Virus record (IMG/VR): IMGVR_UViG_3300021091_000011
Length of the DNA: 64,000 nucleotides
Source of the DNA: a virus
Taxonomy: Duplodnaviria; Caudoviricetes
Direction: 5' to 3' (one strand)
Shown here: positions 1 through 64,000 of the stretch, one piece after another
How positions within the stretch are numbered: the stretch's first letter is position 1
Layout: every line of letters starts with the position of its first letter
Translations under genes and position numbers: made by a program
The notes under the pieces: generated by a model
What the model was told of the DNA's origin: nothing
Database searches by the model: none
The model's input: only the letters and a program-made list of their open reading frames with translations

Positions 1-682
1 TGTTCGACGCAAGTATCAAACGAGGGATTTCATACCCTCGACTTCGATAGAGTTCTGGAAAGTTTTTCCAGAACCAATCCATGATGAAACGTAAATACAT
101 ACGAATCAGATACGGACGATTCTCGGCAAGCGTTGATTTAGGATGCGTGCCGAATAACCTGTAAAAAACGTCATGGATTTTATTTAGTATCGACCCAACA
201 TCGGTTCTATAATGCGAATAAACACGATTATTGTCTTTAGGGTGCAAGTTGACATAAAAAGTCTTGTGTTTGACTTTCGCAAAAGCAGAAAAAATGCCGA
301 TTAGTTCCGCGATTTCTTCATTTAAGAATGGTGGGTATTTTTTCTTCCCGATTTTCGGCGCGTCTAACGGAAGCAACGTCTTATCATCGGCATAAGACGG
401 CGAAGGGACCAAGTAAAGCCAATCATTCTTGCGAAGTTCCCCCGCCTCTTTGCGAACGTATCGTCCGTCAACGCGGCTCCAAACGTCGATGCCGTGTTCG
501 GGCGTCATATATAATGTGTAGCCGCTCGTGGTTTGAACCTTGAGCAGCGGGCCACTTGGGTACTCGGTCTTATTGACGAATGGCCTCACGCCGTCCGGCG
601 TGCCAATATTGCCCGAATCCGGCAAATGCTTGATCTGGTAAAGCCCGCCATCGTGCCAAGTAATCGTCGAAGGGTGGACGCA
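1..682 (-). mobile_element. Intein in the RecD2-like helicase (N-terminal part only)
   Basis: After LAYAQTVHK (normally followed by SQG) the frame continues CVHPSTITWHDGG...; block B MTPEH is present; the sequence becomes AT-rich; the first LAGLIDADG-like helix is degenerate (EEIAELIGIFSAFAK). Confidence 0.85.
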
Positions 683-2767
683 TTTGTGGACGGTCTGCGC
701 GTAAGCCAAGCGCAACGTCTTAGCCGCGTCAGACATTGGGAATCGAACGAGTGCTGACGGCGTGCCCGGAACGCCAAACACATTGGCCTCAATCTCTTTC
801 GCCACACGGTCAATCCGGCGCACGGTGCCCACGTCGCCGTTGTAGACACCCTTCTGGTAATCGTTCTTGACGACCATGATTCGGTCGCCCTCGCGCACAA
901 CGGAAGTGCCGATCTTCGTCTCGCTCATGCCCGACATCGGAGGGTTTAACTGCGAACGAATACGGTCATTGAGCACCGTCACGCCCGCATCGCCCGAATG
1001 ACGTGGCGACAAGACTTGAAAGTTCGACCGCTTCTCGTAAAGCGCCTGCGTCAACCGCAGGATAATCTCAGACGCCTCGGTCTCCGTGCTGGCAGGCACG
1101 ATCACGAAATCACGCCCATCGGATTCCGGAGTCCGGCCTTTATGAACGGCGTGCGCCGCAAGCACGATGCCGTTTGTGTCCTCTTGCCGAAAGATGCGAT
1201 CCAAATGCGTGTGCGGAAACGACTTGCTCTCAACCAAGTCGCCCAACACATCACCCGCGCCCACCGAAGGCAATTGATAAGGGTCGCCGACGAACACCAT
1301 TCGGCAATCTAGTTTGGTGCCGGACAAGACTCGATGGAGCATATTCAGGTCCACCATCGAAGTCTCGTCAACAATCACCACGCTGGCCGGATGCGGATTT
1401 CCAGGTCCATACCCCCACGTTTCGTCCGTAGGGCTGTTCACCGTTTTCTTCGTGTCCGTGTCACCCACGAAACCCTCGTAGGCGACCTCACGATCATCCG
1501 ACTCGCCGTATTTGCCCTTTGCTCCAAAAGCGCGATGAATCGTAAAAGCGGGCGCATTGACGACATTGGCGAGCCGTTTGGCCGCGATGCCCGTCGGGGC
1601 TACGAGCAAGAAACTAATGCCCGTGTCTTTAAGCAAGGTCACGACGGCGCGCAAAGCCGTGGTTTTGCCTGTTCCGGGCAAGCCCGTGATCAAGCAGACG
1701 TTGTCGGTCAATGCCGAAAGAGCGGCGTTGAGTTGATCCTCGGTCAGCGTGATACCAGAACCCAATGACCAATCGGCCAATGCCGACTTGACGATGGTTT
1801 TGTGGTCCGCACCTGATTCTACGGAAGCCTGCGCCTGCGGCCCCACGCGAGCGAAAAGCGGGCTGTAATCCTGCGAAGGCTTGGTCTGCAAACGGCTCAC
1901 TAAAGTCGTCGCGCACGTTTGTTCCAAGTCGTAAATCGTCGGATCGTAAAGTGCGACGGTGCCCGCTTTCGTGTTTCGGTCTAGTACCAGCGCGTTTGAC
2001 CTAACGAGGTCTTTCACGGCTTGGGCAACCGCAGCGTCATTCGCATTTGGAACCAGAGTAAGGACGTTCGATAGGACGTCGCTCATCGTAGAATACAAAT
2101 GCCCTTCGGACGCCGTGTTGTTCATAGTCGCCAAAACCGCGCCACACATACGACTTGGCGAGTCCAATGGCACGCCGAGCCTGCGAGCGATTTCGTCTGC
2201 CTGCGCGAAGGTGATGCCGTCCACTTGCACGAGTGCCCAAGGGTCTTTCGTGACGATGGTTTCAACGTCGGTGGAGTATTTCTTCCAGACGCGCTCGATC
2301 ATCGCGTTGGGCACTCCGGCCTGAGCGAGAAAAGCGGCGGCGTACAAATGCGCCTTCGCCGCCTTCCAACGCTCACCAACGTAAGCAAGTTCAGGCGGTA
2401 AACCTTCACCCTCTAACACGGACAAAAGGGATTGGTTGCCTGCGTGCCCCATCAAATGCACCCGCACGCCAGGCCCAATGCCCTGCGCGGATAGAATCGA
2501 AAGCACACGGTCATTCGACCAATGCTCGGGAACGACCGGACTTCGCTCTACGGCGATCTGACGTCCATAGGTCGGGTGAACCGTGTAACGTCCCTCAAAG
2601 CAAACCCAAGTACCCGGCACAATCGCCTGACCTGAGAAATGCCCTTTGGCCGTGACTTGACCACCGGAGTCGTCAAGGCTGATTTTTACGATTCGGAAAC
2701 CAGCACCGTCATCGTAAGTGACGGTGCTGATGCGTCCCGAAAAGACCTGTAAAGTAGAGTCCGACAT
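1..2767 (-). CDS. recD2: RecD2-like SF1 DNA helicase with intein; runs off the left edge (absent from the ORF track)
   Basis: Manual translation from ATG at 2767: MSDSTLQVFSGRISTVTYDDGAGFRIVKI..., DPWALVQVDGITFAQADEIARRLG, Walker A GLPGTGKTT, APTGIAAKRL, VIVDETSMVD, FVGDPYQLPSVG, FRQ, GDRIMVVKNDY..GVYNGDVG, LAYAQTVHK. No stop before position 1. Confidence 0.93.
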   Translation of the reverse strand, partial: MSDSTLQVFSGRISTVTYDDGAGFRIVKISLDDSGGQVTAKGHFSGQAIVPGTWVCFEGRYTVHPTYGRQIAVERSPVVPEHWSNDRVLSILSAQGIGPGVRVHLMGHAGNQSLLSVLEGEGLPPELAYVGERWKAAKAHLYAAAFLAQAGVPNAMIERVWKKYSTDVETIVTKDPWALVQVDGITFAQADEIARRLGVPLDSPSRMCGAVLATMNNTASEGHLYSTMSDVLSNVLTLVPNANDAAVAQAVKDLVRSNALVLDRNTKAGTVALYDPTIYDLEQTCATTLVSRLQTKPSQDYSPLFARVGPQAQASVESGADHKTIVKSALADWSLGSGITLTEDQLNAALSALTDNVCLITGLPGTGKTTALRAVVTLLKDTGISFLLVAPTGIAAKRLANVVNAPAFTIHRAFGAKGKYGESDDREVAYEGFVGDTDTKKTVNSPTDETWGYGPGNPHPASVVIVDETSMVDLNMLHRVLSGTKLDCRMVFVGDPYQLPSVGAGDVLGDLVESKSFPHTHLDRIFRQEDTNGIVLAAHAVHKGRTPESDGRDFVIVPASTETEASEIILRLTQALYEKRSNFQVLSPRHSGDAGVTVLNDRIRSQLNPPMSGMSETKIGTSVVREGDRIMVVKNDYQKGVYNGDVGTVRRIDRVAKEIEANVFGVPGTPSALVRFPMSDAAKTLRLAYAQTVHKCVHPSTITWHDGGLYQIKHLPDSGNIGTPDGVRPFVNKTEYPSGPLLKVQTTSGYTLYMTPEHGIDVWSRVDGRYVRKEAGELRKNDWLYLVPSPSYADDKTLLPLDAPKIGKKKYPPFLNEEIAELIGIFSAFAKVKHKTFYVNLHPKDNNRVYSHYRTDVGSILNKIHDVFYRLFGTHPKSTLAENRPYLIRMYLRFIMDWFWKNFPELYRSRGYEIPRLILASN

Positions 2768-2808
2768 AAGTCGGACTTACACTTATTTCAGGATAAAGTC
2801 GCCCCCGA

Positions 2809-3969
2809 TTAGCGGGTCGCAGCGTATCGAGCCGCAACGCGCTTCGCGCTCGCAATCAAACGGCGGGAAGCGCGACGGCGAATGTCCGATTGATACGTCC
2901 GCGCGATGTCCGTCTTGGACTCCAAGATGCGTTGGACACTAGAAGAAGCAAGGGCCTGCTTAATATCGTTGGCGACGGTTTCGCGGAAAACCTTGGCGAT
3001 ATAGGGGACCGCCTTCTGCAAGCCCGAAAGTGCGTTCACCGCGCTGCCGAGTTCGTTTTGCTTGATGCTGAAGTTATAAGCCTCGTCAACGTCCGTCACT
3101 AAATCAGGATTGCTCTGGATCGCCGTCCAAATCGCAATCTCGATATCACGTCGAACATCGGCGTCCGTGTTTCCATGGACGCGATCCGCACGGGCCTCGA
3201 TTCGGCCAATGACGGCGTTATTCAACGCCTTCTGAACATCACGGTCGCTCATCGCGCCCAAGAAGTCGAATGATTGATCTTCGACCGACGAGTAAGCGTC
3301 ACCAACCGTGACGATATCGCCGTCGTCCGTCGCGCCAGCAGAGGTGTCGATATCGACGAGACTCACGTTCTGCTCACCACGGAAAATGTCCGTCATGTAG
3401 TTAATGAGCGTTTTACGCGCGTAGGCGTCGACCTGAATCTCAAGAGAGTTTGAGCCCGTGCGCGCTTTTTCCGCGAACTCGTGCCCGATGAACCAATAGA
3501 AAGGGCGTCCTCTAGTACGAGCAAGCGAATCGCCCGTGAGCGGGTTCAAGCCCATGATGAGCGACTGCATGAGGTCATAAGGCTCAATGCGGGAGGCCCG
3601 AAACTTCGTCCGCTTAAGAGCGTTGACCGCCGTTTGATAGGGCTTGTTCTCGGGACCAAAGAAACTGAGCAACTCGTCAACCGAGTATTTCTCCAAGAGC
3701 GGGTCCACGAGCGGGTCCGAACCGCCGCTCTCTAAAGTCTGAACCACTTTGCTCAAAACCGAAGCCGCACGGTTCGCCAAAGTGTTCGGCTGCTTGCCCA
3801 AGAAACCCTCAAGAAACGAAATCTTGAGAAACTTGTTCATCAAAGGGGCTACAGCCCGAAGTTCTGACAAGTCATCTTTGCTCGCAGTACGAACAAAAGC
3901 AAGTCGAAGGAACGGATGGGCAAGCATCGCACGACGAACAATAGGGTGCAGCATCGGGAGAAACCTCAT
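2809..3969 (-). CDS. Hypothetical protein, possibly divergent sigma-70-like; C-terminal RVAARY tag
   Basis: 386-aa ORF. EPYDLMQSLIMG and YARKTLINYMTDIFR resemble sigma region 2; VSLVDIDTSAGATDDGDIVTVGD resembles region 3.2. Ends SAKRVAARYAATR. Confidence 0.4.
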   Translation of the reverse strand: MRFLPMLHPIVRRAMLAHPFLRLAFVRTASKDDLSELRAVAPLMNKFLKISFLEGFLGKQPNTLANRAASVLSKVVQTLESGGSDPLVDPLLEKYSVDELLSFFGPENKPYQTAVNALKRTKFRASRIEPYDLMQSLIMGLNPLTGDSLARTRGRPFYWFIGHEFAEKARTGSNSLEIQVDAYARKTLINYMTDIFRGEQNVSLVDIDTSAGATDDGDIVTVGDAYSSVEDQSFDFLGAMSDRDVQKALNNAVIGRIEARADRVHGNTDADVRRDIEIAIWTAIQSNPDLVTDVDEAYNFSIKQNELGSAVNALSGLQKAVPYIAKVFRETVANDIKQALASSSVQRILESKTDIARTYQSDIRRRASRRLIASAKRVAARYAATR

Positions 3970-4124
3970 TCGGGATAACGTGACCTACGCTGGAAAAATC
4001 GTATAGGCAGATTAAAAACCTAGCACATTCGCGCCTATTGTGGTTATATACCCCCTAGATACGCCACCGACACCGTCTAACCGACCCGTCCGGCGTCCCT
4101 CTCTACCTCACTACATCGGAGCCC

Positions 4125-5285
4125 ATGCTCACCATGAAGATTCGTCATCAGCGTTTTGTCGCCGTTCTTTCACACGTCATCGCCGCCAAGCCGACCACCG
4201 ACGTTGGGGCTTGGGATTCGATCTCCGCATCGATCAAGCGTGTTTCGTTGGAGCCTGCGCCGTTGGGCGTCCACGAAAACGTAGTACGCCGTGACGTGAT
4301 TACCGCCTTTGGCTACAAGGGCCAAGCCGACTTGGTGTTCGACACGCTGCGCGCGATTGCCGACGGCAACGCCGACGTTTTTGCGTCGCGCCTCGCCTGC
4401 GTCGAAGTCGTGTCCGCGCTCAACGTGATGCTCCTGCGCCCGCAAGCCGAAACGACGCGGGCGTGGATCAACAAAGCCCTTAGTAAAGGGCTGCATCAAC
4501 GCCTCTGCGATATGCTGGCCCGCTGCTTCCCCAATGAGGATAGAAGCGAACTCGCCAGCATGACCAACGCCTGCATCGCGGCGTGGTGCAAAAAGGACAG
4601 TCTCAAGTCGCTGCTCGACAAGCACGGCGATATTCCCGACAACGTCCTCTTGGGCTTTATCAAAAAACGCATGGCGAACGAGTTTCGTAAGCGCGGCGTC
4701 GATGCCCACACGCGGACGACGCACCATGCGCGCACCGAAACCGAGCGTCGTAAGAACGACCTGCTTGGCGTCGCCTCCGCAGAGAACACGGCTAAAGTTG
4801 TCTACAAGACCGAAACCGATAAAGATAACGACATCGTCGATCAAAGCGCGGGTGCAGAAGAATTGCTCTGCACGGTCGACTTAGCAGAATCGGGTTCGAT
4901 CATCCTCGAAGCCCTTTCGCCCAACGGCGGCATTCGGCGTAGTCAGATTCTCCGTTCGGTCCTAAACGGCGCAAGCCGACAAGACTTGATGCGCGAATTC
5001 GGGCTGGCAGAAAACCGCGTGAATCACCTGACGACAGAAATCAAGTCGTTCCTGCGCGAGTCCGACGTCCTGATCGACCATGCGCTCAAGATTGTCTCCG
5101 CGCTCAAAGACGAGCCGTGGTCGAGCACCGACGAGATTAGCGACGACGTGGGGCTGACCAAGAAGCAAGTCCGTGCCGCCTTGCACTATATGGTCCGTAA
5201 ACGGCTCGTCGTGGCGTCCAAGGACAAGTCCTGCTACAACCTCACGCCCGCAGGCTACCACGCCGAAATCAACCTCTACGCTTGA
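4125..5285 (+). CDS. ECF-sigma-like / HTH transcription factor with an extra C-terminal winged helix
   Basis: LLGFIKKRMANEFRKRG (region 2-like); LEALSP...RSQILRSVLNGASRQDLMREFGLAENRVNHL (region 4-like HTH); STDEISDDVGLTKKQVRAALHYMVRKRLV (wHTH). Confidence 0.55.
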   Translation: MLTMKIRHQRFVAVLSHVIAAKPTTDVGAWDSISASIKRVSLEPAPLGVHENVVRRDVITAFGYKGQADLVFDTLRAIADGNADVFASRLACVEVVSALNVMLLRPQAETTRAWINKALSKGLHQRLCDMLARCFPNEDRSELASMTNACIAAWCKKDSLKSLLDKHGDIPDNVLLGFIKKRMANEFRKRGVDAHTRTTHHARTETERRKNDLLGVASAENTAKVVYKTETDKDNDIVDQSAGAEELLCTVDLAESGSIILEALSPNGGIRRSQILRSVLNGASRQDLMREFGLAENRVNHLTTEIKSFLRESDVLIDHALKIVSALKDEPWSSTDEISDDVGLTKKQVRAALHYMVRKRLVVASKDKSCYNLTPAGYHAEINLYA

Positions 5286-5638
5286 CCCATCGGCTTCTTT
5301 TCCCACCAACCGTCTAAAGGGTCTGACGATGGAACAATCTCGTCGTCGTCCATGACGGTCAAACCAATCACAACGACGCCCATAATCGAATCAGGGTCGT
5401 AAACCTCAACGGCATCCAACAAGTCGCCGCCGCAGGTAAGCCTGACGCGAACCGTTCTGACCCTTATCTCACGGATGCTTAAGGTCGACAAAATCTCACC
5501 AGCACGCTCCAAGGCGTCCTCGGGATTAGCCATCAAACCAACCTGATGAATCAAGTTCGGTGAACCGTCTCGCACTTGACGGTTCACCACCATCCAAACA
5601 GGATAACTCGCGTCGCTAGGCACTCGAACAACTCCCAC
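5276..5638 (-). CDS. Hypothetical protein
   Basis: 120-aa ORF with globular-looking composition, convergent on the upstream gene. Confidence 0.5.
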   Translation of the reverse strand: MGVVRVPSDASYPVWMVVNRQVRDGSPNLIHQVGLMANPEDALERAGEILSTLSIREIRVRTVRVRLTCGGDLLDAVEVYDPDSIMGVVVIGLTVMDDDEIVPSSDPLDGWWEKKPMGQA

Positions 5639-6417
5639 TCAAAAAAAGACAAGCACCACAAGATTTGGTGGGCAACCTCTTTACAAGCCACCCACCACTC
5701 ACTATAACGCTTGACGGTCGCTCGCTTACCCCCATTACGCTTATATAAGCAGAATAGGGTTAAGAAGATTCCCTAGAGCCTTGGAAGGCCGCTGAAGAAT
5801 GTCCGGTTCTTCATGCCGACCCCAAGAGGAGTAGGGACGAGGGAAACCTCGGTGGCAAGGAACTCCACAAGCGACCTCGGTTCTCTGAACGCTCACAGAA
5901 ATCGACCAAATGGAACTTACAAGGTTCTTCGCCCTCGTTTGATTTTTCAAGCAAGGTGAAAGGGACTTGGGTGGTGAGGGATTAACTTTCCCACTACTAG
6001 GGTCTACTACTTGGATGCAGACTTCTAACCTAGCCTCGTGACCGGACAAGTCGATGAGGGTTACAAACTAGATACGAAGTCTGAGGGTTTCAAGTAGTCC
6101 GAAAACAAGGCTATCGTTAGGGGTAGCAGAGCAATCTTCGTTCATTCACAATATCTACTTACCCTTGAACACTCTAAACTATTTCCAGAACATATCTAAA
6201 CACCTTCAGATATGATGAAATAGATGTTAGTAGAGGTAATAAGTAGATATAGTAAGAACAGATTGTTCATAATAAGAGCAAAGAAGAATAAAGCGAAAAC
6301 GACAACAACAACGACAACAACAAATCAAGAGAGTAAGACTCAGACAACGGCTGCTAGTAAGAAGAAGAGTAAAGAGGATAAGGCTAAGAAGATGATGACG
6401 AATCATCCGATTGGTAC

Positions 6418-6529
6418 AGAGGTTGATTGTCTAGAAGTTGATTGTCTAGAGGTTGATCTGGATTGTCCAAGTAGATCTAGGTTGATCTAGGTTACTCAAG
6501 TGAATCTAGGTTGATCTAGGTTACTCAAG
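6418..6529. repeat. Short tandem repeats in an AT-rich intergenic region
   Basis: 15-bp unit AGA(G/A)GTTGATTGTCT at 6418 and 6433 plus a partial third at 6448; exact 26-bp ATCTAGGTTGATCTAGGTTACTCAAG at 6475-6500 and 6504-6529. Confidence 0.85.
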
Positions 6530-6593
6530 AGAGAACAGGTTATATGCCTATCGAACAAGGTATAGGTCACGTTACCTACCTTGAGAGAATCGA

Positions 6594-7100
6594 ATGGGCA
6601 GAGGAATCTATCGGAGTGGGTTAGGAAGCATACTTACTCCTGAACAACTTGCTCAAAACTTCGCTTTACCTGTTTATCGAATCGTAACAGGTTCAGCAAA
6701 GGTTACGTTCCCGAATGCGAACGCATCTAATCCTTCATCTTATGTGCTGATTCAGAGTTCCGGTCCAAGTCAGTATAGTTACTCTTGGATTGCAAACCTC
6801 CCGTTGACGTTGAATTGGATTCAATGGGAGAACGTGATTGTTCCTGTTTTGCTTGACGCCCGAGTATCTTCTTGGGTTGGCGTCTTAAGGCGAAACGGTA
6901 AGCCTGTTTACTTGTCGAACACCGTTGTAGCCCCTAATGGGGTAACAGCCGTAACGACGAGTGGATTGCCTCTGACTCAGGGTACGTTGATTGGGTCAAG
7001 TTCGATTACCGACGAACAAGTAAGCCGTTTACTTGGGGACGCGGAATATATCAGCCTCATCGCAGACCTGATTCGACTTCAGGCTGAAGGGGGCGGTTAA
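6594..7100 (+). CDS. Hypothetical protein (possibly structural)
   Basis: 168-aa ORF rich in predicted beta-strand residues; no recognisable motif. Confidence 0.65.
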   Translation: MGRGIYRSGLGSILTPEQLAQNFALPVYRIVTGSAKVTFPNANASNPSSYVLIQSSGPSQYSYSWIANLPLTLNWIQWENVIVPVLLDARVSSWVGVLRRNGKPVYLSNTVVAPNGVTAVTTSGLPLTQGTLIGSSSITDEQVSRLLGDAEYISLIADLIRLQAEGGG

Positions 7101-7126
7101 ACCTTGCTTCGGGTAAAACCCTTTCT

Positions 7127-7306
7127 ATGAACGTCATCAAGAACGATAATCAAGTTGGTCGTCAAGTTTGGGTTAGTTGCCGAGCGACGCCTTCTTGTAT
7201 GGGCAGGCAAGCTGAAATCAAAATGCGATTCAATCTCCCTTCGGGCGGGATTGCGATTCGTTATCGTTGCTTGACCTGCAATAAGTCGTTTCACATTACG
7301 ATCTGA
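7127..7306 (+). CDS. Small zinc-ribbon protein (59 aa, below the ORF-track cutoff)
   Basis: MNVIKNDNQVGRQVWVSCRATPSCMG...RYRCLTCNKSFHITI; two Cys pairs; fills the gap directly up to the next ATG at 7307. Confidence 0.65.
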   Translation: MNVIKNDNQVGRQVWVSCRATPSCMGRQAEIKMRFNLPSGGIAIRYRCLTCNKSFHITI

Positions 7307-7909
7307 ATGGGCACGCCGATTTTGTTTCACGGTCCTTCGGGACGTGATCGTGCGGTCGCTTGGTCCTTTGACTCAGGCCGACCCATTTCGGAACCACTTG
7401 GCGACAACGGTCTCAAGGTTGACGACTCGCGTTTGATCGTCGGTCTAAGCAATCAGGCGGGCGTCGGTGACCGTCCTCCTACATTGGTCATCGGCCCGAT
7501 TGATCGGGCTACGGTCGAGGCGTCTGACGCTTTGCTTAAGACGTTAGAGGATTTGGCCGAGGGTCCTTTGCGCGTCGTGCTGTGGGCTGATTTCTTGGTC
7601 AGCGTTTCGCCAACCATTCGTTCACGCACGCAGGCCATTTGGTGTGCGGGCGTGGCCCGCATCCCCAAGGCGACGCGGCAAGCCGCAGAGTCGGTTATTC
7701 AGGCGCACCGTGAGAACAAAGCAATCGTGTCCAAGACTCACGCGGCGTTAGAAGAACAAGACCCCGAGATTTTGCTCGACGCGATCATAGGCGCGTTAGA
7801 CGTGAACGACGCAAACGACTTAGCCCTATGGGAACGCTTGCGCCCCATGCTCGGTTCACGTTGGGTGACGGCTAAGACGGCCTTTATCGACGCCGTGGTG
7901 CCGACGTGA
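7307..7909 (+). CDS. holB: DNA polymerase III delta-prime (HolB)-like clamp-loader subunit
   Basis: IGPIDRATVEASDALLKTLED and SVSPTIRSRT match the AANALLKTLEEP and LPTIRSRC (SRC) signatures; no intact Walker A. Confidence 0.75.
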   Translation: MGTPILFHGPSGRDRAVAWSFDSGRPISEPLGDNGLKVDDSRLIVGLSNQAGVGDRPPTLVIGPIDRATVEASDALLKTLEDLAEGPLRVVLWADFLVSVSPTIRSRTQAIWCAGVARIPKATRQAAESVIQAHRENKAIVSKTHAALEEQDPEILLDAIIGALDVNDANDLALWERLRPMLGSRWVTAKTAFIDAVVPT

Positions 7910-8835
7910 AGAAACTTCATTCGATCATGGTCTTGGCAGGCTCCGAGGATTTCCTGCGCGACCGCGAAAAGCAACGAATGATTCAAGCCGCTTGGTCCAA
8001 CGGCTATCAGGTCATTCACGCCTCCGATCAAAACCAAGTAGACGACGAGATTTCGCAAGTCGGCGTCATTGCGATTGACCCCTTGCTCATCGTCGCTCAA
8101 GGCTGGAAGCCTGACTTTAGCGACGACGTGCCGGACAACGTGAGTTATCTGGTCGTCTTGGACGGTGACAAACTGCCCGACTTGCCGAAGACCGCCAAGA
8201 CTTCGGTTTATATGCGTGGGGCTACCCGCCGTGACCGCAAACAGGCTGCGGAGAAGTTTTGCACGTTGGAGGCCAAACGTCATGGGCTGACGATTGCGAG
8301 CGGCTTGGAAGAAGCCATCGTGAATCTGACGGGCGACGATTTAGGCGTCGTCGCGTGGGAGATTTTCAAGGTCGCTGCGTTGGCGCGTGCAAAGTCCACC
8401 GTGCAAATCACGAGCGAGTTAATCTCGCAGACGATTCGCATGGCGGTCACCACGCCTGATTTATCAGCCTTGGTCGAATCGCTCGGCAATCGTGATGGGA
8501 AAACTCTTGCACGCACGCTCGCGCGCTTTGGTCACGGTGACGATCCGACCATGTTGCTTCTAAGGGCCAAAGGCGGTCCCGTGGACGCGATTTTGACGTG
8601 GTTGCGAATCTGCGACGCTTCGCAACAAGACGCCGATTATCTGGCGAACGTGCTTGGTGTTCATGCGTGGCAATTGAAGAACCGTGATTTGCCAGCGGTC
8701 AAAAGATGGGGCAAAGAGCGGTTACGCGGGCTATTGAAAGCGTTAGCAGAAATCGAACGCGCGATTGTCGAAGGCCGCTGCCCAAATCCTTGGCTTGCTT
8801 GTCAGTCCGTGTTTCTAAACGCCGTGAGGGTATAA
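7906..8835 (+). CDS. holA: DNA polymerase III delta (HolA)-like clamp-loader subunit
   Basis: MVLAGSEDFLRDRE at the N-terminus; IVNLTGDDLGVVAWEIFKV matches G.DL..L..E..KL; C-terminal LKALAEIERAIVEG; GTGA overlap with the holB-like gene. Confidence 0.7.
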   Translation: MKKLHSIMVLAGSEDFLRDREKQRMIQAAWSNGYQVIHASDQNQVDDEISQVGVIAIDPLLIVAQGWKPDFSDDVPDNVSYLVVLDGDKLPDLPKTAKTSVYMRGATRRDRKQAAEKFCTLEAKRHGLTIASGLEEAIVNLTGDDLGVVAWEIFKVAALARAKSTVQITSELISQTIRMAVTTPDLSALVESLGNRDGKTLARTLARFGHGDDPTMLLLRAKGGPVDAILTWLRICDASQQDADYLANVLGVHAWQLKNRDLPAVKRWGKERLRGLLKALAEIERAIVEGRCPNPWLACQSVFLNAVRV

Positions 8836-8839
8836 GACC

Positions 8840-9283
8840 ATGCCGCCGACGCAATACAAGCCGAGCATCCTGCACAATCTCAGGGGCGAGCCTGACCAAC
8901 TGCTGATTATCCAATGGGCGGGCGCGATCTTTTTGACCATCGCAATCGCGTGGAACGCAACTGTAGACGCCTATCTCGGTCACGATCTGGTTGTTGAGCC
9001 ACAAAGCAACGAGGTAGTTTTCAAGCCCACTCGGTTCAAACAGATTGCCCCCGACACGCTTTTGTTTTTGGTAGCCATGGCGGGTGGTGCGGGTGGCTTG
9101 TATAACTGGCGAAGGGCACAAGACCGCAAACACGAGATTGAAAAAATCAGGGTTGCACCTGCGGCTGTCACGCCGCCGCTTTCGCAATCGTCGGGTTCCT
9201 ATGGGGTGCGGCAACGCGCTCGGGATTTGAGGCCGACTGAACCGATTGACGTCATGCCAGGTGATCCCGATGCCAATATCTGA
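8840..9283 (+). CDS. Membrane protein with two predicted TM helices (holin-like topology, unproven)
   Basis: Hydrophobic stretches LLIIQWAGAIFLTIAIAW and LLFLVAMAGGAGGLYNW, followed by a basic tail. Confidence 0.55.
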   Translation: MPPTQYKPSILHNLRGEPDQLLIIQWAGAIFLTIAIAWNATVDAYLGHDLVVEPQSNEVVFKPTRFKQIAPDTLLFLVAMAGGAGGLYNWRRAQDRKHEIEKIRVAPAAVTPPLSQSSGSYGVRQRARDLRPTEPIDVMPGDPDANI

Positions 9284-9623
9284 CGGCGGTGACGCCAATC
9301 GGTTCGACACGGTTAACCTGTTGGTCGAAATCAAGTTACGCATTTCGGACGGCGCAATCTGGACTTCGCACAGGCCCGCTACGCCGGGCGATGCGAGCCG
9401 ACTTGAGCAATGGCCTTCGGGCGGTCTGGTGCAAACCGCCCACGCGCTGCTCATTGAAGCCCTGCGACGTGAAGCCTACACGATGGCAATCACGAAATTG
9501 TCGCAAGGGCATGAAAAGATAACGCCGAAAGAACTACAAAATGCGTTGACCGTGGTGGTTCAACGGTTCGTAGATCAGTTTAGCCAAGGCGCTGTTCAAG
9601 ACGCCTTGAGCAAAATCAATTAG
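9270..9623 (+). CDS. Hypothetical protein
   Basis: ORF overlapping the end of the previous gene; ATG at 9270 chosen as the likely start. Confidence 0.6.
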   Translation: MPISDGGDANRFDTVNLLVEIKLRISDGAIWTSHRPATPGDASRLEQWPSGGLVQTAHALLIEALRREAYTMAITKLSQGHEKITPKELQNALTVVVQRFVDQFSQGAVQDALSKIN

Positions 9624-10185
9624 CGGATCGCCATTGGTTCTGGTGCTCGCGTGAGCAAAAGAACACGCCGAGTTTGTTTCCGGCGATTTCAGACGGCTTA
9701 CGCTTCAAAGGCGTACTGCAAATCGCGCAAGAAACGCCGCTCGTCGTGAGCGGCTTTGGCCTTACCGCGTGCTGTTCTTGATGCTCGCGTGAGCAAAAGA
9801 ACACGCCCGTCTTACTCTTCGCCACGTCCGAAGGCTTGCGGTAAAGGTCCACACCGCAAACGCCGCAGTTTACGAGCGACGCACCGCGTCTCTTTTCAGA
9901 CGAGGTTTCCACAACCTCGACCTCAATTGTCGGCTCGGGGATCGGCGCGGGTCGTGCCGTAGCCTTTATCTCCGCGAGATCCGCATACGCTCGCTCGATT
10001 GCGAGTTTGTGCGATTCCGCGTCAGGCACACTTGTCACTAAACGCATAGGCGTATCCGGCCTTTTCTCTGGCCTCGTCGAACGGCAACCTGCATACCAAC
10101 ACGCAGGGCTATTTGCGGGCAGACGAACCGTAGACAAGTGATTCAAGCAAACCCACGTTTGCTCGTTGAGCCATTTCGCTTTCAA
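9616..10185 (-). CDS. Zinc-finger repeat protein (homing-endonuclease-type DNA-binding fingers, no nuclease domain)
   Basis: Two repeats CGVCGVDLYRKPSDVAKSKTGVFFCSREHQ and CAICSTPLKRKPSEIAGNKLGVFFCSREHQ, plus an N-terminal Cys cluster. Confidence 0.7.
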   Translation of the reverse strand: MKAKWLNEQTWVCLNHLSTVRLPANSPACWYAGCRSTRPEKRPDTPMRLVTSVPDAESHKLAIERAYADLAEIKATARPAPIPEPTIEVEVVETSSEKRRGASLVNCGVCGVDLYRKPSDVAKSKTGVFFCSREHQEQHAVRPKPLTTSGVSCAICSTPLKRKPSEIAGNKLGVFFCSREHQNQWRSAN

Positions 10186-10235
10186 CGCAAAAACCCCGTC
10201 GAGATACAGTCGTTTGACTGTACCCTAACAGGGTT

Positions 10236-12431
10236 TCACGCCGCCTTAAAGGACTTGGCGACACCTTCGATCTTCTTGGCGCGGCTCGGGAACATCACGC
10301 CCTCAAGATACGAGGCAAGCATCGCGGGCAGGTTTTCAACCTGCGGGACCGAAAGGTGCTCGGGGAACATTTGCCCGACCGAAGCACCCGCGTAACCCAA
10401 GCCGATGCCGACGATCTTGATTTGCGCGTTTGCAGACACGCGAATCTGATTGCGGACCACTTCAGGGTTATCAGGCACACCGTCGGTAATCGTCAGCACG
10501 ATCCGGTGACGCTCGCTGCGCTTATTCAACTCTTGGAGCGCGTACTGAATACCGTCTTCGAGCGGCGTACCACCCGACGCCGTGATGCTCGGGAAGCGGG
10601 GCAGAGCCGTCACCATCGACTCGTTCCAATCCTTGAATACGTCGATTTTGATCGGCTGGTGACGATGGCATCCCACAGCCTCATCGTAATAAGCGCCGCT
10701 ACCGTTTCGCGGGCCAATAGCGAGCACCGGACAACCGAGGGAAGAAAGCGCGTCGGCAATCGCCACCGCACCCTTGACCGTATCCTTGCGAAGCCCGTTC
10801 ATCGAACCGGACTCGTCGATTACGAGCGCAACCGCGAGGCTACAATCGTTCTTCTTGTCCTTCTGGTAATCGGGGCGCGTCGGGTCCATGCCCATCGAAA
10901 TCTCGACAATCGAATCGACCATGCGACGCTCGCTCAGGTCCACGCCCTTTCGGACACCGTGCGTGTAAGACGGCGTTCGCGCGGCCAAAAACTTGTTGCG
11001 GAGTCGCGCACGCAGCGCCGCAATCTCCTTGCGGACGCTATCACGAATATTGGAACCCGATTTGCCTTCACGCACCGGAGCGAAAGCGACCTTATCCTCT
11101 TCGGGGCAAGGGGACCGCCACGGCCTCTCGCCTTTCGCAAGGTCGTTATTGAACGCAGCCGTAATCGCCTGCTCAAGTGCCTGCGCCACGTCTTTCACGT
11201 CCATCGTGGCGTCATGCGCGATGGCCTCAATCAATGCCGAGGCAAGTTCACGGACCTGATCGTCGGTGAGAACCGTGTGACCGTTTGCACCCTGCTCGCC
11301 GTCATTCGACTCGCCGTCGTCCCCGTCCTGATCGTCGTCCTGATCGTCGTCCTGATCGCCGTCGTCCTGATCGTCGTCGTCCTGATCGCCGTCGTCCCCA
11401 TCCTTCGGCTCAGGCTTATCGCTACCGCTACCGTTGCCATCCTTCGGCTCAGGCTTACCGCTACCGCTACCGTTGCCATCCTTCGGCTCAGGCTTACCGT
11501 TCTGCTCGCCCTTCGGCTCAGACTTACCGCCGCCTTCGGCGTCGTTCTCGTCCTGCCCGCCTTGCCCGCCCTCGCCCTCATTCTCGCCCTCTTGCGGCTT
11601 ATCCTGCTCCGAAGCAAGGTCGCGGAGAAGCAAGGCGATGTCCATCGCCATCCAAATCGCTTCCATATCAGCCGATTCGGGCAGGTTGATTGCCTTGTCG
11701 AGCATCGGACGCAACGGCCCATTCACGAAAGCGACCGCTTCGGGGCAAACCTGCTCGTAAAAAGCGAGCGCGGACCGCTGGCGCGGCGTGCCGTAGCCAA
11801 GCCCAAGGTCCCGAAAAACACAACCGATCATCGTCAAAAGCAAGTTCTCGGGCATCTGCTTCTCGAAGCCCTCTTGCTCCATCTTCAAGATCAAGTCTTG
11901 CAGGGCTTCCATCTTGGGCAACGCACCGGGAAACCGCGCGCAACCCAATCGCTCAATGCGGATATCCTCGATGATGTTCGACCAACCCATCATCACCGAA
12001 TGCTGGCTCTTCCAAAAGGCCATATCAGCCTTGCTCCATCGCTCGTTCAGCGGAGCCTCGATCTCTTCGCGCTTCAACGTCGTGCGCCGCGAGTATCGAG
12101 TGTGCCACGCCTCGTGGTACGCACCGCCGACGAGCGCGAGCGCCGTGCCCGCAGGCAAATCGTCCGGCGTCGCCGCGATCACGATATGCGGCGTAAAGTT
12201 CACGTCCGCGTTCGCCGTGTTCAGCAGACTGCTAATCTGCCACGACTTTCCGGCATAGTAGGACATCGCCGTGAAAAGCGCACGGCCCGTCCAACGGTCG
12301 CGGTTCATAAACCCCGAACCGTAGGATCGGACCGGACGCCGCACGTTCAGGTCGTGCAGCATACCGTCAACCGATTGCTGATGCGTCGCGCGCCACTTCG
12401 CGCCTGAAAGGGCCTTGAGCATGGTCGTCAC
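10236..12431 (-). CDS. CobT-like VWA-domain protein (MoxR/CobS AAA partner) with an acidic low-complexity linker
   Basis: N-terminal HEAWH and NIIEDIRIERLG; MIDAS motif VIDESGSM; SGGTPL; LTITDGVPD. ATG at 12422 is an alternative start given the AAGGAG RBS. Confidence 0.85.
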   Translation of the reverse strand: MTTMLKALSGAKWRATHQQSVDGMLHDLNVRRPVRSYGSGFMNRDRWTGRALFTAMSYYAGKSWQISSLLNTANADVNFTPHIVIAATPDDLPAGTALALVGGAYHEAWHTRYSRRTTLKREEIEAPLNERWSKADMAFWKSQHSVMMGWSNIIEDIRIERLGCARFPGALPKMEALQDLILKMEQEGFEKQMPENLLLTMIGCVFRDLGLGYGTPRQRSALAFYEQVCPEAVAFVNGPLRPMLDKAINLPESADMEAIWMAMDIALLLRDLASEQDKPQEGENEGEGGQGGQDENDAEGGGKSEPKGEQNGKPEPKDGNGSGSGKPEPKDGNGSGSDKPEPKDGDDGDQDDDDQDDGDQDDDQDDDQDGDDGESNDGEQGANGHTVLTDDQVRELASALIEAIAHDATMDVKDVAQALEQAITAAFNNDLAKGERPWRSPCPEEDKVAFAPVREGKSGSNIRDSVRKEIAALRARLRNKFLAARTPSYTHGVRKGVDLSERRMVDSIVEISMGMDPTRPDYQKDKKNDCSLAVALVIDESGSMNGLRKDTVKGAVAIADALSSLGCPVLAIGPRNGSGAYYDEAVGCHRHQPIKIDVFKDWNESMVTALPRFPSITASGGTPLEDGIQYALQELNKRSERHRIVLTITDGVPDNPEVVRNQIRVSANAQIKIVGIGLGYAGASVGQMFPEHLSVPQVENLPAMLASYLEGVMFPSRAKKIEGVAKSFKAA
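11312..11530 (-). repeat. Coding tandem repeats in the VWA linker
   Basis: 39-bp unit at 11400, 11439 and 11478 encoding KPEPKDGNGSGS; followed by (DQDDD)n repeats. Confidence 0.9.
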
Positions 12432-12450
12432 TCCTTAGTAAAGATTGTGC

Positions 12451-12497
12451 CTACACCATCCAAACGGTCGGGCAGCGCAGGAAAAACCGAAAATCGA
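12451..12497 (-). promoter_or_regulatory. Bipartite promoter-like motif, copy 1 (upstream of the VWA gene)
   Basis: Reverse complement GATTTTCGGTTTTT-N14-CCGTTTGGATGGTGTAG. Confidence 0.75.
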
Positions 12498-12498
12498 C

Positions 12499-12783
12499 TC
12501 AAAAACCGAGCCGCTTCAAATCGGCGTTCATGTGACGCCCAAGCACCTGCGACTCGGCTGATAGATAGGTCTTGCCGTTCACGTCCGTCTTGACAACGGC
12601 GTTCGTCAGGACCTTGCCCGCCTTAATCCCACGCGCAAGCCGATTCGCCAACGCGCGCTTCGTGTGCGGCAACGTCCAGCCATAGACGTCGCTACGGTCA
12701 ACCAGCCCCTCGGGAGCCGTTACGCTCACCTGAAGCAATCCGTAGCCTTCTGTAATCGTCACGTCAAACATCGCTTGCTCCAT
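12499..12783 (-). CDS. Hypothetical protein
   Basis: MEQAMFDVTITEG...; directly downstream of motif copy 2. Confidence 0.65.
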   Translation of the reverse strand: MEQAMFDVTITEGYGLLQVSVTAPEGLVDRSDVYGWTLPHTKRALANRLARGIKAGKVLTNAVVKTDVNGKTYLSAESQVLGRHMNADLKRLGF

Positions 12784-12794
12784 ATTGATTGCGC

Positions 12795-12842
12795 TTACAC
12801 CATCCAAACGGTCAGGCACCGCCCGAAAAACCGAAAATCGAC
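12795..12842 (-). promoter_or_regulatory. Bipartite motif, copy 2
   Basis: TTACACCATCCAAACGG-N14-AAAAACCGAAAATCGA on the + strand. Confidence 0.75.
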
Positions 12843-12965
12843 ATTCGCTTTTTCGGTTTTTTCAGGACTCGCCAACCGTTTAGATCACCCACTATGTAAA
12901 AATCAGGCCCATGTGCGCGCACAACGGTTGATTGCCTCGCAGAAAACCGAAAATCGACATTCACT

Positions 12966-13009
12966 TTTTCGGTTTTCTGCGTTCGGGATAACCGTTTGGA
13001 TGGTGTAAG
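12966..13009 (+). promoter_or_regulatory. Bipartite motif, copy 3
   Basis: TTTTCGGTTTTC-N14-CCGTTTGGATGGTGTAAG, then the RBS AGGGAG and ATG at 13036. Confidence 0.75.
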
Positions 13010-13035
13010 CACAACACAACAAGGGAGTGACGAAC

Positions 13036-13323
13036 ATGACGATCCAAATCACGAAGATCAAGTCGAACGGTGATCACACAACTTCTACGCAGGAAGTTGC
13101 GAAGGGCGTGTCCCCGCTCGATGCGCTCGATTGGGACGACGCCCGCGACTTCCTTGAAGGGTACGTCGAGGTCATCGGCCTCCGCACGGACGGGTTCCGT
13201 CACAAGACGTGGATGATGGTCGACGAGGATGGGCTTCCGAAGGCCCTCGCCCCGAACCACACGGCCAGCGTCATCGCGGGTCGCCGGATCGTCGGCAACG
13301 CGATCTGGATCGAAGTAATCTGA
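13036..13323 (+). CDS. DUF3846-like phage protein
   Basis: LEGYVEVI...MMVDEDGLPKALAPNHTAS..AGRRIVGNAI matches my recollection of the DUF3846 signature. Confidence 0.65.
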   Translation: MTIQITKIKSNGDHTTSTQEVAKGVSPLDALDWDDARDFLEGYVEVIGLRTDGFRHKTWMMVDEDGLPKALAPNHTASVIAGRRIVGNAIWIEVI

Positions 13324-13325
13324 GT

Positions 13326-13373
13326 CGATTTTCGGTTTTCCCAAACCGAACCATCCGTTTGGATGGTGTAAGC
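13326..13373 (+). promoter_or_regulatory. Bipartite motif, copy 4
   Basis: GATTTTCGGTTTTC-N14-CCGTTTGGATGGTGTAAG. Confidence 0.75.
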
Positions 13374-13521
13374 AATCTCAAGGAGCAAAGCCATGGAGTG
13401 TCCGCGACAGGACCGAGAAAGCCGCCTACGTTCGGCCCATCTTGGTCACAGAAATCAAGTATTTGCAGGACATTCCGGCGCGCATTATCGCAGGTGAACT
13501 GCCCGGTTGGGAGGTCTGAAC

Positions 13522-13980
13522 ATGAACGCACGAATCGAAATCACCGACCTGACCACGCGCGCACGCACGGTCAAGACGGTCGAGAACGCGCCGGACTACC
13601 CGCCACCCGCCGAAGACTTCACGGCGGTTCTCTGGACCTACGACAACGGCACGCAATTCGTCTGCAAGGCAAACAGCGTGACGCCCGTGCCCGCGTCGGT
13701 CGATTGCCCGACCTGCGGCGCACCGCACCACGCGAATCAACATTGTTTCGAGTGCTGGTTCTGGGACGACGTCGCACAAGACGCCGACGTGTTCGTCGTC
13801 AACGGCAACGCCTATTGCATGGGGCCGGAGAACGCCACCATGAAGGGCATGGGCGGCACCAAGTATCGCGTCCGGTCGCTGCACGGCAAAACCGAACGGA
13901 CGACGACGAACCTCTGGCACCGAGGCAAAGTCCCGCCCTCGCACCAAACCCGACTGCCCAACAACGCCTACTTTGCTTAA
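13522..13980 (+). CDS. Hypothetical protein with a CxxC...CxxC motif
   Basis: GGAGG RBS; CPTCGAPHHANQHCFECWFW. Confidence 0.7.
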   Translation: MNARIEITDLTTRARTVKTVENAPDYPPPAEDFTAVLWTYDNGTQFVCKANSVTPVPASVDCPTCGAPHHANQHCFECWFWDDVAQDADVFVVNGNAYCMGPENATMKGMGGTKYRVRSLHGKTERTTTNLWHRGKVPPSHQTRLPNNAYFA

Positions 13981-14042
13981 GCGTTAACAACGCTATCAAA
14001 GCCCATGAGCAGCAATAACCTGATTTTTACAGGCATGGGCAC

Positions 14043-14699
14043 ATGAACAAGATTTCTTCTCAAGACCGAAGCGCGCTGATTAAATTAGCCGCAAGTCTGC
14101 CGCTCGGCTCTGCCGAGCGCAGGGTGATCCTCGCCGGAATCGGATACCGTTGGCTACCCGAGAACATTCGCGGGACATCGCCAAATGTCCCTTCTGAAAA
14201 CACGGACCTCGAAATCTGGACCTATGAAGTCGCCGGAAAGCCCTACGCCATCGCGTATCAGGGCAAGTCTAGCAAGCCGCTGTTTTACTCGTTGTTCCGA
14301 AGTGAAGAACAACGCCGGAACACGATTCAAAATGCAATCAATAGCCGCAAGTCGGCTATTGAAAGCAAAGCGTTGCGACGCAAAGAGCGTAGTGAGTATC
14401 AGCACACGCTCAAAGTGGGCGACATCCTCTACTCTAGTTGGGGATACGACCAAACCAACGTCGACTTCTACGAAGTCGTAGGCGTCAGCGGCAAAGCCGT
14501 CGCCATTCGTGAGATCGAACAGCGCGTGGTCGAAGGCAATGACTTTACAGAGAGGGTCGCCCCCATGCCGCGAAAGTATATCGGCCCCGTGCTAAAGAAA
14601 ATCCCGCGCGATAACTTCGTGCGCCTGAATAGTTTTTCAATTGCTCGGCTTTGGGACGGCAAGCCGAAGACGCAATCCGGCCCATACGGAGGCCACTAA
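14043..14699 (+). CDS. Leader-tagged protein with a common phage domain (SWGYDQTNVDFYEV)
   Basis: Starts MNKISSQDRSALIKLAASLPLGSAERRVILAG; C-terminal GDILYSSWGYDQTNVDFYEVV. Confidence 0.8.
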   Translation: MNKISSQDRSALIKLAASLPLGSAERRVILAGIGYRWLPENIRGTSPNVPSENTDLEIWTYEVAGKPYAIAYQGKSSKPLFYSLFRSEEQRRNTIQNAINSRKSAIESKALRRKERSEYQHTLKVGDILYSSWGYDQTNVDFYEVVGVSGKAVAIREIEQRVVEGNDFTERVAPMPRKYIGPVLKKIPRDNFVRLNSFSIARLWDGKPKTQSGPYGGH

Positions 14700-14748
14700 G
14701 TCCTTTTACTTAGCCTATCACGCCAACCGTAGGCAGGAGACCGATTAC

Positions 14749-15126
14749 ATGAACAAGATTTCTTCGCAAGACCGAAGCGCGCTGATCAAGTTGGCATCAA
14801 GTCTGCCCGCAGGCGACGAAACCCGTCGCGCGATTCTCGCAGGCTTGACCAAACTCGCCGCCCCCTACAAGCACGACAGCACCACCAGCGGTGGTAAGCG
14901 TTGCCGCAATCAATCCTGCGGCGGCGTCGGCGCACCGGGCAAAGGTTTATCCGAGTACGACCTGCTCGCAAACTACGGCGATCACGTCGGCACCGACCAC
15001 GATCCCCAAAAGAATATGGCGGGCTATATGCGTTGGTGGCGTGAAAACCAAGGTCAACACAAAGACCGCACCGTGAGCCCCACGGGTGCAGGCAACGAGA
15101 CTTTCAATCCTCAAAAGAAGAAGTAA
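14749..15126 (+). CDS. Leader-tagged small protein
   Basis: GCAGGAG RBS; MNKISSQDRSALIKLASSLPAGDETRRAILAGLTKLAA followed by an unrelated ~90-aa domain. Confidence 0.75.
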   Translation: MNKISSQDRSALIKLASSLPAGDETRRAILAGLTKLAAPYKHDSTTSGGKRCRNQSCGGVGAPGKGLSEYDLLANYGDHVGTDHDPQKNMAGYMRWWRENQGQHKDRTVSPTGAGNETFNPQKKK

Positions 15127-15269
15127 GTAAGTCTCCCCCCCTAGCCCTTAGAAAAGCCCTCTCGCTCGCGCAAGAGGGGCTTTTTTTATGCCCAAAAAGC
15201 GTATGATCACGCTATGCCTAGCAACACCGTCAGACTGATTCTCGGCGATAGCCTTGTCAAACTCAAAGA
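15061..15269. repeat. 209/210-bp direct repeat, copy 1
   Basis: Near-identical to 16599-16808; contains the 3' end of the 14749 gene, a terminator and the first 19 codons of the methyltransferase. Confidence 0.92.
15152..15187 (+). terminator. Rho-independent terminator
   Basis: AGCCCTCT-loop-AGAGGGGCT followed by T7. Confidence 0.8.
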
Positions 15270-15303
15270 TTTCTTAATCCGGCTATACCAATCTAACGCT
15301 TAG
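15214..15303 (+). pseudogene. Truncated start of the methyltransferase N-half
   Basis: MPSNTVRLILGDSLVKLKD is identical to the 16753 protein, then diverges and stops. Confidence 0.8.
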
Positions 15304-15325
15304 ATTATCTTGAAGGTGTATAGAC

Positions 15326-16441
15326 ATGAGCATGATTTCGCGGGTTGCGCAGAGATTCTTGCAGGCAGACGCAGTCAAAATTCATTGGTGGTTTCTTGAC
15401 GCGCATGAGGACCCGACCGTCAAACGTGCCGCAGAACGGCTATGGGGTTCCGTCGGTTCCGGGCTGGCTGAGATTGCCCCCATAAATGCGAGACTGCGGG
15501 CAATGAAACCCGAGGACGCGCACACGCCCAACGGTTTTCAGACGGTGCGCGCCGACGTGAGTCTCGTTACAAGTCCGCAAGTAGAGGGCGTCGCTTTGCA
15601 CTTGGATTTTTCTTTGGACGGCCGGACGGTCCTGTTCAACTCCAAGTTGAGAGTCAATCACCCGAAGTTTGCGGCTTTGCATGGTAAGAAAGCAACGCCG
15701 GCCAAGATTCTGTCAATTCTCTTTGCGGACTTCACGCAAAAGAAAGCCGAGTCCAATGCGTTTCAAGACGAACTCGACGCGGAATATGCACGGGTTCGGG
15801 CAAACTTTCAGACGCAAGCCGAGGACTTCGCCAAGTTTCTAGCCTTCCAGATTCCCACACTTCGGTCCAACGTCCCGGCGATTACCGGGAGTGTCAAGTC
15901 CGTCACGGCTTCCGAGAATGGCTTTTCGGTCGTGTCGGAGTTCAAGACCGCCACGGGCAAGCCTTATCAGATAGGGTGTGACGTCCGAAACGGAACGTTG
16001 CAAATCACACGTTCTGACGGTAAGCCCGGGTCTAAGTTCTCGATAGACTCCGGGGACACACGTTCAGTCGGCAACGCCGTCCATCATGTTTTGAGTGTGG
16101 CCCGTGGCATTGCCAGTAGTGAGAGTCAGGCGTCGGACAAGGTGACGGCTCTGATTCAAGCCACGCGGACGGAAAAGGGCGGGCGAAACCGTAAGGTTTC
16201 GTTTATTCCTGGGAAGACCCCGCGTTGGGACGTTCGACCGGACACGCCGAAGTCTTTGGACCATTACGGTCCTGACGGTTGGGACGAAGACGCGTGGACG
16301 GAAGAATACGCGGAGCCGATTGAGACGGCGGTGCTCGCCGAGTTAGACGCCGCTTTTGGACGCGGTATGTTCCACATCGACGTAGAAGAGAACGGTGATT
16401 TCACCGTTTACGCGACTCCGGCTGGTGCCCGACTGTTCTAG
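15326..16441 (+). CDS. Hypothetical protein with an N-terminal RVAQRFLQA tag, lying between the 209-bp direct repeats
   Basis: 371-aa ORF starting MSMISRVAQRFLQAD. Confidence 0.75.
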   Translation: MSMISRVAQRFLQADAVKIHWWFLDAHEDPTVKRAAERLWGSVGSGLAEIAPINARLRAMKPEDAHTPNGFQTVRADVSLVTSPQVEGVALHLDFSLDGRTVLFNSKLRVNHPKFAALHGKKATPAKILSILFADFTQKKAESNAFQDELDAEYARVRANFQTQAEDFAKFLAFQIPTLRSNVPAITGSVKSVTASENGFSVVSEFKTATGKPYQIGCDVRNGTLQITRSDGKPGSKFSIDSGDTRSVGNAVHHVLSVARGIASSESQASDKVTALIQATRTEKGGRNRKVSFIPGKTPRWDVRPDTPKSLDHYGPDGWDEDAWTEEYAEPIETAVLAELDAAFGRGMFHIDVEENGDFTVYATPAGARLF

Positions 16442-16598
16442 TCGACGAGCTTCTTGACGAGAGCCTCGATGCGGGCCGACAAATGGGTCCGCACGATTTC
16501 GTCCGTGGCCTTACGTCCCGAATCAAGAAATCCGTCGGGAGTATTTGAGACGAATCGAACGTCTTAATAACGCTCAGGCGGCGAGCGAGGCGGTCAAA

Positions 16599-16808
16599 AA
16601 AGACCGCACCGTGAGCCCCACGGGTGCAGGCAACGAGACTTTCAATCCTCAAAAGAAGAAGTAAGTAAGTCTCCCCCCCTAGCCCTTAGAAAAGCCCCTC
16701 TCGCTCGCGCAAGAGGGGCTTTTTTTATGCCCAAAAAGCGTATGATCACGCTATGCCTAGCAACACCGTTAGACTGATTCTCGGCGATAGCCTAGTCAAA
16801 CTCAAAGA
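16599..16808. repeat. 209/210-bp direct repeat, copy 2
   Basis: Matches 15061-15269 with a few substitutions and one extra C in the terminator stem. Confidence 0.92.
16689..16726 (+). terminator. Rho-independent terminator (duplicate)
   Basis: AGCCCCTCT-loop-AGAGGGGCT followed by a T-run. Confidence 0.8.
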
Positions 16809-17406
16809 CCTAGCGCCAAACTCAGTAGACGCCGTAGTTTCAGACCCACCCTATGAATTAACCGCTAACAAAAAAGGCGGCTCAGGGGTTGCCAGCATCA
16901 ATCTTGAAAGTCCATACGGACGTTCACGGATCGGAACGGGCAACGGCGGCGGCTTTATGGGTATGAAATGGGATTCGACCGGAATCGCCTTTTCACCCGA
17001 ACTTTGGGGCGAATGCTTTAGGATTCTAAAACCTAACGGCGTTATCAAAGCCTTTTCAGGCACGAGAACTTTTCACCGAATGACCCAAGCCCTGAAAAAA
17101 TCAGGATTCGTAGACTTTGAAATTCACGCTTGGACTTACGGCTCAGGCTTCCCGAAGTCTATGGACGTGAGCAAGCAGATCGACAAGGCGGCGGGCGCGG
17201 AGCGGGAAGTGGTGGGGCGTGTGGCAGGCATGGGTAAGCAAAACCCTGAATGGAACGGCACCGCACAAGGACGCGCTGAAAACTCGTTCAAGTCGGAATA
17301 TGATGCAACCGCACCCGCCACCGATGCCGCTCGGCAATGGTCCGGGTGGGGCACCGCTCTAAAGCCCGCTTGGGAACCAATCATCGTCGCAAGAAAGCCA
17401 ATATGA
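16753..17406 (+). CDS. N4/N6 DNA methyltransferase, N-terminal part (motif IV DPPY; no SAM-binding motif I)
   Basis: LILGDS, VDAVVSDPPY, FMGMKWD, ECFRILKPNG, WTYGSGFPKS, TALKPAWEPIIVARKPI. Confidence 0.88.
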   Translation: MPSNTVRLILGDSLVKLKDLAPNSVDAVVSDPPYELTANKKGGSGVASINLESPYGRSRIGTGNGGGFMGMKWDSTGIAFSPELWGECFRILKPNGVIKAFSGTRTFHRMTQALKKSGFVDFEIHAWTYGSGFPKSMDVSKQIDKAAGAEREVVGRVAGMGKQNPEWNGTAQGRAENSFKSEYDATAPATDAARQWSGWGTALKPAWEPIIVARKPI

Positions 17407-17489
17407 TCATCCACGTCTTGAGAAAGCCGTTGTCAGACACGGTCGCTCAAAACGCCTTGGCTCATGGAGCCGGAGCAAGGTGCCATTGA
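17403..17489 (+). pseudogene. Truncated copy of the methyltransferase second part
   Basis: MIIHVLRKPLSDTVAQNALAHGAGA, then interrupted at about 17478 by the inverted endonuclease remnant. Confidence 0.8.
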
Positions 17490-18074
17490 ATTCTAAAGCC
17501 GCCCCCATTTCAGGCAGGAAATAGTCTAGTACGGTCCCATAGCGACCATTTGGCCCCCGTAGATAATACTGATGTACGCAGGGCACACCTAGACGTTGAA
17601 GCACATCACCAACTTTCATTTCTAAGCCCGAGACGCGGGGTATACGGCCTTCCGCAATCGCCAAAGAAGTTGTCTGAGATAACTTGGCCTTGGTTTCTTC
17701 CGTGTGCTGATAGTTGCCCGCCGCCTTTCGGCGAACATTCATCTCACGTCGACGTTCGGCCTGCGCTTGTCGGGTAGCCTCTGGAATGATATAGGGCGTT
17801 TCTACTTTCCGACCTACCAAGCCCATCGAGCGAGCCTGATAGGAGCATTTGCGGGAGCATAAAAACGCCGTGGTCTTCGACCGAGCCACCACCGAAGGTG
17901 GTCTGGTTACAGGAGTGCCGCAAACTCCACAAGATTTTGCGATTGAGAGGGTGTTGCTCTGCCCCACAGGGCGTGAGAGCATTTACGAGAACAAGTCGTC
18001 TGCCGCCCATGTAATAAGCGGGTAGGGTCTGCTTGGTATAGGTCCCCGCAAACGGGGCAAAGTCGTTCAATCAC
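17478..18074 (-). pseudogene. Homing endonuclease remnant (Zn fingers + NUMOD3-like + Vsr/DUF559-like domain), frameshifted and truncated
   Basis: GTG at 18074 gives IERLCPVCGDLYQADPTRLLHGRQTTCSRKCS. A different frame carries CGVCG...FLCSRKCS, HTEETKAKLS and SGLEMKV...VLDYFLPEMGAALEFNGT, cut before the expected WH. Confidence 0.75.
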
Positions 18075-18123
18075 GAGGTCACCACCTATGACAAATGAGG
18101 GAAACGGTCGTAGGGAGGGTCAG

Positions 18124-18926
18124 ATGATTCGCTTGGTTTTAGGGGACTGCATCGAGAAAATGCAGGATATCCCCCCAGGAACCATTGATGCGATCATCAG
18201 CGACCCTCCCTACGGCTGAATATATCAGGACTAGAATTCATGGGGAAAGAATGGGACGCACCTTGGAAGTCAAACGGATGGCAAGCCGGAGGCGGGTTCT
18301 CTAAACCTGGTATTGGCGAACGCCATACCGCATGGCCTAGTTTCACCGCGACTTCTAAGTTCGGTGCCACAAATCCAACTTGTGAGACTTGTGGGGGACG
18401 TGCGCGAGGTAAAAAACGCTGCGGTTGCGCTGAACCACAATGGAAAGCCATCGGCAAACGCCGCCACGTCGAAAATGAAGGCTTACCGTCTGACGTTACG
18501 AGTTCAGGGATGAGTAATCACCTTCGCCACTTTCAAGATTGGTGCGAACTTTGGTCAAGCCAATGCTTTAGAATCCTAAAACCTAACGGCGTTATCAAAG
18601 CCTTTTCGGGGACACGAACTTTTCACCGTATGACCCAAGCCCTGAAAAAATCAGGATTCGTAGACTTTGAAATTCACGCTTGGACTTACGGATCAGGCTT
18701 CCCGAAGTCTATGGACGTGAGCAAGCAGATCGACAAGCAAGCGGGCGCAGAACGAACGGAAGTCATAAAGCCGTTCAATGACGAAAACGGTTGGAACGCG
18801 AACGGAACCACGGGCGACCACGCCTATACCGCACCCGCCACCGACGCCGCCCGTCAATGGTCCGGTTACGGCACCGCTCTAAAGCCCGCTTGGGAGCCGA
18901 TCATCGTCGCAAGAAAGCCAATATGA
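18124..18926 (+). CDS. Second methyltransferase N-terminal part, interrupted by a 14-nt insert just after DPPYG
   Basis: GGAGG RBS; MIRLVLGDCIEKMQDIPPGTIDAIISDPPYG, TGA at 18217; resumes LEFMGKEWD at 18231 and continues to ...EPIIVARKPI. Confidence 0.8.
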
Positions 18927-19381
18927 TCGTTCACGTCTTACGAAAGCCATTGTCAGGCACGGTCGCTCAAAACGCTTTGGCTCATGGAGCCGGAGCATTG
19001 AACATCGACGGATGCCGGATTGCTGTTTCTAGCGAAGAAAGAAAAACCTACGACGCCAATATGCGTGCGCTTGAACGGTACGCAGACGGCAGAGAAAAAA
19101 TCGGGCAGTTTGAGGGTGGCTGGAAAGCAGACCCGTCCCGTGTCAAAAACGTGGGCGCTCGCTGGCCCGCTAATCTCGTCCATGATGGAAGCGAGCACGC
19201 CCTAGATAATTTTCCCGAGGCGGGAAATGGATGGAAGAAAAATTACGGTGATGAAGTCTATGCCGTTGAAGGCCGTCATTATTCCGGAGGTTCTTTTGGC
19301 GGTGGTGGTTTTCTAGGGGGTAGCACTTATACGGACTCAGGCTCGGCATCTCGATTCTTTCAACAAGTGATAATCAAATGA
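18923..19381 (+). CDS. Methyltransferase second part, paralog A
   Basis: MIVHVLRKPLSGTVAQNALAHGAGALNIDGCRI...RWPANLVHDGS...GSASRFFQQV; ATGA overlap with the N-half. Confidence 0.8.
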   Translation: MIVHVLRKPLSGTVAQNALAHGAGALNIDGCRIAVSSEERKTYDANMRALERYADGREKIGQFEGGWKADPSRVKNVGARWPANLVHDGSEHALDNFPEAGNGWKKNYGDEVYAVEGRHYSGGSFGGGGFLGGSTYTDSGSASRFFQQVIIK

Positions 19382-19806
19382 TCGTTCACGTCCTGAGAAA
19401 GCCATTGTCAGGCACCGTCGCTCAAAACGCCCTGCAACACGGCTGCGGGGCATTGAACATCGACGGATGCAGGGTTAGTTTGTCTTCCGATGAAAATCCA
19501 GACAAGTTGAGCGCGAGAAGCGGTGGGAACCGTGGTTTTGCTGAAGATTATGTAGGCGGGGTAACACGAAATTTACCTGCTGGTTGGGATTGCAGCAAGG
19601 GGCGTTGGCCCGCGAATCTCGTCCATGATGGAAGCGACGAAGTTGTAGAGACGTTTCCTGAGAGCAACCGCTGGTTCAACGCACCGAGAAATAGCGATGG
19701 AAAAGGCAAAGACGGCCAGATTTTTGATACTCACCGTGGCAGCGGGATGGGTGGCGGCGACTCCGGTTCGGCATCTCGATTCTTTCAGCAAGTAACCCTC
19801 AAATAG
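19378..19806 (+). CDS. Methyltransferase second part, paralog B
   Basis: Same conserved blocks as paralog A with different variable segments; ATGA overlap. Confidence 0.8.
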   Translation: MIVHVLRKPLSGTVAQNALQHGCGALNIDGCRVSLSSDENPDKLSARSGGNRGFAEDYVGGVTRNLPAGWDCSKGRWPANLVHDGSDEVVETFPESNRWFNAPRNSDGKGKDGQIFDTHRGSGMGGGDSGSASRFFQQVTLK

Positions 19807-20111
19807 CAAACCCCCAAAAAGCCCCCCTTACTAATAACCCCCTCGCCCACAGACGAAACCTTACTAGACTAGATGCGATAGGCGTGCGTGGGTGGGGCTA
19901 GTGTTTAGGCATTAGCAAACCAATTCCAAGCCGTCCGTTTTTCAATGCGGTTTCAATATGGCTTTCGGGGTGGGTCCCGAGGCTTCGAAAGGTTTTACGC
20001 GCGGTTCTGGACACTCGTGTTTAGACCTCGACCAGACCGCGAAGTTGAAAAATCAGGTAGGGTTGCGATGAAACATTCGTTGCGGCGCTAGGGGATTTCA
20101 GCGGTCGTGGT

Positions 20112-20630
20112 ATGATAGTGGTTATGAAGAAGAATCCTTTGATAGCCGCGAAGATTAAGTCTTTGGTGGGTGTGTTGAAGGGTGTGGGCGACAAGGCTAC
20201 GCGCGTGGCTTGTCTGCTTGGCGTGTTGTTGGGGGAGACGAGCGCGGAGGGTTTAGTCTCTTTGCGTGGTGAGGCTTCCCTTCTTCGCATACGTCGGGTG
20301 TATGGGAAGGTCTATGGTGCGGAGTTGGCCGACCATTTGGGTCGGTTGCTTCCGGAGGGCGACGTCCCTTGTCTATTGGGGCGTGGCGGCAAGGCGTTAT
20401 CCCGAGTGACGTTGTGGCGTCGCGTGGGGAAGATCGGCTTGGTGGGTCTGCGTCGTTTATCGTTGGCGTTTCGCAAGTTCTTTATGGAGCATTGCGAGAC
20501 GCGGGAAGAGGCGCGGGATTGTGCGTCGGGGACGGGCTTTGTGTTGGGCACGCCGACGTCTTGGGTTCGTGTGTACGCTTGGTGGCCTGACGCACCGGAT
20601 TGGTGTGGGCGGGTGAGGCGCTTTATATAA
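20112..20630 (+). CDS. Hypothetical protein (possible HTH)
   Basis: 172-aa ORF in G/T-rich sequence; LSRVTLWRRVGKIG is HTH-like. Confidence 0.45.
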   Translation: MIVVMKKNPLIAAKIKSLVGVLKGVGDKATRVACLLGVLLGETSAEGLVSLRGEASLLRIRRVYGKVYGAELADHLGRLLPEGDVPCLLGRGGKALSRVTLWRRVGKIGLVGLRRLSLAFRKFFMEHCETREEARDCASGTGFVLGTPTSWVRVYAWWPDAPDWCGRVRRFI

Positions 20631-20674
20631 GCGTGTTTGCGTCGTCGAAGCCGCTTGGAATGGGTGAGGGAGAT

Positions 20675-20953
20675 TCACGGGGCTTTGCTTCCGTGGCCGT
20701 AACCCTGACCGTGACCGCTGCCGTAACTGCCACCGTAGCCGTAACCGTGGCCGCTTCCGTCGCTGAAGCAGTCACCGTAGGCGCTTCTGTGCCAACGAGA
20801 ACGCTGCGGCGGCGGCGGCGACAACTCAAAGGCCGTGGTCAGCGGGACTTGAGCGAGTGCCTTACCCTTGGCGTCAATCAGACTAATCGAGCCGTCGAGA
20901 TTAGGCTTGACGTCAGACGCCGCTTGAAACGGTGGTGGGAGGCTTTTGATCAT
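20675..20953 (-). CDS. LPxPF-domain paralog with a Gly/Tyr-rich tail
   Basis: SLPPPFQAASDVKPNLDGSISLIDAKGKALAQVPLTTAFEL plus GSGHGYGYGG. Confidence 0.8.
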   Translation of the reverse strand: MIKSLPPPFQAASDVKPNLDGSISLIDAKGKALAQVPLTTAFELSPPPPQRSRWHRSAYGDCFSDGSGHGYGYGGSYGSGHGQGYGHGSKAP

Positions 20954-21348
20954 CTATATACGCCGTCGATTGAGGCTATTCCCCCATGGGTTTGGATCAG
21001 TTGTCTGAGGATTTCATGCGGCACATAGGCGTAGACGGTGTCCGTCGGGTCGTCTGAGTTTTCAGCGTAGGTTTGGATCAAGTCGTCAGGTTGATTGGGG
21101 AAGCCTAACTCATAATGAGTCCACGGCCCATGGTCCTTGCGGGGTCGGCAGTAGTGCGTTGCGCTGGCCCTTACGGAGACGGAGAACCCATCTTTGCAAG
21201 TGACCCGACCTTGATATAGGCCCAAATCTAAGGCCGTGTGCAGCGCAACTTGAGCGAGCGTCTTACCCTTGGCGTCGATCAGATCGAGTGAGCCCTGAGC
21301 GTTAGGCTTGATGCTCGTCGCGTCTTGAAACGGTGGGGGCAGTTTCAC
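20950..21348 (-). CDS. LPxPF-domain paralog fused to a different globular phage domain
   Basis: MKLPPPFQDATSIKPN...ALDL plus CKDGFSVSVRASATHYCRPR...ELGFP...YAE...PTDTVYAYVP. Confidence 0.8.
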   Translation of the reverse strand: MKLPPPFQDATSIKPNAQGSLDLIDAKGKTLAQVALHTALDLGLYQGRVTCKDGFSVSVRASATHYCRPRKDHGPWTHYELGFPNQPDDLIQTYAENSDDPTDTVYAYVPHEILRQLIQTHGGIASIDGVYR

Positions 21349-21575
21349 GGGCTTCTCCCACCGTCACCTTCGGACTGCTCATCACCGTAACCGCGTCCGT
21401 CACCGTAGCCACGTCCGTCACCGTAACCGTGGCCGTAGTCTTTTGTGCTCAACTCAAAGGCCGTGGTCAACGGGATTCGCGCCAACGGCTTGCCCTTGGC
21501 ATCGGTCAGGCTGATCGTCCCGTCGGGATTAGGCTTGAGGTTAGTCGCGGACTGAAACGGATGTGGTAGGTTCAT
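21345..21575 (-). CDS. LPxPF-domain paralog with a Gly-rich tail
   Basis: MNLPHPFQSATNLKPNPDG...TAFEL plus (GYGDGR)n. Confidence 0.8.
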   Translation of the reverse strand: MNLPHPFQSATNLKPNPDGTISLTDAKGKPLARIPLTTAFELSTKDYGHGYGDGRGYGDGRGYGDEQSEGDGGRSP

Positions 21576-21925
21576 TTGGGAACCTTGCCTCCGGAGCCGT
21601 TGCCGATTCCAAATGGGTCGTATCCGGCACCTGAGTTGCCATCAGCGAAGCGGCATTTAGCACCTAAAGCGTCGCTGTAGCCGTAGTTCAGCGAAGCGAA
21701 CAAAATGCCGCCGCCGAAAGGCATGATTTCAGATATGTTGGTCTTGTCGAGTAGCGAGTAGGCCGTGTTCAACGGCACGCGGGCAATCGGGAGGTCATTT
21801 TCGGTGGTCAGGTCGATTGTCCCATCGGCGTTTACGCGAATCCAGCGCACGTCTTGAAACGGACGTGGCAACGGCGACCGACTATGTGCAGGGTAGTGGA
21901 CGTTGTCTGAGATGTAACCGTTCAT
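21572..21925 (-). CDS. Divergent LPxPF-domain paralog
   Basis: SPLPRPFQDVRWIRVNADGTIDLTTENDLPIARVPLNTAYSL. Confidence 0.75.
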   Translation of the reverse strand: MNGYISDNVHYPAHSRSPLPRPFQDVRWIRVNADGTIDLTTENDLPIARVPLNTAYSLLDKTNISEIMPFGGGILFASLNYGYSDALGAKCRFADGNSGAGYDPFGIGNGSGGKVPK

Positions 21926-22248
21926 GGGGACTTGCCTTTGCCGCTTATGTAGCCTTGGCCGTAAGCGACTCCGATTCCGAATCCTTCGCCGTAGCCGATT
22001 CCGAATCCATCACCCGAACCGTCTCCGTGATCTTTGCCGTAAGTGCCGTAACCGAAATCTCCATCGCCGCTGCCATCGTTGCTTGGCTTGAAGTCGCACT
22101 CATCCTTGTCACCGAGCGGCGACAACTCAAAAGCCGTGGGCATCGAGATTCTTGCGAGCGGCTTCCCGCTCGCGTCGATTAGGTCGATTGAGCCGTCGAG
22201 ATTAGGTTTGAGACCCGTCGCGGACTGAAACGGTGGGGGCAGTTTCAC
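21922..22248 (-). CDS. LPxPF-domain paralog with a Gly/Asp-rich tail
   Basis: MKLPPPFQSATGLKPNLDG...TAFEL plus GSGDGDFGYG repeats. Confidence 0.8.
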   Translation of the reverse strand: MKLPPPFQSATGLKPNLDGSIDLIDASGKPLARISMPTAFELSPLGDKDECDFKPSNDGSGDGDFGYGTYGKDHGDGSGDGFGIGYGEGFGIGVAYGQGYISGKGKSP

Positions 22249-22604
22249 GGGCTTCTCCCATTAGCCCTATGGGAACGCTTGCCGTAACCGTCACCGTCAC
22301 CGTGACCGTCACCGTAACAACCGATACCGCGACCGTGACCGTCACCGCGACCGTTGCCGCGACCGTCACCGTAACAACCGTAGCCGTAACCGTCACCGTA
22401 GCCGAGGCCGTAACCGTCGCTGTAGCCGAGGCCGTAACCGTGACCGTCACCGGAACCGTAGCCTGCGGCCTCGGGACTTAGATCAAAAGCCGTGGTCAAC
22501 GGGATTCGCGCCAACGGCTTGCCCTTGGCATCGGTCAGGCTAACCGTCCCGTCGGCATTGGGCTTGATGCTAGATGCGTCTTGGAACGGATGGGGCAGTT
22601 TCAC
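22245..22604 (-). CDS. LPxPF-domain paralog with a long GYGDG tail
   Basis: GTG start at 22604 after AGGAG: MKLPHPFQDASSIKPNADG...TAFDL plus (GYG/GDG)n. Confidence 0.8.
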   Translation of the reverse strand: MKLPHPFQDASSIKPNADGTVSLTDAKGKPLARIPLTTAFDLSPEAAGYGSGDGHGYGLGYSDGYGLGYGDGYGYGCYGDGRGNGRGDGHGRGIGCYGDGHGDGDGYGKRSHRANGRSP

Positions 22605-22621
22605 GGAGTTCAGTCTCCTGA

Positions 22622-23098
22622 TCAATCATCAATGTCTTCGGAGATGTCGAATGCCTCGATGATCTCGTCAGGCAGGTCTCCGTGTGAGGTCACGGTATAC
22701 TGTTGGTCCTCGCCGTGCCCAAAGATTCCGGCGAAAGCCATGCCAGGTTCATAGTAGAGCCCTCTGACGTCGAAACCGAGCTTGATTAGGTGTTGGTAGA
22801 ACGCGATTGGGGGCGACCAGGCCGTGAAAAACTTAGCCGTAATCTCTCCGTGGACGGAGGCAGTCACGGAACCCTCATCTATGTCCCATTTCGTGCCCCA
22901 ATTGTCACAGCACCAATCATAACTGTCCCTAGCACCGTACTTAGCGAGGTTTTGCTCGGCAGACTGACCCTCCAATTCAGGGGGGCATGGCAGGAACTCG
23001 TGGAACAGTTCGTTGCGACTTAGGGCTTTCTCGGCGCGGGTTAGTTCGTCCACGGACTCGTGCTTCAGCGTCAGGTGGTTCATACACCAATTGGGCAT
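22622..23098 (-). CDS. DUF1281/YubB ferredoxin-like phage protein
   Basis: MPNWCMNHL...YDWCCDNWGTKWD...FFTAWSPP...YYEPGMAFAG. Confidence 0.8.
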   Translation of the reverse strand: MPNWCMNHLTLKHESVDELTRAEKALSRNELFHEFLPCPPELEGQSAEQNLAKYGARDSYDWCCDNWGTKWDIDEGSVTASVHGEITAKFFTAWSPPIAFYQHLIKLGFDVRGLYYEPGMAFAGIFGHGEDQQYTVTSHGDLPDEIIEAFDISEDIDD

Positions 23099-23149
23099 GG
23101 TCTAACTCTTCTTTCTATGGGCTGATCTTGGTTGTCACAAACACTCGGG

Positions 23150-23587
23150 CTATCTGTCGAGGCCAGGTTCGAGTGGGGCAAATTCACGTTCTCCCCCCAC
23201 CGTCAACGTCACCGTAACCGACACCGGAACCACCGGAACCACCGTGACAGTCGCCGTAACCGTCGCCCTTCTCCCACCGTCACCGTTGGGCAGCCCGTCA
23301 CCGTAACAACCGTAGCCGTAACCGTCACCGTAGCCGAGGCCGTAACCGTAGCCGTAGCTGTCGCTGTAACCGTCGCCGTCGCCGTCGCCGGAACCGTCGC
23401 CGCAACCGTAGTCGGAACCGTAGCCGTAACCGTAGCCTGCGGCCTCGGGACTTAGCTCAAAGGCCGTGGTCAACGGGATTCGCGCCAACGGCTTGCCCTT
23501 GGCATCGGTCAGGCTAACCGTCCCGTCGGCATCGGGCTTGAGGCCCGTCGCCGCTCGAAACGGATGAGGGAGGTTTAGGCGTCCCAC
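23150..23587 (-). CDS. LPxPF-domain paralog whose 3' end is a frameshifted fusion
   Basis: LNLPHPFRAATGLKPDADG...TAFEL plus a GYG tail; after GDGGR the frame reads Val/Thr while the Gly-rich reading continues in another frame. Confidence 0.65.
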   Translation of the reverse strand: MGRLNLPHPFRAATGLKPDADGTVSLTDAKGKPLARIPLTTAFELSPEAAGYGYGYGSDYGCGDGSGDGDGDGYSDSYGYGYGLGYGDGYGYGCYGDGLPNGDGGRRATVTATVTVVPVVPVSVTVTLTVGGEREFAPLEPGLDR

Positions 23588-23907
23588 AAGCCGGACTCCC
23601 ACGCCGCCGCCGCTTGAGGCGTGCAAGCCAGCAGCCCCGTTATGTCCGTGTATTGCGCCATAGGCGCGGGAGGCGAAATCCTCGACCCCTGCAAAGGCCC
23701 CGTGTACGCAAGGCCGACGAACCCCCGCACTTCGGCGGGCCAATAGACCACCACTCTGCAGTCCTTGAGCGTGATGGTCGACGGGTTCTTGGTCGTGGTC
23801 CCGTCCGGACTCACGACCTCAGTAGCGAGGTTGTACGAGACAACCTCACCGAAGAAAACGCCGCGATGGGCGGTCGTGACGACGACCTTCTGACCGACAA
23901 AGTTCAT
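23575..23907 (-). CDS. DUF6948-like protein
   Basis: GQKVVVTTAHRGVFFG...ITLKDCRVVVYW...GFVGLAYTGP...SRIS...LLACTPQAAAAW. Confidence 0.7.
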   Translation of the reverse strand: MNFVGQKVVVTTAHRGVFFGEVVSYNLATEVVSPDGTTTKNPSTITLKDCRVVVYWPAEVRGFVGLAYTGPLQGSRISPPAPMAQYTDITGLLACTPQAAAAWESGLWDA

Positions 23908-23928
23908 TTGCTACTCCTGCTACGAATT

Positions 23929-24159
23929 TCAAGTTCCTTCGACGTAACCTTGCTTGGTCAGGTCATCGATCCAAGCGCCGAAAATCGCGCGAGTGACCGA
24001 ACCGTAAAGCGGCTGACCATCCGACCAGCCTGCGGCCTCGACCGTGTGGTTCTCACCTGCGACGGGCATCACCACGCCTCGCCATGACTTTCGATACTCG
24101 CAAGTCACGAGAACGGCCAAGACCTTCCCATGAAGTGCGATATGTGCGACGTGCTTCAT
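23929..24159 (-). CDS. Hypothetical protein
   Basis: GGAG RBS; first gene after motif copy 5. Confidence 0.65.
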   Translation of the reverse strand: MKHVAHIALHGKVLAVLVTCEYRKSWRGVVMPVAGENHTVEAAGWSDGQPLYGSVTRAIFGAWIDDLTKQGYVEGT

Positions 24160-24184
24160 TAGTTTGACTCCTTAATTTCACCGC

Positions 24185-24230
24185 TCACACTATTCAAACG
24201 GTCGGGCATCGCAGCGAAAACCGAAAATCG
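24185..24230 (-). promoter_or_regulatory. Bipartite motif, copy 5 (variant GAATAGTGTG)
   Basis: CACACTATTCAAACGG-N14-GAAAACCGAAAATCG on the + strand. Confidence 0.7.
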
Positions 24231-24422
24231 TCAACAGCACTCCAAACATTCGTCGTTTTCGTGCTCGGTGCGTCGTCCGCATTCATAGCAGTAGGCGTAG
24301 TAGTAGCCCTCGTCGTTCGCACCACGGTCGCTTTCTTCGATGGGGACCGTCTCCCAAGCGTAGACGCGCTCATTTGACTTGGTGCCAGCGTAGGGATCAC
24401 AAGGCTTAGTGCGTGTGGACAT
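24231..24422 (-). CDS. Small Cys-rich protein
   Basis: MSTRTKPCDP...YCYECGRRTEHENDECLECC. Confidence 0.6.
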   Translation of the reverse strand: MSTRTKPCDPYAGTKSNERVYAWETVPIEESDRGANDEGYYYAYCYECGRRTEHENDECLECC

Positions 24423-24442
24423 CTTTGATTTCCTCTGTGTGT

Positions 24443-25111
24443 TTAGCAGCAGGACTCGTGGTAGCAACCGGAAGCCTTGCCCGGCGGGTCGTAGACCATA
24501 TCGCTCCCGCTATGGATAGGCTCATGGCATCCGGCGCAAATCACGTCGAACGGCGCACGCACCGTCGGCAACAGCACCCGCTCAGGCTTCAACGGCTCAG
24601 GCTCAGGCTTCGACACACCCGCATTCGGCGACCATCGCGCCGCCATGTTCTGAAGCTCGGCAAGCGCGGCGTTCCGGCACTCGTGTCGCAAAGGGCATCC
24701 GTCGCACGTCTTGGCCTTGTGTGACCACCCGCCGAAACACGGCGTCATGTTCATCGCCACCCGCGCGAAGTACGCATCGCCGCCGTAACCCTCGCCCTCG
24801 CCCAAAGCGCGAGCCTCGGGCAAAAGGGGCAAGACCGTCCGCGTCGGCTCCACCACCACCGCTGGCGCGGGCTCCGCGATCACTTCGGCCTGCTTCTCAG
24901 CGGCGTCGCCGTTCAGGACCTCGTACCTCGTCCGCGCATTACGCCCCCGATCAGGGAACGTCACCGCGCCCGCGTTCTTAAGATCGTTCAGCGCCGACTT
25001 GAGCGTTGGCTCGTCCATCGGGACGGCGAGATTCGCCACGATCTCGTCCCAAGAGCAATAACCCGAACCGTTTGCCGCACACGCGGCTTTGATTGCATTG
25101 ACAATGTTCAT
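24443..25111 (-). CDS. Hypothetical protein: wHTH-like N-terminus and two Cys clusters
   Basis: LKSALNDLKNAGAV; CFGGW...TCDGCPLRHEC; CAGCHEPI...CYHESCC. Confidence 0.7.
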   Translation of the reverse strand: MNIVNAIKAACAANGSGYCSWDEIVANLAVPMDEPTLKSALNDLKNAGAVTFPDRGRNARTRYEVLNGDAAEKQAEVIAEPAPAVVVEPTRTVLPLLPEARALGEGEGYGGDAYFARVAMNMTPCFGGWSHKAKTCDGCPLRHECRNAALAELQNMAARWSPNAGVSKPEPEPLKPERVLLPTVRAPFDVICAGCHEPIHSGSDMVYDPPGKASGCYHESCC

Positions 25112-25132
25112 GTTGCACTCCCTTTTTGATTG

Positions 25133-25172
25133 CTTACACCATCCAAACGGTCAGTCAGCCCCGAAAAAACCG
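25133..25172 (-). promoter_or_regulatory. Bipartite motif, copy 6
   Basis: CTTACACCATCCAAACGG-N14-AAAAACCGA on the + strand (distal half partly degenerate). Confidence 0.65.
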
Positions 25173-25176
25173 ATTT

Positions 25177-25449
25177 TCAGGACTGAAAGTTCGTCGGAGC
25201 CTGCCGCCCCAAGCCCAAATCGACCTCACGCGGGTCGTCCAGCGTCGGACAGCCGTTCAGGAACGACCGATAACGGTCGCATTGGTACGCGACTCGTCCG
25301 GGCGTGTTGCAGATCTCCACCTTGCGCCACGTCTTGAGCGGCGCACCGCGAAAGGCCGAAGCCTCGAACGTCTCGACCGTCTTCGCAGTCGAGTAGTCCG
25401 CAGCCTCCGGCGCTCCGGTGAAAACCACAACCGTCACGAAACTCTCCAT
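25177..25449 (-). CDS. Hypothetical protein
   Basis: CAGGAG RBS; MESFVTVVVFTG... Confidence 0.65.
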   Translation of the reverse strand: MESFVTVVVFTGAPEAADYSTAKTVETFEASAFRGAPLKTWRKVEICNTPGRVAYQCDRYRSFLNGCPTLDDPREVDLGLGRQAPTNFQS

Positions 25450-25467
25450 GCTCACGCTCCTGAAAGT

Positions 25468-25588
25468 AGGGTCAAACAGATTGTGCGCTTTTAGGCCCCG
25501 TAGGAAGTCTCGGGTAGCCTCACCGAAACCGACTGACAAGCCCGAAGGCCCGCTCCTACGCGGCTAGAAACGCACAATCTGTCAAAGA
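25468..25588 (-). ncRNA. Putative structured RNA, copy 1 (unknown family)
   Basis: Terminal arms ACAGATTGTGCGCTTTTAG / CTAGAAACGCACAATCTGT; inner stem CGTAGGA/TCCTACG; UUCG-capped hairpin on the minus strand. Confidence 0.5.
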
Positions 25589-25590
25589 TG

Positions 25591-25712
25591 AGGGTCAAAC
25601 AGATTGTGCGCTTTTAGGCCCTAAAGGAAAGTCTCGGGTAGCCTCACCGAAACCGACTGACAAGCCCGAAGGCCCGCTCCTATACGGCTAGAAACGCACA
25701 ATCTGTCAAAGA
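25591..25712 (-). ncRNA. Putative structured RNA, copy 2
   Basis: Tandem near-copy with compensatory changes in the inner stem (TAAAGGA/TCCTATA); begins just downstream of motif copy 7. Confidence 0.5.
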
Positions 25713-25720
25713 AACCGTCG

Positions 25721-25766
25721 CTTACACCATCCAAACGGTTTCGAACCGTCAGGAAAACCGAAAATC
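25721..25766 (-). promoter_or_regulatory. Bipartite motif, copy 7
   Basis: CTTACACCATCCAAACGG-N14-GAAAACCGAAAATC on the + strand. Confidence 0.75.
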
Positions 25767-26196
25767 AACCGCGACCATCGCAAATCGGCCCAAGCCCCGA
25801 CTCAAGCGACTCCGGATGCGTGAGCTTCCGGCCACACTTGCCACACTTGCCGTCGTGCCACACTTCAAGGCCCTCGGGGATCGTCCCCGCCGCGATGCGC
25901 TCCCACGCCCAAGCGAAAGCCTTGTGACTCGGAGCGTCCGCACCGATCTTCGACTTCGCCGTGCGAATGAACCCACCGTTGGCCCCGATCAGGCCCATGT
26001 ACGCATAGGACGCCTCGTTGTCAGGACCGTTCAGGACCTTGACGAACCGAACCTTGCCGCCGTCCTTCGGCTCCTGCACCTTGAAGGTGAAGTGACGGCC
26101 CGTGGCCGTGCTCTTGAAAGTCACCGTGGCGTTGCCGCCAAGGATGAAAGCAGCGGCGTGGTCGGCGTTCTGGATCGGGCGGGCGTTCGCGTTCAT
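25765..26196 (-). CDS. DUF6011-like protein
   Basis: ATG at 26196 after GGAG: FILGGNATVTFKS..TGRHFTFKV...FVKVLNGPDNE...WHDGKCGKCGRKLTHPESLESGLGPIC. Confidence 0.8.
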   Translation of the reverse strand: MNANARPIQNADHAAAFILGGNATVTFKSTATGRHFTFKVQEPKDGGKVRFVKVLNGPDNEASYAYMGLIGANGGFIRTAKSKIGADAPSHKAFAWAWERIAAGTIPEGLEVWHDGKCGKCGRKLTHPESLESGLGPICDGRG

Positions 26197-26227
26197 GTTC
26201 GGTGCTCCTAGTTTGCTTGGTTCGTCG

Positions 26228-26327
26228 CTTACACCATCCAAACGGTCGCAGGACGCCCGAAAAACCGAAAAAGTGACGTCGATTTTCGGTTTTCTTAGCC
26301 CGAAGCAACCGTTTGGATGGTGTAAGC
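26228..26327. promoter_or_regulatory. Back-to-back divergent pair of the bipartite motif (copies 8 and 9)
   Basis: CTTACACCATCCAAACGG-N14-AAAAACCGAAAAAGTGACGTCGATTTTCGGTTTTC-N14-CCGTTTGGATGGTGTAAG. Confidence 0.75.
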
Positions 26328-26356
26328 GCAAGAAACCACTTTCTAGGGAGCCTTCG

Positions 26357-26494
26357 ATGAAGTTCCGCGACAACAAGATTGCCACCGCCCGCACCGAGGC
26401 GGGAATCGTGCGATCCAAGGCGGCTCGCAAGGCCGCGATCCGCGCGGTACGCCGCGCACGCATCCTCTTCATCGAGGATAGCGCGAAGAACTGA
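26357..26494 (+). CDS. 45-aa basic peptide, copy 1
   Basis: GGGAG RBS; MKFRDNKIATARTEAGIVRSKAARKAAIRAVRRARILFIEDSAKN. Confidence 0.7.
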   Translation: MKFRDNKIATARTEAGIVRSKAARKAAIRAVRRARILFIEDSAKN

Positions 26495-26495
26495 T

Positions 26496-26542
26496 GATTT
26501 TCGGTTTTCCAAGCGGCCCCGAACCGTTTGGATGGTGTAAGC
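26496..26542 (+). promoter_or_regulatory. Bipartite motif, copy 10
   Basis: GATTTTCGGTTTTC-N14-CCGTTTGGATGGTGTAAG. Confidence 0.75.
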
Positions 26543-26571
26543 GCAAGAAACCACTTTATAGGAGACTTTCG

Positions 26572-26709
26572 ATGAAGTTCCGCGACAACAAGATTGCCAC
26601 CGCCCGCACCGAGGCGGGAATCGTGCGGTCCAAGGCGGCTCGCAAGGCCGCGATCCGCGCGGTACGCCGCGCACGCAGCCTCTTCATCGAGGATAGCGCG
26701 AAGAACTGA
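26572..26709 (+). CDS. 45-aa basic peptide, copy 2
   Basis: AGGAG RBS; identical to copy 1 except one I-to-S change. Confidence 0.7.
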   Translation: MKFRDNKIATARTEAGIVRSKAARKAAIRAVRRARSLFIEDSAKN

Positions 26710-26755
26710 GATTTTCGGTTTTCCAAGCGGCCCCGAACCGTTTGGATGGTGTAAC
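26710..26755 (+). promoter_or_regulatory. Bipartite motif, copy 11
   Basis: GATTTTCGGTTTTC-N14-CCGTTTGGATGGTGTAAC. Confidence 0.75.
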
Positions 26756-26784
26756 CACAACTTGAAACCTTGCAGGAGTAGAAC

Positions 26785-27153
26785 ATGAAATTCGTCAACC
26801 TCACGCCCCACGATATCGTGCTCGCGTCCGGCGAGAACAACGCCAAGCGCATGACGATCCCCGCGAGCGGGATCGTCGCGCGAGTCTCAAGCACGCCCGG
26901 CGCGGCTGAGACAATCGACGGCGTGCCCGTCCCCGTGATGGGCCGTCAAACTTGGGGCAGCGTCGAAGGTCTCCCCGACCCCGTGCCCAACACACTCTAC
27001 ATCGTCAGCGGGGTCGTTCTCGCTCGACCCGAGTGCCAAAGCCGTATGGACGTCGTTGGCCCGGGCACCGGACCCAACGACAACGCCATTCGATACACCG
27101 ACGGTCCCCGAAAGGGGCAGGTCGAAGCGGTCACCCGACTCGTTCGCGGTTGA
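26785..27153 (+). CDS. Conserved hypothetical phage protein (NLTPH family)
   Basis: MKFVNLTPHDI...SGIVARV...VEGLPDP...LYIVS...R.DVVGP. Confidence 0.75.
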   Translation: MKFVNLTPHDIVLASGENNAKRMTIPASGIVARVSSTPGAAETIDGVPVPVMGRQTWGSVEGLPDPVPNTLYIVSGVVLARPECQSRMDVVGPGTGPNDNAIRYTDGPRKGQVEAVTRLVRG

Positions 27154-27200
27154 CGATTTTCGGTTTTCCAAGCGGCCCCAAACCGTTTGGATGGTGTAAC
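27154..27200 (+). promoter_or_regulatory. Bipartite motif, copy 12
   Basis: GATTTTCGGTTTTC-N14-CCGTTTGGATGGTGTAAC. Confidence 0.75.
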
Positions 27201-27230
27201 CCTAACTTGAAACATTCCTTGCAGGAGTAG

Positions 27231-28313
27231 ATGAACATGAACGCGATCCCCAACGAAGTGCTCGAAGCGTGGCAGAACCGCCCGATCAAGACCCGCCGCC
27301 CCGCCCCCCGACTCGTCGATCTCACCGTTGAGATTGGCGACGTCGAAGTGCCCGTCGATACGGGCATCACGGCGAGCGATTGCTTGCCTATGCCCGAAGG
27401 CTACAAGTTCCCCACTAAGGGTGCGGCCAAGAAGTGTACCGAGCGCGCAATCCACGCGCTCGTGAAGGGCCGAAACGCCTTCATTCACGGGATGCCGGGC
27501 ACGGGCAAGGACGCAATCGTCCACGCCTTCAGCGCCATGACCCGCAAGCCCGTGCTCATGGTCACTTTCCGGCCCGGGACCGATCTCGCACCTTGGTTCT
27601 ATATGCGGTCATACACGGCGGGCGAAACCGGATGGCGCTACGGCGCACTCTGGAACGCACTCACCGAGGGCGTTATGGGCACCGACGGTAAGCCCCGCGC
27701 ACCGCTGATCCTGCTCTCCGACGTTGACCGCGCCGATAGCGCGCAAGCAGAGTGGTTCCGAATCTTGACGGACAGCATTTCGGGCCGGATTCTCGGACCC
27801 GATGGACGCATGGTGCCGATCTTCCCCGGTACGCAGTTTGTCTGCACCGCCAACTCCTGCGGCACGGGCGATAGCCGTGGCCGCATGACCAGCGCAAACC
27901 CCATCGACGCCTCCATCATGGACCGCTTGGGCCGCGCAATCGAGTTCACCTACCTGCATTGGGACGACGAGGTTCAGGTCCTCCGCGAGAAGTTCCCGCT
28001 TCTCGTCGAAAAGGCCCCCGACGTGTTCACGCAGTTGCAGGGGTGCTGCGAGGCACTTCGCAAGGCAATCAAGAACGAGGAAATCTACGGCGAGTTCACG
28101 CACCGTGGCATCTGCGACGTGCTGGCCGAAGCCCAAGACCGACTCGAAATTACGGGCAAGAGCGACAAACTGCTTCAAACAGGCTTCATGGCTTGGCTCC
28201 ACCGACTCGACGCCGATAACCGACTCGCCGCAAAGCGACTCATCGACCCCTTTATGAAGGGTGGCGCAATCGCCGACGACATTGGTGAGGCCGAATCCAC
28301 CGAATCCCCCTAA
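27231..28313 (+). CDS. MoxR/CobS-like AAA+ ATPase
   Basis: Walker A GMPGTGKD; Walker B-like ILLSDVDR; VCTANSCG; DASIMDRL. Confidence 0.85.
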   Translation: MNMNAIPNEVLEAWQNRPIKTRRPAPRLVDLTVEIGDVEVPVDTGITASDCLPMPEGYKFPTKGAAKKCTERAIHALVKGRNAFIHGMPGTGKDAIVHAFSAMTRKPVLMVTFRPGTDLAPWFYMRSYTAGETGWRYGALWNALTEGVMGTDGKPRAPLILLSDVDRADSAQAEWFRILTDSISGRILGPDGRMVPIFPGTQFVCTANSCGTGDSRGRMTSANPIDASIMDRLGRAIEFTYLHWDDEVQVLREKFPLLVEKAPDVFTQLQGCCEALRKAIKNEEIYGEFTHRGICDVLAEAQDRLEITGKSDKLLQTGFMAWLHRLDADNRLAAKRLIDPFMKGGAIADDIGEAESTESP

Positions 28314-28320
28314 AAAGCGC

Positions 28321-28368
28321 CGATTTTCGGTTTTCCTAGACCGAACCAACCGTCTGAATAGTGTAAGC
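28321..28368 (+). promoter_or_regulatory. Bipartite motif, copy 13 (variant CCGTCTGAATAGTGTAAG)
   Basis: GATTTTCGGTTTTC-N14-CCGTCTGAATAGTGTAAG. Confidence 0.7.
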
Positions 28369-28403
28369 GCCACTTGAAACATTCCTTGCGGGAGTAGCCG
28401 AAC

Positions 28404-28775
28404 ATGAACACGATTGTCACTTTTAGAGGCCGAAACACGGCGGGTATCCTCGACGATGCCCGCGCCAATGGCCTGCTCACCGACGAGAGCAAGGTCATCG
28501 TCGTCTCCCGAGAGGGTGACGCACTCGCAGGGCCGTCCGACGTGACGAATGCGCCCATGCCCGATGACGATCAGGTCATCGGCGAGCTTATCGTCATCGC
28601 CAACGGCGGGACGACCAAGCAATCCGCGAAGTATTTGTTCAATTTAGGCAAGTACGACGTGGCATCGCACTACGGCGACCGCCCACGGAACAAGTTTCGG
28701 GTCGTCGAGATTCAACAAGGCGGCGCATACGAAGTGCTCTGCCGATGGGGTTACACCCAACTGCCAAACGAGTAA
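28404..28775 (+). CDS. Hypothetical protein ending in a truncated WGR-like segment
   Basis: C-terminal RNKFRVVEIQQGGAYEVLCRWG. Confidence 0.55.
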   Translation: MNTIVTFRGRNTAGILDDARANGLLTDESKVIVVSREGDALAGPSDVTNAPMPDDDQVIGELIVIANGGTTKQSAKYLFNLGKYDVASHYGDRPRNKFRVVEIQQGGAYEVLCRWGYTQLPNE

Positions 28776-28777
28776 GT

Positions 28778-29086
28778 ATGAAGCGCGATTCAGAAACACG
28801 CTGGCTGACTAAGATACTGCCTGTGGTGCAGGCTTACAGCCAAGCCGTCGCCTACAACGAGTTCGTCACGTTTTTGAACCCGAAGTACAGGGGACAAAAC
28901 TTCAGTTGGGTCCGCTTCGTGGACATCTGCGAAAGAACCGCCGAGATCTCGGCGTACTCATGCTTTTCAGTCCGTGATTGGAATAAGTACCAAGACCGAA
29001 TCACGGAGCACGCCAAACGATACGTCCGCTTGCACGCGCAAGAAGCGTTGGAGCGTTCTGGAATCCTGGAATGGTGGGAGAAGTAA
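28778..29086 (+). CDS. Hypothetical protein
   Basis: ATG two bases after the previous stop; about 100 aa. Confidence 0.6.
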   Translation: MKRDSETRWLTKILPVVQAYSQAVAYNEFVTFLNPKYRGQNFSWVRFVDICERTAEISAYSCFSVRDWNKYQDRITEHAKRYVRLHAQEALERSGILEWWEK

Positions 29087-29173
29087 ATATGTTCGACTCA
29101 TACCAGCCCATTAAGAACCACCTCGACCACAACACCAAACTCAAACATCAGTCAGACGGATCAGGTGATTCAT

Positions 29174-29204
29174 AAAAAGGCTCCTCGCGGGCCTTTTTGT
29201 TTTT
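29174..29204. terminator. Bidirectional-type Rho-independent terminator
   Basis: AAAAAGGC-loop-GCCTTTTTGTTTTT at the end of the accessory region. Confidence 0.7.
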
Positions 29205-29377
29205 ACTCGTCTGATTTTAACGCGCGTGTTTGTCTATACGAATGAATCAAATAGATTCAACCTAAATCCATACGGCCTTTACACGACCTTATTTCTTAGT
29301 GATTACAAAGACTTGCTTATCGAACCCATCTTGAGTTTGAATCGGTAAAATACAGGGCGCACAGAAAAAGGCGAAAG

Positions 29378-29935
29378 ATGAGCCTTAGTATCTCACTTAA
29401 CTCTAGTGCTGCGAAGTCCGGTATCTCTGGACCGCTTTGGTTTGCGTTTAGTCGAGAATTCGGCTTGGCTTTGGCTTCATGGTTGAACGCGAGTGCCTAC
29501 GGCTATTCGCCTCTTGGTATTGCGCCTCCGGCTCCGTCTCCGATTTCAGTAACGGGCTCGGGTCGATTGCAGACGTTTCGTGTGAGGTCACCTTCTGGCG
29601 TCAGTTCGGGACCTTTGGGCGTGAACACGGAGCGTGCGATTCTGGATGCGTTGGTTTTCGTGCCAATGGTTTTGAAGCCTCTAGGTTCTGGTTCGGGCTC
29701 TGGTGTGAGTCCTATATTGCCTTCGGGTAGTTTCCGTTCGAGTCTTGGTCCGTTGGGTGGTTATCTGGTCGCGCGTGTGGGGACGTTATCTGGTCCTGTT
29801 GGCAAGTCTTGGCTTTTGGATTTCGGTACTCGTCTGGAATCAGGTATGTCGTTTGTGGGTACTGCGACGGTGATTTCTCAAGTGCCTGTCCCCGTCCCCG
29901 TGATCGTATCTGTGGGGGTGATATGTCCTTTGTGA
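29378..29935 (+). CDS. Hypothetical (probably structural) protein
   Basis: 185-aa Gly/Ser/Pro-rich ORF heading the structural operon. Confidence 0.55.
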   Translation: MSLSISLNSSAAKSGISGPLWFAFSREFGLALASWLNASAYGYSPLGIAPPAPSPISVTGSGRLQTFRVRSPSGVSSGPLGVNTERAILDALVFVPMVLKPLGSGSGSGVSPILPSGSFRSSLGPLGGYLVARVGTLSGPVGKSWLLDFGTRLESGMSFVGTATVISQVPVPVPVIVSVGVICPL

Positions 29936-32900
29936 TTAGCGGGTCTGGTGATCTATCTGGTGCGGTGGTCTGTGTGCCGAGCATCTGGATTAGACTTGGT
30001 GATCCTTGGACGAGGGTTTGTCCTCAACCTGCGAACGCGGTCAATCTTTTTGCATCAGCCGCCGTGAACAATAGCAATAGTGCGGTCACTCTCACGCCTC
30101 GTGCGGTCGACTTGTATCATTGGGTTGAATCTGGCGTTGAGGTTAGAAATGTCGGCGCGATTAAGCCTTCTGGCAACGTCATACCGAGTGGGTTTGCTGT
30201 TGGCGATCAACTGCCTGATTACTTTCTTTTGGGTTTGGGCGGTGTGAGTGTTGATTGCGAGTTAGTGAGTAACAATCCCGGTGGCTTAACGCCTAATAGG
30301 GCTTACCTAAACATTAACAACGGCGAGTTTTACTTAGGCGCGGGCTTGATACTCGAAACTTTGCAGTACGGCCTAGACACCGTGCAGAGTTTAGTGGTTG
30401 GGGGGGATAACAAGGCCCGAGTTTGGGTGAATACGCTGCGTGTTGGCTTGGGTTTGGTTTTGTCTGACTGTATCTACGGCGTGTTAAACTGCCGTCTAGT
30501 AATCTCTGACTCAGACTTGCCTTTGCCTGCTGGTATTAGCCCGACTGAGTTTTACTTATCGCTTGCTTCGGGCTTGTGTGTATTTTCTTCGGTTTATATT
30601 TCTGGTCGTGTGCTGAAAATCTTGGGCGTGGGCGTTTCTAGTAATCCCGTGCCGAATGTTCGTCATGTAGTATTGAATGCGAACGGTCGTGGACAGGTTC
30701 CCGCAGCCGATTCGTTGACCTTGTGGCCGTCGAACTTAGCGGGTTGGTCGCGTGGGCCGATTACGGCGGTTGGCGATAGACCTTCGGCGTGGGGTGTTGT
30801 TACTGAGAATTCGGGCGAGTTGTTTATCGTGGGCAAGCGTGATTTGCTTGCGATTGTCGAGTATGACTCGGACTTGCCGACGCAGGGTTACGGTTTGAAT
30901 CGTGAGCGGGGGTATTACTCGCTTGAGTCTGGTGCTTTGCAGGTTCGTTCGGGTGTGGGCAACGAAGTTGTTGATTTCAAGTGTGGGTTAGTGCCTGTTG
31001 GTTTTGAGGCTCCTGTTGGCGTCGTCAGTTTAGTGGGTTTGCTTCGTGGTCCGTTTGACTTGAGCGGCGAGACATTTGTTTTCGCGCTTGACGGCGTTGT
31101 GACGTCATTTACGTTGCCGATTGGTAGATATACTTCGGGTCAGTTGGCCGTGTTGCTTAATGCGGCCTCTGGTGTTCCGAATGCGTGGTTTGATTTAGCG
31201 GGTGGTTTGGCTTGCGTAGCGAACGCGAGCATTGAGATTGGTTGGGGCGACGCTCGTATTGGTTTCGCGCAGGGTTGGATTGTCACGTCGGGCGCGCGTT
31301 GGAATTCTTACAACGGCTTGGCGATGGGCTTATATCGTCAGGTGGGCGAGGGGGATTTGACCGTCCGTTTGTACGGCGAGGTGGACGATGAGATTCTGGT
31401 CGAGAAGATCGGCGAATCTTCGTTGGTCTATTTGGGTCAAGGTTTTCCGGACGCGCTGCAATCTGGTTATGAGCCCGATGGTTTCTTTGAGATTGTGGGT
31501 TCCAACGGCTTGATTTCGCAGCCGTTGTCGGGTCGTCCGACGGCGGGCGTTTTCACGAGTTCGTGGGGCGTGGGTTTGCTTTTAGATTGCGTGGAGCGCA
31601 ATCGTTTCTCGTGGGTCGAGCGTTTTGAGACGGGGTCTATTTCAGTAGACAACGGCGTGGATCAAATCACGCTCGACGGCTTGGGCGTGATTTCACTTAC
31701 TCTTGAGGTCCAAGAGCCGAATTTGCCGTGGTTGCCGCAGGAGTATGTTCTCGTCGGCAACACGGCGTTGTTTTCATCGCGCATCGGCGCGGATTTACTA
31801 TCGGGCGGCGTGGGCGAGTCTGTATCTGGCGTTTTCACGGACGTCACGATTGCTGATTTCACAGTTGCAAACGTGAACGTCGGTGACTTGCTGGTGACGA
31901 GCGATAATCTCGTCTATCGAATCATCAGCGTCGCGGCGGGTGCGTTGGGTTTATATCCGAGTGATTCGTTCGGGCTTGTGGGTTGGCAGGTTTTAGATAC
32001 CGAGCCTGTTGGTTTAGCCGTGTACGATCCGGCTTTGATTGCCGACAGGCAGTTTTTACAGTTGCCGACGTGGGACGGTGGTGATCCGTTTGCGATTCGG
32101 GTGATTACGCCGTTATCGGGCGCGACGGCGAATCTTTCTAAGCCCTATGCGAAGTCGCTCCGTTACGGTGCTGTGGACGCGGGCAATAGTGCTTTGGACT
32201 TGCTTGTGCGTGGCGTGAGCATGGGCGCTTTGTCCTCGCAGATGCAGATGCCTGCTTTTGTTTTGTCAGACCCGCATTACACGACGAGTACGGCGGGTGG
32301 TTTTTACTTCAGCCTTCGTGTGCCGACGGCTGTGATCGTGATTACGTCGGCCTTCACGGTGCCTTCGCCGCCGCTTGGCGTGATCGAAGTCGGCCTATTC
32401 GGTTCGGGCATCAGCGGCCAAGTGCGTGTCGCATCGAACTTAGTGACGGCCTATGCTGATTTATTGGTCTACTACGATCAAGAGTTCTTGCCCGCTGGCG
32501 TGATCGTGAACGCCGAGGGCGATATAGCGACGGGTGCATTGAACATTCCGACGGCGTATGCGGGCGAGTCGTTGTTCTTGGTCGAGAAATACACGTCGGA
32601 TTCGGTGACGGTGAGCCCTGTTCCGGGCACGGCGTTTTTTCAGACGCCGATTGAGCCGAGGCAATACGTTGAGGCGACGTATTACCCGACGAACTCGGGT
32701 GGTGTGAATAAGACGGGCGACTTGATTGTCGAGTTCATGCCCATTTCGATTCGATTGGAGGAAGCGACGCGCATCAATGCGCGGCTTTACAGTTTCAATC
32801 CATCGGGCTTGGCGTATGACTCTGCTTCGGAGCCGATGATTTGGGTCGGTGCCGAGATGCAGAATTACTCGGGCAATCTTACTGCTACTGTAAACGGTGC

Positions 32901-35900
32901 ATTGTCGCAGATAGCCTTTACTTACGACGTGCCCATAACGTCGAAGGTTCAGATTACCTACTCGGTGCTCAACGCGCCTTTGGGCACGGCTTCTCAGTCG
33001 TATCAGGTCACGCAGGCTCCGGTGTGGCAACCGCCGTTCTGGTTGAACGCGGGTCAATCGGTGTTTGTGTTGGAGGGTGATCGTACTGCGACGGTCGCGC
33101 CGGATCATTTGATCGGCGTGGGCGGGAAATACGTCGCTTATGTGCAGGGCGTCACGTTATTGCCGAGCGGCGATACGCAGGTCGAGATTTACCCCGCGCC
33201 TGTGCGCGAAGTCGGTTCACGTTCGCCCGGCGTAGATCAAGGCTTGGTGATCACGGATCGTAATGTAACGGACGTGGACTTTATTCAGGTCGTCCCGAAC
33301 GCATTTCTCGGTGCGGGCGTTGGCGCGAGCCTGATTCAGTTTTACGGCGATGCGAGGTCAATCATCGCGCCGAGGCATTTGATTGACCTCGACGGCGTTC
33401 CGTATCTAGTCCAGAACGTCCAACTCACGAGCGATGGGCGCAAGACCGTCGCTTACCTGCAAATTCCTTTGCAGCGTGACGTGGCCGAGGGGTCAGTCGT
33501 CAAGTGCTCTTTTAGGCCCATTTACCAGAATCAGCCCATAGATTTCACTATCTCGGGCACGCAGATTACGGGCACGAGTTTCACGGCTATTTTATTCTCG
33601 TCTGATTCTTCGATTCCTGGCAAAGTTCTAGTCCCGAATACCCAATACGTCGTCGAAAACGGCGCGCTCAAGTTTCAGACGCAGTTTCAGACGCCTTTGC
33701 AGCCGAATGAACGGTTGTACGCGAGTTACACGAAAAGCAAGGTGATTTCGCCGACGATGATTGACGATGCTTTGGTCGTGCCGAAGTATCGTGCGACGTA
33801 CTTGGCGATTACGCAGCCTTCGGACGCAAATGGTCTGTTGGGCGGCGTGTTGAAAGGCAAGTATTTCTATCTCGACGCTGAATCGTTCACGCTGAAGATT
33901 CAGCCGATTGCCGACTACTTGCCCATAGTATTACTCGACGCGGCACGTCGTCCCGAGAATCCCGATGATACGGCCACCCCGACGCCTTTCCCGCAAGGCG
34001 GCGCGGTGACTGTGCAGAAGCAGGCCGAGAATGCGCGCAACGCCTATTGGGATGCCTTGAATCTCGATGCGGGTGGGCGCGTGTTCGTCACGCTGTTTAA
34101 CAACGCCGTGACGCCCTTCGAGCAAGTGCTTGAGACCATCGACGGTCGCGTCATCGGTGACCGCGATGGCAAACTGCGGTTGTATGTCGGTCCCGAGTCC
34201 GTCACGCCTATTGCGGGCGGTGTTTATGCGCTCACGTCGCATTTGTACCCGCGCGTCGTATGGCGTGATTTGTTGGAAGCGTGGTCGCCGAATACGTCCG
34301 GCTGGTTCTTCATGCCCGACGACTTTATCTATGACCCTCGCTCTATCACGTTGGGCGTAAATCCGGGCTCTTTGAACGGTTACCCGCCTTCCGGCCCTGA
34401 TCTGGATTTCTTCATTGACTTGCAGCGCGAGTATCAGCGCAACGACGTAGACGACGTTCTAATGACGTCGTTCAAGCGCAACGTAACGCTCGCTAACACG
34501 CTATTGCCCGTCATTACGTTCAAGGGCCGCTTCGAAAGTGCGTGGCAACCTAACGCATTCTCACGGCTCTATCCCGAGCAGACGCGCTATTTCACGCGGC
34601 TATTGCCGGGCCTTGAGGCGCAGATTGACGCTAACACGGGCGAAGTAATCGACGCAGGCTTTTACTCAGCCGGACGGCTGCTGCCCGTCGCTGGTACTCA
34701 GCCCGGAACGACAGTTAACAAGGTCGTCAAAACGCGCAACACGGTCATCGGGCAAATCTCGAACCCCGTCTTGGGCGAACTCAAGAACGTATCTGATATC
34801 ACGGCCAATGACCGTGGACCTCGTGCGCGCGTGTGGGCCTATTATCCGAACGGCAACGCCGCTTTAGATGCCGCACTTGCTTTGGCGACGCCGACGGTTG
34901 GCCGCGCTACGCTGGTGTTGACGCCTCAGACGATTAACGACTTCGTGATAGATCAAATCACGGGCTTTCCGGACACGAGCCTGCTGGTCACGAATGGCGG
35001 CGCGAATCCTGACGTGAACTCAGGTGATGCCGAACTGTCTACGCCGGAGTTTGCCTCCGGCGATCAGATTCTCTTGGGCAATCCCGACGGCACGGTTCGA
35101 ACCGTTTACTTGCCCGCATCCGGCCTTGGCGCTGCCGAGAATCCCGTGTTCGTGGACGATATTCAGGCCGGATGCGTAGTCTTCCTGAAGGATTTGAACA
35201 ATAGTGCCCTTTCGGGCGCGCAGATTTTTATGTCGGACCCCATATCAGGTGGCGGCATTAGTTTTGATCCGACGCAGGGCGACACGATCTTCACGCCGAC
35301 GTCGCAAGCGGCGATTGCACCCAATCTTGTGAGTGATCCGGTGAGCCTCGCGGACGCCGCGAAGTTGATTGAGACGAACGGCGACTATCGAATTCAGAAT
35401 GACCTCAAGGTGCGCCGCAGGACGGGGCAGATTCTCGACGCCAGCCTGCCCGTCGTAGAGGACATTTGGGGGCTTCCGATTCAAGATTGGGCGGGTCAAA
35501 ACCCGCCGCTTCCGGGCTCTTGCATCGAAGGCACGGCTGATATTATCAACGCCGACTCGGAACCCGCCCGATTGCCCGCGCTCTTTGGCGGCACTCGTGA
35601 CGATTCCGGCGATAATCAGATTCCGTTTTTGGCGTTGGGCAACACGGAAATTCGGCTACTGCAACAAGCCTCGCGTTTGTTTGACGGCTTGTTTCTGGAC
35701 TCAGCGGCACCCGTTCAAGCGGTGTACCCCGATGAGATCGCGGTGTCCGATGGCGTGATTTACGGTGCGGTGACGGGTGGCTTGGAACCTGCGACGCTTT
35801 ACACGGCGACGGCGAACTTCACGCCTGTTTTCGTGGCGGGCTCTGGTGTCGGCCCCGCGCGCCAACGTGATTTCTTGCTTGTGCAGACCGGACAATCGCC

Positions 35901-38900
35901 TATTGGAATCACGGGCATTCAGTCGATTGGCTCGGTGAGTGCTGACTCGGTTGAACCCCCTCGATTCGTCACGAACACGCAACGCGGCGACTTGCATAGG
36001 TACACGGCTCAGAATCTCTTTGGGCACAAAGGCGGCGGCACGACGGGCCTTCGCATTACCGAAGTCGGCTTCGCACGTCTATTCGACTTTTCGGATGTCG
36101 CAGGCATCGTACTCGATGACGGCTTGGGCGCAGGCAACGGTGGTCTGGACGCGCTGATTAATCTTGGCGTATCGCCAGGCAACGTGCTCGTCATCAACGT
36201 CTATAACCCAAGTCCGTTGGCCGTAAACGCCTACTTGGGCAGCGTGGTGATACCGAGCACGGTTTTGGCGGCGGTGATTTACTACAAGCCCGCTGTCGGT
36301 GTGGCCGTATCGACAAATCTCACGCCTCCGGGCTGGACGCTGCTGAACTCGACGCAGTTGCAAATCAACGCCGTGGCGTCCGTCTTGAGCACGCTTGGCT
36401 TGGTTTCGGGCCAAGCCTACGACTTCACGCTTACAGTTGATACCTACGTCGATACGACGACGAGCAATCTGACGAGCGGTGCGTTGGCCGTCGGCTCCGC
36501 ATTAGGTTCGACCTCCTGTTCGATTCGTGTGAATCGACTTACTTTCGACGAGCGCGTGTCGTTTGCCTCGGCTTTGCCGCGAAACACGAACCCCGCGAAC
36601 GGCGACGGCTCAATCGAAATGGGCCTCGCGCTCAATGTTTTCGAGAGTCCGGTCGGCGCGGGCGCGGTAATCTCGACGGTCAACAACGCCTCCGAAATCA
36701 ACGGCGGGCTTTATCTGACTTTTCTAGCACGCACTTACGGCGTCGGCACTTTCACGGCGGCGACATTGCCCGCAACCGAAATCGGTTCCGTGCGCGCGAT
36801 GGCGTGGGAAGGTCACGGCAATACGCCGATCACGGCGACGAATCTGGTCGTATCTGCGGTGCCCTCGTCCGAACGTGATGCCGCTGGCGTCATTTGCGAC
36901 GGCTCCGGCGTCATTCTCGATGCGGTCGCGCCCTACGCGACCGAGAACGTGACGTGGTTGCAAACGCTGGCCGTCGCTAACGGTGCAGTAGCGAACGTCG
37001 AATCTGGCGACGTCGCTATCGTCAACGGCGGGCTAATCACGGGCGCGGTGAAAACAGGCACTTACTTGGTGCGTCACGCGGTCACCGAAACTGCTTTCGG
37101 CCTGCGACCGATTAAGAACTCGACGCTGGCGGGCAGCAAAACCTGTTTCGACCTTCGATTCCCAACCGTCGTGAGCATTTCGGGCGTCCTGAGTCTTACA
37201 GTAGGCAACGTGCAGCCTGTTTTGTATTCCCCGACGGGCTGCGGTTTCCCATCATCCGGCTTCGTCTACGTCATCCGAAATGACGTGTGGGTGACTTGGT
37301 CTGCGGGCGTTTACACGCTCAACGCCGAGGCGGTCTACAAACTCGGCTACTCGGCGGTCGCTTACAACGCTGCGACTAAGACGGCGGTTTTCACGCTGAC
37401 GGGCTTGAGACTAAAAGCCGATGGTTCACCCATCACGCCGTCTGAACTCGCGTTGGGCGTTACTGCAAACCTGAAAGTGTCCGGTTTCAAGTATCTGCCC
37501 ATCGGACGCTTGGCCGATGATTTGCCGGACAATAATCTGGTGGGCTTCGGTTCGGCTGGCGGCATCGCGGGCGTCACTAACGTCACCATCGGCACGCAGG
37601 CGATTGCGGGTGCTCCGGTGGCGTCATTCACTTGGAACACGGCTTCGGTCCCCGCATTGGTTCAAGACCTCTCGGGCGCGGGTCCGGCTGCGAATCAATT
37701 GGCCGTGCGCGTTCCGACGCCGAATGACTCCACGGCGTTCTATGCCGACACGAACGCGGTGATTTACGGTCGCGTCGATAACGGCGTGAACCCCGTCACA
37801 GGCGTCGCTTCGCATCTGGACCTGACGACGATTGATTGGGACACGGTGCATTTCAATCCCGTGTTTGCCCCGACCGTCCTGCAATGCTTATTGCCCGGCG
37901 ATGAAGTCGCGTTCTCGGACAGCATCAGTCCGCTTGCGAATCCCGGATTTTCGGCGGTCGCGGGCATCTTCTTAGAGCCTTCGATACCTAAGCCCGTCGG
38001 TGACTTGAACAGTCTCGACCCCCATGTGGTCACGGCTTCGCACACGACGCTCGACGTGGGTATCCGCAAGTACGGTGATTTCGTCGCGCTCGGCACGCAA
38101 GAAACCGTGCAGTTTGCCATTCGCCGCATTCGTCGCTTCCATGACGTGCAAACGAACCTCTCGGCAATCATCGACCCCTTGCGATTCGTCTACGAGACTC
38201 GTCGCGGGCCTATCGCCGTCCCTATTGCTACGCCGACTGTTAACGTCACTTTCGCGGACGGCACGACGCTCGGCTTTTTTGACGACCCCGATGTGGCCGT
38301 AAAGCCAAGTTGCACGCTGCGGGTACTAAACGCTGCGGGTGATGTTCTCGATACGGCTGAAATCAGGGCGGTGCTCAGTTCAACATCGTTGCTTTTGCGC
38401 GAACCCGGACTAACGCAAGACCTGACCTCTGCTGCGTCCTTCGAGATTTACCTCGTCGATGCGCCCGTGCCCCATGAGCAATCATGCGCGCAGTTGCTAG
38501 ACGCACTTGTTGACCCGAATGGCGGCGGCTCGATTGTTTATAAGCGCACGGTGGACTACTCGACCTACCCCTTCGGAAATGGCGGCTCGGTCATTACTGC
38601 GAATGAGTTGCTAGATGCGGGCTTGGCTACGCTCACGTCTAGCGAGTTGGTGCTTCAAGACGACTATGTGATTGTCGATCCCGCAGGGGCTTTGTTCGCG
38701 GCGGGCGAGACGGGCCTATTCCCGAACGGTGACACTTCTGTATCGGGACGTGTGCCCTTTGTCGCGGGGCGTCCGTCGAAGTTGGACGACAATCGCGGCT
38801 TTTATCGCGTCACGGCGAATCAAACGTCCGGCGATAACAAACTTGTGGTCTCGGGCACCACGCAATTCAGCGGCTCGGATGAACTCGGCGGCGACGACGT

Positions 38901-39654
38901 GATCTACGGCGACGTGGGCGCTGAATACGCGGTGCTGCCGACGATTAGCGGGTCATTGGTTTCGCAAGGCCCGACCGAAGGCCAGCAAACTCTTCGCGTC
39001 ACGGCTTCGGCTGACGGCACGGGTGCTTTCTTAGGTCGTGTTGGCGACGCGCAGTATCGCTCGCTTGAGCCTTTCGGCTTCACGGTGATTCGGCCTGCCC
39101 GCACGGTGTTTTCGTCGAACGAATCCATCGAGACCACGTTGTTCATGCGCGAACGTATGTTGAGCCTGATTCAATACATGGCTTCGGCTTATGGGCGAGG
39201 CGGGACGTATTACGTTTTCCAGCGTGACGATCAAATCGAGAACCTGCCTAACCCATCTGACGTACTCGTGGGTCAAGGCGTGTTCACGAACGCCATTGTA
39301 GACTTACTTCGCGGTCTGACTAACTACGCGCCGTTTGCGAACAACCCAATCTGCCTGTCGGTGCATGACCGAAGGCTTTGGATCAAAGATTTCGCGTTGG
39401 ATTATGAAAGCCCGAACGGTGTCGCGCCTTTCTATGCGGCTCTTAGCACGAACGGACTGAATCAGAGGCCCATTTTGACGGATTTCATCGACGATGTGCT
39501 TGACAACGTCGATGATTTGCATGGCGCGCGTTACGCTTGGCTTGAATATCGCACGAATCAGGTAAATGGGACCATCGTGAGCGCGAGTCGTTCGAAAGAA
39601 AGAATCAATCAAGTTAGGGTGAAACAGGCGAACGCGATTCGACGTAGCCGCTAA
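29923..39654 (+). CDS. Giant probable virion structural protein (about 3240 aa)
   Basis: Uninterrupted 9.7-kb ORF rich in Gly/Val/Thr/Ser with beta-strand character; ATG at 29923 overlaps the previous stop region. Confidence 0.8.
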   Translation: MSFVISGSGDLSGAVVCVPSIWIRLGDPWTRVCPQPANAVNLFASAAVNNSNSAVTLTPRAVDLYHWVESGVEVRNVGAIKPSGNVIPSGFAVGDQLPDYFLLGLGGVSVDCELVSNNPGGLTPNRAYLNINNGEFYLGAGLILETLQYGLDTVQSLVVGGDNKARVWVNTLRVGLGLVLSDCIYGVLNCRLVISDSDLPLPAGISPTEFYLSLASGLCVFSSVYISGRVLKILGVGVSSNPVPNVRHVVLNANGRGQVPAADSLTLWPSNLAGWSRGPITAVGDRPSAWGVVTENSGELFIVGKRDLLAIVEYDSDLPTQGYGLNRERGYYSLESGALQVRSGVGNEVVDFKCGLVPVGFEAPVGVVSLVGLLRGPFDLSGETFVFALDGVVTSFTLPIGRYTSGQLAVLLNAASGVPNAWFDLAGGLACVANASIEIGWGDARIGFAQGWIVTSGARWNSYNGLAMGLYRQVGEGDLTVRLYGEVDDEILVEKIGESSLVYLGQGFPDALQSGYEPDGFFEIVGSNGLISQPLSGRPTAGVFTSSWGVGLLLDCVERNRFSWVERFETGSISVDNGVDQITLDGLGVISLTLEVQEPNLPWLPQEYVLVGNTALFSSRIGADLLSGGVGESVSGVFTDVTIADFTVANVNVGDLLVTSDNLVYRIISVAAGALGLYPSDSFGLVGWQVLDTEPVGLAVYDPALIADRQFLQLPTWDGGDPFAIRVITPLSGATANLSKPYAKSLRYGAVDAGNSALDLLVRGVSMGALSSQMQMPAFVLSDPHYTTSTAGGFYFSLRVPTAVIVITSAFTVPSPPLGVIEVGLFGSGISGQVRVASNLVTAYADLLVYYDQEFLPAGVIVNAEGDIATGALNIPTAYAGESLFLVEKYTSDSVTVSPVPGTAFFQTPIEPRQYVEATYYPTNSGGVNKTGDLIVEFMPISIRLEEATRINARLYSFNPSGLAYDSASEPMIWVGAEMQNYSGNLTATVNGALSQIAFTYDVPITSKVQITYSVLNAPLGTASQSYQVTQAPVWQPPFWLNAGQSVFVLEGDRTATVAPDHLIGVGGKYVAYVQGVTLLPSGDTQVEIYPAPVREVGSRSPGVDQGLVITDRNVTDVDFIQVVPNAFLGAGVGASLIQFYGDARSIIAPRHLIDLDGVPYLVQNVQLTSDGRKTVAYLQIPLQRDVAEGSVVKCSFRPIYQNQPIDFTISGTQITGTSFTAILFSSDSSIPGKVLVPNTQYVVENGALKFQTQFQTPLQPNERLYASYTKSKVISPTMIDDALVVPKYRATYLAITQPSDANGLLGGVLKGKYFYLDAESFTLKIQPIADYLPIVLLDAARRPENPDDTATPTPFPQGGAVTVQKQAENARNAYWDALNLDAGGRVFVTLFNNAVTPFEQVLETIDGRVIGDRDGKLRLYVGPESVTPIAGGVYALTSHLYPRVVWRDLLEAWSPNTSGWFFMPDDFIYDPRSITLGVNPGSLNGYPPSGPDLDFFIDLQREYQRNDVDDVLMTSFKRNVTLANTLLPVITFKGRFESAWQPNAFSRLYPEQTRYFTRLLPGLEAQIDANTGEVIDAGFYSAGRLLPVAGTQPGTTVNKVVKTRNTVIGQISNPVLGELKNVSDITANDRGPRARVWAYYPNGNAALDAALALATPTVGRATLVLTPQTINDFVIDQITGFPDTSLLVTNGGANPDVNSGDAELSTPEFASGDQILLGNPDGTVRTVYLPASGLGAAENPVFVDDIQAGCVVFLKDLNNSALSGAQIFMSDPISGGGISFDPTQGDTIFTPTSQAAIAPNLVSDPVSLADAAKLIETNGDYRIQNDLKVRRRTGQILDASLPVVEDIWGLPIQDWAGQNPPLPGSCIEGTADIINADSEPARLPALFGGTRDDSGDNQIPFLALGNTEIRLLQQASRLFDGLFLDSAAPVQAVYPDEIAVSDGVIYGAVTGGLEPATLYTATANFTPVFVAGSGVGPARQRDFLLVQTGQSPIGITGIQSIGSVSADSVEPPRFVTNTQRGDLHRYTAQNLFGHKGGGTTGLRITEVGFARLFDFSDVAGIVLDDGLGAGNGGLDALINLGVSPGNVLVINVYNPSPLAVNAYLGSVVIPSTVLAAVIYYKPAVGVAVSTNLTPPGWTLLNSTQLQINAVASVLSTLGLVSGQAYDFTLTVDTYVDTTTSNLTSGALAVGSALGSTSCSIRVNRLTFDERVSFASALPRNTNPANGDGSIEMGLALNVFESPVGAGAVISTVNNASEINGGLYLTFLARTYGVGTFTAATLPATEIGSVRAMAWEGHGNTPITATNLVVSAVPSSERDAAGVICDGSGVILDAVAPYATENVTWLQTLAVANGAVANVESGDVAIVNGGLITGAVKTGTYLVRHAVTETAFGLRPIKNSTLAGSKTCFDLRFPTVVSISGVLSLTVGNVQPVLYSPTGCGFPSSGFVYVIRNDVWVTWSAGVYTLNAEAVYKLGYSAVAYNAATKTAVFTLTGLRLKADGSPITPSELALGVTANLKVSGFKYLPIGRLADDLPDNNLVGFGSAGGIAGVTNVTIGTQAIAGAPVASFTWNTASVPALVQDLSGAGPAANQLAVRVPTPNDSTAFYADTNAVIYGRVDNGVNPVTGVASHLDLTTIDWDTVHFNPVFAPTVLQCLLPGDEVAFSDSISPLANPGFSAVAGIFLEPSIPKPVGDLNSLDPHVVTASHTTLDVGIRKYGDFVALGTQETVQFAIRRIRRFHDVQTNLSAIIDPLRFVYETRRGPIAVPIATPTVNVTFADGTTLGFFDDPDVAVKPSCTLRVLNAAGDVLDTAEIRAVLSSTSLLLREPGLTQDLTSAASFEIYLVDAPVPHEQSCAQLLDALVDPNGGGSIVYKRTVDYSTYPFGNGGSVITANELLDAGLATLTSSELVLQDDYVIVDPAGALFAAGETGLFPNGDTSVSGRVPFVAGRPSKLDDNRGFYRVTANQTSGDNKLVVSGTTQFSGSDELGGDDVIYGDVGAEYAVLPTISGSLVSQGPTEGQQTLRVTASADGTGAFLGRVGDAQYRSLEPFGFTVIRPARTVFSSNESIETTLFMRERMLSLIQYMASAYGRGGTYYVFQRDDQIENLPNPSDVLVGQGVFTNAIVDLLRGLTNYAPFANNPICLSVHDRRLWIKDFALDYESPNGVAPFYAALSTNGLNQRPILTDFIDDVLDNVDDLHGARYAWLEYRTNQVNGTIVSASRSKERINQVRVKQANAIRRSR

Positions 39655-39702
39655 TGCGGCTATCTAGTTGCGCTTGCGTAGCATTTACAAGAGGCCCATC
39701 GT

Positions 39703-42700
39703 ATGCCTGAAAGTTTTGGGAACGGCGTATCTCGCACTCTGAGTGCGCTAAATCGTCAGTTTCAAGCGGTCACTTGGCAGGCTAACAAGCCTCCGCTGGA
39801 CTCCGAACTCAACCTGATGGCGCAAGTCGAGTGGGAGCGACTTGGCAATCTCGTTCGCTCGCAGACGCATAGCGGGTTTTTCATTGACCCCATGCAAGCG
39901 ACGGCTGATTTCGTCACCAGCGCCGATTACTCGAACTTCTTTCGACTCGGCAACGTCCCCATTGGCTTTCAAGCCCCCGCAATGTGGGCTAACGTCAACG
40001 GTTGGGTTATTCCTGTCACGGGCGTTGCTTACAATGGCGTCACCAATCAGGTGAATCTCTGGCCCCCTCCGGCGAGCGATGCCCGAATCGACTTCGTGTT
40101 CTTGGAAGCCTGGCTTACTTTGGTCGCGCCGAATCCGAGCACGGCGAATAAGCCTTCGGCCTCCACGATTTACAAGTACGGCAACACGCAATACGGCGGC
40201 ACGAACGTCGCTGACGACATCGAAGATCCCGCGATTGGCTTTGAGACGACCGAGCGCGTGCAATTGCAGTATCGCATTCGCGTATTCGGCCAAGGCACGG
40301 GCTTGGGCAATAGCGTTGCGCTGAACGTCTATCCCGATGGTCTTGATGACCCTTCCGTGAAGGCTCAGGGCACCGCCGCTGCTCCTTTGCCTGCGTACTC
40401 GTGGGCGAATATGCGTGACGTGCTCGGCGATGCGGGCTTGTGGCGCGCAGGCGATGGTGACCCCGAAAACGCTTTGGGCACGCTCGACGGCTACGTTTAC
40501 GCGATCCCGATTTGCGCGGTCTTTCGTCGCAATACCAGCCCTTTTATCGCGCAACAGCCTGCGGGTAACGCAAATCAAAACGGCGCTTTCGACCGCAACC
40601 CATACTCGGCACCCATTACAGACCCCGCTGAAGCCGTCCGCACGTTCACTTCAGTCACGTTGACTTCGAGCCTGTCTGCTACGGCTTCGGGCGTGGTGAG
40701 CGTAACGAGCTTGGCGAATTCCGGCTTGGACAACCCCGATTTGTATTCGGGCGGCTCGGTTTTCTACCTGCTCGACGGCGAGGTTGTAGAAATCAGCGGC
40801 GTCGGCGCAGGCACGATCACGATTGCGTCGCGTGGGCGTTTGGGTACTCAGGCCGTCCCGCATGACGCGGCGACCGCCCTACGGTTCTATTGCTTCCGCG
40901 CAGACGGCTTGTTCTCAGATCAGATTGCGGCGAGTGACATTCTTGACCTTCGCCGTTCGATTACGCTTGGCGAGTGGGACTACAACCAAATCCTGCTGCA
41001 CAATCTCGGGCAGTTGTTCGCCAACAGGCTGCGGTCTAGTTACAAGCAGTCCGGCGCGGCTGATACCGAGGGCACGGTCGTCCCCGAGGTTTCATACCTG
41101 CCTACCACGAGCCTTTCGCCTGTGCCGAATCAAACCGAACAGGTGGATTCGCCCGATGGGATTCGTGAGGTGTTCTCGGACGCCGTGGTGATTCAAGACA
41201 ATGTGACCGTCATGCTTTTGCCTGACTCAAGCGGTGGGCCGGGCGCTCCGGTCGCGGTGCCTGATTTCACGTCGGGTGCGCCGACTTGGGAAACGGCTGC
41301 GGATTTCCAGCCGAACGGTTGGCAACCTTCGGGCGAGGGCATTCAGAACGGCACGGTCATCAATCTTTTCATCGGCGGTGCTTCGGGCAACGACGGTGCG
41401 CGCAAGTCCATGGGCGGTGTGCGAGCCGTTCGTTTCGCTACGCCCAAAGAAATGTGGCTCCAAGGCGCGGAGAGCAAGACGCCGTTCAAGTTGCGCTTCG
41501 TTGGTTCTACGACGGCGTCAAATGACGGCTTGTTCTGCGAGCCCCCGGTCACGGGCGAATTGGTTGGCGAACATCCTGGCCCGATGTACCCGCTTCCTCA
41601 GTTGAACTTCGAGTATCCGTTCATCGTTCTCGGTGGCGTGGTCGAAACGTCACTTCGCAATACGTCGGCAACCGTCGTGAGCGCGGCGACTACGGGTGAC
41701 TACGCCGAGGTGCAATTCCCTGGTCTGAATTTCACGGCGGGCGGCGCATGGGTGAATTCGACTGATCCGCTTAATCCTGCTTTGGTCACCAATCCGATTC
41801 TTTACGGCAAGCGCACGCTCTACGATATGATTACGAAGGGCGGCACGGATATCACGGGCCGTTCATCTGAACTCTATCTGGTCCTGTCCGGCGATACGAC
41901 GAACTCCGAAAACTGCGGTGTGTTCCGCGTCATCGGCGCGGGTGATGTTGCTTCCCAATACACTTCGGTTACGGGCACGGCAGTAAACTCGCTCGTCGTA
42001 GAAGGCGTGCAAGCGGGATGGACGGATTTCGTTGACGCGGCCAATCTGACCGCCGAAGTACGTTCGCAATACTCGAATACCGAGGACGGCCCGAACGCTT
42101 CCGTGGGCAACGCTGCGGCGGCAGTTGTCGTAATGACCGATCTCGCGGGCACGTTGGGCGGTGTTTCTAACCCATGGCGTGCTGCTACGCTTGGCGCAAA
42201 CGCCATGACGTTCCCAAATGCGAGCGCGGCGATTCTCGACACGAGCCTGATTTATGGCTCTGGACGTGGCGCAATGCCCCGCGTACCGGACACAATTGAC
42301 CGCTTCGCCGTCGTCAACCCCATTTCTTCAACCTACTTGCTTCGTCGCGCGGTGGGCACGATTGACCCCGCTGCGGGCTCTGCTGACGTGCCCACGAACG
42401 AGATTTACTATCCCGCTCAGGGCGTGCAAACGTGGTCGGGACTTTCAGACCATGGCCTCAACGCTCCCGAAGGTCAATCGCTCCCGCTCGGCAATGGGCG
42501 TGGCGCTTTGTCGGAGCAGTTGCGTGAGGGCGAACTTTTCGCCGATGCGGGTTCTAAGACGCTCGTGATTCGGCCTTACCGCAAGGTCAACCTGTCGGTG
42601 AATCTGCGTGATGTGAACGTGGACGGCGGCGGCACGCTTGTACCGACGACTTATGCTGCGGGCGCAGGCGCAGGCAATTCGGTTGACGATGCGGGCATCT

Positions 42701-45012
42701 TCGACGCGGGCTTGAAAAAGGGTTACAGCCTGCCCCCCGAGTATATGCCTCGATTCGGGCGGCAGGATATCCCCGTCTACAAATACGCGGCGACGGACGT
42801 TATCGCGGCGCTGCCCTATTACTTCGGCGTCAATCACCTGTTCGCTGATTCGGTCACGAACACCGACGCCGTGTTTAATCTCATCGGTGGCACGGATAAC
42901 GGTGGCGCTGCGGACGTCACGTCTATCTTGTTTCAGACGAGCGTAGCTTCGGGCTTGGACTATGGCGAGTACGGCCCGATTGTGGGCGGCAACAACGCCT
43001 ATCAGTCGCGGCTCTACACCGATATCAACGTCCGCGCTTCGGACTTGCCTCCGGGCTTGAAGGGCATTCAGTTGCCCCCATTCTTGGGCATCGCACGCAT
43101 TTACGGCGTGTACGATGCCCGCGAATGGGCGGGCTCTGGTGCGTGGCAGGCTGATCGCGTGACGCCGGAAACGGGCGGCACGCCTCCCAAGAACTTGATC
43201 CGCACGGATGCCGATAAGCAGACGTTGTTCATTGTTCAAGGCGGCGCAATCGACGTTACGCTGAACGAAAACGATCACACTTACGTCATCCCCGAAAACC
43301 TGATCGACATTCGGCTCTCGGGCTCTTTCGTCGCGGGCGAGACGTTTGACGATCTGGATTACATTGTCGAGTGCGAAGTGTTTGGCTTCGCACGAGGCTT
43401 CATCAACCTCAATAACTACGTCCTAGCCCGAAAGCACAACGGCGCAGGAGCCGCGCCTTCTGGACTCGCGCAGGATATCGGCATGGTCTTGCCTTTGCCC
43501 TTGCCTGCGAATAGTTGCTATGCGGCTTACCATCGCACCGTCTATCAAGGCGACCCATACATGACGCGGGGCGCAGCCGCTCAGGTCGTTTCTGACTATG
43601 AGCCGCGCTTCGGACAAATCTCCGTCGCCAACGCCTATCAACTCGTCACCGCGATTCAACAGTTCGACGCTAACGGCGATCAAGTGCCGGAAATCCCGAA
43701 CGCGCGTGGGCTTGAGATTCTGGCCGCTGCTGATTTTTATACGACGCTCGGCACGGGCAAAATCGGCGGCGCTTTGCAATCCGGCACGGCGACTGACATT
43801 GGGCATTTAGAGTCCAACGGCACGCGCTTGCCGACATCGGCCACCGCCAATCAGTTTCAGCCGCAAGCCCGCACGTTCACCGAAGGCCAGCCCGAATCCG
43901 CGCCTCGTGGTTCGCTCGTAATCCGCGTGCTTTTGGCTTCGGCGGCTTCGGCTAATCAGTCGATCTATTTCTATCAGGGTGCGAAGTATCAATACGCACA
44001 ATCAAATGCTAGTTTCTCCGGCCTGACGACTTCTGCTACGGCTGAAGACTTGGCTGACTTTATCAACAGTCAGGTCAATCCTTACGTCCCCGTCAAAGCC
44101 TATTGGAATGGCGGTAACGACGTTTTGGTTCAGGCGGTCAATTCCGGCGTGAGTGATATTAGAATCGACCTGCGGCCTGCGGGTACGAATCGTGACGTCA
44201 CGGGTTTCGCTCTGATCGCACCTACGGGTTATGCACCTGCATCGACCTCGCGCTATTTACTCGGCGGTCAGGACATTCCAGTAAACGCGGCGCGTGTAAG
44301 CGACGCGCCAACGCCGATTGCAATAACGGGCCTTACGGAACGCTTGCCTTTGGGCATCCTGCTCAATGACTCGGACTTCATTGGTGAGGACCCCGCGCGC
44401 ACGGGTTCTTCGATGCTTCACGTCGCGCCTTCGGCGGGTGGGCCTGCTGGCAACGTCAAGGTGCCCGAAGTGCGCGGTGCCGAATACGACCGCCTAAGCG
44501 GACCTGCGGGGCATCTCGGCATGGCCGATGGCGGCGTGTTGCTTTATACGGCTTGGACGACGGTGACGCCTACGGGTAGCCGACTCTTCCGCGTCTATCG
44601 CGGCGGCACGGCTTACGTCATCGGCGGTCAAAATCCGGGTGGTCCGGTCGATTGGACTTCCGGCAATCTGCCCGACGGCTCCGTGTTGAAAGGCTGTGTG
44701 CTCGCAGGTCGAGCCTATCTCGTCCGTAACTACGAAGAATCAGCCTTCGGCAACGTGACGACGCACGGTGACGAAATCCAAATGGTCATCGTCACTCGCG
44801 GCATCGTCGGCGAAAGTTTGAACTGCGAAAACGGCTACGCCCTTGTCGGACAGATTAGCCCGACGGGTTACGGCGAAGGCTATTCGGCGGCTGACCGATA
44901 TAGGCTTGAAGGCAAGCCCTTACACGCAGGCACGAGCAAGAACGGCCCGAATCCTGTTGTCCCCTTGGCTCCGTATCCTACGGACGACCCGCAACCCTCG
45001 ACGCCATGCTGA
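39703..45012 (+). CDS. Large probable tail/baseplate structural protein (1769 aa)
   Basis: N-terminal VTWQANKPPLDSELNLMAQ resembles DUF4815/DUF6519-type baseplate-protein starts; beta-rich body. Confidence 0.75.
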   Translation: MPESFGNGVSRTLSALNRQFQAVTWQANKPPLDSELNLMAQVEWERLGNLVRSQTHSGFFIDPMQATADFVTSADYSNFFRLGNVPIGFQAPAMWANVNGWVIPVTGVAYNGVTNQVNLWPPPASDARIDFVFLEAWLTLVAPNPSTANKPSASTIYKYGNTQYGGTNVADDIEDPAIGFETTERVQLQYRIRVFGQGTGLGNSVALNVYPDGLDDPSVKAQGTAAAPLPAYSWANMRDVLGDAGLWRAGDGDPENALGTLDGYVYAIPICAVFRRNTSPFIAQQPAGNANQNGAFDRNPYSAPITDPAEAVRTFTSVTLTSSLSATASGVVSVTSLANSGLDNPDLYSGGSVFYLLDGEVVEISGVGAGTITIASRGRLGTQAVPHDAATALRFYCFRADGLFSDQIAASDILDLRRSITLGEWDYNQILLHNLGQLFANRLRSSYKQSGAADTEGTVVPEVSYLPTTSLSPVPNQTEQVDSPDGIREVFSDAVVIQDNVTVMLLPDSSGGPGAPVAVPDFTSGAPTWETAADFQPNGWQPSGEGIQNGTVINLFIGGASGNDGARKSMGGVRAVRFATPKEMWLQGAESKTPFKLRFVGSTTASNDGLFCEPPVTGELVGEHPGPMYPLPQLNFEYPFIVLGGVVETSLRNTSATVVSAATTGDYAEVQFPGLNFTAGGAWVNSTDPLNPALVTNPILYGKRTLYDMITKGGTDITGRSSELYLVLSGDTTNSENCGVFRVIGAGDVASQYTSVTGTAVNSLVVEGVQAGWTDFVDAANLTAEVRSQYSNTEDGPNASVGNAAAAVVVMTDLAGTLGGVSNPWRAATLGANAMTFPNASAAILDTSLIYGSGRGAMPRVPDTIDRFAVVNPISSTYLLRRAVGTIDPAAGSADVPTNEIYYPAQGVQTWSGLSDHGLNAPEGQSLPLGNGRGALSEQLREGELFADAGSKTLVIRPYRKVNLSVNLRDVNVDGGGTLVPTTYAAGAGAGNSVDDAGIFDAGLKKGYSLPPEYMPRFGRQDIPVYKYAATDVIAALPYYFGVNHLFADSVTNTDAVFNLIGGTDNGGAADVTSILFQTSVASGLDYGEYGPIVGGNNAYQSRLYTDINVRASDLPPGLKGIQLPPFLGIARIYGVYDAREWAGSGAWQADRVTPETGGTPPKNLIRTDADKQTLFIVQGGAIDVTLNENDHTYVIPENLIDIRLSGSFVAGETFDDLDYIVECEVFGFARGFINLNNYVLARKHNGAGAAPSGLAQDIGMVLPLPLPANSCYAAYHRTVYQGDPYMTRGAAAQVVSDYEPRFGQISVANAYQLVTAIQQFDANGDQVPEIPNARGLEILAAADFYTTLGTGKIGGALQSGTATDIGHLESNGTRLPTSATANQFQPQARTFTEGQPESAPRGSLVIRVLLASAASANQSIYFYQGAKYQYAQSNASFSGLTTSATAEDLADFINSQVNPYVPVKAYWNGGNDVLVQAVNSGVSDIRIDLRPAGTNRDVTGFALIAPTGYAPASTSRYLLGGQDIPVNAARVSDAPTPIAITGLTERLPLGILLNDSDFIGEDPARTGSSMLHVAPSAGGPAGNVKVPEVRGAEYDRLSGPAGHLGMADGGVLLYTAWTTVTPTGSRLFRVYRGGTAYVIGGQNPGGPVDWTSGNLPDGSVLKGCVLAGRAYLVRNYEESAFGNVTTHGDEIQMVIVTRGIVGESLNCENGYALVGQISPTGYGEGYSAADRYRLEGKPLHAGTSKNGPNPVVPLAPYPTDDPQPSTPC

Positions 45013-45023
45013 GTTTGTAACCC

Positions 45024-45557
45024 ATGAACAAGCCGTCACCTATCCGTGTAGCAAGTCGCTATCTAAACGCCAGCCTCACGCTCGCCTTCGTCGGCAACGT
45101 CGGGGCCAAGAGCACTAAGATTCAGGACATTGGCGAAAAGGCCGCTGATGAACTCAAAGCGTTAGTCGGTGAAGCCGAAGCCGAAGCCTTGATTCGCAAC
45201 AAGTTGGCTCGGGACAAAGGCTTTTTCTTCCACGTCACGATTATTTCACCGCCCGAAGTGAAAGATATCGTGAACCGAATGGCCGCAGATAAAGCCATGA
45301 GCAAGTCCAAGGCATCGGACGAGTTCAAGGCCGAAGTCGAAGCGTTCGGCCTTACGGATAGCGGCTTGAAGTCACTCGGCTTGGGCAAGGCCGAGAAGGG
45401 CAGCGACGTGGCTTATTTCGCCGTTCTCGATTGGCCCGACGCTCAAAAACTGCGCGCCAAGTTCGGCTTGAGTGATTTCGATTTCCACACGACGATTGGT
45501 TTTGTTAAGGCCGACGTTCACGGCGTTCGCAAGAATCGATCTACTCTGATTCGCTAA
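45024..45557 (+). CDS. 2H phosphoesterase with an N-terminal RVASRYLNA tag
   Basis: Two HxT motifs: FFFHVTIISP and DFHTTIGF. Confidence 0.8.
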   Translation: MNKPSPIRVASRYLNASLTLAFVGNVGAKSTKIQDIGEKAADELKALVGEAEAEALIRNKLARDKGFFFHVTIISPPEVKDIVNRMAADKAMSKSKASDEFKAEVEAFGLTDSGLKSLGLGKAEKGSDVAYFAVLDWPDAQKLRAKFGLSDFDFHTTIGFVKADVHGVRKNRSTLIR

Positions 45558-45600
45558 CACGGCTATCGCCGTGTGATTGTTACACGACAGGGGACTTTCG

Positions 45601-46185
45601 ATGCGTAAGTTGAGTTCTGCTGATCGTTCGGCCCTGATCAAGTTGGCTTCCAGTCTTCCGTCTGGTTCGCCCGAGAGAAAGGCGATTCTCGCCGGACTTC
45701 AGGGTTCAAGCAAGAAGGCTTCTGGTGATGTTAACATTTCGGGTAAGCACATCACCGCTGCAGGGTACACCTACACGCCGAACGAGCTTCCGGTCTCGGA
45801 GATCAACCCCTCCAAGATCCCCAGTCGAACGGCCCGAGAGTACCAAAAGCGACTCCTCGTCGATCTCAAGAGGAAGTTCCCCTACAATGAGATCCGGCTT
45901 GACATGTTGGGGTTCATCACAGGCTCCCCCTTCACCTATATCAAGTTCAACGGTCTCGGGACCCGCCTGGACCTCGGGATGTGGTTCGACCAGAAGCCCC
46001 AGGACGTCTGGGTGCTCAGGCTCCACATTTCGTGGGGAAGCCACTACGAAAGCGGGAACTACAAGGCCATCGACATTCCTTGGGCTGGCGACCTCGACGC
46101 GATCTACGCAAAGGTCAAGAAGGCGTCAGTCACCCTCGTCGAGTTGGGGCTCTCGAAGATCGAGGAGGCCAAGGCCAGGCCATAA
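45601..46185 (+). CDS. Leader-tagged protein carrying a recently captured domain
   Basis: MRKLSSADRSALIKLASSLPSGSPERKAILAGLQGSSKKASGDVNISGKHI, then an unrelated domain with strongly C/G-ending codons. Confidence 0.8.
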   Translation: MRKLSSADRSALIKLASSLPSGSPERKAILAGLQGSSKKASGDVNISGKHITAAGYTYTPNELPVSEINPSKIPSRTAREYQKRLLVDLKRKFPYNEIRLDMLGFITGSPFTYIKFNGLGTRLDLGMWFDQKPQDVWVLRLHISWGSHYESGNYKAIDIPWAGDLDAIYAKVKKASVTLVELGLSKIEEAKARP

Positions 46186-46314
46186 CCCAGGAGTACCTGA
46201 TTGCCCTTCTACGGAATTAGAGCATGAAGCCTCATAAGGTTCCGTAGCGGATATTGGTGAAAAACCCGATTGTCGGGTCATCCAACGGAAACTCCAGAAT
46301 GGAACAGGAACACC

Positions 46315-47244
46315 GTGAAAAATAAGTCGATAGTGCTCGTTACTCTGACGCTCGCCTGCTCGCATCCGGTCGCCCGCGACGAGCCCGCGCCTCTCCTCAA
46401 CCCGTCTGCCGCGCCGCCCCCGACGCTGCGGACGCTCAAGATTACTTCCGAATGTGCGGACCCCATCTGGATTCAACAGGAGAACCACGCGGGTGCTCCT
46501 GCGCTCACGAAACTGACCAAGGGCACGTCAACTTCATTTAGTATCCCCGACGAAGGCTTGCCGTCTACGCGCTACTGGGCAAAGACGGGCTGCGACGCCA
46601 CCGGAAATAGCTGCGCGGTTGGACAGTCCTCGCCGCCTTGCCCCGCTGCTGGATGCGCTCCTCCGGTGGACAGCAAGTTGGAGGCAACGTGGGGCTGCAC
46701 GCTGCCAGAGGCGCAAAAGGAGCAATGCGCCAAGACGGATCAAGGACCACACGTCAAGAATACATGGTGGAACGCGAGTGCCGTTGACGGCTTCACGCTG
46801 CCCTTCCTCGTTGCGGTCAGCGGCGCATCCTCAGACGCCTGTGCGCCTGTCAACTGCGCCATGCTGGACCAGAACAAGTGTCCCGCGTCGGAATCCCTGC
46901 CGCCCGCCTACCCAGGTGGGGTGGATCTGCGTGTGCAGGGCGGTGCGGGGTGCTTCTCGCCATGCACGGCGCTCACCTATCCCGGCTTTGGCGGTAAAGG
47001 CATCCAACCGCCGAGCGACCCTCGCGCTGCCGCGTACTGCTGCCCGACGCCGCCTGTGTCGCCCGCACAATGCTCTAGTGGCCCTGCGGCGACGACGAAA
47101 TACGTCGAGGCTATCCACAAAATGTGCGCGGACACGACCTACGGCTATGCCTATGACGACGCGCTAGGTCTGCGTCAATGCGACCCAACAGTTGAACTTC
47201 AGCTTATTTTCTGTCCCGGTATTCCGGCAGTAGCGACGCCGTGA
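46315..47244 (+). CDS. Thaumatin-like (GH64-TLP superfamily) lipoprotein
   Basis: GTG start MKNKSIVLVTLTLA-C (lipobox-like); YWAKTGC, PPVDSKLEAT, WNASAVDGFTLP, GCFSPC, YCCP, YGYAYDD; many Cys. Confidence 0.78.
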   Translation: MKNKSIVLVTLTLACSHPVARDEPAPLLNPSAAPPPTLRTLKITSECADPIWIQQENHAGAPALTKLTKGTSTSFSIPDEGLPSTRYWAKTGCDATGNSCAVGQSSPPCPAAGCAPPVDSKLEATWGCTLPEAQKEQCAKTDQGPHVKNTWWNASAVDGFTLPFLVAVSGASSDACAPVNCAMLDQNKCPASESLPPAYPGGVDLRVQGGAGCFSPCTALTYPGFGGKGIQPPSDPRAAAYCCPTPPVSPAQCSSGPAATTKYVEAIHKMCADTTYGYAYDDALGLRQCDPTVELQLIFCPGIPAVATP

Positions 47245-47393
47245 TGCGCGGCGACGCCGAGGTGTCCGGCAAAGCCAAATGCTTCGGCAACGCCCGCATC
47301 GGTGGCACGGCTATTATCCTCGGTGGCGAATGGAACGGAAGCGAGGGTGAGGTCACTTCAGGTACTTGGCTGGCTCCGGGCGTTCCGGGCTGA
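47244..47393 (+). pseudogene. 3' remnant of a hexapeptide-repeat gene
   Basis: MRGDAEVSGKAKCFGNARIGGTAIILGGEWNGSEGEVTSGTWLAPGVPG is near-identical to the last ~49 aa of the 60738-62105 protein. Confidence 0.85.
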
Positions 47394-47435
47394 TTCCCTA
47401 GTTTTGACGACGCCTAACAAGAAGGTTTGACCCCC

Positions 47436-47978
47436 ATGCGTAAGTTGAGTTCAAGCGACCGTTCGGCCCTGATTCGGCTTGCTTATGCCCGACCTGATCT
47501 TCGTCCCGCTCTTCTGCCCCTCTTGAAGAAGGCGAGTAACTTCCCCCGCGTCGTGAAGGAAGTCGAAGAGGACTACAAGCGCAAGGCAATAACGGTCAGA
47601 GAAAAGAACGAACTACTCGCCGCCATTGAGGACGCGGAGACTGAAGAACAAGCCATGGGGTTAGTAAGGAACCACCGTAAGGGGCGTGTTGCAAAAGAGG
47701 CTTCCGCATCCCCGTCTAACCCGCGCATCGTGCGGTTGCGCGATGGGAAGTTCGGCATCGAGTTCCACACCAACCGAGGCGTGTTCGTCTGGACGCAGAA
47801 CAAGAGTTTCACCCACTCATTCAAACTCGACCGCGAAGATGACCGAGATCGTTCTCCTTTGACTTACGATTCACCTACTGCGGCGCAATCGGGTATGAAA
47901 GAGGCTCTTTACGAAATCTATCGTTACCGACCAGGTGATGAAGACTTCGTGCGTGGGCACGAACCCGTGAAAGTTTAG
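47436..47978 (+). CDS. Leader-variant-tagged two-domain protein
   Basis: MRKLSSSDRSALIRLAYARPDLRPALLPLLKKAS; internal linker RKGRVAKEASAS. Confidence 0.75.
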   Translation: MRKLSSSDRSALIRLAYARPDLRPALLPLLKKASNFPRVVKEVEEDYKRKAITVREKNELLAAIEDAETEEQAMGLVRNHRKGRVAKEASASPSNPRIVRLRDGKFGIEFHTNRGVFVWTQNKSFTHSFKLDREDDRDRSPLTYDSPTAAQSGMKEALYEIYRYRPGDEDFVRGHEPVKV

Positions 47979-47997
47979 GGGTCTACGCCTGATTCTT

Positions 47998-48420
47998 TCA
48001 GTATAAGTCGTCAGGCTCCGGCGTGACCGGAAATCTGACGACCCAAATCCATTCGACGCCGATGTAGGCCGAGCGCGTCAAACGATGCATTCCGTCCATC
48101 ACGTCGCCCTCTGCCGATAGTATGATCGGACAGAGCAAGTCCGCATCGGCCACTCTCTTCAAGTGGCCGATGAACGTATTGAGCGTGATCTCATGCTCCC
48201 AATGCCAATTGTCTAACTCCCTAGCGAAGTAGCCGAGCGGCATCTTGTACGGCGTCAGGTCTTTCGCTAGACGCCATAGGCGTTCCACGCGCCACGTCTT
48301 ACCGCCGCTAGAGTAAGTATGCTGATTTATCGCTTCATCAAATTGCGGCTCGATGGTGAGGCTTTTACTTTTGGCCTTATCAAGTTTGGCCTTTCCCCGT
48401 TTATTACGACGTGCGGACAT
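47998..48420 (-). CDS. ParB/Srx-like domain protein
   Basis: KRVADADLLCPIILSAEGDVMDGMHRL; the start is uncertain because of overlap with the next ORF. Confidence 0.7.
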   Translation of the reverse strand: MSARRNKRGKAKLDKAKSKSLTIEPQFDEAINQHTYSSGGKTWRVERLWRLAKDLTPYKMPLGYFARELDNWHWEHEITLNTFIGHLKRVADADLLCPIILSAEGDVMDGMHRLTRSAYIGVEWIWVVRFPVTPEPDDLY

Positions 48421-48620
48421 TTCAGGCACTTCCCTTCGTCCATCTGCAATAGCCCGCAGGCACGATGCCAATAGCAAAGCCGCTCGAAATCAGGGCCGCT
48501 TACTTTACCCCGCGAATCTTGCGGGTCAGGACCATAGACCTTTGCGTGAATCGGAGGCCACAAATCCCCGTTCGCACAAGTTATATCCGCACGATTAGCA
48601 TCCGGTTTCATTCGCTTCAC
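48327..48620 (-). CDS. Small Cys-containing hypothetical protein
   Basis: GTG start next to the polA stop; LCYWHRACG...KCLKCPHVV; overlaps the ParB-like ORF by about 90 nt. Confidence 0.45.
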   Translation of the reverse strand: MKRMKPDANRADITCANGDLWPPIHAKVYGPDPQDSRGKVSGPDFERLCYWHRACGLLQMDEGKCLKCPHVVINGERPNLIRPKVKASPSSRNLMKR

Positions 48621-48621
48621 G

Positions 48622-51600
48622 TCACAACCCCTCGTATCCCGCGATGATCTTAAACTCAGCGAATGACGCCTTGAAAGCAAACCCGAGCAAATCGGACCCA
48701 TGATCGGTCTCAATCACGATTTCGTCTTTGCCCCGATTCATGCACTTCGCCACCACCCGCGCCATGATTTCGGCAAGTTCCGGTGTCAGCCTATGCGCCG
48801 GAATCGTGTAGACGTGCCGCGATTGCGAAGATATGGGCATCACAAAATCAGGCGTGCTCTCAATCGGCGCGGCAACAGGGACCGCTTCGGCCACGGACTT
48901 TGCTTCGCCCACGCCGCCGTTCGCCAGATACTCAGCATAGAACTTCGGGAATACCCGCTGCCAACGCTCGGACCAAACTTCAGGCTTTGTCTCGCGCGGA
49001 TTCGTCATCGCTACGAGATTAAACGGCACCGTCCAATCATCGCCAAACTCGATGTCGTTCTTCAGCGGGATGATCCACCCGAGGTTTTTCACCGTGCGAA
49101 CCGTCATCAACTCATTGATCGTCACTACTGCTTCTTCGGCCAAGTCCTCATCGATCTCGAACACGAGTTCGTCGTGAATCGTCACACACATTCTAGCCTT
49201 ATCCAACCACCCGCGCTCTTTGCACTCGCGGTAAATAAGGCCCATCGCAAACTTCATAATGTCTGCGGAACTTCCTTGAACAGGGCCATTGACTGAGTTT
49301 CTTTCGGCCTTGGATCGGAACCCGCCGTCCGTGTGGTCAATGTCGGGCAATGGGTATTTACGGCCATAGGCCGTCGTGACGTACTTTTGCTTGCGCGCGG
49401 TCTTGTGCTGCTCTTCCCACCACTTCGCCAAGCCACGGTAGGACTTGTCAAACTGCCGCTTAATACGCCAGCCTTCTTCTTTGTCTACGCCAACCGAACG
49501 CTGCGCCGCAGACCCACCCCCGCCGTAACACATAGCGAAGTTGAGGCTATTATGAACTGCAAGCCCATTCGCCGCGTAGAGGTGATCTTCGGAGTCGATA
49601 TGCAGGTCTAGGCAAAGGGAATCGCCTGCCGGAACGATCAGCAAGACTTCATTCCCCAAGCGGTCATAGGCTTTGCTCGTGCCACTAATGCGCGCGATTT
49701 TGCCCGGATGCCGCATATAAGGTGCGATAAGCGCACCATCACGCCGCTTGAATCCGACTTTCACATACCATCTGGAATACTTCTTGTTCCACGACGTTGT
49801 GATTGTCGCCTCGCCGCCAATAGCACGAATGATCTCCGCGATCTGCCCCGCGAAAACAAAGTCCTTCGTGCAAATGTTAATGTCACCGCCTGATGACACG
49901 GAGCCGTCAGTATCAATCAAGCCGCCAAGATAGTGCGCCATAGCCGACCTGCCGCCTTGAAGAATCCAACGCGGCACTCGAAGCGTTCTTTTCGTCGACG
50001 GGCTACCGTCAACTAACCCGAGCGTCTGCATCCATCGAAGCACATGGCGGCTGCCTAGATAGACGTTCTTTTTTCTGGCGATTGGCTCTAACCCAACGTC
50101 CCGACACGCGGCCATGATGATTTCTTGCCACTCGGAGTAGCGGACCCCCAACGCATCCGTTTTCTCGACGGACCCATGCGTAATCGTGGCGCACGCCGTA
50201 CTAGAAGCACCATCCCCCGCGTGCAAGCCGCTGAAATAAGCCGTCGCCATTGTCGGCGTGTAGGCCATCTCAGGAACTCCTGCGAAAGCCTTGTGACTTA
50301 GTGTCTTCGGTTCTTGTTCATCGGCGGCAAGAAACACCGGAGCATGAAGCGTGTCGCCTGCTTTTAGACCTTCACGCAGAGATTTTTGCGTGCCGTCTGC
50401 CAACACGAACTTGTGCTCTTCAGAGCACGTCAAAACCCCTCTTCGGCTGACGACGTGGTAAAGGGGTTTGATGCCGCCGTTGTACGTCTCAAGTATTGGC
50501 GCAAAACCACCCTTCGGTGTAAGCACCTTTCCGGAATGCGGCTTGAATTCGTCCACACCACCAAAAGCGAGGTCACCGATGCGGGTGTACCCGCTATCCA
50601 TTCGGATCAGCGTGTCCGGATGCACGCACTTCGAGTTTTGGCGTTTTAGCTTGAAGTCGCTCTTTGACGGCGCATCTTCGCCGTAAATCGCCAATGCGGT
50701 CAGCGTGTGCAAGTCACCGATCTTGTCTGACCAACAAGACGGGCAGAAATGCGGAGGGCACGAACCCTTCTCAAAGCGGTGCTCACAACCCGAGCATCGG
50801 AAAAACTCATCAACCCACTTCGGCTCGCCCGAAAGATTCGTGACGATACGAAGCTCCACGCCCGAGTAGTCGATGGCGAACAGGATTTTGCCCGCCGTCG
50901 CTTTCACGCTCGTTCGCATCTTACGAACGCACTCAGGCTTAGACTTGTCATACGTCGCCGGAATCGAGTGTAGATTCCACCGCGATTGGCCCGTGAAATC
51001 CCCTGATTCAGAAGCGGGAGTTGAAAACCGCCCCGTGTCCGTCTTGGTAGCGTTGAACCCAACCCACAATCGACCGTCGGGGCTATTTCCAGGTGCTAGG
51101 TCATGGTAGACCGGAAACAGGTTAGACGAAAGCCCCTTTGCCACTTCACGGAACCGCTTGATTTTGGGCGCAAAGGGCAAGTCGTCGCCCATATCCTCGA
51201 AGATACGATTAATCTCATCCTTGCTCGTCTTGACCTGACCTGACTTTTCAGTCACGGTCAGCCCCTCGACGCCGAGTTCACGAAGCAAAAGCCCGAGTTC
51301 AGTCGGGATCGTCACGTCGTAGGTATTCGGAAACTGCACCGTCTCGCGCACTTTGGCGTCGGTGAGTGAAGGCACCGACTTCGGCACTTTCACGTCGGGG
51401 TCAGGCCCAAGGTCTTTAATGACCTGCTCCCGATGCTCCATGTACGACGGCTCCATGCAATCGGCATCGAATGGCGTATTGATTCGATGATGCTGCCCCT
51501 GCATGGACTTGAACCAACCGGGCCGCACATCGCGCCCCAAGATGGTTTCAATGCCCGCGTAAAGTTCAGCCAACGAGTCAAACCATTCGCGTTGGCCGAG

Positions 51601-52425
51601 CTTGATCAACTTGATAATCGTCGCGCGGTCCATTGGTACACGGCATCGCTCCATCCACCGTGTCGCCGTGACGCAAAGTTTCTCGATCTTGTAAACCGTC
51701 GCTTGGCTTTTACCGAAGGCGTCTTTTTGCGTCACTTCGGGATTCAGCTTGTGATAGAGCGCGAGAGTGTTAAGCGAGTCAGCCGCCGCATACCAGACGG
51801 TCGGCTCCCACTTTGGGTCGAGCGTCGAAAAGTCGAAACGCTTGGTCCCTGTGGGGAACAACTCGTTCAACTCAATCATTTCGCGCTCAAGCAACGTCTT
51901 AGCCAAATGCTTTAGACCGCGCCGCTTTTCACGCGCGTCCCGCAAATAGGCCAGCAGAATCGTGTCCTCCCACTTGGAGGGATCATCCCAACAGCCCATC
52001 GCGCCCGCGATATCGTGCTCTAAGAACTCTTGGTCGAACTTGCCGTTGTGAAACACCGTCACCGCACCGGACGCCTGAATCTTTAGGAGCAGGTCCCGCA
52101 CTAAACGCGGCGGGATATTAGCAGCGGCCCCGTCGTCTTTGTGGCGAATCGGCAAGTAATACGATTGCTTCTCATTCGGCGCGATGCAAACGCCAACAAT
52201 CTTGTCGTTGGTCACTTTAGAGCCATCTGGCTGCGTGAAAACACGCGCATCAAGGCCCGTTGTCTCAATGTCGAGCGCGTAGATTTTAGATTCGATGCAC
52301 TCGTCGGCGATGCGGTCTAAATCGGCCACGGTTGCCAGCGTTAGCGTGACGGTTTCCATCCACGGCTTTTTGCTCACCGTGGGGCGATTCAGGTCTTGCA
52401 GTTGGTCGAAGAAATCCATGCCCAC
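48622..52425 (-). CDS. polA: Family A DNA polymerase with 3'-5' exonuclease and an intein
   Basis: Exo I ALDIETTGL, Exo II FHNGKFD, Exo III YAAAD; motif A AIDYSGVELRIV; motif B KRQNSK|SLNFAMCYG; motif C IHDELVFE. Confidence 0.95.
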   Translation of the reverse strand: MGMDFFDQLQDLNRPTVSKKPWMETVTLTLATVADLDRIADECIESKIYALDIETTGLDARVFTQPDGSKVTNDKIVGVCIAPNEKQSYYLPIRHKDDGAAANIPPRLVRDLLLKIQASGAVTVFHNGKFDQEFLEHDIAGAMGCWDDPSKWEDTILLAYLRDAREKRRGLKHLAKTLLEREMIELNELFPTGTKRFDFSTLDPKWEPTVWYAAADSLNTLALYHKLNPEVTQKDAFGKSQATVYKIEKLCVTATRWMERCRVPMDRATIIKLIKLGQREWFDSLAELYAGIETILGRDVRPGWFKSMQGQHHRINTPFDADCMEPSYMEHREQVIKDLGPDPDVKVPKSVPSLTDAKVRETVQFPNTYDVTIPTELGLLLRELGVEGLTVTEKSGQVKTSKDEINRIFEDMGDDLPFAPKIKRFREVAKGLSSNLFPVYHDLAPGNSPDGRLWVGFNATKTDTGRFSTPASESGDFTGQSRWNLHSIPATYDKSKPECVRKMRTSVKATAGKILFAIDYSGVELRIVTNLSGEPKWVDEFFRCSGCEHRFEKGSCPPHFCPSCWSDKIGDLHTLTALAIYGEDAPSKSDFKLKRQNSKCVHPDTLIRMDSGYTRIGDLAFGGVDEFKPHSGKVLTPKGGFAPILETYNGGIKPLYHVVSRRGVLTCSEEHKFVLADGTQKSLREGLKAGDTLHAPVFLAADEQEPKTLSHKAFAGVPEMAYTPTMATAYFSGLHAGDGASSTACATITHGSVEKTDALGVRYSEWQEIIMAACRDVGLEPIARKKNVYLGSRHVLRWMQTLGLVDGSPSTKRTLRVPRWILQGGRSAMAHYLGGLIDTDGSVSSGGDINICTKDFVFAGQIAEIIRAIGGEATITTSWNKKYSRWYVKVGFKRRDGALIAPYMRHPGKIARISGTSKAYDRLGNEVLLIVPAGDSLCLDLHIDSEDHLYAANGLAVHNSLNFAMCYGGGGSAAQRSVGVDKEEGWRIKRQFDKSYRGLAKWWEEQHKTARKQKYVTTAYGRKYPLPDIDHTDGGFRSKAERNSVNGPVQGSSADIMKFAMGLIYRECKERGWLDKARMCVTIHDELVFEIDEDLAEEAVVTINELMTVRTVKNLGWIIPLKNDIEFGDDWTVPFNLVAMTNPRETKPEVWSERWQRVFPKFYAEYLANGGVGEAKSVAEAVPVAAPIESTPDFVMPISSQSRHVYTIPAHRLTPELAEIMARVVAKCMNRGKDEIVIETDHGSDLLGFAFKASFAEFKIIAGYEGL
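49549..50628 (-). mobile_element. Intein (360 aa) with a LAGLIDADG endonuclease in polymerase motif B
   Basis: Starts CVHPDTL; block B TCSEEH; YFSGLHAGDG and YLGGLIDTDG; ends AVHN followed by Ser. Confidence 0.93.
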
Positions 52426-52466
52426 TATACGCCGTCGGTAAAGCGTCTATCCCCACGCGGTAGCGT

Positions 52467-54350
52467 ATGCGCGTCGCAAGTAAAAATCAGCCCACGGACC
52501 CTGACCTGTGGGAGAAATCTAAAGCCAAGGCTAAGTCACGCTATAAAATCTGGCCGTCGGCGTATGCCGTAGGGCACGCGCTGAAAATCTACAAAGACGA
52601 AGGCGGCGGCTGGAAGAAGGCCAAGACCGCAGAGCGCGAATTCATAGCTTCCCGCGATTTCATGGCCCGTGGCAAAGCCAAAAAGGACGTCGGACACGGC
52701 GGGCTAGACGAGTGGTTTAGCGGTCACGGTGGCGACGAAGGCGAAGCGACTTGGGGCGATTGGGTGGCGATCAGCCCCATTAAGAAAACGCTAGAGTCCG
52801 GCAAGAAGGTCGTGCCGGGCGATATCGTCGGACCGTGCGGCGTATCGAAAGACCCCGATTGGTCTGAAGTCACGAACAAGGGCAAAGACCCCTTGAAGTG
52901 TATGCCGCGTCAAAAAGCACACGATATGAAAAAGTCCGAACGTGCTGAGTTAGCCAAGGCCAAGCAGAAAGCTGAGAGAAAAGACTCGAACAAAGGCAAA
53001 GCGCCCACGAATACGCCGACGTTCGAGAAATCATCAGCCGCCCGAGTCGCTAGTCGCTATCTTCAAGCCGCGCTTATCGGCGACCCTAAGCAGTTGCTCG
53101 CGGCTTACGAAAGCCGGATGGATTATCAAGAGCGCGAAGCCGAACGCGCGCAGGTAATACAAAACTACATCGAATCGCACATCGAAAAGCGTGAGTCTGA
53201 ACTTGTCAGCAATCTCAACGAACTTTCGTTTAACAGGGCATTGGTTCAGTATCAAGAACCAAACCTGCTAACTACGCTAAGTGGTGTGTGGGTGCGGCGC
53301 GAATCAGGGTCCAGCCTTAAAATTCAAGCCCTAATGTTGGGCCGTTCGTATGAATCAGGTTTCTTATATCTGCGTGAACACGCGCAACCGTTATTTTTGG
53401 CGATCTTGCAGCAGTTGTCTTTGCCCGCAAACCTGACGAAGAAAGTCCAAGCGGCATCGAAGTATTGGACGAAGTCGCGGCTCAACGCGCCCCGCCGTGA
53501 TAAGCGCCCTTGGGCTTCCGCGTTTCGCGGTATCGAATACCCCGATGCGTATTTGGCGCAGATGAGCGTGTGGCGTGAGCACATGGCTCTCGCCCGAGAA
53601 TGCCTCGCAAAAGGCGTCCCCCACGGCGAAGGCACCAAATCCAAGGTGCAAGCAGGCCCCTTCACGCTCGTCAACACGGGTTCGTTCTCCGATGAGGTCA
53701 TGGAGAACGTCAAGCAGGCCGTGTTGAAGTCTGCTAATGCGCTAACGAAGATCGGCTTGGGCAAAGTCTGCTACGGCGACATTCTGGTATCGAAGCAGAT
53801 CAAGTCCCGAAGCAACGTACTCGCGTTTTACTTGATCAACAGCGACGAAATGTTCGTTCGCGCGGACGCCAAAGCCACGCACGACATCGTGCAGACGATT
53901 TGCCACGAACTCGCGCACCGCCTTGAACACAAGTTCATGGGAAGCCCGAATCGTGATATCAACAGCCTTTACAACACCATCGCACGCTCCGACGCACAAG
54001 TTGTTGCCGTGTCCGGTTGGCCCGAAATCGGGCGTCGGATCACATACAAAAAACTCGACCTGATCGTGACGAAAGTAGATAAGGTCGGAAACAAAATCAC
54101 GTTCGAGCAGCCTCACGAGCCCGGCTTAACTAAGCGCCGTGTTTATTCCGCGCCGCTCGAATGGTGGGTTGAAAACATAGACGTTGGCGGGAAGATCGAG
54201 CGTAGTCCTGATTTCAAGGGCTTTATCACGCCCTATGCGAAAAAGGGCGGTCCTGGCGAAAACTTCGCCGAGATGGTGGCGTACTATGCGCTTGGCGAGT
54301 TGCCCGCTCCACTCGTCGCCTTGCTCAAGCCCGTCCTCGCCGCAAAGTAA
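52467..54350 (+). CDS. Multidomain protein: DUF5872-like modules, RVASRYLQA linker, C-terminal zincin metallopeptidase
   Basis: LWEKSKAKAKSRYKIWPSAYAVG; GLDEWF...WV...CG...LKCMP; SSAARVASRYLQAA; ICHELAHRLE (HExxH) and YAKKGGPGENFAE. Confidence 0.7.
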   Translation: MRVASKNQPTDPDLWEKSKAKAKSRYKIWPSAYAVGHALKIYKDEGGGWKKAKTAEREFIASRDFMARGKAKKDVGHGGLDEWFSGHGGDEGEATWGDWVAISPIKKTLESGKKVVPGDIVGPCGVSKDPDWSEVTNKGKDPLKCMPRQKAHDMKKSERAELAKAKQKAERKDSNKGKAPTNTPTFEKSSAARVASRYLQAALIGDPKQLLAAYESRMDYQEREAERAQVIQNYIESHIEKRESELVSNLNELSFNRALVQYQEPNLLTTLSGVWVRRESGSSLKIQALMLGRSYESGFLYLREHAQPLFLAILQQLSLPANLTKKVQAASKYWTKSRLNAPRRDKRPWASAFRGIEYPDAYLAQMSVWREHMALARECLAKGVPHGEGTKSKVQAGPFTLVNTGSFSDEVMENVKQAVLKSANALTKIGLGKVCYGDILVSKQIKSRSNVLAFYLINSDEMFVRADAKATHDIVQTICHELAHRLEHKFMGSPNRDINSLYNTIARSDAQVVAVSGWPEIGRRITYKKLDLIVTKVDKVGNKITFEQPHEPGLTKRRVYSAPLEWWVENIDVGGKIERSPDFKGFITPYAKKGGPGENFAEMVAYYALGELPAPLVALLKPVLAAK

Positions 54351-54386
54351 ACGCGGGGGCGCATTCATAGCCTGATGGCGTAGACC

Positions 54387-56012
54387 ATGGGAATACCCTA
54401 CAAAGGCTCCCTAATGTCTGACGCCATTCACGAAAAGTTGCGCCTCGTCCGCGAAAAAGAGGGCATCAATCTACCTCCGTCGCCCTATCTGCGCGAGACG
54501 ATCCGCAATCGTGACGGTTCAGACGGTGCGCCGCTCGTGTTGCGAAACTATCAAAAGCAAATGGTCGTTCATTTGCTCGCCATGAAGCGATTTGTCGTCG
54601 GTGACGACTGTGGTTTAGGGAAAACCCTCAGTTCTATTGCCGCACTTGCTCAAGTGTGGGCCAAAAACCCAAGCGTCAAAGCCGTCGTGTTGACGAAGAA
54701 ATCGTCCGTGTACCAATGGGAATCCGAGTTCCAGCGGTTCACCGATGGTGTGCGCGTTATCGTCGCAGACGGCACGCCGCAGGCCCGAGCAAAGGCACAC
54801 GCAGAGTGGGAAGCGTCGGTCGATCAGCCGACCGTGCTGATTCAGGGCTATACGTCGGCGGGTAACGACTTCGCCCGCGTACAGAATTGGTCCGGCTACA
54901 TACTCATCACCGATGAAGCGACCGTGTTCAAGACGCCCCAAACCCGCACGCACAAGGTCTGCCGCCACTTGGGGGATATGGCCGATAGGGTGTGGGCATT
55001 GACGGCCACGCTCATTAAAAACACGCTGATTGAGGGTTACGGCATCTATCGCGTCGTGGTGCCCGAGTTGTTCCGCATGACGCCGAACGCCTTTCAAAGC
55101 CAATTCAGCATCGTCAAAATGCAACAGGTCGCCCGCAATCGCATGGTGCCCGTCGTCGTCGGCTATCGGGACAGCGACGTTCGACGCTTTCGTGACCTGA
55201 TTGACCCCTATTATCTAGGACGCCCCAAGCACGCCGTTGCGACCGAGTTGCCCGTCTTGGTCACCCGCGACGTCGTCGTTGGCCTTACCGAGTTCCAGAA
55301 GGCTAAATACAAGGAAGCTCTCGACGGCTTGCTCGAAATGGCCGACGGCGATCAAAAGTCGACCGATCAGTTGACGTCGATCATCTACTGCCAAGAAATC
55401 GTCAATCATCCGGCGTTGATTGGGTTTGAGACCTATGATTCGGAGAAGTTAGACGCCTTAGTAGACCTGCTCACCGAAGGCGGCGACTTAGATGGGCAAA
55501 AGACCATCGTGTTCACGCGCTTTCGCACGATGGTAGACGTTGGCGTGAAAGTGCTCGCCAAGCACGGCATCAAGAGTGTGCGCGTCACGGGTTCTGAGGA
55601 CGGCGAGGCTCGTAAAAAGGCCATGCTTGAGTTCCAAGACCCCGATAACGACACGCAGGTTATCTGGATCACCATGGCGGGCGGCGATGCGATCAACCTG
55701 CAAACCGCTAAAGCCCTCGTGTTTTACGATACGCCTTGGAGCGCGGGTGATTACCTGCAAGTGCTCGGACGCATGATTCGCATTGGGTCGAATCACGACC
55801 GCGTGTTCGCGTTGCATCTGGTGTGCAAGGACACGATTGACGAGCGCGTGCAAGAGGTCCGGCGCAAGAAGATGAAGTTGGTCGAGTCGGTGCTCGGGCA
55901 GCGCGTCAAGGGAGAGGGGAGCGAAGCCCCCGATCAAACGTATGACACGACGTCCGAGGTCAAAGACCTGTTCGATGCCCTCCGTAATGACGCACGGAAA
56001 ATCACCCCATGA
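54387..56012 (+). CDS. SNF2-family helicase
   Basis: GDDCGLGKT, ITDEAT, LTATLIKN, IVFTRF, GGDAINLQ, LQVLGRMIRIG. Confidence 0.92.
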   Translation: MGIPYKGSLMSDAIHEKLRLVREKEGINLPPSPYLRETIRNRDGSDGAPLVLRNYQKQMVVHLLAMKRFVVGDDCGLGKTLSSIAALAQVWAKNPSVKAVVLTKKSSVYQWESEFQRFTDGVRVIVADGTPQARAKAHAEWEASVDQPTVLIQGYTSAGNDFARVQNWSGYILITDEATVFKTPQTRTHKVCRHLGDMADRVWALTATLIKNTLIEGYGIYRVVVPELFRMTPNAFQSQFSIVKMQQVARNRMVPVVVGYRDSDVRRFRDLIDPYYLGRPKHAVATELPVLVTRDVVVGLTEFQKAKYKEALDGLLEMADGDQKSTDQLTSIIYCQEIVNHPALIGFETYDSEKLDALVDLLTEGGDLDGQKTIVFTRFRTMVDVGVKVLAKHGIKSVRVTGSEDGEARKKAMLEFQDPDNDTQVIWITMAGGDAINLQTAKALVFYDTPWSAGDYLQVLGRMIRIGSNHDRVFALHLVCKDTIDERVQEVRRKKMKLVESVLGQRVKGEGSEAPDQTYDTTSEVKDLFDALRNDARKITP

Positions 56013-56725
56013 GCGCGAAGCACGATTGCCCCGATTGCGAAGGGTCGGGCATGGTCAGGGTGGGCGAGCCGGACGGCTTGCCGCCTAGATATAGGCGATG
56101 CGAGTGCGTGCTGCGCGAAGACCTATTGGCGAACGCCGACCGCGTGATGCCTGGCTTATCGGTCGCGCCAGCCGTATCCCGAAGCCCGCTTGCCGACAAG
56201 TGGAAGTCGAACCTAATGATCCACGCGCCTGAGCGGTGGTTCAGGTCGCATTTGCGGCACCTTGCGATTCGACGACCGCCCATTTGGGCAGGCCGTGTAG
56301 TATCTGACGCCGACTTGGTTACTTCATGGCTCGCCAGCGTCGCGCTAAAAGGCGACACCATCTTGGACCCTGATTCTCACGGCGTCAGCACCCAATACAT
56401 CACGCTGGCCGATTTAGTCGTGCCGCCCGATTTGCTCGTGATTCGCATGGGCGTCAAAGTCGCGCGTAACGTCGCGGCGAATGAGGTCTTGGCCGAAGCC
56501 ATCATGCTCCGTAAGCACTTGCAGAAACCGACGTGGGTTTGGGCGTTACCCGATTTCCCGCTCGCGCCAGGACATTTGTTCTGGTCCGATGAAGTGGGCC
56601 GAGTAATGTCTGATTTCTTGCAAATCGGCGCGGCGAATGACCAAGCACTTTCCGTAGAGCCTGAAGTCTCAAACAATCCCGTGCCGTCAACAAAAACCAC
56701 GTCGAAAAAGAGGTCGTTGCGGTGA
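56009..56725 (+). CDS. DnaC/IstB-like helicase loader with degenerate ATPase motifs
   Basis: CPDCEGSG...RRCEC zinc motif; PDLLVIRMG and EAIMLRKHLQKPTW align with the DLLILDDLG and R....KPT pattern; no GxxxxGKT; sits directly upstream of dnaB. Confidence 0.55.
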   Translation: MSAKHDCPDCEGSGMVRVGEPDGLPPRYRRCECVLREDLLANADRVMPGLSVAPAVSRSPLADKWKSNLMIHAPERWFRSHLRHLAIRRPPIWAGRVVSDADLVTSWLASVALKGDTILDPDSHGVSTQYITLADLVVPPDLLVIRMGVKVARNVAANEVLAEAIMLRKHLQKPTWVWALPDFPLAPGHLFWSDEVGRVMSDFLQIGAANDQALSVEPEVSNNPVPSTKTTSKKRSLR

Positions 56726-59484
56726 AAACCCTGCTTAGGTCTATAATCAGGGATCGCAACGATGACGCTGATCTTCTATTTCGCAACTATCAAGCGTTGC
56801 AGGACGCCAATCTACCGTGTGATATCGCAGAGGACACGGTTATTTGGAAGTTCGTGCAGGACTTCTCGGGACAGTATCATCACGTTCCCGATGCGGCGAC
56901 CGTTCGCGGGCATTTCGCAAGCACGCATCAACTTGAGGTCGTGGACCGTGTGGACAACATCATGGTCCAGACGGCACGCTATCAAGGCGACTTCCTGCGC
57001 TATCTCGAAGGGCGCATTGAAGATCGCCGCGTTCGCACGGTGACCGAAATCTTCCGCGAAGCCGGACGCATTATCGAAGTCGGTATCACGGTCAAAGAGG
57101 GCAAGGAAGAAAAACTCATCCGTGGCCCCATGCAAGCCATTCGCTACGTCATGGACCGTGGGCACGAAATCGTCACGCCGAGCACGGGCGTCAAACTCAC
57201 AGGTGACGTGACCGCTGACGGCGACGCTTTCGTTCGGGAAATCGAGCGCATCGAAGCCGATCCTTTGGCGGGCATCGGGCAGTTTTCGGGCATTGACCAA
57301 ATGGACCGTGCGCTGCGCGGTGCAAAGCGTGGCGAGTTGTGGACCCACACGGCTTTCACGGGCGGCATGAAGTCTACGCTCGCGCTGAATTGGCTGTATA
57401 ACCAAGCGGTCTACTACAAGCACTCGAACATCCTATACTCGTTGGAAATGCCCTATCCGCAGGTGCGCCGCATCTTGTACGCGATGCACAGTTTCCACGA
57501 AAAGTTTGACGACGTTCGCAAGAACTTGGGCATCAAGCGATGCGTGCCGTACCAGAAAATCCGTGACGGCGAGATGACCCCCGCCGAGCGCGAGTTCATG
57601 GTTCAGTATGTAGTGAAGGACTTTAACGACCCCGCTAATCAATATGGGTCGATTCACATTGAGGTCGCGGACCCTGACAAGTCTGATTTCACGGTCATCG
57701 ACCTGCGAAACAAAGCCGAGTTGCTGCGCGCAAAAGACCCCTCGATTTCAATGATCGTCGTCGACCACGCAGGTTTGATGGCCCCGCGCAATCGTCAGCC
57801 GTCTACTACTGAGCGATTGAACGAGGTCGTGCGTGACCTAAAGCGGTTGTCCATGAGTTTCGACCGTGGCGCGGGCATCGCCGTACTAAACCTGTTTCAG
57901 ATTTCGCGTGAAGGCTACAAAGCCGCCGAAAAAGGCGGCGGTTCATACAACCTCACGCATTTATCTTACGCCAACGAATGTTGTAAGTATTCGGAATCAT
58001 TGATGTTTTCTCGCGGCCTATTGCCTATCTGCGAATCGGTCGTTGGGGATAGGGTTTGGTCGGCTTCAGGTTGGAAGCCCGTGTTGGCGGTCTTCCCGAA
58101 GGGTTCCCGACCGACGTGGCTTTTGACGACGAATCGTGGCGCTGAGTTTGAATGCACCGAGAACCATCGTGTTCGCGTGTTGCGCGACGAGCGGGTTGAT
58201 TGGGAGTACATCGGCAACCTGCGGGCGGGCGACTACGTTCTCGGGACGCGCGGGGATTACCCCTTTGCGACGGACGTTCCTAAGTTGGATACGCCGTGGG
58301 GTTCTACTACGCACATGACGCTAGACTTGGCCTATCTTTTGGGCGCGTGGCATGGTGACGGTCGTGTGCGTCCGAACAGCGTAGGGTTCACGGGCAATCG
58401 TTCTGAGCAAGCCCTAGAGAATCGAATCGCAACCACACTTGAGCGTGTTCACGGCGAGAAGAAGGTTTCCCGCTATCATGCCAAGAGCCGTGCGGGTTCC
58501 TTCGACCTTGAACTCTACGACACCGCTTTCAAGCATTGGTTTGAAGGCATCGCCGGAGACAGGGGCGTGGCAATCCCTCGATTGATCCTGCAAAGCCCTA
58601 AGTCGTTCGTCTTGGCTTTCCTTCAGGGGTTGTTCGATACCGACGGCTGGATCACGAATCAAGGCGTGTTGGGCGTCAAAATGGCCCGCAAGTCTGAGGG
58701 GCTACTGCGCGGTATTCAGACGCTATTCACGGCCCTTGGCTATGATTCTTCTCTGAGCGCACGGTCAGATACGCTTGCGACCACGGGCAAGGCGTATGGC
58801 AGCGTCACGCTCCGACTGCGAGGGCGTGAATCTCTTATCAAGTTCGCGTCGGACATTCATTTCACGGAAAAGGCCAAAGCCGAAAGGCTGGATAGCCTCG
58901 CCGCTTGCCCGACGAAAGACAAGCGCGTGTATCCGGTTTCAAATGCCTTTATGCGCGTGTACCGCGCTGTTTTCCCGCGCCAGCATTCTAAGAAAGGTGA
59001 GAATCAAGACCGCCAGCCTTTGTGGAAGTCGGTCGGCGTCGCCAAAAGTAAGCGTCTGGTATCTCACGACGACATTGAGGCATTGTTGCAAGCCGCAAAT
59101 GCGCGCGGAGTCAACGTCCCCGATGTTGATCTCTTGGCAACCGTGCTGCGGCTTCATGTAGTGAAGATCGTTTCGTGTTCTCCGACGGGGCGCGAAGAAC
59201 AGGTTTGGGATATCGAAGTCGATGGGGACCACGAGTATCAAACGGGTCCGCTTCTCTCACACAACTGCGAGCGGTCGTCAGACATTGTGACCGCCGCTTG
59301 GATTGACGAAGAACTGCGAAGCAAAAACGTCCTGCGGCTTCAATGCCTCAAGGCCCGTGACGATAAGCCCTTCGATCCGTTTTACGCAGGCGTCGTGTTC
59401 GATTGCCGCCGCATACACACGGCGTATGATATCACCATCGAGCGCGCTCAACAGGCGGGTAACGAGATCGATCTTGGCGTCTGA
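56722..59484 (+). CDS. dnaB: DnaB-like replicative helicase with an intein
   Basis: GELWTHTAFTGGMKST, YSLEM, IVVDHAGLM, QISREG, LSYANE|CERSSDIV, KARD. Confidence 0.9.
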   Translation: MKTLLRSIIRDRNDDADLLFRNYQALQDANLPCDIAEDTVIWKFVQDFSGQYHHVPDAATVRGHFASTHQLEVVDRVDNIMVQTARYQGDFLRYLEGRIEDRRVRTVTEIFREAGRIIEVGITVKEGKEEKLIRGPMQAIRYVMDRGHEIVTPSTGVKLTGDVTADGDAFVREIERIEADPLAGIGQFSGIDQMDRALRGAKRGELWTHTAFTGGMKSTLALNWLYNQAVYYKHSNILYSLEMPYPQVRRILYAMHSFHEKFDDVRKNLGIKRCVPYQKIRDGEMTPAEREFMVQYVVKDFNDPANQYGSIHIEVADPDKSDFTVIDLRNKAELLRAKDPSISMIVVDHAGLMAPRNRQPSTTERLNEVVRDLKRLSMSFDRGAGIAVLNLFQISREGYKAAEKGGGSYNLTHLSYANECCKYSESLMFSRGLLPICESVVGDRVWSASGWKPVLAVFPKGSRPTWLLTTNRGAEFECTENHRVRVLRDERVDWEYIGNLRAGDYVLGTRGDYPFATDVPKLDTPWGSTTHMTLDLAYLLGAWHGDGRVRPNSVGFTGNRSEQALENRIATTLERVHGEKKVSRYHAKSRAGSFDLELYDTAFKHWFEGIAGDRGVAIPRLILQSPKSFVLAFLQGLFDTDGWITNQGVLGVKMARKSEGLLRGIQTLFTALGYDSSLSARSDTLATTGKAYGSVTLRLRGRESLIKFASDIHFTEKAKAERLDSLAACPTKDKRVYPVSNAFMRVYRAVFPRQHSKKGENQDRQPLWKSVGVAKSKRLVSHDDIEALLQAANARGVNVPDVDLLATVLRLHVVKIVSCSPTGREEQVWDIEVDGDHEYQTGPLLSHNCERSSDIVTAAWIDEELRSKNVLRLQCLKARDDKPFDPFYAGVVFDCRRIHTAYDITIERAQQAGNEIDLGV
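57979..59265 (+). mobile_element. Intein (429 aa) with a LAGLIDADG endonuclease in DnaB
   Basis: Starts CCKYSES; block B CTENH; LAYLLGAWHGDG and FLQGLFDTDG; ends LSHN followed by Cys. Confidence 0.93.
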
Positions 59485-60037
59485 GTCCCGATCCCTCAAG
59501 CGGGCGAACCGCATAAGGGAGCAGATACCTATGACGCGCGTGTTGGCCGAATACGGCTACCGCGTCAACCCCGAAGGTAACGACCACGAGCAACAATTCT
59601 CGTGCGACTTACACGGTGACGGGCGGGACAACAAGAAATCAGCGCGCTACTACCCTTCATCGAACTCGATGTATTGTTGGGCGTGTGGCCGAGCCCGCGA
59701 CAGCATTACGCTGGTGCGTGAGAAAAACGGCATCGGCTTTCACGAAGCCGTGACGTGGCTCGAAAAGCACTACGGTTTGCCCGACTTGCCTTGGGAAGTC
59801 GAAGAACAACCCAAGGCCGTAGAGATACAGACAGAGCGGGTCTCACCGCCAAACGAAGGCGTGAAGCGTTTAGGGCGCGCACTTGCGATTGCTACGCAAG
59901 AACGATCCATGCCCGTCGAACGATTAGCGGCGTTTTGGGAGGCACATGACGCCCTCGCACATAAACTGCACGAGGGCGTTGACATCATCGGCTTGCCCGA
60001 ACAAGCACTCGCTAAACTACACCAAGATCAATCCTGA
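59474..60037 (+). CDS. Stand-alone primase CHC2 zinc-binding-domain protein
   Basis: RIREQIPMTRVL...FSCDLHGD..DNKKS...MYCWACG...DSITLV...GFHEAVTWL; no TOPRIM domain; TTG start inferred. Confidence 0.75.
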   Translation: MASESRSLKRANRIREQIPMTRVLAEYGYRVNPEGNDHEQQFSCDLHGDGRDNKKSARYYPSSNSMYCWACGRARDSITLVREKNGIGFHEAVTWLEKHYGLPDLPWEVEEQPKAVEIQTERVSPPNEGVKRLGRALAIATQERSMPVERLAAFWEAHDALAHKLHEGVDIIGLPEQALAKLHQDQS

Positions 60038-60073
60038 CGTTCTCGCGCAGGTATTTCACGAAAGCAAACACAC

Positions 60074-60703
60074 TTGGCAAACTCAGTCGAACTACTTGGA
60101 TTCTACGGCAGCGACGAAACCCATGCGCTTAGTGCTTGGACGTCAACCTCGCGCGATTTGCCGGACGAAAAACGCAACCGCATCGGCGCGTTGCTTGCTA
60201 AACTCGCCAAAGATGGGCACTTGACGCCGTTCGAGAAGTCCAGCCTGCATTTCTTGGTGACGAGCGATATTGCTTCGCATATACACCTGCTCAAGCATCG
60301 CATTGGAATTAGCCTGAACTCAGAATCGGCCAGATACAAAGAACTGAAAGACGACAAGGCGCACGTCCCGAGCGATTGGCCGAAGCACTTGCAGGAGAAA
60401 CTAGAAGCCCATGCGCGGGATAGTTTCGCGCTCTATCATTGGGCGGTGCGTGAGTTGGAGATCGAAGGCATGACCCGCAAGCGGGCGAAAGAATCGGCGC
60501 GGTTTTTCTTGCCCTACGCGAATCAAATCACTTGCGACGTCATGTTCAATTGGCGGTCGTTCGCGCATTTCTTGGCGCTGCGAAACAAGCCCGATGCTCA
60601 AGTCGAGATTAGAGACCTCGCCGCCGAAATGCTCCGATTGGTCGAAGCGACGGGCGCTTTTCCGCTGACGATTGCAGCGTTGCGTGAAGCACGCCAGATT
60701 TGA
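60074..60703 (+). CDS. thyX: Flavin-dependent thymidylate synthase
   Basis: GHLTPFE, HLLKHRIGISLNSESARY, ARFFLP, NWRSFAHFLALR...AQVEIR. Confidence 0.92.
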   Translation: MANSVELLGFYGSDETHALSAWTSTSRDLPDEKRNRIGALLAKLAKDGHLTPFEKSSLHFLVTSDIASHIHLLKHRIGISLNSESARYKELKDDKAHVPSDWPKHLQEKLEAHARDSFALYHWAVRELEIEGMTRKRAKESARFFLPYANQITCDVMFNWRSFAHFLALRNKPDAQVEIRDLAAEMLRLVEATGAFPLTIAALREARQI

Positions 60704-60737
60704 CGGCGTTAGACGGATTATCGACCATTTTTAAGAA

Positions 60738-62105
60738 ATGGCGATGAAGCCATACCCTCTCTTCAGAAATGGACTTGCGATGAAACTCACGCCCAACCTC
60801 AAAAAGTTCTTTGATTTGCTTAAGACGCTCGATGAAGTTGCGTTTTCGATTAAAACCGATGACATAATCAAAGAAGCCTCTAAAAAATGTGATTTCGATC
60901 ATCTTCCTGAGAGATGGGATGATTATCTTGATAAGCAAGAGAAATATTTTTATGATGATGGGGATGGATATGAACTTATTGATAGTCTTTTAGTTGAGAA
61001 ACCTCAATTGAAAGCCCTCTCTAACGCTATCCATGATCCCGATGAAGACCCCGATTATACTGTTTTGGATTGGATCTATGATAACGCAGATGATTTTAGT
61101 GGGTTTTACATCCCTAATTTATTTGATAGGCTAAGGAGAGACTCGAAACTCGAAGAGGAGTATGAGGGTTATCTCTCTGATGCTATGAGAGATTGTCACC
61201 AGGACGCAGAAGAAAGTAGAGACCCTTACGGCTATCGTGGTCTGAGCCGTTCTATGTTCTATGCTTCGCGTAAAGTCGCCGCTTCTGACCGTTCGGCGCT
61301 GATCCGCTTGGCCTCTAGTCTGCCCGCTGGTTCGCCTGAGCGTAGGGCTATTTTGACCGGACTTCAAGCGTCAAGCAAGAAGGCTTCTGGCGGGGTCTAC
61401 AAAGGCAATTATAACATTCCTGGCAAACACATCTTGGGTCCAAACGCCGATGTGTCCGAAAACGCCATGGTAGCCCAAGACGCCCTGGTGTGGGACAACG
61501 CCAAGGTGTTCAACGGAGCCTTTGTGTTCGACAATGCTAAGGTGTTCGGAAATGCCAAGGTATACGGCGACGCCTGGGTTGGCGGTAGAGCCCATGTGTA
61601 CGGCAAAGCCGAGGTGTATGACATAGCCAAAGTGTTCGGCAACGTCAAGGTGTACGGCAACGTCAAGGTGTACGGCAAAGCCAAGGTGCGCGACAAAGCC
61701 AAGGTGTCCGGAAGAGCCCAGGTGTCTGACAACGCCGAGGTGTACGGCACGGCTCATGTGGGAGAAAGAGCCTATGTGGAGGGCAACGCCAAGGTGTACG
61801 GCGACGCCTGGGTGTCCGGTGACGCCTATGTGTTCGGCAACGCCGAGGTGAGCGGCAACGCCAAGGTGCTCGGCAACGCCGGGGTGTACGACAACGCCAT
61901 TGTGGGCGGCGACGCCCAGGTGTACGGCAATGCCGTGGTGTACGGCAACGCCGAGGTGAGAGGCAAAGCCGAGGTGTACGGCGAAGCCAAATGCTTCGGC
62001 AAAGCCCGAATCGGTGGTAATGCGATTATCCTCGGCGGCGAATGGGACGGAAGCGAGGGCGCGGTCACTTCCGGTACTTGGCGAGGTCCAGGCGTTCCTG
62101 CCTGA
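60738..62105 (+). CDS. Chimeric protein: AT-rich acidic domain, internal leader, hexapeptide (LbH) repeat domain
   Basis: Residues from about 60780 to 61210 are encoded in visibly AT-rich DNA; internal SRKVAASDRSALIRLASSLPAGSPERRAILTGLQASSKKAS; (VYGNAK)n repeats. Confidence 0.8.
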   Translation: MAMKPYPLFRNGLAMKLTPNLKKFFDLLKTLDEVAFSIKTDDIIKEASKKCDFDHLPERWDDYLDKQEKYFYDDGDGYELIDSLLVEKPQLKALSNAIHDPDEDPDYTVLDWIYDNADDFSGFYIPNLFDRLRRDSKLEEEYEGYLSDAMRDCHQDAEESRDPYGYRGLSRSMFYASRKVAASDRSALIRLASSLPAGSPERRAILTGLQASSKKASGGVYKGNYNIPGKHILGPNADVSENAMVAQDALVWDNAKVFNGAFVFDNAKVFGNAKVYGDAWVGGRAHVYGKAEVYDIAKVFGNVKVYGNVKVYGKAKVRDKAKVSGRAQVSDNAEVYGTAHVGERAYVEGNAKVYGDAWVSGDAYVFGNAEVSGNAKVLGNAGVYDNAIVGGDAQVYGNAVVYGNAEVRGKAEVYGEAKCFGKARIGGNAIILGGEWDGSEGAVTSGTWRGPGVPA

Positions 62106-62143
62106 ATCCCTAGCCTAGAACAATCAAGAAGGTTTGATCTCCC

Positions 62144-62311
62144 ATGCGTACTTTGACCGCCTCTGACCGTTCTGCTTTGATCAAGTTGGCCGCAAGCCTG
62201 CCTGCTGGATCACCCGAGCGCAAGGCTTGGACGAGGCGACGAAGCATGATGTCATCGCGGGCGTTGAAGAGCGATCCGCGTTCGGCGCTGAGAAATACGG
62301 CCAAGTGCTGA
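62144..62311 (+). pseudogene. Leader stub out of frame with the downstream gene
   Basis: MRTLTASDRSALIKLAASLPAGSPERKA, then the frame runs into an unnatural tail. Confidence 0.7.
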
Positions 62312-62454
62312 TGAGCCGTGACGGGCGTGATTCGGTGAACGATGCGGTGCAGGAGTTGATTGACGCTTTGCAATACGTTCAAGCAGCCCGCATGAAAGAA
62401 CAGGACTTAGGGATCATCAAGCCTTACCTGGCGTTGCTGACCCGATTGGTCTGA
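62227..62454 (+). CDS. Conserved small phage protein (KYG..L...GRD...DA..E..D motif)
   Basis: EKYGQVLMSRDGRDSVNDAVQELIDALQY; TTG start overlapping the leader stub. Confidence 0.6.
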   Translation: MDEATKHDVIAGVEERSAFGAEKYGQVLMSRDGRDSVNDAVQELIDALQYVQAARMKEQDLGIIKPYLALLTRLV

Positions 62455-62532
62455 TCGGTCTGACGGTAGACCGATTATCACCCGCTAGAAGGCAAATAGC
62501 GCGAAGTCGCTAAACCTCTTCTAGGGTTTTGT

Positions 62533-62961
62533 GTGAACATACGAGTGAGTGCCAAGCGCGTAGCCATCGCCCGCATGGAGGTTGAGGGGCTTATCGCTGA
62601 CAATACTGTCGGAAAAGTGCTGCGTCTCTATGCAGGTTGCTCGGACGTCTATATTGACGCGAAGGGCTACACGCTCAAGATTACGGCAGTCAAAGCCGAG
62701 TCGATTTGGGATGCTTATCAGGCCGAACTCGAAGAAGAGGGCTTGTTTCTCGGTTTGATGGGCCGGAAACCCCGAGGCAATCTTCATGAGATGATTCTTC
62801 AGAGGCTAACGAAACGCACCGTGTTCGCGTTGACGGAGGCTTTTGGCTTGAGGTTTCGTTTAGGCGAAGTGAACTTTGCGGATTTCGAGCGCACGCACAA
62901 CCTACCTTTCGAGGCCGAATTCAAGCCCGAGGATTTAGGCCGCATCCTTTTGACGTTTTGA
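62533..62961 (+). CDS. Hypothetical protein
   Basis: 142-aa ORF with ordinary composition. Confidence 0.6.
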   Translation: MNIRVSAKRVAIARMEVEGLIADNTVGKVLRLYAGCSDVYIDAKGYTLKITAVKAESIWDAYQAELEEEGLFLGLMGRKPRGNLHEMILQRLTKRTVFALTEAFGLRFRLGEVNFADFERTHNLPFEAEFKPEDLGRILLTF

Positions 62962-63108
62962 TCGGGGAAAAATGCCCTATCAAAGTTCACGGGCATCTTT
63001 TCAACATGGATTTGATTACCATGCGTAAGTTGATTTCTGCCGATCTTATCGACGAACTTCGCCGTTTGCGATTCAAAGTTCGTTTCGACAAGGCCGACAA
63101 GTCTATCG

Positions 63109-63681
63109 TTATTTCTTGAGCAAGTAACGCTTCACGATTTCGTCCGAGTAAACCAAGTCACTCGGCCAATGCCAACCGCCCATCATTCGCGTTTGGCTTA
63201 CCCAATCCACGGCCTCTACTAGCGCAGCCCTCTTCGCAGGGTTCGCCCTAGCAGCGATGCCTGCTACGACGCCCGCCTGAATCGTATGGCCCGAAGGATA
63301 CGAAGGGCTGTGCGCCGTCGTAGACTCCATCGTCGTAAAGTCCGTGTGCGCTAATAAGGGCATGACCTGAAAAGGTCGCGCACGGTTGTAGTGCCATTTG
63401 ATGCGGACGATGACGGGCAATAAGTCACGGACGACCATGCGTGCAGCGACCCTGAACTCTAGCGTCGCGTCGGCACCTAAAGCCTCGTACACGGTCACCA
63501 AAGGGTCCGTGTCTATCGCCATGATCGAATCACGATAAGCGTCACGTTCGCTCATCGCTTTAAGCATGGCGTCAGCCTCAACCGAAAAATCAGGCGGGTC
63601 GATCAGCGGCACCCAACGCGGCACGGTTGGGCACTTCGCCATTTGACGAGCCTGTTCATCGGTGAGGCTTCCGTAGATCAT
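63109..63681 (-). CDS. PAP2 / vanadium-haloperoxidase-type phosphatase
   Basis: KWHYNRARP (KxxxxxxRP), SYPSGH, TRMMGGWHWPSD (SRxxxxxHxxxD). Confidence 0.88.
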   Translation of the reverse strand: MIYGSLTDEQARQMAKCPTVPRWVPLIDPPDFSVEADAMLKAMSERDAYRDSIMAIDTDPLVTVYEALGADATLEFRVAARMVVRDLLPVIVRIKWHYNRARPFQVMPLLAHTDFTTMESTTAHSPSYPSGHTIQAGVVAGIAARANPAKRAALVEAVDWVSQTRMMGGWHWPSDLVYSDEIVKRYLLKK

Positions 63682-64000
63682 GCTTTAATACCAAGGCCCT
63701 CTGAGGTCTTCCCTGCCGCCTTGATAGCGTCCTCTAGCTTGTTGAGCGCGGCCTTCACCGTCTGGAACTCGGCCCTTGCAACACCCGTCCCGGCGCTCCG
63801 TTGGGCTTCTACAATGAGGTCGGTGCAGGCGTATACCTTGTCGATGGGGGTATCCCCTTCGTAGCGAAGGGTGCCCGCAACGAGGGCCATTCCGGATACC
63901 CCGTCCGTGTTCGCCAAGTCTGAACGGGGTCCCTGAAGTCCAGCGAGAATAGCCCGGCGTTCTTCCGAACCAGCCGGAAGGCTAGAGGCCAAGCGGATCA
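63678..64000 (-). CDS. Leader-tagged hypothetical protein; start lies beyond the right edge
   Basis: The reverse complement of the window end reads ..IRLASSLPAGSEERRAILAGLQG.. followed by an unrelated domain. Confidence 0.75.
   Translation of the reverse strand, partial: IRLASSLPAGSEERRAILAGLQGPRSDLANTDGVSGMALVAGTLRYEGDTPIDKVYACTDLIVEAQRSAGTGVARAEFQTVKAALNKLEDAIKAAGKTSEGLGIKA

What the first reader, a model, noticed from the sequence alone, without database searches (positions are those of the whole stretch)
2809..53070. Second, shorter tag RVAxR[YF]xxA at N-termini, in linkers and at a C-terminus
Seen: RVAQRFLQA (15341), RVASRYLNA (45045), RVASRYLQAA (53043, between domains) and RVAARYAA (2824-2841, extreme C-terminus of the sigma-like ORF). 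Weaker echoes are MRVASK (52467) and RVAKEAS (in the 47436 protein). The carriers are unrelated proteins and the motif is position-independent. Inference: an amphipathic docking helix or maturation-protease signal, possibly part of the same cargo system as the long leader.
Basis: partly seen in the sequence, partly recalled or inferred. Interest (0 to 1): 0.72.

Follow-up and report, generated by a model that had tools for sequence, protein, structure and literature searches.

The report
Portable helix tag on huge-phage proteins
Four unrelated proteins in this stretch of an uncultured huge lake phage carry the same short basic helix (R-V-A-x-R-Y/F), which relatives put on dozens of enzymes and between the parts of multi-enzyme proteins, most likely as an address label for loading them into the virus head, though no experiment shows this.

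Summary
RVAxR[YF] occurs four times in real ORFs of the window: N-terminal at 15341 and 45045, at a fusion joint at 53043, and C-terminal at 2824-2841. Shuffles predict 0.04 sites. The codons differ synonymously, so selection acts on the peptide. The two 'echoes' (MRVASK, RVAKEAS) are background.

The tag is not private to this phage. A 297-kb relative has 20-22 sites against 0.23 expected. The zincin module behind the 53043 site belongs to a family of stand-alone proteins, and 73 of 109 start with the tag. Homologues of the other carriers keep it. It marks the gaps between enzyme domains (HAD, CCA-type nucleotidyltransferase, PAP2, topoisomerase IB, pyrophosphatase, ADP-ribosyltransferase) in polyproteins encoded between the portal, protease and capsid genes.

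The extended consensus is [KR]-[AP]-S-[AP]-S-RVAx R[YF]-[AL]-x-A. AlphaFold2 models it as a short helix on a six-residue linker, with low confidence.

Best reading (about 0.45): a docking helix that loads cargo modules into the prohead, possibly next to a protease cut site. The receptor, cleavage and packaging are all unshown. Phage G and Tunturi_5, the cultured relatives, lack the tag, so no proteomics applies. This scan had already noted the same tag in other huge-phage genomes. I found no paper describing it.

The parts
15341..15367 (+). Tag copy 1, RVAQRFLQA, residues 6-14 (N-terminal; continues ...DAV like the zincin-family tag RVxARYLQADAI)
15326..16441 (+). Carrier 1 (P0002, 371 aa), no Pfam or PHROG family. 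Its last ~100 residues are a mobile domain found in 88 proteins of many lengths, 13 of which also carry the tag at an N-terminus, a joint or a C-terminus
45045..45071 (+). Tag copy 2, RVASRYLNA, residues 8-16, preceded by M-N-K-P-S-P-I (45024-45044)
   Evidence: kept in homologues of 86% and 68% identity
45024..45557 (+). Carrier 2 (P0004, 177 aa), 2H phosphoesterase of the 'Swiss Army Knife' RNA-repair type (PF22547, E 3e-20). It lies directly after the two giant ORFs and directly before a long-leader gene
53043..53069 (+). Tag copy 3, RVASRYLQA, residues 193-201, preceded by E-K-S-S-A-A. It sits at the joint between an N-terminal basic module and a zincin module
52467..54350 (+). Carrier 3 (P0001, 627 aa). 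It is a fusion of an N-terminal module (about residues 1-170, then a Lys-rich linker) with a tagged zincin-like metallopeptidase module (residues ~190-627, HELAHRLEH). Homologues of the second module are stand-alone 400-450-aa proteins that begin at the tag
2812..2841 (-). Tag copy 4, RVAARYAATR then stop (C-terminal), preceded by RRRASRRLIASAK
   Evidence: The tail is invariant in seven homologues down to 72% identity
2809..3969 (-). Carrier 4 (P0003, 386 aa), no Pfam family. It resembles sigma-70 region 2 proteins only as a weak lead (Atlas feature score 0.92, TM 0.24). It lies upstream of the RecD2-like helicase gene on the same strand
14043..14699 (+). Neighbour with the long two-helix leader (SSQDRSALIKLAASLPLGSAERRVILAG). 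Not part of the short tag, but co-clustered with it
14749..15126 (+). Second long-leader gene, 200 bases before carrier 1
45577..46185 (+). Long-leader gene 20 bases after carrier 2
47427..47978 (+). Long-leader variant (DRSALIRLAYARPDLRPALLPLL). It holds the 'RVAKEAS' echo, which I judge to be chance

Best explanation
RVAxR[YF] is the core of a portable peptide tag of about 12-15 residues. The consensus over 71 non-redundant sites is [KR]-[AP]-S-[AP]-S-R-V-A-[AS]-R-[YF]-[AL]-x-A.

It forms a short amphipathic helix on a flexible tether, with one hydrophobic face flanked by two arginines.

Shown: the tag is under strong peptide-level selection. It moves between unrelated proteins. It works at N-termini, at C-termini and at the joints of fused modules. 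It marks the boundaries of enzyme modules in multi-enzyme proteins encoded in the head-gene cluster of this phage clade.

Inferred: the helix docks each tagged protein or module onto one common, conserved partner inside the assembling prohead. Candidates are the shell, the scaffold or another core protein. In this way a kit of enzymes and regulators is packed into the capsid and probably delivered to the host with the DNA, as phage T4 does with its capsid targeting sequence and as proposed for phage 'polyvalent proteins'. In this window the kit would be a 2H phosphoesterase, a zincin peptidase, a sigma-like protein and one protein of unknown function.

More tentative: the conserved [KR]-x-[AP]-S element just upstream is a head-protease cut site that separates the modules after loading.
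For: Enrichment
- Window: 4 sites against 0.04 expected.
- 297-kb relative G002: 20 against 0.23.
- Pattern counts against the backwards control in related contigs: 23 vs 5, 10 vs 1, 12 vs 3, 11 vs 1 and 10 vs 0.

Peptide-level selection
- Synonymous codons differ between copies.

Conservation
- In 53 aligned zincin homologues of 33-64% identity, the tag columns (R 45/53, V 44/53, R 51/53) are well above the median column in information, 3.5-4.0 bits against 1.95.
- The tag is kept in homologues of carriers 2 and 4.

Portability
- 73 of 109 stand-alone zincins start with the tag, 7 also end with one and some carry two in tandem.
- 13 of 88 proteins that share only carrier 1's C-terminal domain carry it at either end or inside.

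Detached helix
- AlphaFold2 model with pLDDT 91 overall but 59-69 for the tag helix, followed by a six-residue non-helical linker.

Cargo-like carriers
- ART-PolyVal (twice), GNAT, a C39-like peptidase, a weak NUDIX match, 2H-SAK, HAD_SAK_1, a CCA/poly(A) nucleotidyltransferase, PAP2, topoisomerase IB and inorganic pyrophosphatase.
- This overlaps the repertoire of injected polyvalent proteins (PMC5512222).

Head context
- In G002 the ORFs between the portal (2986-4707) and the protease (19549-21045), and those just after the capsid gene (23342-24226), carry tags.
- In 80 head-module loci there are 43 tags, all on the capsid-gene strand, against 0 for the reversed motif.
- The gene right after the capsid gene starts with the tag, or an RVAxRH variant, in four of the six distinct sequences found.

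Junctions
- Every internal tag checked lies between Pfam envelopes, for example HAD 30-179 | tag 198 | TopoIB 230-430, and InPase 678-802 | tag 817.

Precedent
- The T4 capsid targeting sequence and the giant-phage propeptides (PMC3012670, PMC5694885).
Against: - There is no virion proteomics, cleavage or binding evidence for any carrier.
- The cultured relatives, phage G and Tunturi_5, show no enrichment, so their proteomes cannot be used.
- In this window the four carriers lie among replication and other genes, not in a head module. About 10 kb beyond the 5' edge holds no further copy.
- In G002 most tagged ORFs also lie outside the head cluster.
- Tag density in head modules (1 per 22 kb) is no higher than genome-wide in G002 (1 per 13 kb).
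- The tag is unrelated in sequence and charge to the T4 signal, and unlike it also works internally and at C-termini.
- The upstream S/P/A-rich element could be a helix cap or a plain linker and not a cut site.
Confidence: 0.45

Rival explanations
1. The tag binds some other common hub that is not in the capsid. Candidates are a replication or transcription factory component, a host protein such as RNA polymerase or a chaperone, or the two-helix 'long leader' carried by neighbouring genes (tag-to-tag bundling).
For: - In the window the carriers sit beside helicase, polymerase and clamp-loader-like genes.
- One carrier is weakly sigma-like.
- Short-tag and long-leader genes co-cluster.
Against: - The carriers are mostly not DNA-replication clients. 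They include ADP-ribosyltransferases, peptidases, phosphatases and an acetyltransferase.
- Up to five copies occur in one 1519-aa protein.
- Tags are strongly present in head-gene clusters.
- The sequence does not match the known clamp-binding motifs (recalled from my own knowledge, not tested).
Confidence: 0.2
2. The whole element is mainly a protease recognition and cleavage signal that cuts polyproteins into modules, with no docking role. The protease would be the prohead protease or the tag-bearing zincin itself.
For: - Internal copies lie exactly at domain boundaries.
- The conserved upstream [KR]-[AP]-S-[AP]-S resembles KTAS, RRAS and KRAS sites in the scaffold-like, protease and post-portal proteins of G002.
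- The zincin family nearly always carries the tag, and some members have it at both ends.
Against: - Many copies sit 4-8 residues from the initiator Met or 3-10 residues from the stop, where cutting would release only a few residues.
- The helix core, not the putative cut site, is the invariant part.
- The zincin was not found in the tag-bearing contigs G003 (100% complete) and G004. It is present in the low-tag contigs G006 and G007, so it is not an obligatory reader.
Confidence: 0.15
3. The helix is just the native N-terminus of one old family (the zincin) and of a few others. It was carried along by gene fusion and has no shared function.
For: - The zincin family is the most widespread carrier, and even low-tag phages keep the tag there.
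- In that family the tag continues into a family-specific ADAIGDP motif.
Against: - The tag occurs on many unrelated bodies, at C-termini as well, and with different flanks in different lineages: PS[PA]S in G002 and LT[LH] in G003/G004.
- Enrichment of about 90-fold cannot come from one family.
- The four window carriers are mutually unrelated.
Confidence: 0.07
4. A degradation or unfolding tag (degron) read by a Clp-type or other AAA+ protease.
For: - Terminal, short and position-tolerant, like bacterial degrons.
- Phage G encodes ClpP and ClpX, which were detected in its particles (PMC12484599).
Against: - Phage ClpP (PF00574) is absent from the tag-bearing G002, G003 and G004, and present in tag-free phage G.
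- Internal copies would not be accessible to such a protease.
- Tagging 13% of the coding capacity for destruction is unlikely.
Confidence: 0.04

Closest known systems
Capsid targeting sequence (CTS) of phage T4 internal proteins IPI-III and Alt, and the longer propeptides of phiKZ/SPN3US-type giant phages (PMC3012670, PMC5694885)
   Same: A short peptide shared by otherwise unrelated, fast-evolving proteins. The carriers include host-modifying and anti-defence enzymes. The genes are linked to head genes. A possible protease site lies beside the signal.
   Different: There is no sequence likeness: the T4 signal is acidic and N-terminal only, is cut after L/I-x-E and is then lost. This tag is basic. 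It also works at C-termini and inside polyproteins, and at N-termini it would stay on the mature protein if the cut is upstream. Function is shown by experiment for T4 and not here.
Polyvalent proteins of phages and conjugative elements (Iyer et al. 2017, PMC5512222) and 'Swiss Army Knife' RNA-repair proteins (Pfam PF22547, PF10307)
   Same: Multi-enzyme proteins with ART-PolyVal, zincin, 2H, HAD, nucleotidyltransferase and similar domains, encoded near portal and head genes and proposed to be packaged and injected. Autoproteolytic release by zincin domains has been proposed.
   Different: In my term search of that paper I found no shared linker or address peptide described, and the term 'linker' does not occur in it. 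There, head attachment is ascribed to MuF-type domains. Here the same enzyme modules occur both fused and as separate genes, and each carries the tag.
Encapsulin cargo-loading peptides (my own knowledge)
   Same: A short terminal peptide on a flexible linker that docks unrelated cargo enzymes to the inner face of an HK97-fold shell. The capsid protein here is HK97-like and unusually conserved: 82-94% across tag-bearing contigs.
   Different: The consensus is different, and binding to the capsid protein is not shown.
C-terminal sliding-clamp-binding tails of T4 gp43, gp55 and gp33 (my own knowledge)
   Same: A short terminal docking peptide shared by unrelated proteins, one of them a sigma-type factor.
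   Different: The consensus and the client set are different, and copies occur inside polyproteins and in head modules.

Membership tests
T4-type capsid targeting sequence | N-terminal propeptide of 10-20 residues on head-internal proteins | tested here: not met
   Only 2 of 4 window copies and 4 of 22 G002 copies are N-terminal. The others are internal or C-terminal.
T4-type capsid targeting sequence | Removed by the prohead protease at a defined motif (L/I-x-E in T4; A/S/G-x-E in phiKZ-like phages) | not testable with these tools
   No proteomics exists for any tag-bearing phage. No x-E motif flanks the tag. A different candidate site, [KR]-[AP]-S-[AP]-S, lies upstream.
T4-type capsid targeting sequence | Sufficient to bring a foreign protein into the prohead; carriers found in virions | not testable with these tools
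   Needs an experiment. The cultured relatives lack the tag.
Polyvalent / Swiss-Army-Knife multi-enzyme proteins | Two or more unrelated effector or repair domains in one polypeptide, drawn from the ART-PolyVal, zincin, 2H, HAD and nucleotidyltransferase repertoire | tested here: met
   Relatives: HAD_SAK_1+TopoIB, PAP2+TopoIB, TopoIB+InPase and ART-PolyVal proteins of 900-1600 aa. Window: P0001 is a two-module fusion with a zincin, and P0004 is a solo 2H-SAK.
Polyvalent / Swiss-Army-Knife multi-enzyme proteins | Encoded next to portal and head-morphogenesis genes of a portal-terminase phage | tested here: inconclusive
   Met in G002 and in 80 head-module loci. Not met for the four carriers in this window, which holds no head genes.
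Zincin-like metallopeptidase (module behind the 53043 tag) | HExxH zinc-binding motif with a further conserved Glu, and a zincin fold | tested here: met
   H296, E297, H300 and E414 are invariant in 53 homologues. There is a weak Pfam Peptidase_Mx1 match, which is precomputed on several homologues. Foldseek gives only weak zincin matches such as collagenase G, ERAP1 and Wss1, with E 0.08 or worse.
Encapsulin-type cargo-loading peptide | The peptide binds the inner face of the HK97-fold shell protein | not testable with these tools
   Needs a binding experiment or a solved structure.
Tat (twin-arginine) signal peptide | S/T-R-R-x-F-L-K followed by a hydrophobic stretch and an A-x-A site, N-terminal only | tested here: not met
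   The arginines are four residues apart. No hydrophobic h-region follows in three of the four window carriers, and copies occur at C-termini and internally.
Phage Clp-type degron | Co-occurrence with a phage-encoded ClpP/ClpX | tested here: not met
   PF00574 is absent from the tag-bearing G002, G003 and G004, and present in tag-free phage G.

The most novel reading that the evidence does not exclude
A very abundant clade of freshwater and soil huge phages has a capsid protein 82-94% identical across at least 590 IMG/VR contigs. It may use a modular address code, this short basic helix plus the longer two-helix leader. The code would load a changeable toolkit into the capsid for delivery with the DNA: topoisomerase IB, a CCA-type nucleotidyltransferase, phosphatases, ADP-ribosyltransferases, peptidases and even a sigma-like factor. 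Fused polyproteins would be cut into tagged modules by the head protease. The tag would then be a general, engineerable cargo-loading signal that is unlike T4's.
Probability: 0.3. Interest if true: 0.8.

Novelty: new variant of a known kind. Interest (0 to 1): 0.62.

Why it matters
If the tag is a loading signal, it gives a simple sequence rule for predicting which of the hundreds of unknown genes in these huge phages encode virion-borne proteins that act first in infection. Anti-defence and takeover enzymes would be among them. It would also explain why their multi-enzyme proteins are built from interchangeable tagged modules. A short signal that works at either end or inside a protein would be useful for packaging foreign proteins in phage capsids. 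Even without the mechanism, the tag is a ready marker for annotating this clade.

Tried and rejected
Searches for the window's own genome
- No whole genome is held.
- Exact-DNA searches in viral contigs and metagenome contigs found nothing.
- The look-up of encoding contigs returned only 3.6-35-kb fragments from JGI 3300020179 and 3300021376 and from SRR7990717, SRR7990527 and SRR7990546. About 10 kb beyond the 5' edge holds no further tag. A genome-wide census of this phage itself was therefore not possible, and G002 served as proxy.

Searches for relatives and annotation
- The search for related loci with the 2H protein found no relatives.
- megablast of the 1769-aa gene against phages found nothing.
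- P0002 has no homologue in five related contigs.
- Pfam finds no family for the G002 protease or its scaffold-like protein.

Cultured relatives
- Phage G and Tunturi_5 show no enrichment, so the phage G particle proteome (PMC12484599) cannot test the idea.
- Phage G gp2, annotated 'zinc-dependent peptidase', has an HxxEH motif (HFIEH), which I read as M16-type and unrelated to this zincin.

Candidate readers
- The zincin as obligatory reader is not supported by its distribution.
- Phage ClpP as reader is not supported.

Structure and complex predictions
- Complex prediction of the capsid protein (alignment A4) with residues 1-45 of the tagged post-capsid protein (A5) gave no verdict, score 0.00. 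It counts neither for nor against binding.
- The AlphaFold2 model of the 2H carrier from a 3-row alignment had pLDDT 47 and was not usable.
- Foldseek of the zincin model against the PDB gave no match at E 0.001 or better.

Literature
- Searches for this tag, for huge-phage cargo signals, and of the polyvalent-protein and jumbo-phage surveys found no description of it.

Readings rejected
- A DNA-level repeat or recombination joint: the codons differ.
- A Tat signal.
- Chance.

Full report
**What the window is.** It is part of an uncultured huge phage.
- It encodes a RecD2-like helicase (2-2767, -), clamp-loader-like genes, and a family A DNA polymerase with a LAGLIDADG insert (48622-52425, -).
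- It also encodes an SNF2 helicase, a DnaB helicase with an intein, ThyX, split DNA methyltransferase genes, and two giant ORFs of 3281 and 1769 aa.
- The 1769-aa protein has 42-48% identical relatives on IMG/VR contigs of 100-450 kb. Its N-terminal ~280 residues match more weakly a tail-fibre protein of Tunturiibacter phage Tunturi_5 (31% identity) and gp211 of Bacillus phage G (25.5%).
- The capsid protein of those contigs is 42% identical to phage G gp27.
- No whole genome is held for the window. The same proteins occur on fragments from two JGI metagenomes and several SRA runs, and on one contig of 204 kb that I could not fetch.

**The observation.**
- A six-frame scan finds RVAxR[YF]xxA exactly three times, all in long ORFs on the + strand: 15341, 45045 and 53043. 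The variant RVAARYAATR-stop lies at 2812-2841 on the - strand.
- Two copies lie 5-7 residues after the start codon, one at residue 193 of 627, and one ends four residues before the stop.
- Among 62 non-overlapping ORFs (19,676 aa) the pattern RVA.R[YFW] occurs 4 times. Within-protein shuffles give 0.04 on average and never more than 2 in 1000.
- The four copies use different synonymous codons at nearly every position, so this is a conserved peptide and not repeated DNA.
- For most pairs of carriers, all-against-all BLASTP finds no better match than the tag itself, and no match is significant.
The RVA tripeptide is no longer clearly in excess once the four tags are removed (13 against 9.6 +/- 3.2 expected). 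MRVASK is absent from an 83%-identical homologue.

**The tag is kept in each carrier's relatives.**
- Seven homologues of the 386-aa carrier, down to 72% identity, all end ...RRRASRxLxASAKRVAARYAA.
- Two homologues of the 2H phosphoesterase, 86% and 68% identical, keep M-[NK]-[KR]-P-S-P-[IK]-RVASRY.
- The part of the 627-aa protein that follows the tag is a zincin-like module. It carries HELAHRLEH, and its His, Glu, His and a later Glu are invariant in 53 homologues.
- It has at least 172 homologues, nearly all 400-450 aa long and covering 98% of the query. They are stand-alone proteins that begin where the window's tag begins.
- Of 109 such proteins, 73 have the tag or a close variant (R-V-[AVL]-x-R-[YF]) in their first 30 residues. 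Some have two in tandem, and 7 also end with one.
- In the alignment, the R, V and R of the tag are well above the median column in information: 3.5-4.0 bits against a median of 1.95.
- The 627-aa protein is therefore a fusion of an N-terminal module with a tagged zincin, and the 'internal' tag is the old N-terminus of the second module.
- The 371-aa carrier has only one full-length relative. Its last ~100 residues are a mobile domain found in 88 proteins of 72-4088 aa. Of these, 13 carry the tag at an N-terminus, a C-terminus or inside. This is an independent replicate of portability.

**Related phages.**
- A degenerate DNA pattern for the core was counted on whole related contigs, against the same pattern read backwards:

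| Contig | Tag pattern | Backwards control |
|---|---|---|
| G002 | 23 | 5 |
| G003 | 10 | 1 |
| G004 | 12 | 3 |
| G010 | 11 | 1 |
| G011 | 10 | 0 |
| G001, G005-G009, LR745208 | little or no excess | |
| Phage G | 1 | 1 |
| Tunturi_5 | 2 | 2 |

- I fetched all 297 kb of G002. RVA.R[YFW] occurs 20 times against 0.23 expected.
- With I and K allowed there are 22 sites in 16 ORFs: 4 N-terminal, 2 C-terminal and 16 internal. Together these ORFs make up 13% of the coding capacity. One 1519-aa ORF holds five copies.
- In G003 and G004 the tag is almost always N-terminal: M-x(3-7)-RVAxR[YF].
- Over 71 non-redundant sites the consensus extends upstream to [KR]-[AP]-S-[AP]-S and downstream to [AL]-x-A.
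- The upstream flank differs by lineage. It is PS[PA]S or AS[AS] in G002 and the window, and L-T-[LH] in G003/G004.

**What the carriers are and where they lie.**
- Pfam assigns G002 carriers to ART-PolyVal (two proteins), GNAT, a C39-like peptidase and, weakly, NUDIX.
- Large tagged ORFs in head-gene clusters hold HAD_SAK_1, a CCA/poly(A)-type nucleotidyltransferase, PAP2, topoisomerase IB and inorganic pyrophosphatase.
- Every internal tag that I could place lies between the Pfam envelopes, never inside one. Examples: HAD 30-179, tag 198, TopoIB 230-430; PAP2 257-345, tag 403, TopoIB 406-608, tag 708; InPase 678-802, tag 817.
- In G002 the head genes are, in order: portal 2986-4707, protease 19549-21045, an acidic repeat-rich scaffold-like ORF 21055-22431, and capsid protein 23342-24226.
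- The ORFs between portal and protease, and those just after the capsid gene, carry strict or degenerate tags at their ends and joints.
- In 80 loci centred on the capsid gene (936 kb) there are 43 tags in ORFs of 80 aa or more. All are on the capsid-gene strand, against none for the reversed motif.
- The gene just after the capsid gene starts with the tag, or an RVAxRH variant, in four of the six distinct sequences found.
- This enzyme repertoire and gene position match what Iyer and co-workers call polyvalent proteins, which they propose are packaged and injected (PMC5512222). My term search of that paper turned up no shared address peptide.
- In the window itself the carriers are not next to head genes. 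They do sit beside genes with the longer two-helix leader (14043, 14749, 45577, 47427). The same co-clustering is seen in G002 (permutation P about 0.03 each, and the genes are not fully independent).

**Structure.**
- With 53 homologues, AlphaFold2 models the zincin module at pLDDT 91 and pTM 0.86.
- The tag is a helix (residues 4-16 of the segment) with pLDDT of only 59-69. A six-residue non-helical stretch (IGDPKQ) follows before the first long helix.
- High sequence conservation with low packing confidence is what one expects of an element that binds something else.
- On a helical wheel V2, A3, Y6, L7 and A9 form one face, with R1 and R5 beside it (read from the sequence).

**Mechanism and its limits.**
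- Shown: the tag is a selected, portable, position-tolerant helix that marks module boundaries and ends in a defined set of enzymes, many of them encoded in the head cluster.
- Inferred: it docks these proteins to a common partner in the prohead so that they are packaged, as the T4 capsid targeting sequence does (PMC3012670, PMC5694885).
- More tentative: the upstream [KR]-x-[AP]-S element is a head-protease site. Similar KTAS, RRAS and KRAS sites occur in the post-portal long-leader protein, the scaffold-like protein and the protease of G002. But the S/P/A-rich stretch could equally be a helix cap or a linker.
The zincin is not distributed as an obligatory reader would be, and neither is a phage ClpP.
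- A striking but circumstantial clue: the capsid protein is 82-94% identical across all tag-bearing contigs, while the 1769-aa protein is only 41-48% identical across related contigs.
- Against the capsid reading: the window's carriers lie among replication and other genes, and most G002 carriers lie outside the head cluster. Tag density in head modules is no higher than elsewhere, and there is no proteomic evidence at all.

**Novelty.**
- Earlier notes of this scan describe the same RVAxR[YFW] tag in other huge-phage genomes (e1-5362272, e1-4119332, e1-5321482) and reach a similar reading. They gave me the two-part consensus as a lead, which I re-derived here on different DNA. They are not independent evidence.
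- I found no paper that describes the tag.
- In kind it is a cargo or docking peptide, like the T4 signal or encapsulin loading peptides. It differs in sequence, charge and positional freedom, and in marking each module of multi-enzyme proteins.

Noticed in passing
IMG/VR loci L082-L161; G003/G004 (L080, L081): The 294-aa HK97-like capsid protein is 82-94% identical across at least 590 viral contigs, while the 1769-aa protein of related contigs is only 41-48% identical. That is unusually strong constraint on the shell protein of an abundant huge-phage clade.
   Followed up: partly
window 48622-52425 (-) and 56722-59484 (+): The family A DNA polymerase carries a LAGLIDADG-type insert (about residues 829-883). 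The DnaB-like helicase carries an intein with a LAGLIDADG domain. A RecA gene with an intein lies just beyond the 5' edge (L164 17429-19924).
   Followed up: no
window 46270-47244 (+): A thaumatin-family protein (PF00314, E 1.7e-15) is encoded in a phage, between long-leader genes.
   Followed up: no
window 29809-39654 (+) and 39703-45012 (+): Two giant ORFs (3281 and 1769 aa) have no Pfam family. The N-terminal ~290 residues of the second match the Tunturi_5 'tail fiber protein' and phage G gp211. Neither ORF carries the tag.
   Followed up: partly
window 62533-62961 (+): The N-terminus MNIRVSAKRVAIARM looks like a degenerate tag with one extra residue (compare ...IASAKRVAARY at 2809-3969). 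It was not counted as a copy.
   Followed up: no
window 15326-16441 (+), residues ~265-371: The C-terminal ~100 residues of this carrier are a mobile domain of unknown function. It is found at varied positions in 88 proteins of 72-4088 aa (best E 6e-19).
   Followed up: partly
G002 21055-22431 and 4734-5834 (L082, L054): The first ORF is scaffold-like and extremely acidic (pI 4.4), built of repeats (EEASDEEEAKGKKARALRAKALRMLRLAD). The post-portal protein combines the long leader with three GLKTAST...AKYNTKLRATD repeats.
   Followed up: no
window 16753-19806 (+): The DNA methyltransferase is split into separate genes, and two copies end in the same EPIIVARKPI-stop. Others in this scan have already noted this.
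   Followed up: no
G002 285824-287254 (L068): A long-leader variant, MPTFTSDDRKILVRYASTLPSGSPE, has a first helix that reads like the short tag (K-I-L-V-R-Y). This hints that the two tags may be related.
   Followed up: no

Follow-up and report, generated by a model that had tools for sequence, protein, structure and literature searches.

The window, as we call the whole 64,000-nucleotide stretch of DNA analysed here, belongs to an uncultured giant lake phage; no near-identical phage records of it were found. Nearly every small accessory gene in its 10.2–29.2 kb region is preceded by a 45-nt motif composed of two boxes (Table 1). A scan for the two-box pattern, allowing up to 3 mismatches, gives 13 matches in the window and 0 in 100 shuffles. 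This is the number in the original prediction, whose positions agree with ours to within 0–4 nt (flanking cga or TAA is sometimes included) and whose strands, 6 minus and 7 plus, were correct. Twelve of the 13 copies are exact; the remaining one, 25132..25176 (−), has AAA replacing TTT. The downstream box never occurs alone in the window. The upstream box occurs without an intact partner at two extra sites, 12850(+) and 12943(−), each with a decayed downstream box at the correct distance. On its right-hand side, the motif-driven block probably ends at a strong, terminator-like hairpin with a T run behind it.

Table 1. Motif copies and neighbouring features of the window. The genes named are those that each copy is predicted to drive.
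Feature	Coordinates	Strand	Remarks
Promoter copy 1	12449..12493	−	728-aa VWA/CobT-like gene 10236-12422
Promoter copy 2	12793..12837	−	90-aa ORF 12499-12771; back to back with decayed copy at 12850
Decayed copy	12850..12889	+	Intact upstream box; downstream box CCGTTTAGATCACC
Decayed copy	12914..12953	−	Intact upstream box; degenerate downstream box; back to back with copy 3
Promoter copy 3	12966..13010	+	95-aa ORF 13036-13323; L094/L095 collinearity stops here (window 13009)
Promoter copy 4	13329..13373	+	Heads rightward operon 13393/13522 to ~20630, including DNA methyltransferase modules
Promoter copy 5	24183..24227	−	Variant GAATAGTGTGAGC; heads leftward operon 24159 to ~20623
Promoter copy 6	25132..25176	−	AAATCGGTTTT variant; 222-aa ORF 24443-25111
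Promoter copy 7	25720..25764	−	Into tandem non-coding unit (~25468-25712), then ORF 25177-25449
Promoter copy 8	26227..26271	−	143-aa DUF6011 ORF 25765-26196; back to back with copy 9
Promoter copy 9	26283..26327	+	45-aa ORF 26357-26494
Promoter copy 10	26498..26542	+	Duplicate 45-aa ORF 26572-26709
Promoter copy 11	26712..26756	+	122-aa ORF 26785-27153
Promoter copy 12	27157..27201	+	360-aa AAA_5 (CobS/MoxR-like) gene 27231-28313
Promoter copy 13	28324..28368	+	Variant CCGTCTGAATAGTG; 123-aa ORF 28404-28775
Terminator-like hairpin	29172..29200	+	Strong; followed by T run
Candidate reader, 386-aa protein	4125..5285	+	No motif copy upstream

The conserved extent of the motif, tcgaTTTTCGGTTTTY-N14-CCGTYTGRATRGTGTAAGC, is wider than originally described. 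Upstream, it has the TCGRTTT heptamer in tandem, one of them (TCGATTT) ahead of CGGTTTT, and its downstream block, A26–C45, is contiguous over 20 nt. A scan of metagenome and virus collections that permitted any gap of 8–24 nt between the boxes added 81 copies to the window's 13, for a total of 94 in the window and 30 related lake-metagenome and virus contigs. The spacer, predicted to be exactly 14 nt, is so in all 13 window copies and in 93 of the 94 (gap 15, counting the Y with the N14); the remaining copy has one extra base. Copy 10 has its spacer in common with copies 11 and 12, and not with copy 9. Conservation reaches 88–99% at T41, A42 and A43, positions that lie outside the search pattern. 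The motif strings were not found in the searchable literature, and among 185,579 species genomes scanned there was a single match, with the wrong gap, in the unrelated bacterium Shiella aurantiaca, which we take as chance.

All 13 copies aim at a downstream gene. As predicted, copies lie just upstream of start codons with ribosome sites: in 11 of the 13, a GGAG-type site and an ATG follow 24–40 nt past the GTG of the motif. The exceptions are copy 7, which enters a non-coding, tandem, RNA-like region (an Rfam search of which gave no match), and copy 4, whose first ORF is only 34 codons long. Family-wide, a ribosome site and start codon occur within 110 nt downstream in 88 of 94 copies. About half of the copies are arranged in back-to-back pairs, with 11–12 nt between the paired upstream boxes (11 nt for copies 8 and 9). 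In these pairs, the intergenic DNA consists of the two copies alone, leaving no other promoter DNA for the genes on either side. Together, these features support the view that the motif is a promoter class; its sequence does not match sigma-70.

The shortest leaders, found in a conserved gene family, carry AAGGAGG at motif positions 42–48. Because the ribosome site begins at 42–44 in these copies, the transcript probably starts at about motif position 40–45. A start near 41 would place CGGTTTT at −36..−30, as a −35 box, and ACCGTYTG at −15..−8, as a −10 box, with 14 nt between. Given such a start, the variable 14 nt would correspond to the uncontacted spacer that is normal in sigma-70-family promoters, which have two boxes, some 35 and 10 nt ahead of the start, with a fixed gap in between. 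The original prediction had assigned the position of a sigma-70 −35 hexamer to the variable spacer, which the short leaders do not support. The gap is that of sigma-28 promoters, and it also fits ECF spacing when read as GGTTT-N17-CGTT. Gap and box positions thus suggest the geometry of an alternative sigma factor; the sequence is not that of host sigma-70.

Housekeeping sigma-70 promoters comprise TTGACA-N17-TATAAT-like hexamers, in which −11 is A and −7 is T. A consensus scan recovers none of the 13 copies, which have T30 or T31 where A(−11) is expected, in keeping with the prediction that they are not canonical sigma-70 promoters. Nor are sigma-70-type sites enriched in 12–30 kb (4 found versus 6.2 expected). 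Sigma-54 promoters (TGGCACG-N4-TTGC) require a GG-to-GC distance of exactly 10 nt and start ~12 nt after the GC. In the motif this distance is one base short, G34 varies to A, and the corresponding start would fall past the ribosome site in copies with short leaders. Like the sigma-54 reading, Bacteroidota-type (−33/−7) and MotA-type readings were rejected on spacing or sequence.

A relative of the phage, LR745208.1 (485 kb; DNA polymerase 49% identical), has a motif of the same build at no fewer than 52 promoters (56 copies counted). Judged by sequence, its boxes match the sigma-28 consensus: CTAAA-N15-RCCGATA occurs at 48 sites, versus 0 in a reversed control. The boxes differ between the two related phages, and each set is invariant within its own lineage. 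The two motifs can be aligned in two ways, 5 nt apart and mutually exclusive. When virus contigs were scanned for the features common to both motif types, only single hits, probably due to chance, appeared beyond the two known lineages. The Pseudomonas sigma-28 (FliA) promoter has TCTAAAG at −36..−30 and GCCGATAA at −15..−8 (PMC12784957). The window motif has the same 14-nt gap and an RCCG opening to its −10 box; however, its −35 box is CGGTTTT, its −10 box continues TYTG rather than ATAA, the flipped A(−11) is T, and it has extra conserved blocks upstream (TCGATTT) and downstream (to +4). CTAAA-N15-GCCGATA with the right gap occurs at no site in the window, so that only geometry and RCCG are in common, and we set this class aside for the window itself. 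ECF sigma promoters read GGAAC-N16/17-CGTT or CGTC, and the RpoE/AlgU −10 is TCTGA. The window's GGTTT-N17-CGT(T/C) has the same spacing and CGT core, and one variant copy reads GTCTGA, but its −35 box lacks AAC, which counts against an ECF-like reader, and its conservation is far longer.

A sigma factor encoded by the phage itself probably reads the motif, with the protein of 4125-5285 as the window's best candidate. It appears to have an ECF-sigma-like sigma2–sigma4 core (approximately residues 105–312) followed by a C-terminal MarR-type winged helix (314–386). Its structural model best matches ECF sigma factors—Mtb SigH, SigL and SigE—at Z 7.4–7.7, all below 8, with 81 residues of sigma2 superposed at 3.0 Å and 60 residues of sigma4 at 2.6 Å; the region 4 match has a Z of 5.5. 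Sigma chains account for about 40 of the top 50 Foldseek rows, but at E 0.2 or worse, and with the full-length model the match is confined to the C-terminal winged helix. Word patterns of regions 2 and 4 can be seen in the alignment. None of 8 homologues is hit by a sigma model of Pfam or NCBIfam, those of the ECF family included, at E up to 1–10, and a profile of the protein found nothing among PDB sequences. LR745208.1 encodes a homologue (hhalign 95.8%, E 7.5e-9). The modelled protein, then, does look sigma-like, albeit highly divergent. Among the contigs carrying its homologues at 43–48% identity, one 12-kb locus has neither a cassette region nor the motif. The other protein proposed as a reader, that of 2809, has no similarity to it, and weak atlas leads hint that it, too, may be sigma-like.

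The copies are also places at which related phages part company. L094 and L095, two relatives with 82% identity, keep the order of the window over 1–13009, up to copy 3; from there to 13401 their cassettes are different ones. HSP ends coincide with promoters in 38% of cases versus 4.7% expected. Sequence comparison thus supports the predicted role of the copies as junctions of cassette exchange among relatives, and the near-identical boxes would act as homology patches for cassette gain, loss, duplication and movement. A known parallel is the PeSL (promoter-early stem-loop) of T4-type phages, a terminator stem-loop joined to a sigma-70 early promoter (PMC2839356, PMC4122927). In both systems, near-identical promoters are repeated ahead of small, variable genes in plastic regions, serve as points of homologous exchange, and mark indel or replacement junctions, such that related phages differ by entire promoter–gene cassettes. 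Unlike PeSLs, the window motif is not sigma-70-like, half of its copies stand in fixed divergent modules, and it has no excess of upstream hairpins: the 36 nt upstream fold like shuffles (−6.75 versus −6.44 kcal/mol, p 0.29). The moraphage paper (PMC12619734) concerns a different lineage.

We favour, with a probability of roughly 0.6, a phage-specific alternative-sigma promoter that is read by a divergent, phage-encoded sigma factor and whose copies act as cassette joints. The sigma factor would direct host core RNA polymerase to a −35 box, CGGTTTT, preceded by the TCGATTT heptamer; a 14-nt uncontacted spacer would follow, then the −10 box, ACCGTYTG, and a conserved stretch, RATRGTGTAAGC, containing the transcript start. 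Between 10.2 and 29.2 kb, every small accessory gene or short operon would have a copy of its own, and promoter-plus-gene cassettes would be gained, lost, duplicated and moved at the boxes. Of the earlier interpretation, this retains an alternative or phage sigma factor as the most economical reader, the sigma-like character of the 4125 protein and the cassette junctions; it drops the placement of the −35 position in the spacer. Several points tell against it: the weak scores behind the sigma assignment, the −35 box without AAC, and the two incompatible alignments with the LR745208.1 motif. Moreover, if the driven genes are the first to be expressed, a phage sigma would need to be injected with the DNA. 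A narrower, tentative reading is that of a private sigma/promoter pair of sigma-28 descent. LR745208.1 would have kept the consensus, while the window lineage re-specified both boxes (CTAAA to GGTTT, GATAG to GTYTG) along with the sigma, which would have gained a third DNA-binding domain, the winged helix, as a possible reader of the extra TCGATTT box.

The motif might instead be read by a host sigma factor, the housekeeping one of an unusual host or an alternative one, with the T-rich upstream box UP-like; the copies would then be true early promoters that need no phage protein. Phages without their own polymerase normally begin with host holoenzyme, the driven genes are typical early ORFans and methyltransferases, and the LR745208.1 boxes fit a host-type sigma-28 consensus (PMC12784957). 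We nevertheless think this unlikely. No register gives a TATAAT-like −10 (A −11, T −7) while keeping the ribosome site in the transcript, ribosome-site usage points to a host with ordinary promoters, and the species genomes yielded just the one mis-spaced match. Boxes that are invariant within each lineage but differ between two related phages also argue against it. We regard as improbable a phage RNA polymerase, possibly carried in the virion, that reads the 20-nt downstream block in T7- or N4-like fashion with the upstream box as an accessory. The length of A26–C45 is about that of a T7-type promoter, spacer-to-box pairing exceeds that of shuffled spacers (−5.05 versus −3.35 kcal/mol), a 9-bp hairpin is possible in ~20% of copies, and two giant unannotated ORFs (3281 and 1769 aa) adjoin the block. 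Yet most copies have no hairpin, searches of Pfam, PHROGs and PDB sequences gave no polymerase signal for the giant ORFs, and an RNA polymerase beta-subunit homologue was not found in the 485-kb relative, where the control worked. A PF00940 search of this relative for a single-subunit polymerase returned nothing, but its control was silent as well. Furthermore, an obligatory upstream box stands exactly at −35, and in the relative the boxes are the consensus of sigma-28, which requires a sigma factor.

Less probable still is an operator role for the upstream box, or for the 5-bp inverted repeat CGGTT...AACCG, through which a phage activator or repressor would switch a weak core promoter, as MotA/AsiA do at T4 middle promoters. 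The tandem heptamer, the divergent modules that hold box pairs two helical turns apart, and the extra winged helix of the 4125 protein would all suit an operator. But there is no recognizable sigma-70 −10 for an activator to aid, and the strict co-occurrence and spacing of the boxes fit one reader with two DNA-binding domains. That the motif is no promoter but an RNA- or DNA-level site (for processing, termination or recombination, for instance) seems very improbable: some copies sit directly 3′ of the preceding stop codon (TGA-GTCGA-TTTT) and homology junctions coincide with the motif, but its orientation to genes is strict, divergent pairs leave no alternative promoter space, and the upstream hairpins are at shuffled levels.

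Phage sigma factors with promoter classes of their own include SPO1 gp28 and gp33/34, T4 gp55, and gp36 of phiEco32 and 7-11 (PMC4331800), and group 2 jumbo phages also encode sigma factors (PMC7824862). The phage described here resembles these in that no polymerase of its own was detected and host core would be redirected to a private promoter. It differs in that the known classes belong to the middle or late phase and mostly have no −35 box, whereas the window class has two or three boxes, serves accessory genes that look early, and has a candidate sigma with a winged helix. To our knowledge, very little is known of how uncultured huge phages programme their transcription. Here, a promoter is defined precisely enough for testing without a cultured host. 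Its 45 nt, the candidate sigma gene and the pair of sister phages, whose boxes differ, may provide orthogonal sigma/promoter parts. In a lineage distant from T4, repeated promoters also emerge as the joints at which an accessory genome is built from cassettes. If the pair is of sigma-28 descent, and the sigma is packaged and injected, the first phage genes would never depend on host sigma. The phage would then possess a natural orthogonal expression system whose promoter doubles as a recombination handle for the accessory genome.

The repeat is a promoter. Every copy of this 45-nt element, an upstream box (CGGTTTT) and a downstream box (ACCGTYTG) separated by a variable gap, faces a gene on its own strand, and in 11 of the 13 copies in the window a GGAG-type ribosome site and an ATG lie 24–40 nt past it. 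A pattern search returned these 13 copies and none in shuffled sequences; the downstream box never occurs in the window without the upstream one, and at two extra upstream boxes the downstream box behind has decayed. The original prediction counted the copies correctly, and conservation reaches further than it described: the full unit is tcga, TTTTCGGTTTTY, 14 variable bases and CCGTYTGRATRGTGTAAGC. In the upstream box, whose core is CGGTTTT, the first three Ts may be replaced by A, and T41, A42, A43 and A26 are 88–99% conserved although the search pattern did not demand them. When relatives in virus and metagenome collections were scanned with the exact pattern, the gap being left free at 8–24 nt, 4 virus and 25 metagenome stretches matched. 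The predicted 14-nt spacer of varying sequence was borne out, for the gap is identical in 93 of 94 family copies (one base longer in the other) and the spacer is free to vary (80 distinct sequences). CGGT in one box is complementary to ACCG in the other; pairing between spacer and boxes exceeds that of shuffled spacers, and about 20% of copies could form a 9-bp hairpin.

Motif copies are the organising points of the whole 10.2–29.2 kb block, which comprises single small genes, each with its own copy, and two convergent operons. About half of the family copies form back-to-back pairs with 11–12 nt between their upstream boxes, and so transcription of both divergent genes has no other DNA than the paired copies to start from. 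The motif copies drive ORFans, DNA methyltransferase modules and genes for an AAA_5 and a VWA protein. Partial methyltransferase modules are repeated, with further paralogous copies in a relative (L001, 2458-8474). Promoter 7, a minus-strand motif copy, directly precedes two ORF-less tandem units of about 120 nt, which have no match in Rfam; the unit is also present in three related loci (L010, L011 and L021), with a promoter copy ahead of each.

Features of the window
Feature	Position	Strand	Remark
Direct repeat	4060-4100	+	upstream of sigma-like gene
Second motif	4001-4015	-	upstream of 2809-3969 gene
Second motif	15274-15288	+	upstream of 15326 ORF
Extra upstream box	12850	+	motif search
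Extra upstream box	12943	-	motif search
Rightward operon	13.4 to 20.6 kb	+	motif-driven block
Leftward operon	24.2 to 20.6 kb	-	motif-driven block
Methyltransferase modules	16753-19381	+	partial, repeated
Tandem units	25468-25712	-	behind promoter 7
Common leader	26756-26784, 27201-27230, 28368-28403		three unrelated genes
Strong terminator-like hairpin	29172-29200		in 10.2–29.2 kb block
Giant ORF, 3281 aa	29809-39654	+	
Giant ORF, 1769 aa	39703-45012	+	
DnaB-type helicase	56722-59484	+	split by intein with LAGLIDADG domain

What kind of promoter is this? Leaders in one conserved gene family, as well as in others, have the ribosome site AAGGAGG starting from motif position 42 and the ATG 6–9 nt on, which places the 5' end no later than about position 44. 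If transcription starts near position 41, CGGTTTT would occupy -36..-30, the variable stretch -29..-16 and ACCGTYTG -15..-8; the earlier placement of the -35 position inside the spacer fails on this bound. The accompanying view that this is not a canonical sigma-70 promoter holds, the letters of the boxes being unlike those of sigma-70, while the geometry is of the sigma-factor type. The motif can also be read as GGTTT-N17-CGT(T/C), the spacing and -10 core of ECF sigma factors. A sigma-54 promoter is ruled out by the spacing and by the leader constraint. With a start near 41, the box layout is that of the Pseudomonas sigma-28 promoter (TCTAAAG at -36..-30, GCCGATAA at -15..-8; PMC12784957).

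The window comes from an uncultured huge phage whose DNA polymerase shares 49% identity with that of LR745208.1, a 485-kb metagenomic phage. The completeness of a 47-kb relative is put at 11%, a 204-kb contig carries the window's own proteins, and the matching DNA comes from lake-water metagenomes. LR745208.1 has no copy of the window motif. Word counting over its 485 kb revealed a repeat of its own in 56 copies, made up of cGATTtc.CTAAAAa, a variable stretch of about 10 bases and CcCGTgCCGATAGGGt, then GAGGA and ATG, with constant spacing in 46 of 51 copies. CTAAA-N15-RCCGATA, which is the sigma-28 consensus at exact spacing, occurs 48 times, versus 0 in the reversed sequence. At least 52 flagellar sigma-28 consensus promoters are present (L034-L058), mostly at 1–160 kb, each preceded by an additional CGATTTC box and followed by GGGT and GAGGA. 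Aligned on the common distal box CGATTT, the two phages' motifs have RCCG at equal distance (28 nt) and differ chiefly in the two boxes expected to be in contact with a sigma factor. An alignment anchored on CGT...GAT.G.GTA fits about equally well and leaves the upstream boxes 5 nt out of register.

The identity of the reading protein, and when it acts, we infer. The candidate is the 386-aa product of 4125-5285, for which family models gave no match. Its 8 homologues are all divergent from a 380-aa gene adjoining a RecD2-type helicase (which in some relatives also contains an intein). The candidate ends in a MarR-type winged helix (structure match, Z 11.8), and word patterns like those of region 2 and region 4 are visible at residues about 105–312. 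A model of this core by itself (pLDDT 63) best matches ECF sigma factors (Z 7.4–7.7; sigma2 over 81 residues at 3.0 A; region 4 over 60 residues at 2.6 A); in Foldseek, sigma chains fill most rows, at E 0.2 or worse. LR745208.1 encodes a homologue of the core that lacks the winged helix (hhalign 95.8%, E 7.5e-9), and within its 485 kb no beta subunit, canonical sigma region 2 or canonical sigma gene was detected. Neither sigma-like gene has its own phage's motif upstream. Taken together, these findings favour host core polymerase with a phage sigma factor as the probable reader. A direct repeat upstream of the window's sigma-like gene, GACnCCGTC ... GACCCGTCC, containing CCGTCTAA, is kept in the related locus L094 and in part in L032. 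A second motif, TTAATC-N3-CTATAC, is possibly another promoter class; its GCCTATA part is kept ahead of the 2809 homologue in a relative of as little as 43% identity. The two giant ORFs beyond the block have no match in Pfam, PHROGs or PDB sequences.

Motif copies were also proposed as recombination substrates, and as recombination joints they are now documented. The most direct evidence of cassette exchange comes from L094 and L095, which are 82% identical to and collinear with window 1-13009, ending at the last base of promoter 3. Past it they carry three other promoter–gene cassettes, one being the 45-aa gene located at 26.3 kb in the window, and rejoin at 13401, just past promoter 4. Gene families behind promoters have differing neighbourhoods from contig to contig. 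BLAST segments end inside promoters in 34 of 90 cases (4.7% expected), a figure weak alone because conserved promoters anchor alignments. Two near-identical 45-aa genes in the window have different promoter spacers, that of the second being common to two unrelated neighbours, and a leader, ACTTGAAAC(ATT)CCTTGCAGGAGTAG, is common to three unrelated genes and present in the relative L007; the mobile unit may include the translation start region. The cassettes resemble the promoter-early stem-loop (PeSL) shuffling of T4 (PMC2839356, PMC4122927), yet the element is another one, since no terminator stem lies ahead of the motif copies. The promoter class is real, strongly constrained and undescribed; it belongs to a huge-phage lineage and has alternative-sigma geometry and a plausible phage-encoded reader.

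What the first reader, a model, noticed from the sequence alone, without database searches (positions are those of the whole stretch)
14043..64000. A portable ~30-aa leader attached to unrelated proteins: candidate virion-cargo tagging system
Seen: the peptide (S/A)xDRSALI(K/R)LA(S/A)SLPxGSxER(R/K)AILAGL starts ORFs at 14043, 14749, 45601 and 62144 and appears in the minus-strand ORF at the right edge (about 63920-64000). It also sits internally at 61266-61389, and a variant (DRSALIRLAYARPDLRPALLPLLKKAS) starts 47436. The downstream domains are unrelated, and several copies end in K-x-A(S) (KKAS, KLAA). The DNA of the copies is synonymously diverged, so conservation is at the peptide level. 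Established: T4 internal proteins share an N-terminal capsid-targeting sequence removed by the gp21 protease, and phiKZ gp175 processes many head proteins at a short motif. Inference: this leader routes diverse cargo into the head for injection and may be cleaved at K-x-A. I do not recognise it as a named family.
Basis: partly seen in the sequence, partly recalled or inferred. Interest (0 to 1): 0.9.

Follow-up and report, generated by a model that had tools for sequence, protein, structure and literature searches.

The report
Portable helical address tag in huge phages
A conserved 33-residue helix-loop-helix peptide is bolted onto dozens of unrelated small proteins in a lineage of uncultured huge phages; it behaves like an address label, most plausibly for loading cargo into the capsid, and no database or paper describes it.

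Summary
Seven copies of M-[RNK]-[KT]-[LI]-[ST]-[AS]-x-DRSALI[KR]LASSLPxGSxER[RK]AILAGL lie at the stated coordinates: five at N-termini, one internal, one diverged. Synonymous sites are near saturation (pS 0.47-0.77, dN/dS 0.06-0.29), so selection acts on the peptide.

A 34-position profile finds 1,379 protein clusters, with tags at N-termini, inside proteins and at C-termini, up to three per protein. No Pfam family, solved structure or paper covers it. It is confined to huge-phage contigs; one 297-kb relative carries 24 copies. AlphaFold2 predicts a confident helix-loop-helix (pLDDT 87).

New circumstantial support for the capsid-cargo reading:
- A K-[KT]-A-[SA] word follows the tag, is about 8-fold enriched in tagged proteins, and a related G-K-K-A word recurs six times in the relative's presumed scaffold.
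- A tagged gene sits directly after the portal gene.
- Tagged genes share a promoter-like motif with head-module genes (Fisher p about 1e-4).
- One cargo domain wears different leaders in different phage lineages.

The destination and the cleavage are still unproven. The tag-capsid protein fold test gave no verdict, and many tagged genes lie among replication genes.

First readers of this scan noted the same tag in other windows of this genome.

The parts
14043..14141 (+). Tag copy 1, residues 1-33 of ORF 14043-14699. Its cargo is a phrog_37844 domain (residues 58-212).
   Evidence: tag profile E 5e-17
14749..14862 (+). Tag copy 2 plus the following K-L-A-A word, at the N-terminus of ORF 14749-15126. 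Cargo has no family match.
45601..45723 (+). Tag copy 3 plus linker SSKKAS, at the N-terminus of ORF 45601-46185. The protein has a second KKAS at residue 173.
47436..47537 (+). Variant tag (helix 1 conserved, helix 2 of the type PDLRPALLPLL, then KKAS) at the N-terminus of ORF 47436-47978. The same variant type is multi-copy in other huge-phage contigs.
61269..61385 (+). Internal tag copy plus SSKKAS linker, residues 178-216 of ORF 60738-62105. It lies between a 175-aa N-domain and a beta-solenoid (YdcK-repeat) domain. The position that is the initiator Met in N-terminal copies is Ser here, as expected after a gene fusion.
62144..62230 (+). Truncated tag copy that ends after ERKA (ORF 62144-62311, 55 aa). 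The -1 frame continues into ORF 62227-62454, which is the C-terminal half of a phrog_7609 domain.
63906..64000 (-). Tag copy cut by the window edge. It is the N-terminus of the 118-aa protein P0058, whose ORF ends at 63678.
47230..47435 (+). Remnant of a second tag-solenoid gene: the last ~49 codons plus the spacer. It is about 87% identical in DNA to 61942-62143.
13983..13997 (+). Promoter-like motif (GTTAA-N5-CTATC) 46 nt before the tagged gene at 14043.
   Evidence: family version
45553..45567 (+). Promoter-like motif (GCTAA-N5-CTATC) 34 nt before the tagged gene at 45601. The same motif lies at 39650-39664, before the giant 1769-aa ORF.

Best explanation
The ~33-residue peptide is a portable helix-loop-helix address tag. 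Helix 1 is DRSALIRLASSL, the loop is P-x-G-S, and helix 2 is xERRAILAGL. It is usually followed by x-K-[T/A/K]-A-[S/A].

The phage lineage attaches the tag to many unrelated, fast-turning-over accessory proteins so that they all bind one phage-encoded receptor. The most likely receptor is the inside of the assembling prohead (scaffold core or inner capsid surface). The tagged proteins would then be enclosed and later delivered with the DNA, and the K-x-A|S word would let the maturation protease trim the tag. This is the logic of the T4 capsid-targeting sequence, carried out by a different and much larger module.

Shown: the module, its portability, purifying selection on the peptide, its restriction to phages, the predicted hairpin, its link with the K-x-A-S word, and its link with a promoter-like motif shared with head-module genes.

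Inferred: the receptor, virion location and cleavage.
For: - Portability: there are seven copies in the window on unrelated cargo. The profile finds 1,379 clusters at E<=1e-3 and 329 at E<=1e-10. The 220 copies in the best 150 proteins split into 130 N-terminal, 64 internal and 26 C-terminal.
- Selection acts on the peptide: dN/dS is 0.06-0.29 with near-saturated synonymous sites.
- Fold: AlphaFold2 gives helices 6-17 and 24-37, mean pLDDT 87, about 95 in the core.
- Not a known domain: no Pfam family among 150 members, no PDB sequence relative, no paper holds the peptide.
- Phage-restricted and lineage-specific: the 297-kb relative G007 has 24 copies on 18 ORFs. Weak variants occur in LR745208.1, G010 and G011. 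Seven other large phage contigs have none. Among 185,579 prokaryote species genomes only three short MAG contigs match.
- Cleavage-like word: the post-tag consensus is x-K-[TAS]-A-[AS]. K[KTQ]A[SA] is seen 8 times against 1.0 expected in G007 tagged proteins, and 13 against 7.8 in all other proteins. The window shows the same pattern. The acidic repeat protein just upstream of the G007 capsid gene, presumably the scaffold, carries six G-K-K-A words.
- Head context: in G007 the gene directly after the portal is tagged and contains three G-L-K-T-A-S words.
- Co-regulation: GGTAG-N6-CTAT[CAG] lies 25-45 nt upstream of 6 of 15 tagged genes and 12 of 271 others (Fisher 9e-5). Four of those 12 are in the head module, and no identified replication gene has it.
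- Address-like behaviour: homologues of the phrog_37844 cargo carry the canonical tag here, a LIRLAxxxPELRxxLLPLLKK variant in other huge phages, an RVAARF-type leader in others, and no leader in ~40-kb phages.
- Precedent: T4 IPI-III and Alt carry N-terminal capsid-targeting propeptides that bind the prohead core and are removed by gp21. SPN3US propeptides are proposed to do the same (PMC7411985).
Against: - There is no direct evidence that any tagged protein is in a virion or is cleaved. No cultured phage carries the tag.
- Many tagged genes lie among replication and recombination genes. A conserved three-tag ~700-aa protein is syntenic with clamp loader, RecD2-like helicase and RecA genes.
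- The tag-capsid protein complex test gave no verdict.
- The G007 capsid protein, portal and scaffold-like protein carry no recognisable tag.
- The capsid-protein call rests on a sub-threshold Pfam hit. No protease was identified by sequence.
- Three of the seven window tags lack a following K-x-A word.
- The timing of the promoter-like motif is inferred from gene context only.
Confidence: 0.4

Rival explanations
1. The tag is a homotypic sticker. The hairpins bind each other. Proteins with two or three tags separated by Lys/Glu-rich disordered spacers act as multivalent scaffolds, and single-tag proteins are clients of a phage-made assembly or condensate. That assembly could be a viral factory, or an inner body that may itself end up in the capsid.
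For: Many family members have 2-3 tags separated by long K/E/D-rich low-complexity spacers (P0002, P0004, P0009). Among the best 150 proteins, 58 have two or more tags. A conserved three-tag protein sits among replication genes.
Against: AlphaFold2 of a natural two-tag protein (P0014) gives two independent hairpins with no confident packing, pTM 0.35. This is weak evidence. The model does not explain the linked K-x-A-S word or the lineage-specific swapping of leaders on one cargo.
Confidence: 0.17
2. The tag is an address for another phage-built destination inside the infected cell. Examples are a replication compartment, a membrane-associated factory, or an import gate of a nucleus-like shell.
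For: Tagged genes are interspersed with replication and recombination genes. The tag works at either end of a protein, which suits a docking or import signal. Leaders are lineage-specific.
Against: No compartment-forming protein was identified here. The promoter-like motif is shared with head-module genes and not with replication genes. A tagged gene is embedded in the head operon.
Confidence: 0.12
3. The tag is a minimal DNA-binding hairpin, helix-hairpin-helix-like, that tethers diverse proteins to phage or host DNA.
For: It has helix-loop-helix geometry with conserved basic residues (R9, K/R14, R26), and LPxGSxxxxAIL loosely resembles the HhH word LPGIGxxxAxxIL (my own reading). ParB-like and pentapeptide-repeat cargo are DNA-related.
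Against: No HhH Pfam model hits at E<=1. The defining G-h-G hairpin is replaced by P-x-G-S, and the predicted loop is longer. A single 30-aa hairpin rarely binds DNA alone. The model does not explain the K-x-A-S linkage.
Confidence: 0.08
4. The tag is a recognition element for a chaperone or protease, that is, a degron or timing tag. It would control the stability of accessory proteins rather than their location.
For: It is terminal, portable, short and helical, and it is linked with a protease-site-like word.
Against: Internal copies and multi-copy architectures are unusual for degrons. Strong conservation of both helices suggests a structured interface. Nothing here points to a specific unfoldase.
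Confidence: 0.06

Closest known systems
T4 capsid-targeting sequence (CTS) of IPI-III and Alt, removed by the gp21 prohead protease
   Same: A short portable N-terminal peptide is shared by unrelated proteins and followed by a short protease-site-like word. The proposed logic is tag, load, then trim (PMC7411985).
   Different: There is no sequence similarity. The tag is 33 aa rather than about 10-20 aa. It is a predicted two-helix hairpin. It also occurs internally and at C-termini, up to three times per protein. It is on dozens of genes per genome. The candidate site is K-x-A|S rather than L/I-x-E. Nothing has been shown experimentally.
Propeptides of giant phage SPN3US / phiKZ-like head and ejection proteins
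   Same: These are giant phages in which many head proteins carry removable propeptides proposed to target them to the prohead (PMC7411985).
   Different: Those propeptides are long (64-130 aa), differ from protein to protein and are cut at A-x-E. Here a single conserved 33-aa module is reused on many proteins.
P22-type scaffolding protein C-terminal helix-loop-helix coat-binding domain (from my own knowledge, not tested here)
   Same: A basic helix-loop-helix hairpin of about 30 residues that docks a protein onto the inner capsid surface.
   Different: It is found once, at the C-terminus of the scaffold itself, and is not a tag spread over unrelated cargo. No sequence relation was found, and the PDB profile search was empty.
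Polyvalent proteins of phages (Iyer et al. 2017, PMC5512222)
   Same: Multi-domain effector proteins predicted to be packaged in the capsid. ParB-like, GNAT and peptidase modules occur in both.
   Different: My term search of that paper found no mention of a linker or small helical tag module. Most tagged proteins here are small single-domain proteins, not polyvalent giants.
Encapsulin cargo-loading peptides and microcompartment encapsulation peptides (from my own knowledge)
   Same: Short terminal peptides that address diverse cargo to the lumen of a shell. In encapsulins the shell has the HK97 fold.
   Different: Those are short extended or single-helix peptides in cellular systems. Here the module is a two-helix hairpin in phages, with multi-copy and internal placement.

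Membership tests
T4-type capsid-targeting sequence | Short N-terminal propeptide shared by otherwise unrelated proteins | tested here: met
   Five of seven window copies and 130 of 220 family copies are N-terminal, on unrelated cargo. However, 90 of the 220 are internal or C-terminal.
T4-type capsid-targeting sequence | Immediately followed by a prohead-protease cleavage site and removed on maturation | tested here: inconclusive
   The K-[KTA]-A-[SA] word follows the tag and is about 8-fold enriched in tagged proteins; a related G-K-K-A word recurs six times in a scaffold-like protein. Cleavage itself cannot be tested with these tools.
T4-type capsid-targeting sequence | Tagged proteins are present in the prohead or virion and bind the scaffold core | not testable with these tools
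   No cultured phage carries the tag. The tag-capsid protein fold test gave no verdict.
T4-type capsid-targeting sequence | Sequence or length like the T4 CTS (about 10-20 aa) | tested here: not met
   The module is 33 aa, a two-helix hairpin. The tag sequence found no T4-like or other cultured phage by tblastn.
Helix-hairpin-helix (HhH) DNA-binding motif | G-h-G hairpin and a match to Pfam HhH models | tested here: not met
   No HhH family at E<=1 in seven window proteins or at E<=1e-3 in 150 members. The loop is S-L-P-x-G-S.
Any curated protein family or solved structure | Significant profile or sequence match | tested here: not met
   Pfam, PHROGs on tagged proteins, PDB profile search, Foldseek against PDB and the ESM Atlas gave nothing that covers the tag.
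Scaffolding-protein helix-loop-helix coat-binding domain (P22 type) | Helix-loop-helix of about 30 aa that binds the coat protein | tested here: inconclusive
   The hairpin is predicted with pLDDT 87. Binding to the candidate capsid protein gave no verdict. The G007 scaffold-like protein has no recognisable tag.

The most novel reading that the evidence does not exclude
Several lineages of uncultured huge phages run a modular 'address-and-trim' system. One conserved 33-aa hairpin, paired with a K-x-A|S site, loads dozens of rapidly exchanged effector proteins per genome into the capsid for injection. Multi-tag Lys/Glu-rich proteins serve as internal scaffolds. Each lineage has its own tag dialect (canonical, LIRLAxxxPELR, RVAxRF) matched to its own capsid. 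New cargo is captured by recombination inside tagged genes.
Probability: 0.3. Interest if true: 0.85.

Novelty: new variant of a known kind. Interest (0 to 1): 0.72.

Why it matters
If the tag is a capsid address, it marks, by sequence alone, the injected protein arsenal of a large group of huge phages that nobody has cultured. That arsenal would amount to hundreds of protein families of unknown function, likely aimed at host takeover or counter-defence.

It would also give a compact, transferable loading signal for packaging foreign proteins into large capsids. And it would show cargo loading on a scale far beyond T4's four tagged proteins.

Even if the destination is different, the result stands on its own. 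A 33-aa module found in more than 1,300 protein clusters, under strong purifying selection and absent from Pfam, PDB and the literature, is a clear gap in protein-family annotation. It is also a handle for sorting huge-phage 'dark matter' into functional classes.

Tried and rejected
- Complex prediction of the G007 tag (45 aa) with the G007 candidate capsid protein (294 aa): score 0.00, no verdict. This is not evidence either way.
- AlphaFold2 of the natural two-tag protein P0014, to see whether tags pack on each other: two independent hairpins, pTM 0.35, uninformative.
- Foldseek of the tag model against PDB, and the ESM Atlas search: only generic helical hairpins, nothing significant.
- PDB profile search: only a chance 13-residue match to Ndi1, E 0.3.
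- tblastn of the canonical and variant tags against 50,697 GenBank phage records: no useful hit.
- Pfam and PHROGs on the conserved three-tag protein and on the G007 protease and scaffold candidates: nothing. The ESM Atlas search on P0012 was also empty.
- No whole genome is held for this window, and ENA and JGI records could not be searched by handle. The window's own head module was therefore not examined, and the relative G007 was used instead.
- An RNA- or DNA-level element is rejected, because conservation is at the amino-acid level.
- Chance or low complexity is rejected, given profile E-values down to 1e-29 and 329 clusters below 1e-10.
- An assembly artefact as the cause of the 62144 frameshift is rejected, because two assemblies are identical there.
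Full report
**1. The observation**

- It starts the ORFs at 14043, 14749, 45601 and 62144.
- It lies inside ORF 60738-62105, at residues 178-212.
- It begins the minus-strand ORF that runs off the right edge. The complete 118-aa protein, P0058, was recovered from the protein collection.
- A diverged form starts ORF 47436. Its helix 1 is intact and its helix 2 is replaced by PDLRPALLPLL.

A profile built from family members scores the six canonical copies at E 5e-12 to 3e-19 and the 47436 variant at 1e-5.

The cargo parts are unrelated to each other in all-vs-all BLASTP. The only exception is a 20-residue linker (SSKKASG...GKHI) shared by the 45601 and 60738 proteins. The cargo includes:
- a phrog_37844 domain;
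- a YdcK-type beta-solenoid;
- the C-terminal half of a phrog_7609 domain;
- four sequences with no family match.

The DNA of the copies differs mainly at synonymous positions, including AGC/TCG serine switches. Nei-Gojobori counts give pS 0.47-0.77 against pN 0.07-0.29, so dN/dS is 0.06-0.29. The conserved object is therefore the peptide, not a nucleic-acid element.

**2. What kind of genome this is**

- The window encodes an intein-bearing family-A DNA polymerase. Its best GenBank relative is LR745208.1, an uncultured 485-kb phage, at 49% identity.
- It also encodes an intein-bearing DnaB-type helicase, an SNF2 helicase and ThyX, and two giant ORFs of 3,281 and 1,769 aa.
- No whole genome is held for the window.
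- A 297-kb IMG/VR contig, handle G007, is a moderately distant relative: polymerase 57%, helicases 65% and the giant ORFs 33-47% identical. I used it as a readable stand-in for the family.

**3. How far the module reaches**

A 34-position profile of the seven window copies was searched against 1.84 billion representative proteins. It finds 1,379 clusters at E<=1e-3 and 329 at E<=1e-10.
- In the best 150 proteins there are 220 copies: 130 N-terminal, 64 internal and 26 C-terminal. Of these proteins, 58 have two or three copies.
- The consensus is M-[RNK]-[KT]-[LI]-[TS]-[AS]-[SQ]-D-R-S-A-L-I-R-L-A-S-[ST]-L-P-x-G-S-x-E-R-[RK]-A-I-L-A-G-L, followed by x-K-[TAS]-A-[AS].
- Many internal copies still carry the initiator Met of the N-terminal form. 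This is what fusion of adjacent tagged genes would leave.
- C-terminal copies are shorter. They start at ALIRLA and are often preceded by G-K-K-A.

No known family covers it.
- No Pfam family covers the tag in any of the 150 proteins.
- Few of those proteins have any domain at all. Those found are beta-solenoid, pentapeptide repeats, GNAT and DUF2958. One member, P0021, shows a ParB-like DGHHR motif by eye.
- The PDB profile search, Foldseek and the ESM Atlas give nothing specific.
- No paper in the library contains the peptide.

The module is confined to phages and to particular lineages.
- G007 has 24 copies on 18 ORFs. Four other IMG/VR contigs have 6 to 20.
- LR745208.1 has nine weak copies.
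- Two further large contigs, G010 and G011, have ten and five copies of the 47436-type variant.
- Seven other large phage contigs that do encode the phrog_37844 cargo have none.
- Among 185,579 prokaryote species genomes, only three short MAG contigs from one study match. They are probably mis-binned phage DNA.

**4. Structure**

AlphaFold2, run on a 119-row alignment of tags, predicts helix 6-17, a six-residue loop (S-L-P-x-G-S) and helix 24-37. Mean pLDDT is 87, about 95 in the core. Such a small hairpin is unlikely to be a stand-alone domain and more likely completes its core on a partner.

**5. Evidence bearing on function**

(a) A short word travels with the tag.
- In the window, KLAA or KKAS directly follows four of the seven tags. 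The same pattern occurs once in 17.5 thousand residues of untagged proteins.
- In G007, K[KTQ]A[SA] is seen 8 times against 1.0 expected in tagged proteins. In all other proteins it is seen 13 times against 7.8 expected.
- In the best 150 proteins, [KR]-x-A lies within ten residues after half of the tags, against a background of 23%.

(b) G007 has a recognisable head module.
- Large terminase at 122-2050.
- Portal at 2986-4707.
- A tagged 338-aa protein directly after the portal. It carries three G-L-K-T-A-S words.
- A CCA-enzyme polyprotein.
- An acidic repeat protein at 21055-22431. It looks like a scaffold and carries six G-K-K-A words, each before a basic amphipathic helix.
- A 294-aa candidate capsid protein at 23342-24226. 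The Pfam Phage_capsid hit (E 1e-4 to 1e-3) is below the curated cut-off.
- Repetition of the same word in a scaffold-like protein is what a maturation-protease site would look like. This is inference.

(c) A promoter-like motif, GGTAG-N6-CTAT[CAG], lies 25-45 nt upstream of start codons in G007.
- It precedes 6 of 15 tagged genes and 12 of 271 others (odds ratio 14, Fisher 9e-5).
- Four of those 12 are in the head module. None of the identified replication genes has it.
- The window has a matching version, [GC]NTAA-N5-CTAT[CA], before 14043, 45601, 15326 and the giant ORF at 39703. The window sample is small, with 16 motif hits against about 10 in shuffles.

(d) The phrog_37844 cargo domain is widespread, with 305 IMG/VR loci. 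Its N-terminal extension changes with the lineage.
- Here it is the canonical tag.
- In two other huge-phage contigs it is the LIRLAxxxPELRxxLLPLLKK variant.
- In several contigs it is an RVAARF-type leader.
- In ~40-kb phages there is none.
- A constant cargo with lineage-specific leaders is how an address matched to a lineage-specific receptor should behave.

**6. Evidence against, or missing**

- Nothing shows that a tagged protein is in a particle or is cut.
- Tagged genes are scattered. Several sit among RecD-like helicase, UvsX/RecA, clamp and clamp-loader genes.
- A conserved ~700-aa protein with three tags is syntenic with such genes in several contigs.
- The capsid, portal and scaffold candidates of G007 carry no recognisable tag.
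- The single complex prediction allowed, G007 tag with G007 capsid candidate, gave no verdict.
- A natural two-tag protein folds as two independent hairpins, pTM 0.35. That neither supports nor excludes tag-tag binding.

**7. Best reading and rivals**

- I am about 97% sure that this is a real, selected, portable peptide module, and about 70% sure that it docks its carriers onto one common partner.
- The prohead is the best-supported partner, at about 40%. This rests on the linked K-x-A-S word, the head-operon member, the shared promoter-like motif and the T4 and SPN3US precedents (PMC7411985).
- The rivals are listed with their tests in the Rival explanations section. They are a homotypic sticker building a condensate or inner body, an address to another intracellular phage structure, a minimal HhH-like DNA tether, and a stability tag.

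**8. Comparison with known systems**

- The logic resembles the T4 capsid-targeting sequence, but the tag is not a member of that family. It shares no sequence with it and is two to three times longer. It is a two-helix hairpin. It is used at either end of a protein and internally, in up to three copies, and on dozens of genes per genome.
- It resembles the P22 scaffold coat-binding hairpin in shape only. That comparison rests on my own knowledge.
- My term search of the phage polyvalent-protein survey found no mention of such a module (PMC5512222).

**9. Evolutionary dynamics seen in the window**

- The stretch 47230-47440 is about 87% identical in DNA to 61942-62150. That region is the end of the solenoid gene, the spacer and the start of the next tagged gene.
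- The 45601 protein keeps the tag and the first ~20 residues of the solenoid protein's linker.
- A second tag-solenoid gene therefore had its body replaced by a new domain plus a thaumatin-like gene at 46270-47244.
- The 62144 copy is truncated and out of frame with its former cargo, identically in two assemblies.
- Tagged genes thus appear to be sites of frequent recombination, fusion and decay.

**10. Verdict**

The module is undescribed. As a kind of system it is a new variant of capsid or compartment targeting peptides. First readers of this scan noted the same tag in other windows of this genome. Those notes were leads only. What I tested myself is listed under the earlier findings used.

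Noticed in passing
window 15326-16441 (+) and 45024-45557 (+); also loci L005, L007, L008, L015: A second portable N-terminal leader of the form RVA-x-R-[FY]-L starts two unrelated window proteins: a 371-aa unknown and a 2H phosphoesterase. The same type of leader sits on phrog_37844 homologues in other phage contigs. It may be another address dialect.
   Followed up: partly
window 62144-62454 (+): The tag ORF stops being tag-like after ERKA. It overlaps, in the -1 frame, a 75-aa ORF that is only the C-terminal half of a phrog_7609 domain. JGI and Logan assemblies are identical here, so this is a decaying or frameshifted tagged gene rather than an assembly error.
   Followed up: partly
window 45601-47440 compared with 60738-62150: This is a paralogous tag-solenoid gene whose body was replaced by an unrelated domain plus a thaumatin-family gene (46270-47244). 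The last ~49 codons and the spacer survive at about 87% DNA identity.
   Followed up: yes
window 13983-13997, 15273-15287, 39650-39664, 45553-45567, 52437-52451; many sites in G007: A promoter-like motif (G007: GGTAG-N6-CTAT[CAG]; window: [GC]NTAA-N5-CTAT[CA]) lies 16-46 nt (window) or 25-45 nt (G007) before start codons of tagged genes, head-module genes and giant ORFs, but not before replication genes. It is probably one temporal promoter class.
   Followed up: partly
window 48622-52425 (-) and 56722-59484 (+): Both the family-A DNA polymerase and the DnaB-type helicase appear to be interrupted by inteins. The helicase has LAGLIDADG and intein-splicing Pfam hits. The G007 orthologues are shorter (926 and 492 aa) and lack the inserts.
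   Followed up: partly
window 29809-39654 (+) and 39703-45012 (+): Two giant ORFs of 3,281 and 1,769 aa have no Pfam or PHROG match. Both are conserved in G007 at 33% and 47% identity. They are probably structural proteins.
   Followed up: no
family members P0006, P0010, P0012, P0019, P0021, P0031 (not in the window): Further short portable motifs accompany the tag in relatives: C-E-K-L-P-x-G-P-M-R-D-N-C-E-K, K-K-H-Q-F-T-S-E-D-N-P-N-P-K-G-N-D-K-D-G-D-G, E-E-A-R-K-K-Y-L-K-E-H-P-x-A-D-P, and Y-P-W-D-E-C-I...I-C-G-K-I-R. P0031 (199 aa) consists almost only of such motifs between two tags.
   Followed up: no
loci L130-L132 (MAG contigs RGPS01000140.1, RFZO01000033.1, RFZO01000031.1): The only tag matches in prokaryote species genomes are 15-18 kb contigs in MAGs of two different phyla from one study. 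They are most likely phage contigs binned by mistake.
   Followed up: no
window 52467-54350 (+): A 627-aa protein has a weak zinc-metallopeptidase signature near its C-terminus (Peptidase_Mx1, below cut-off) and is preceded by the promoter-like motif. It could be a polyvalent-protein-type peptidase.
   Followed up: no
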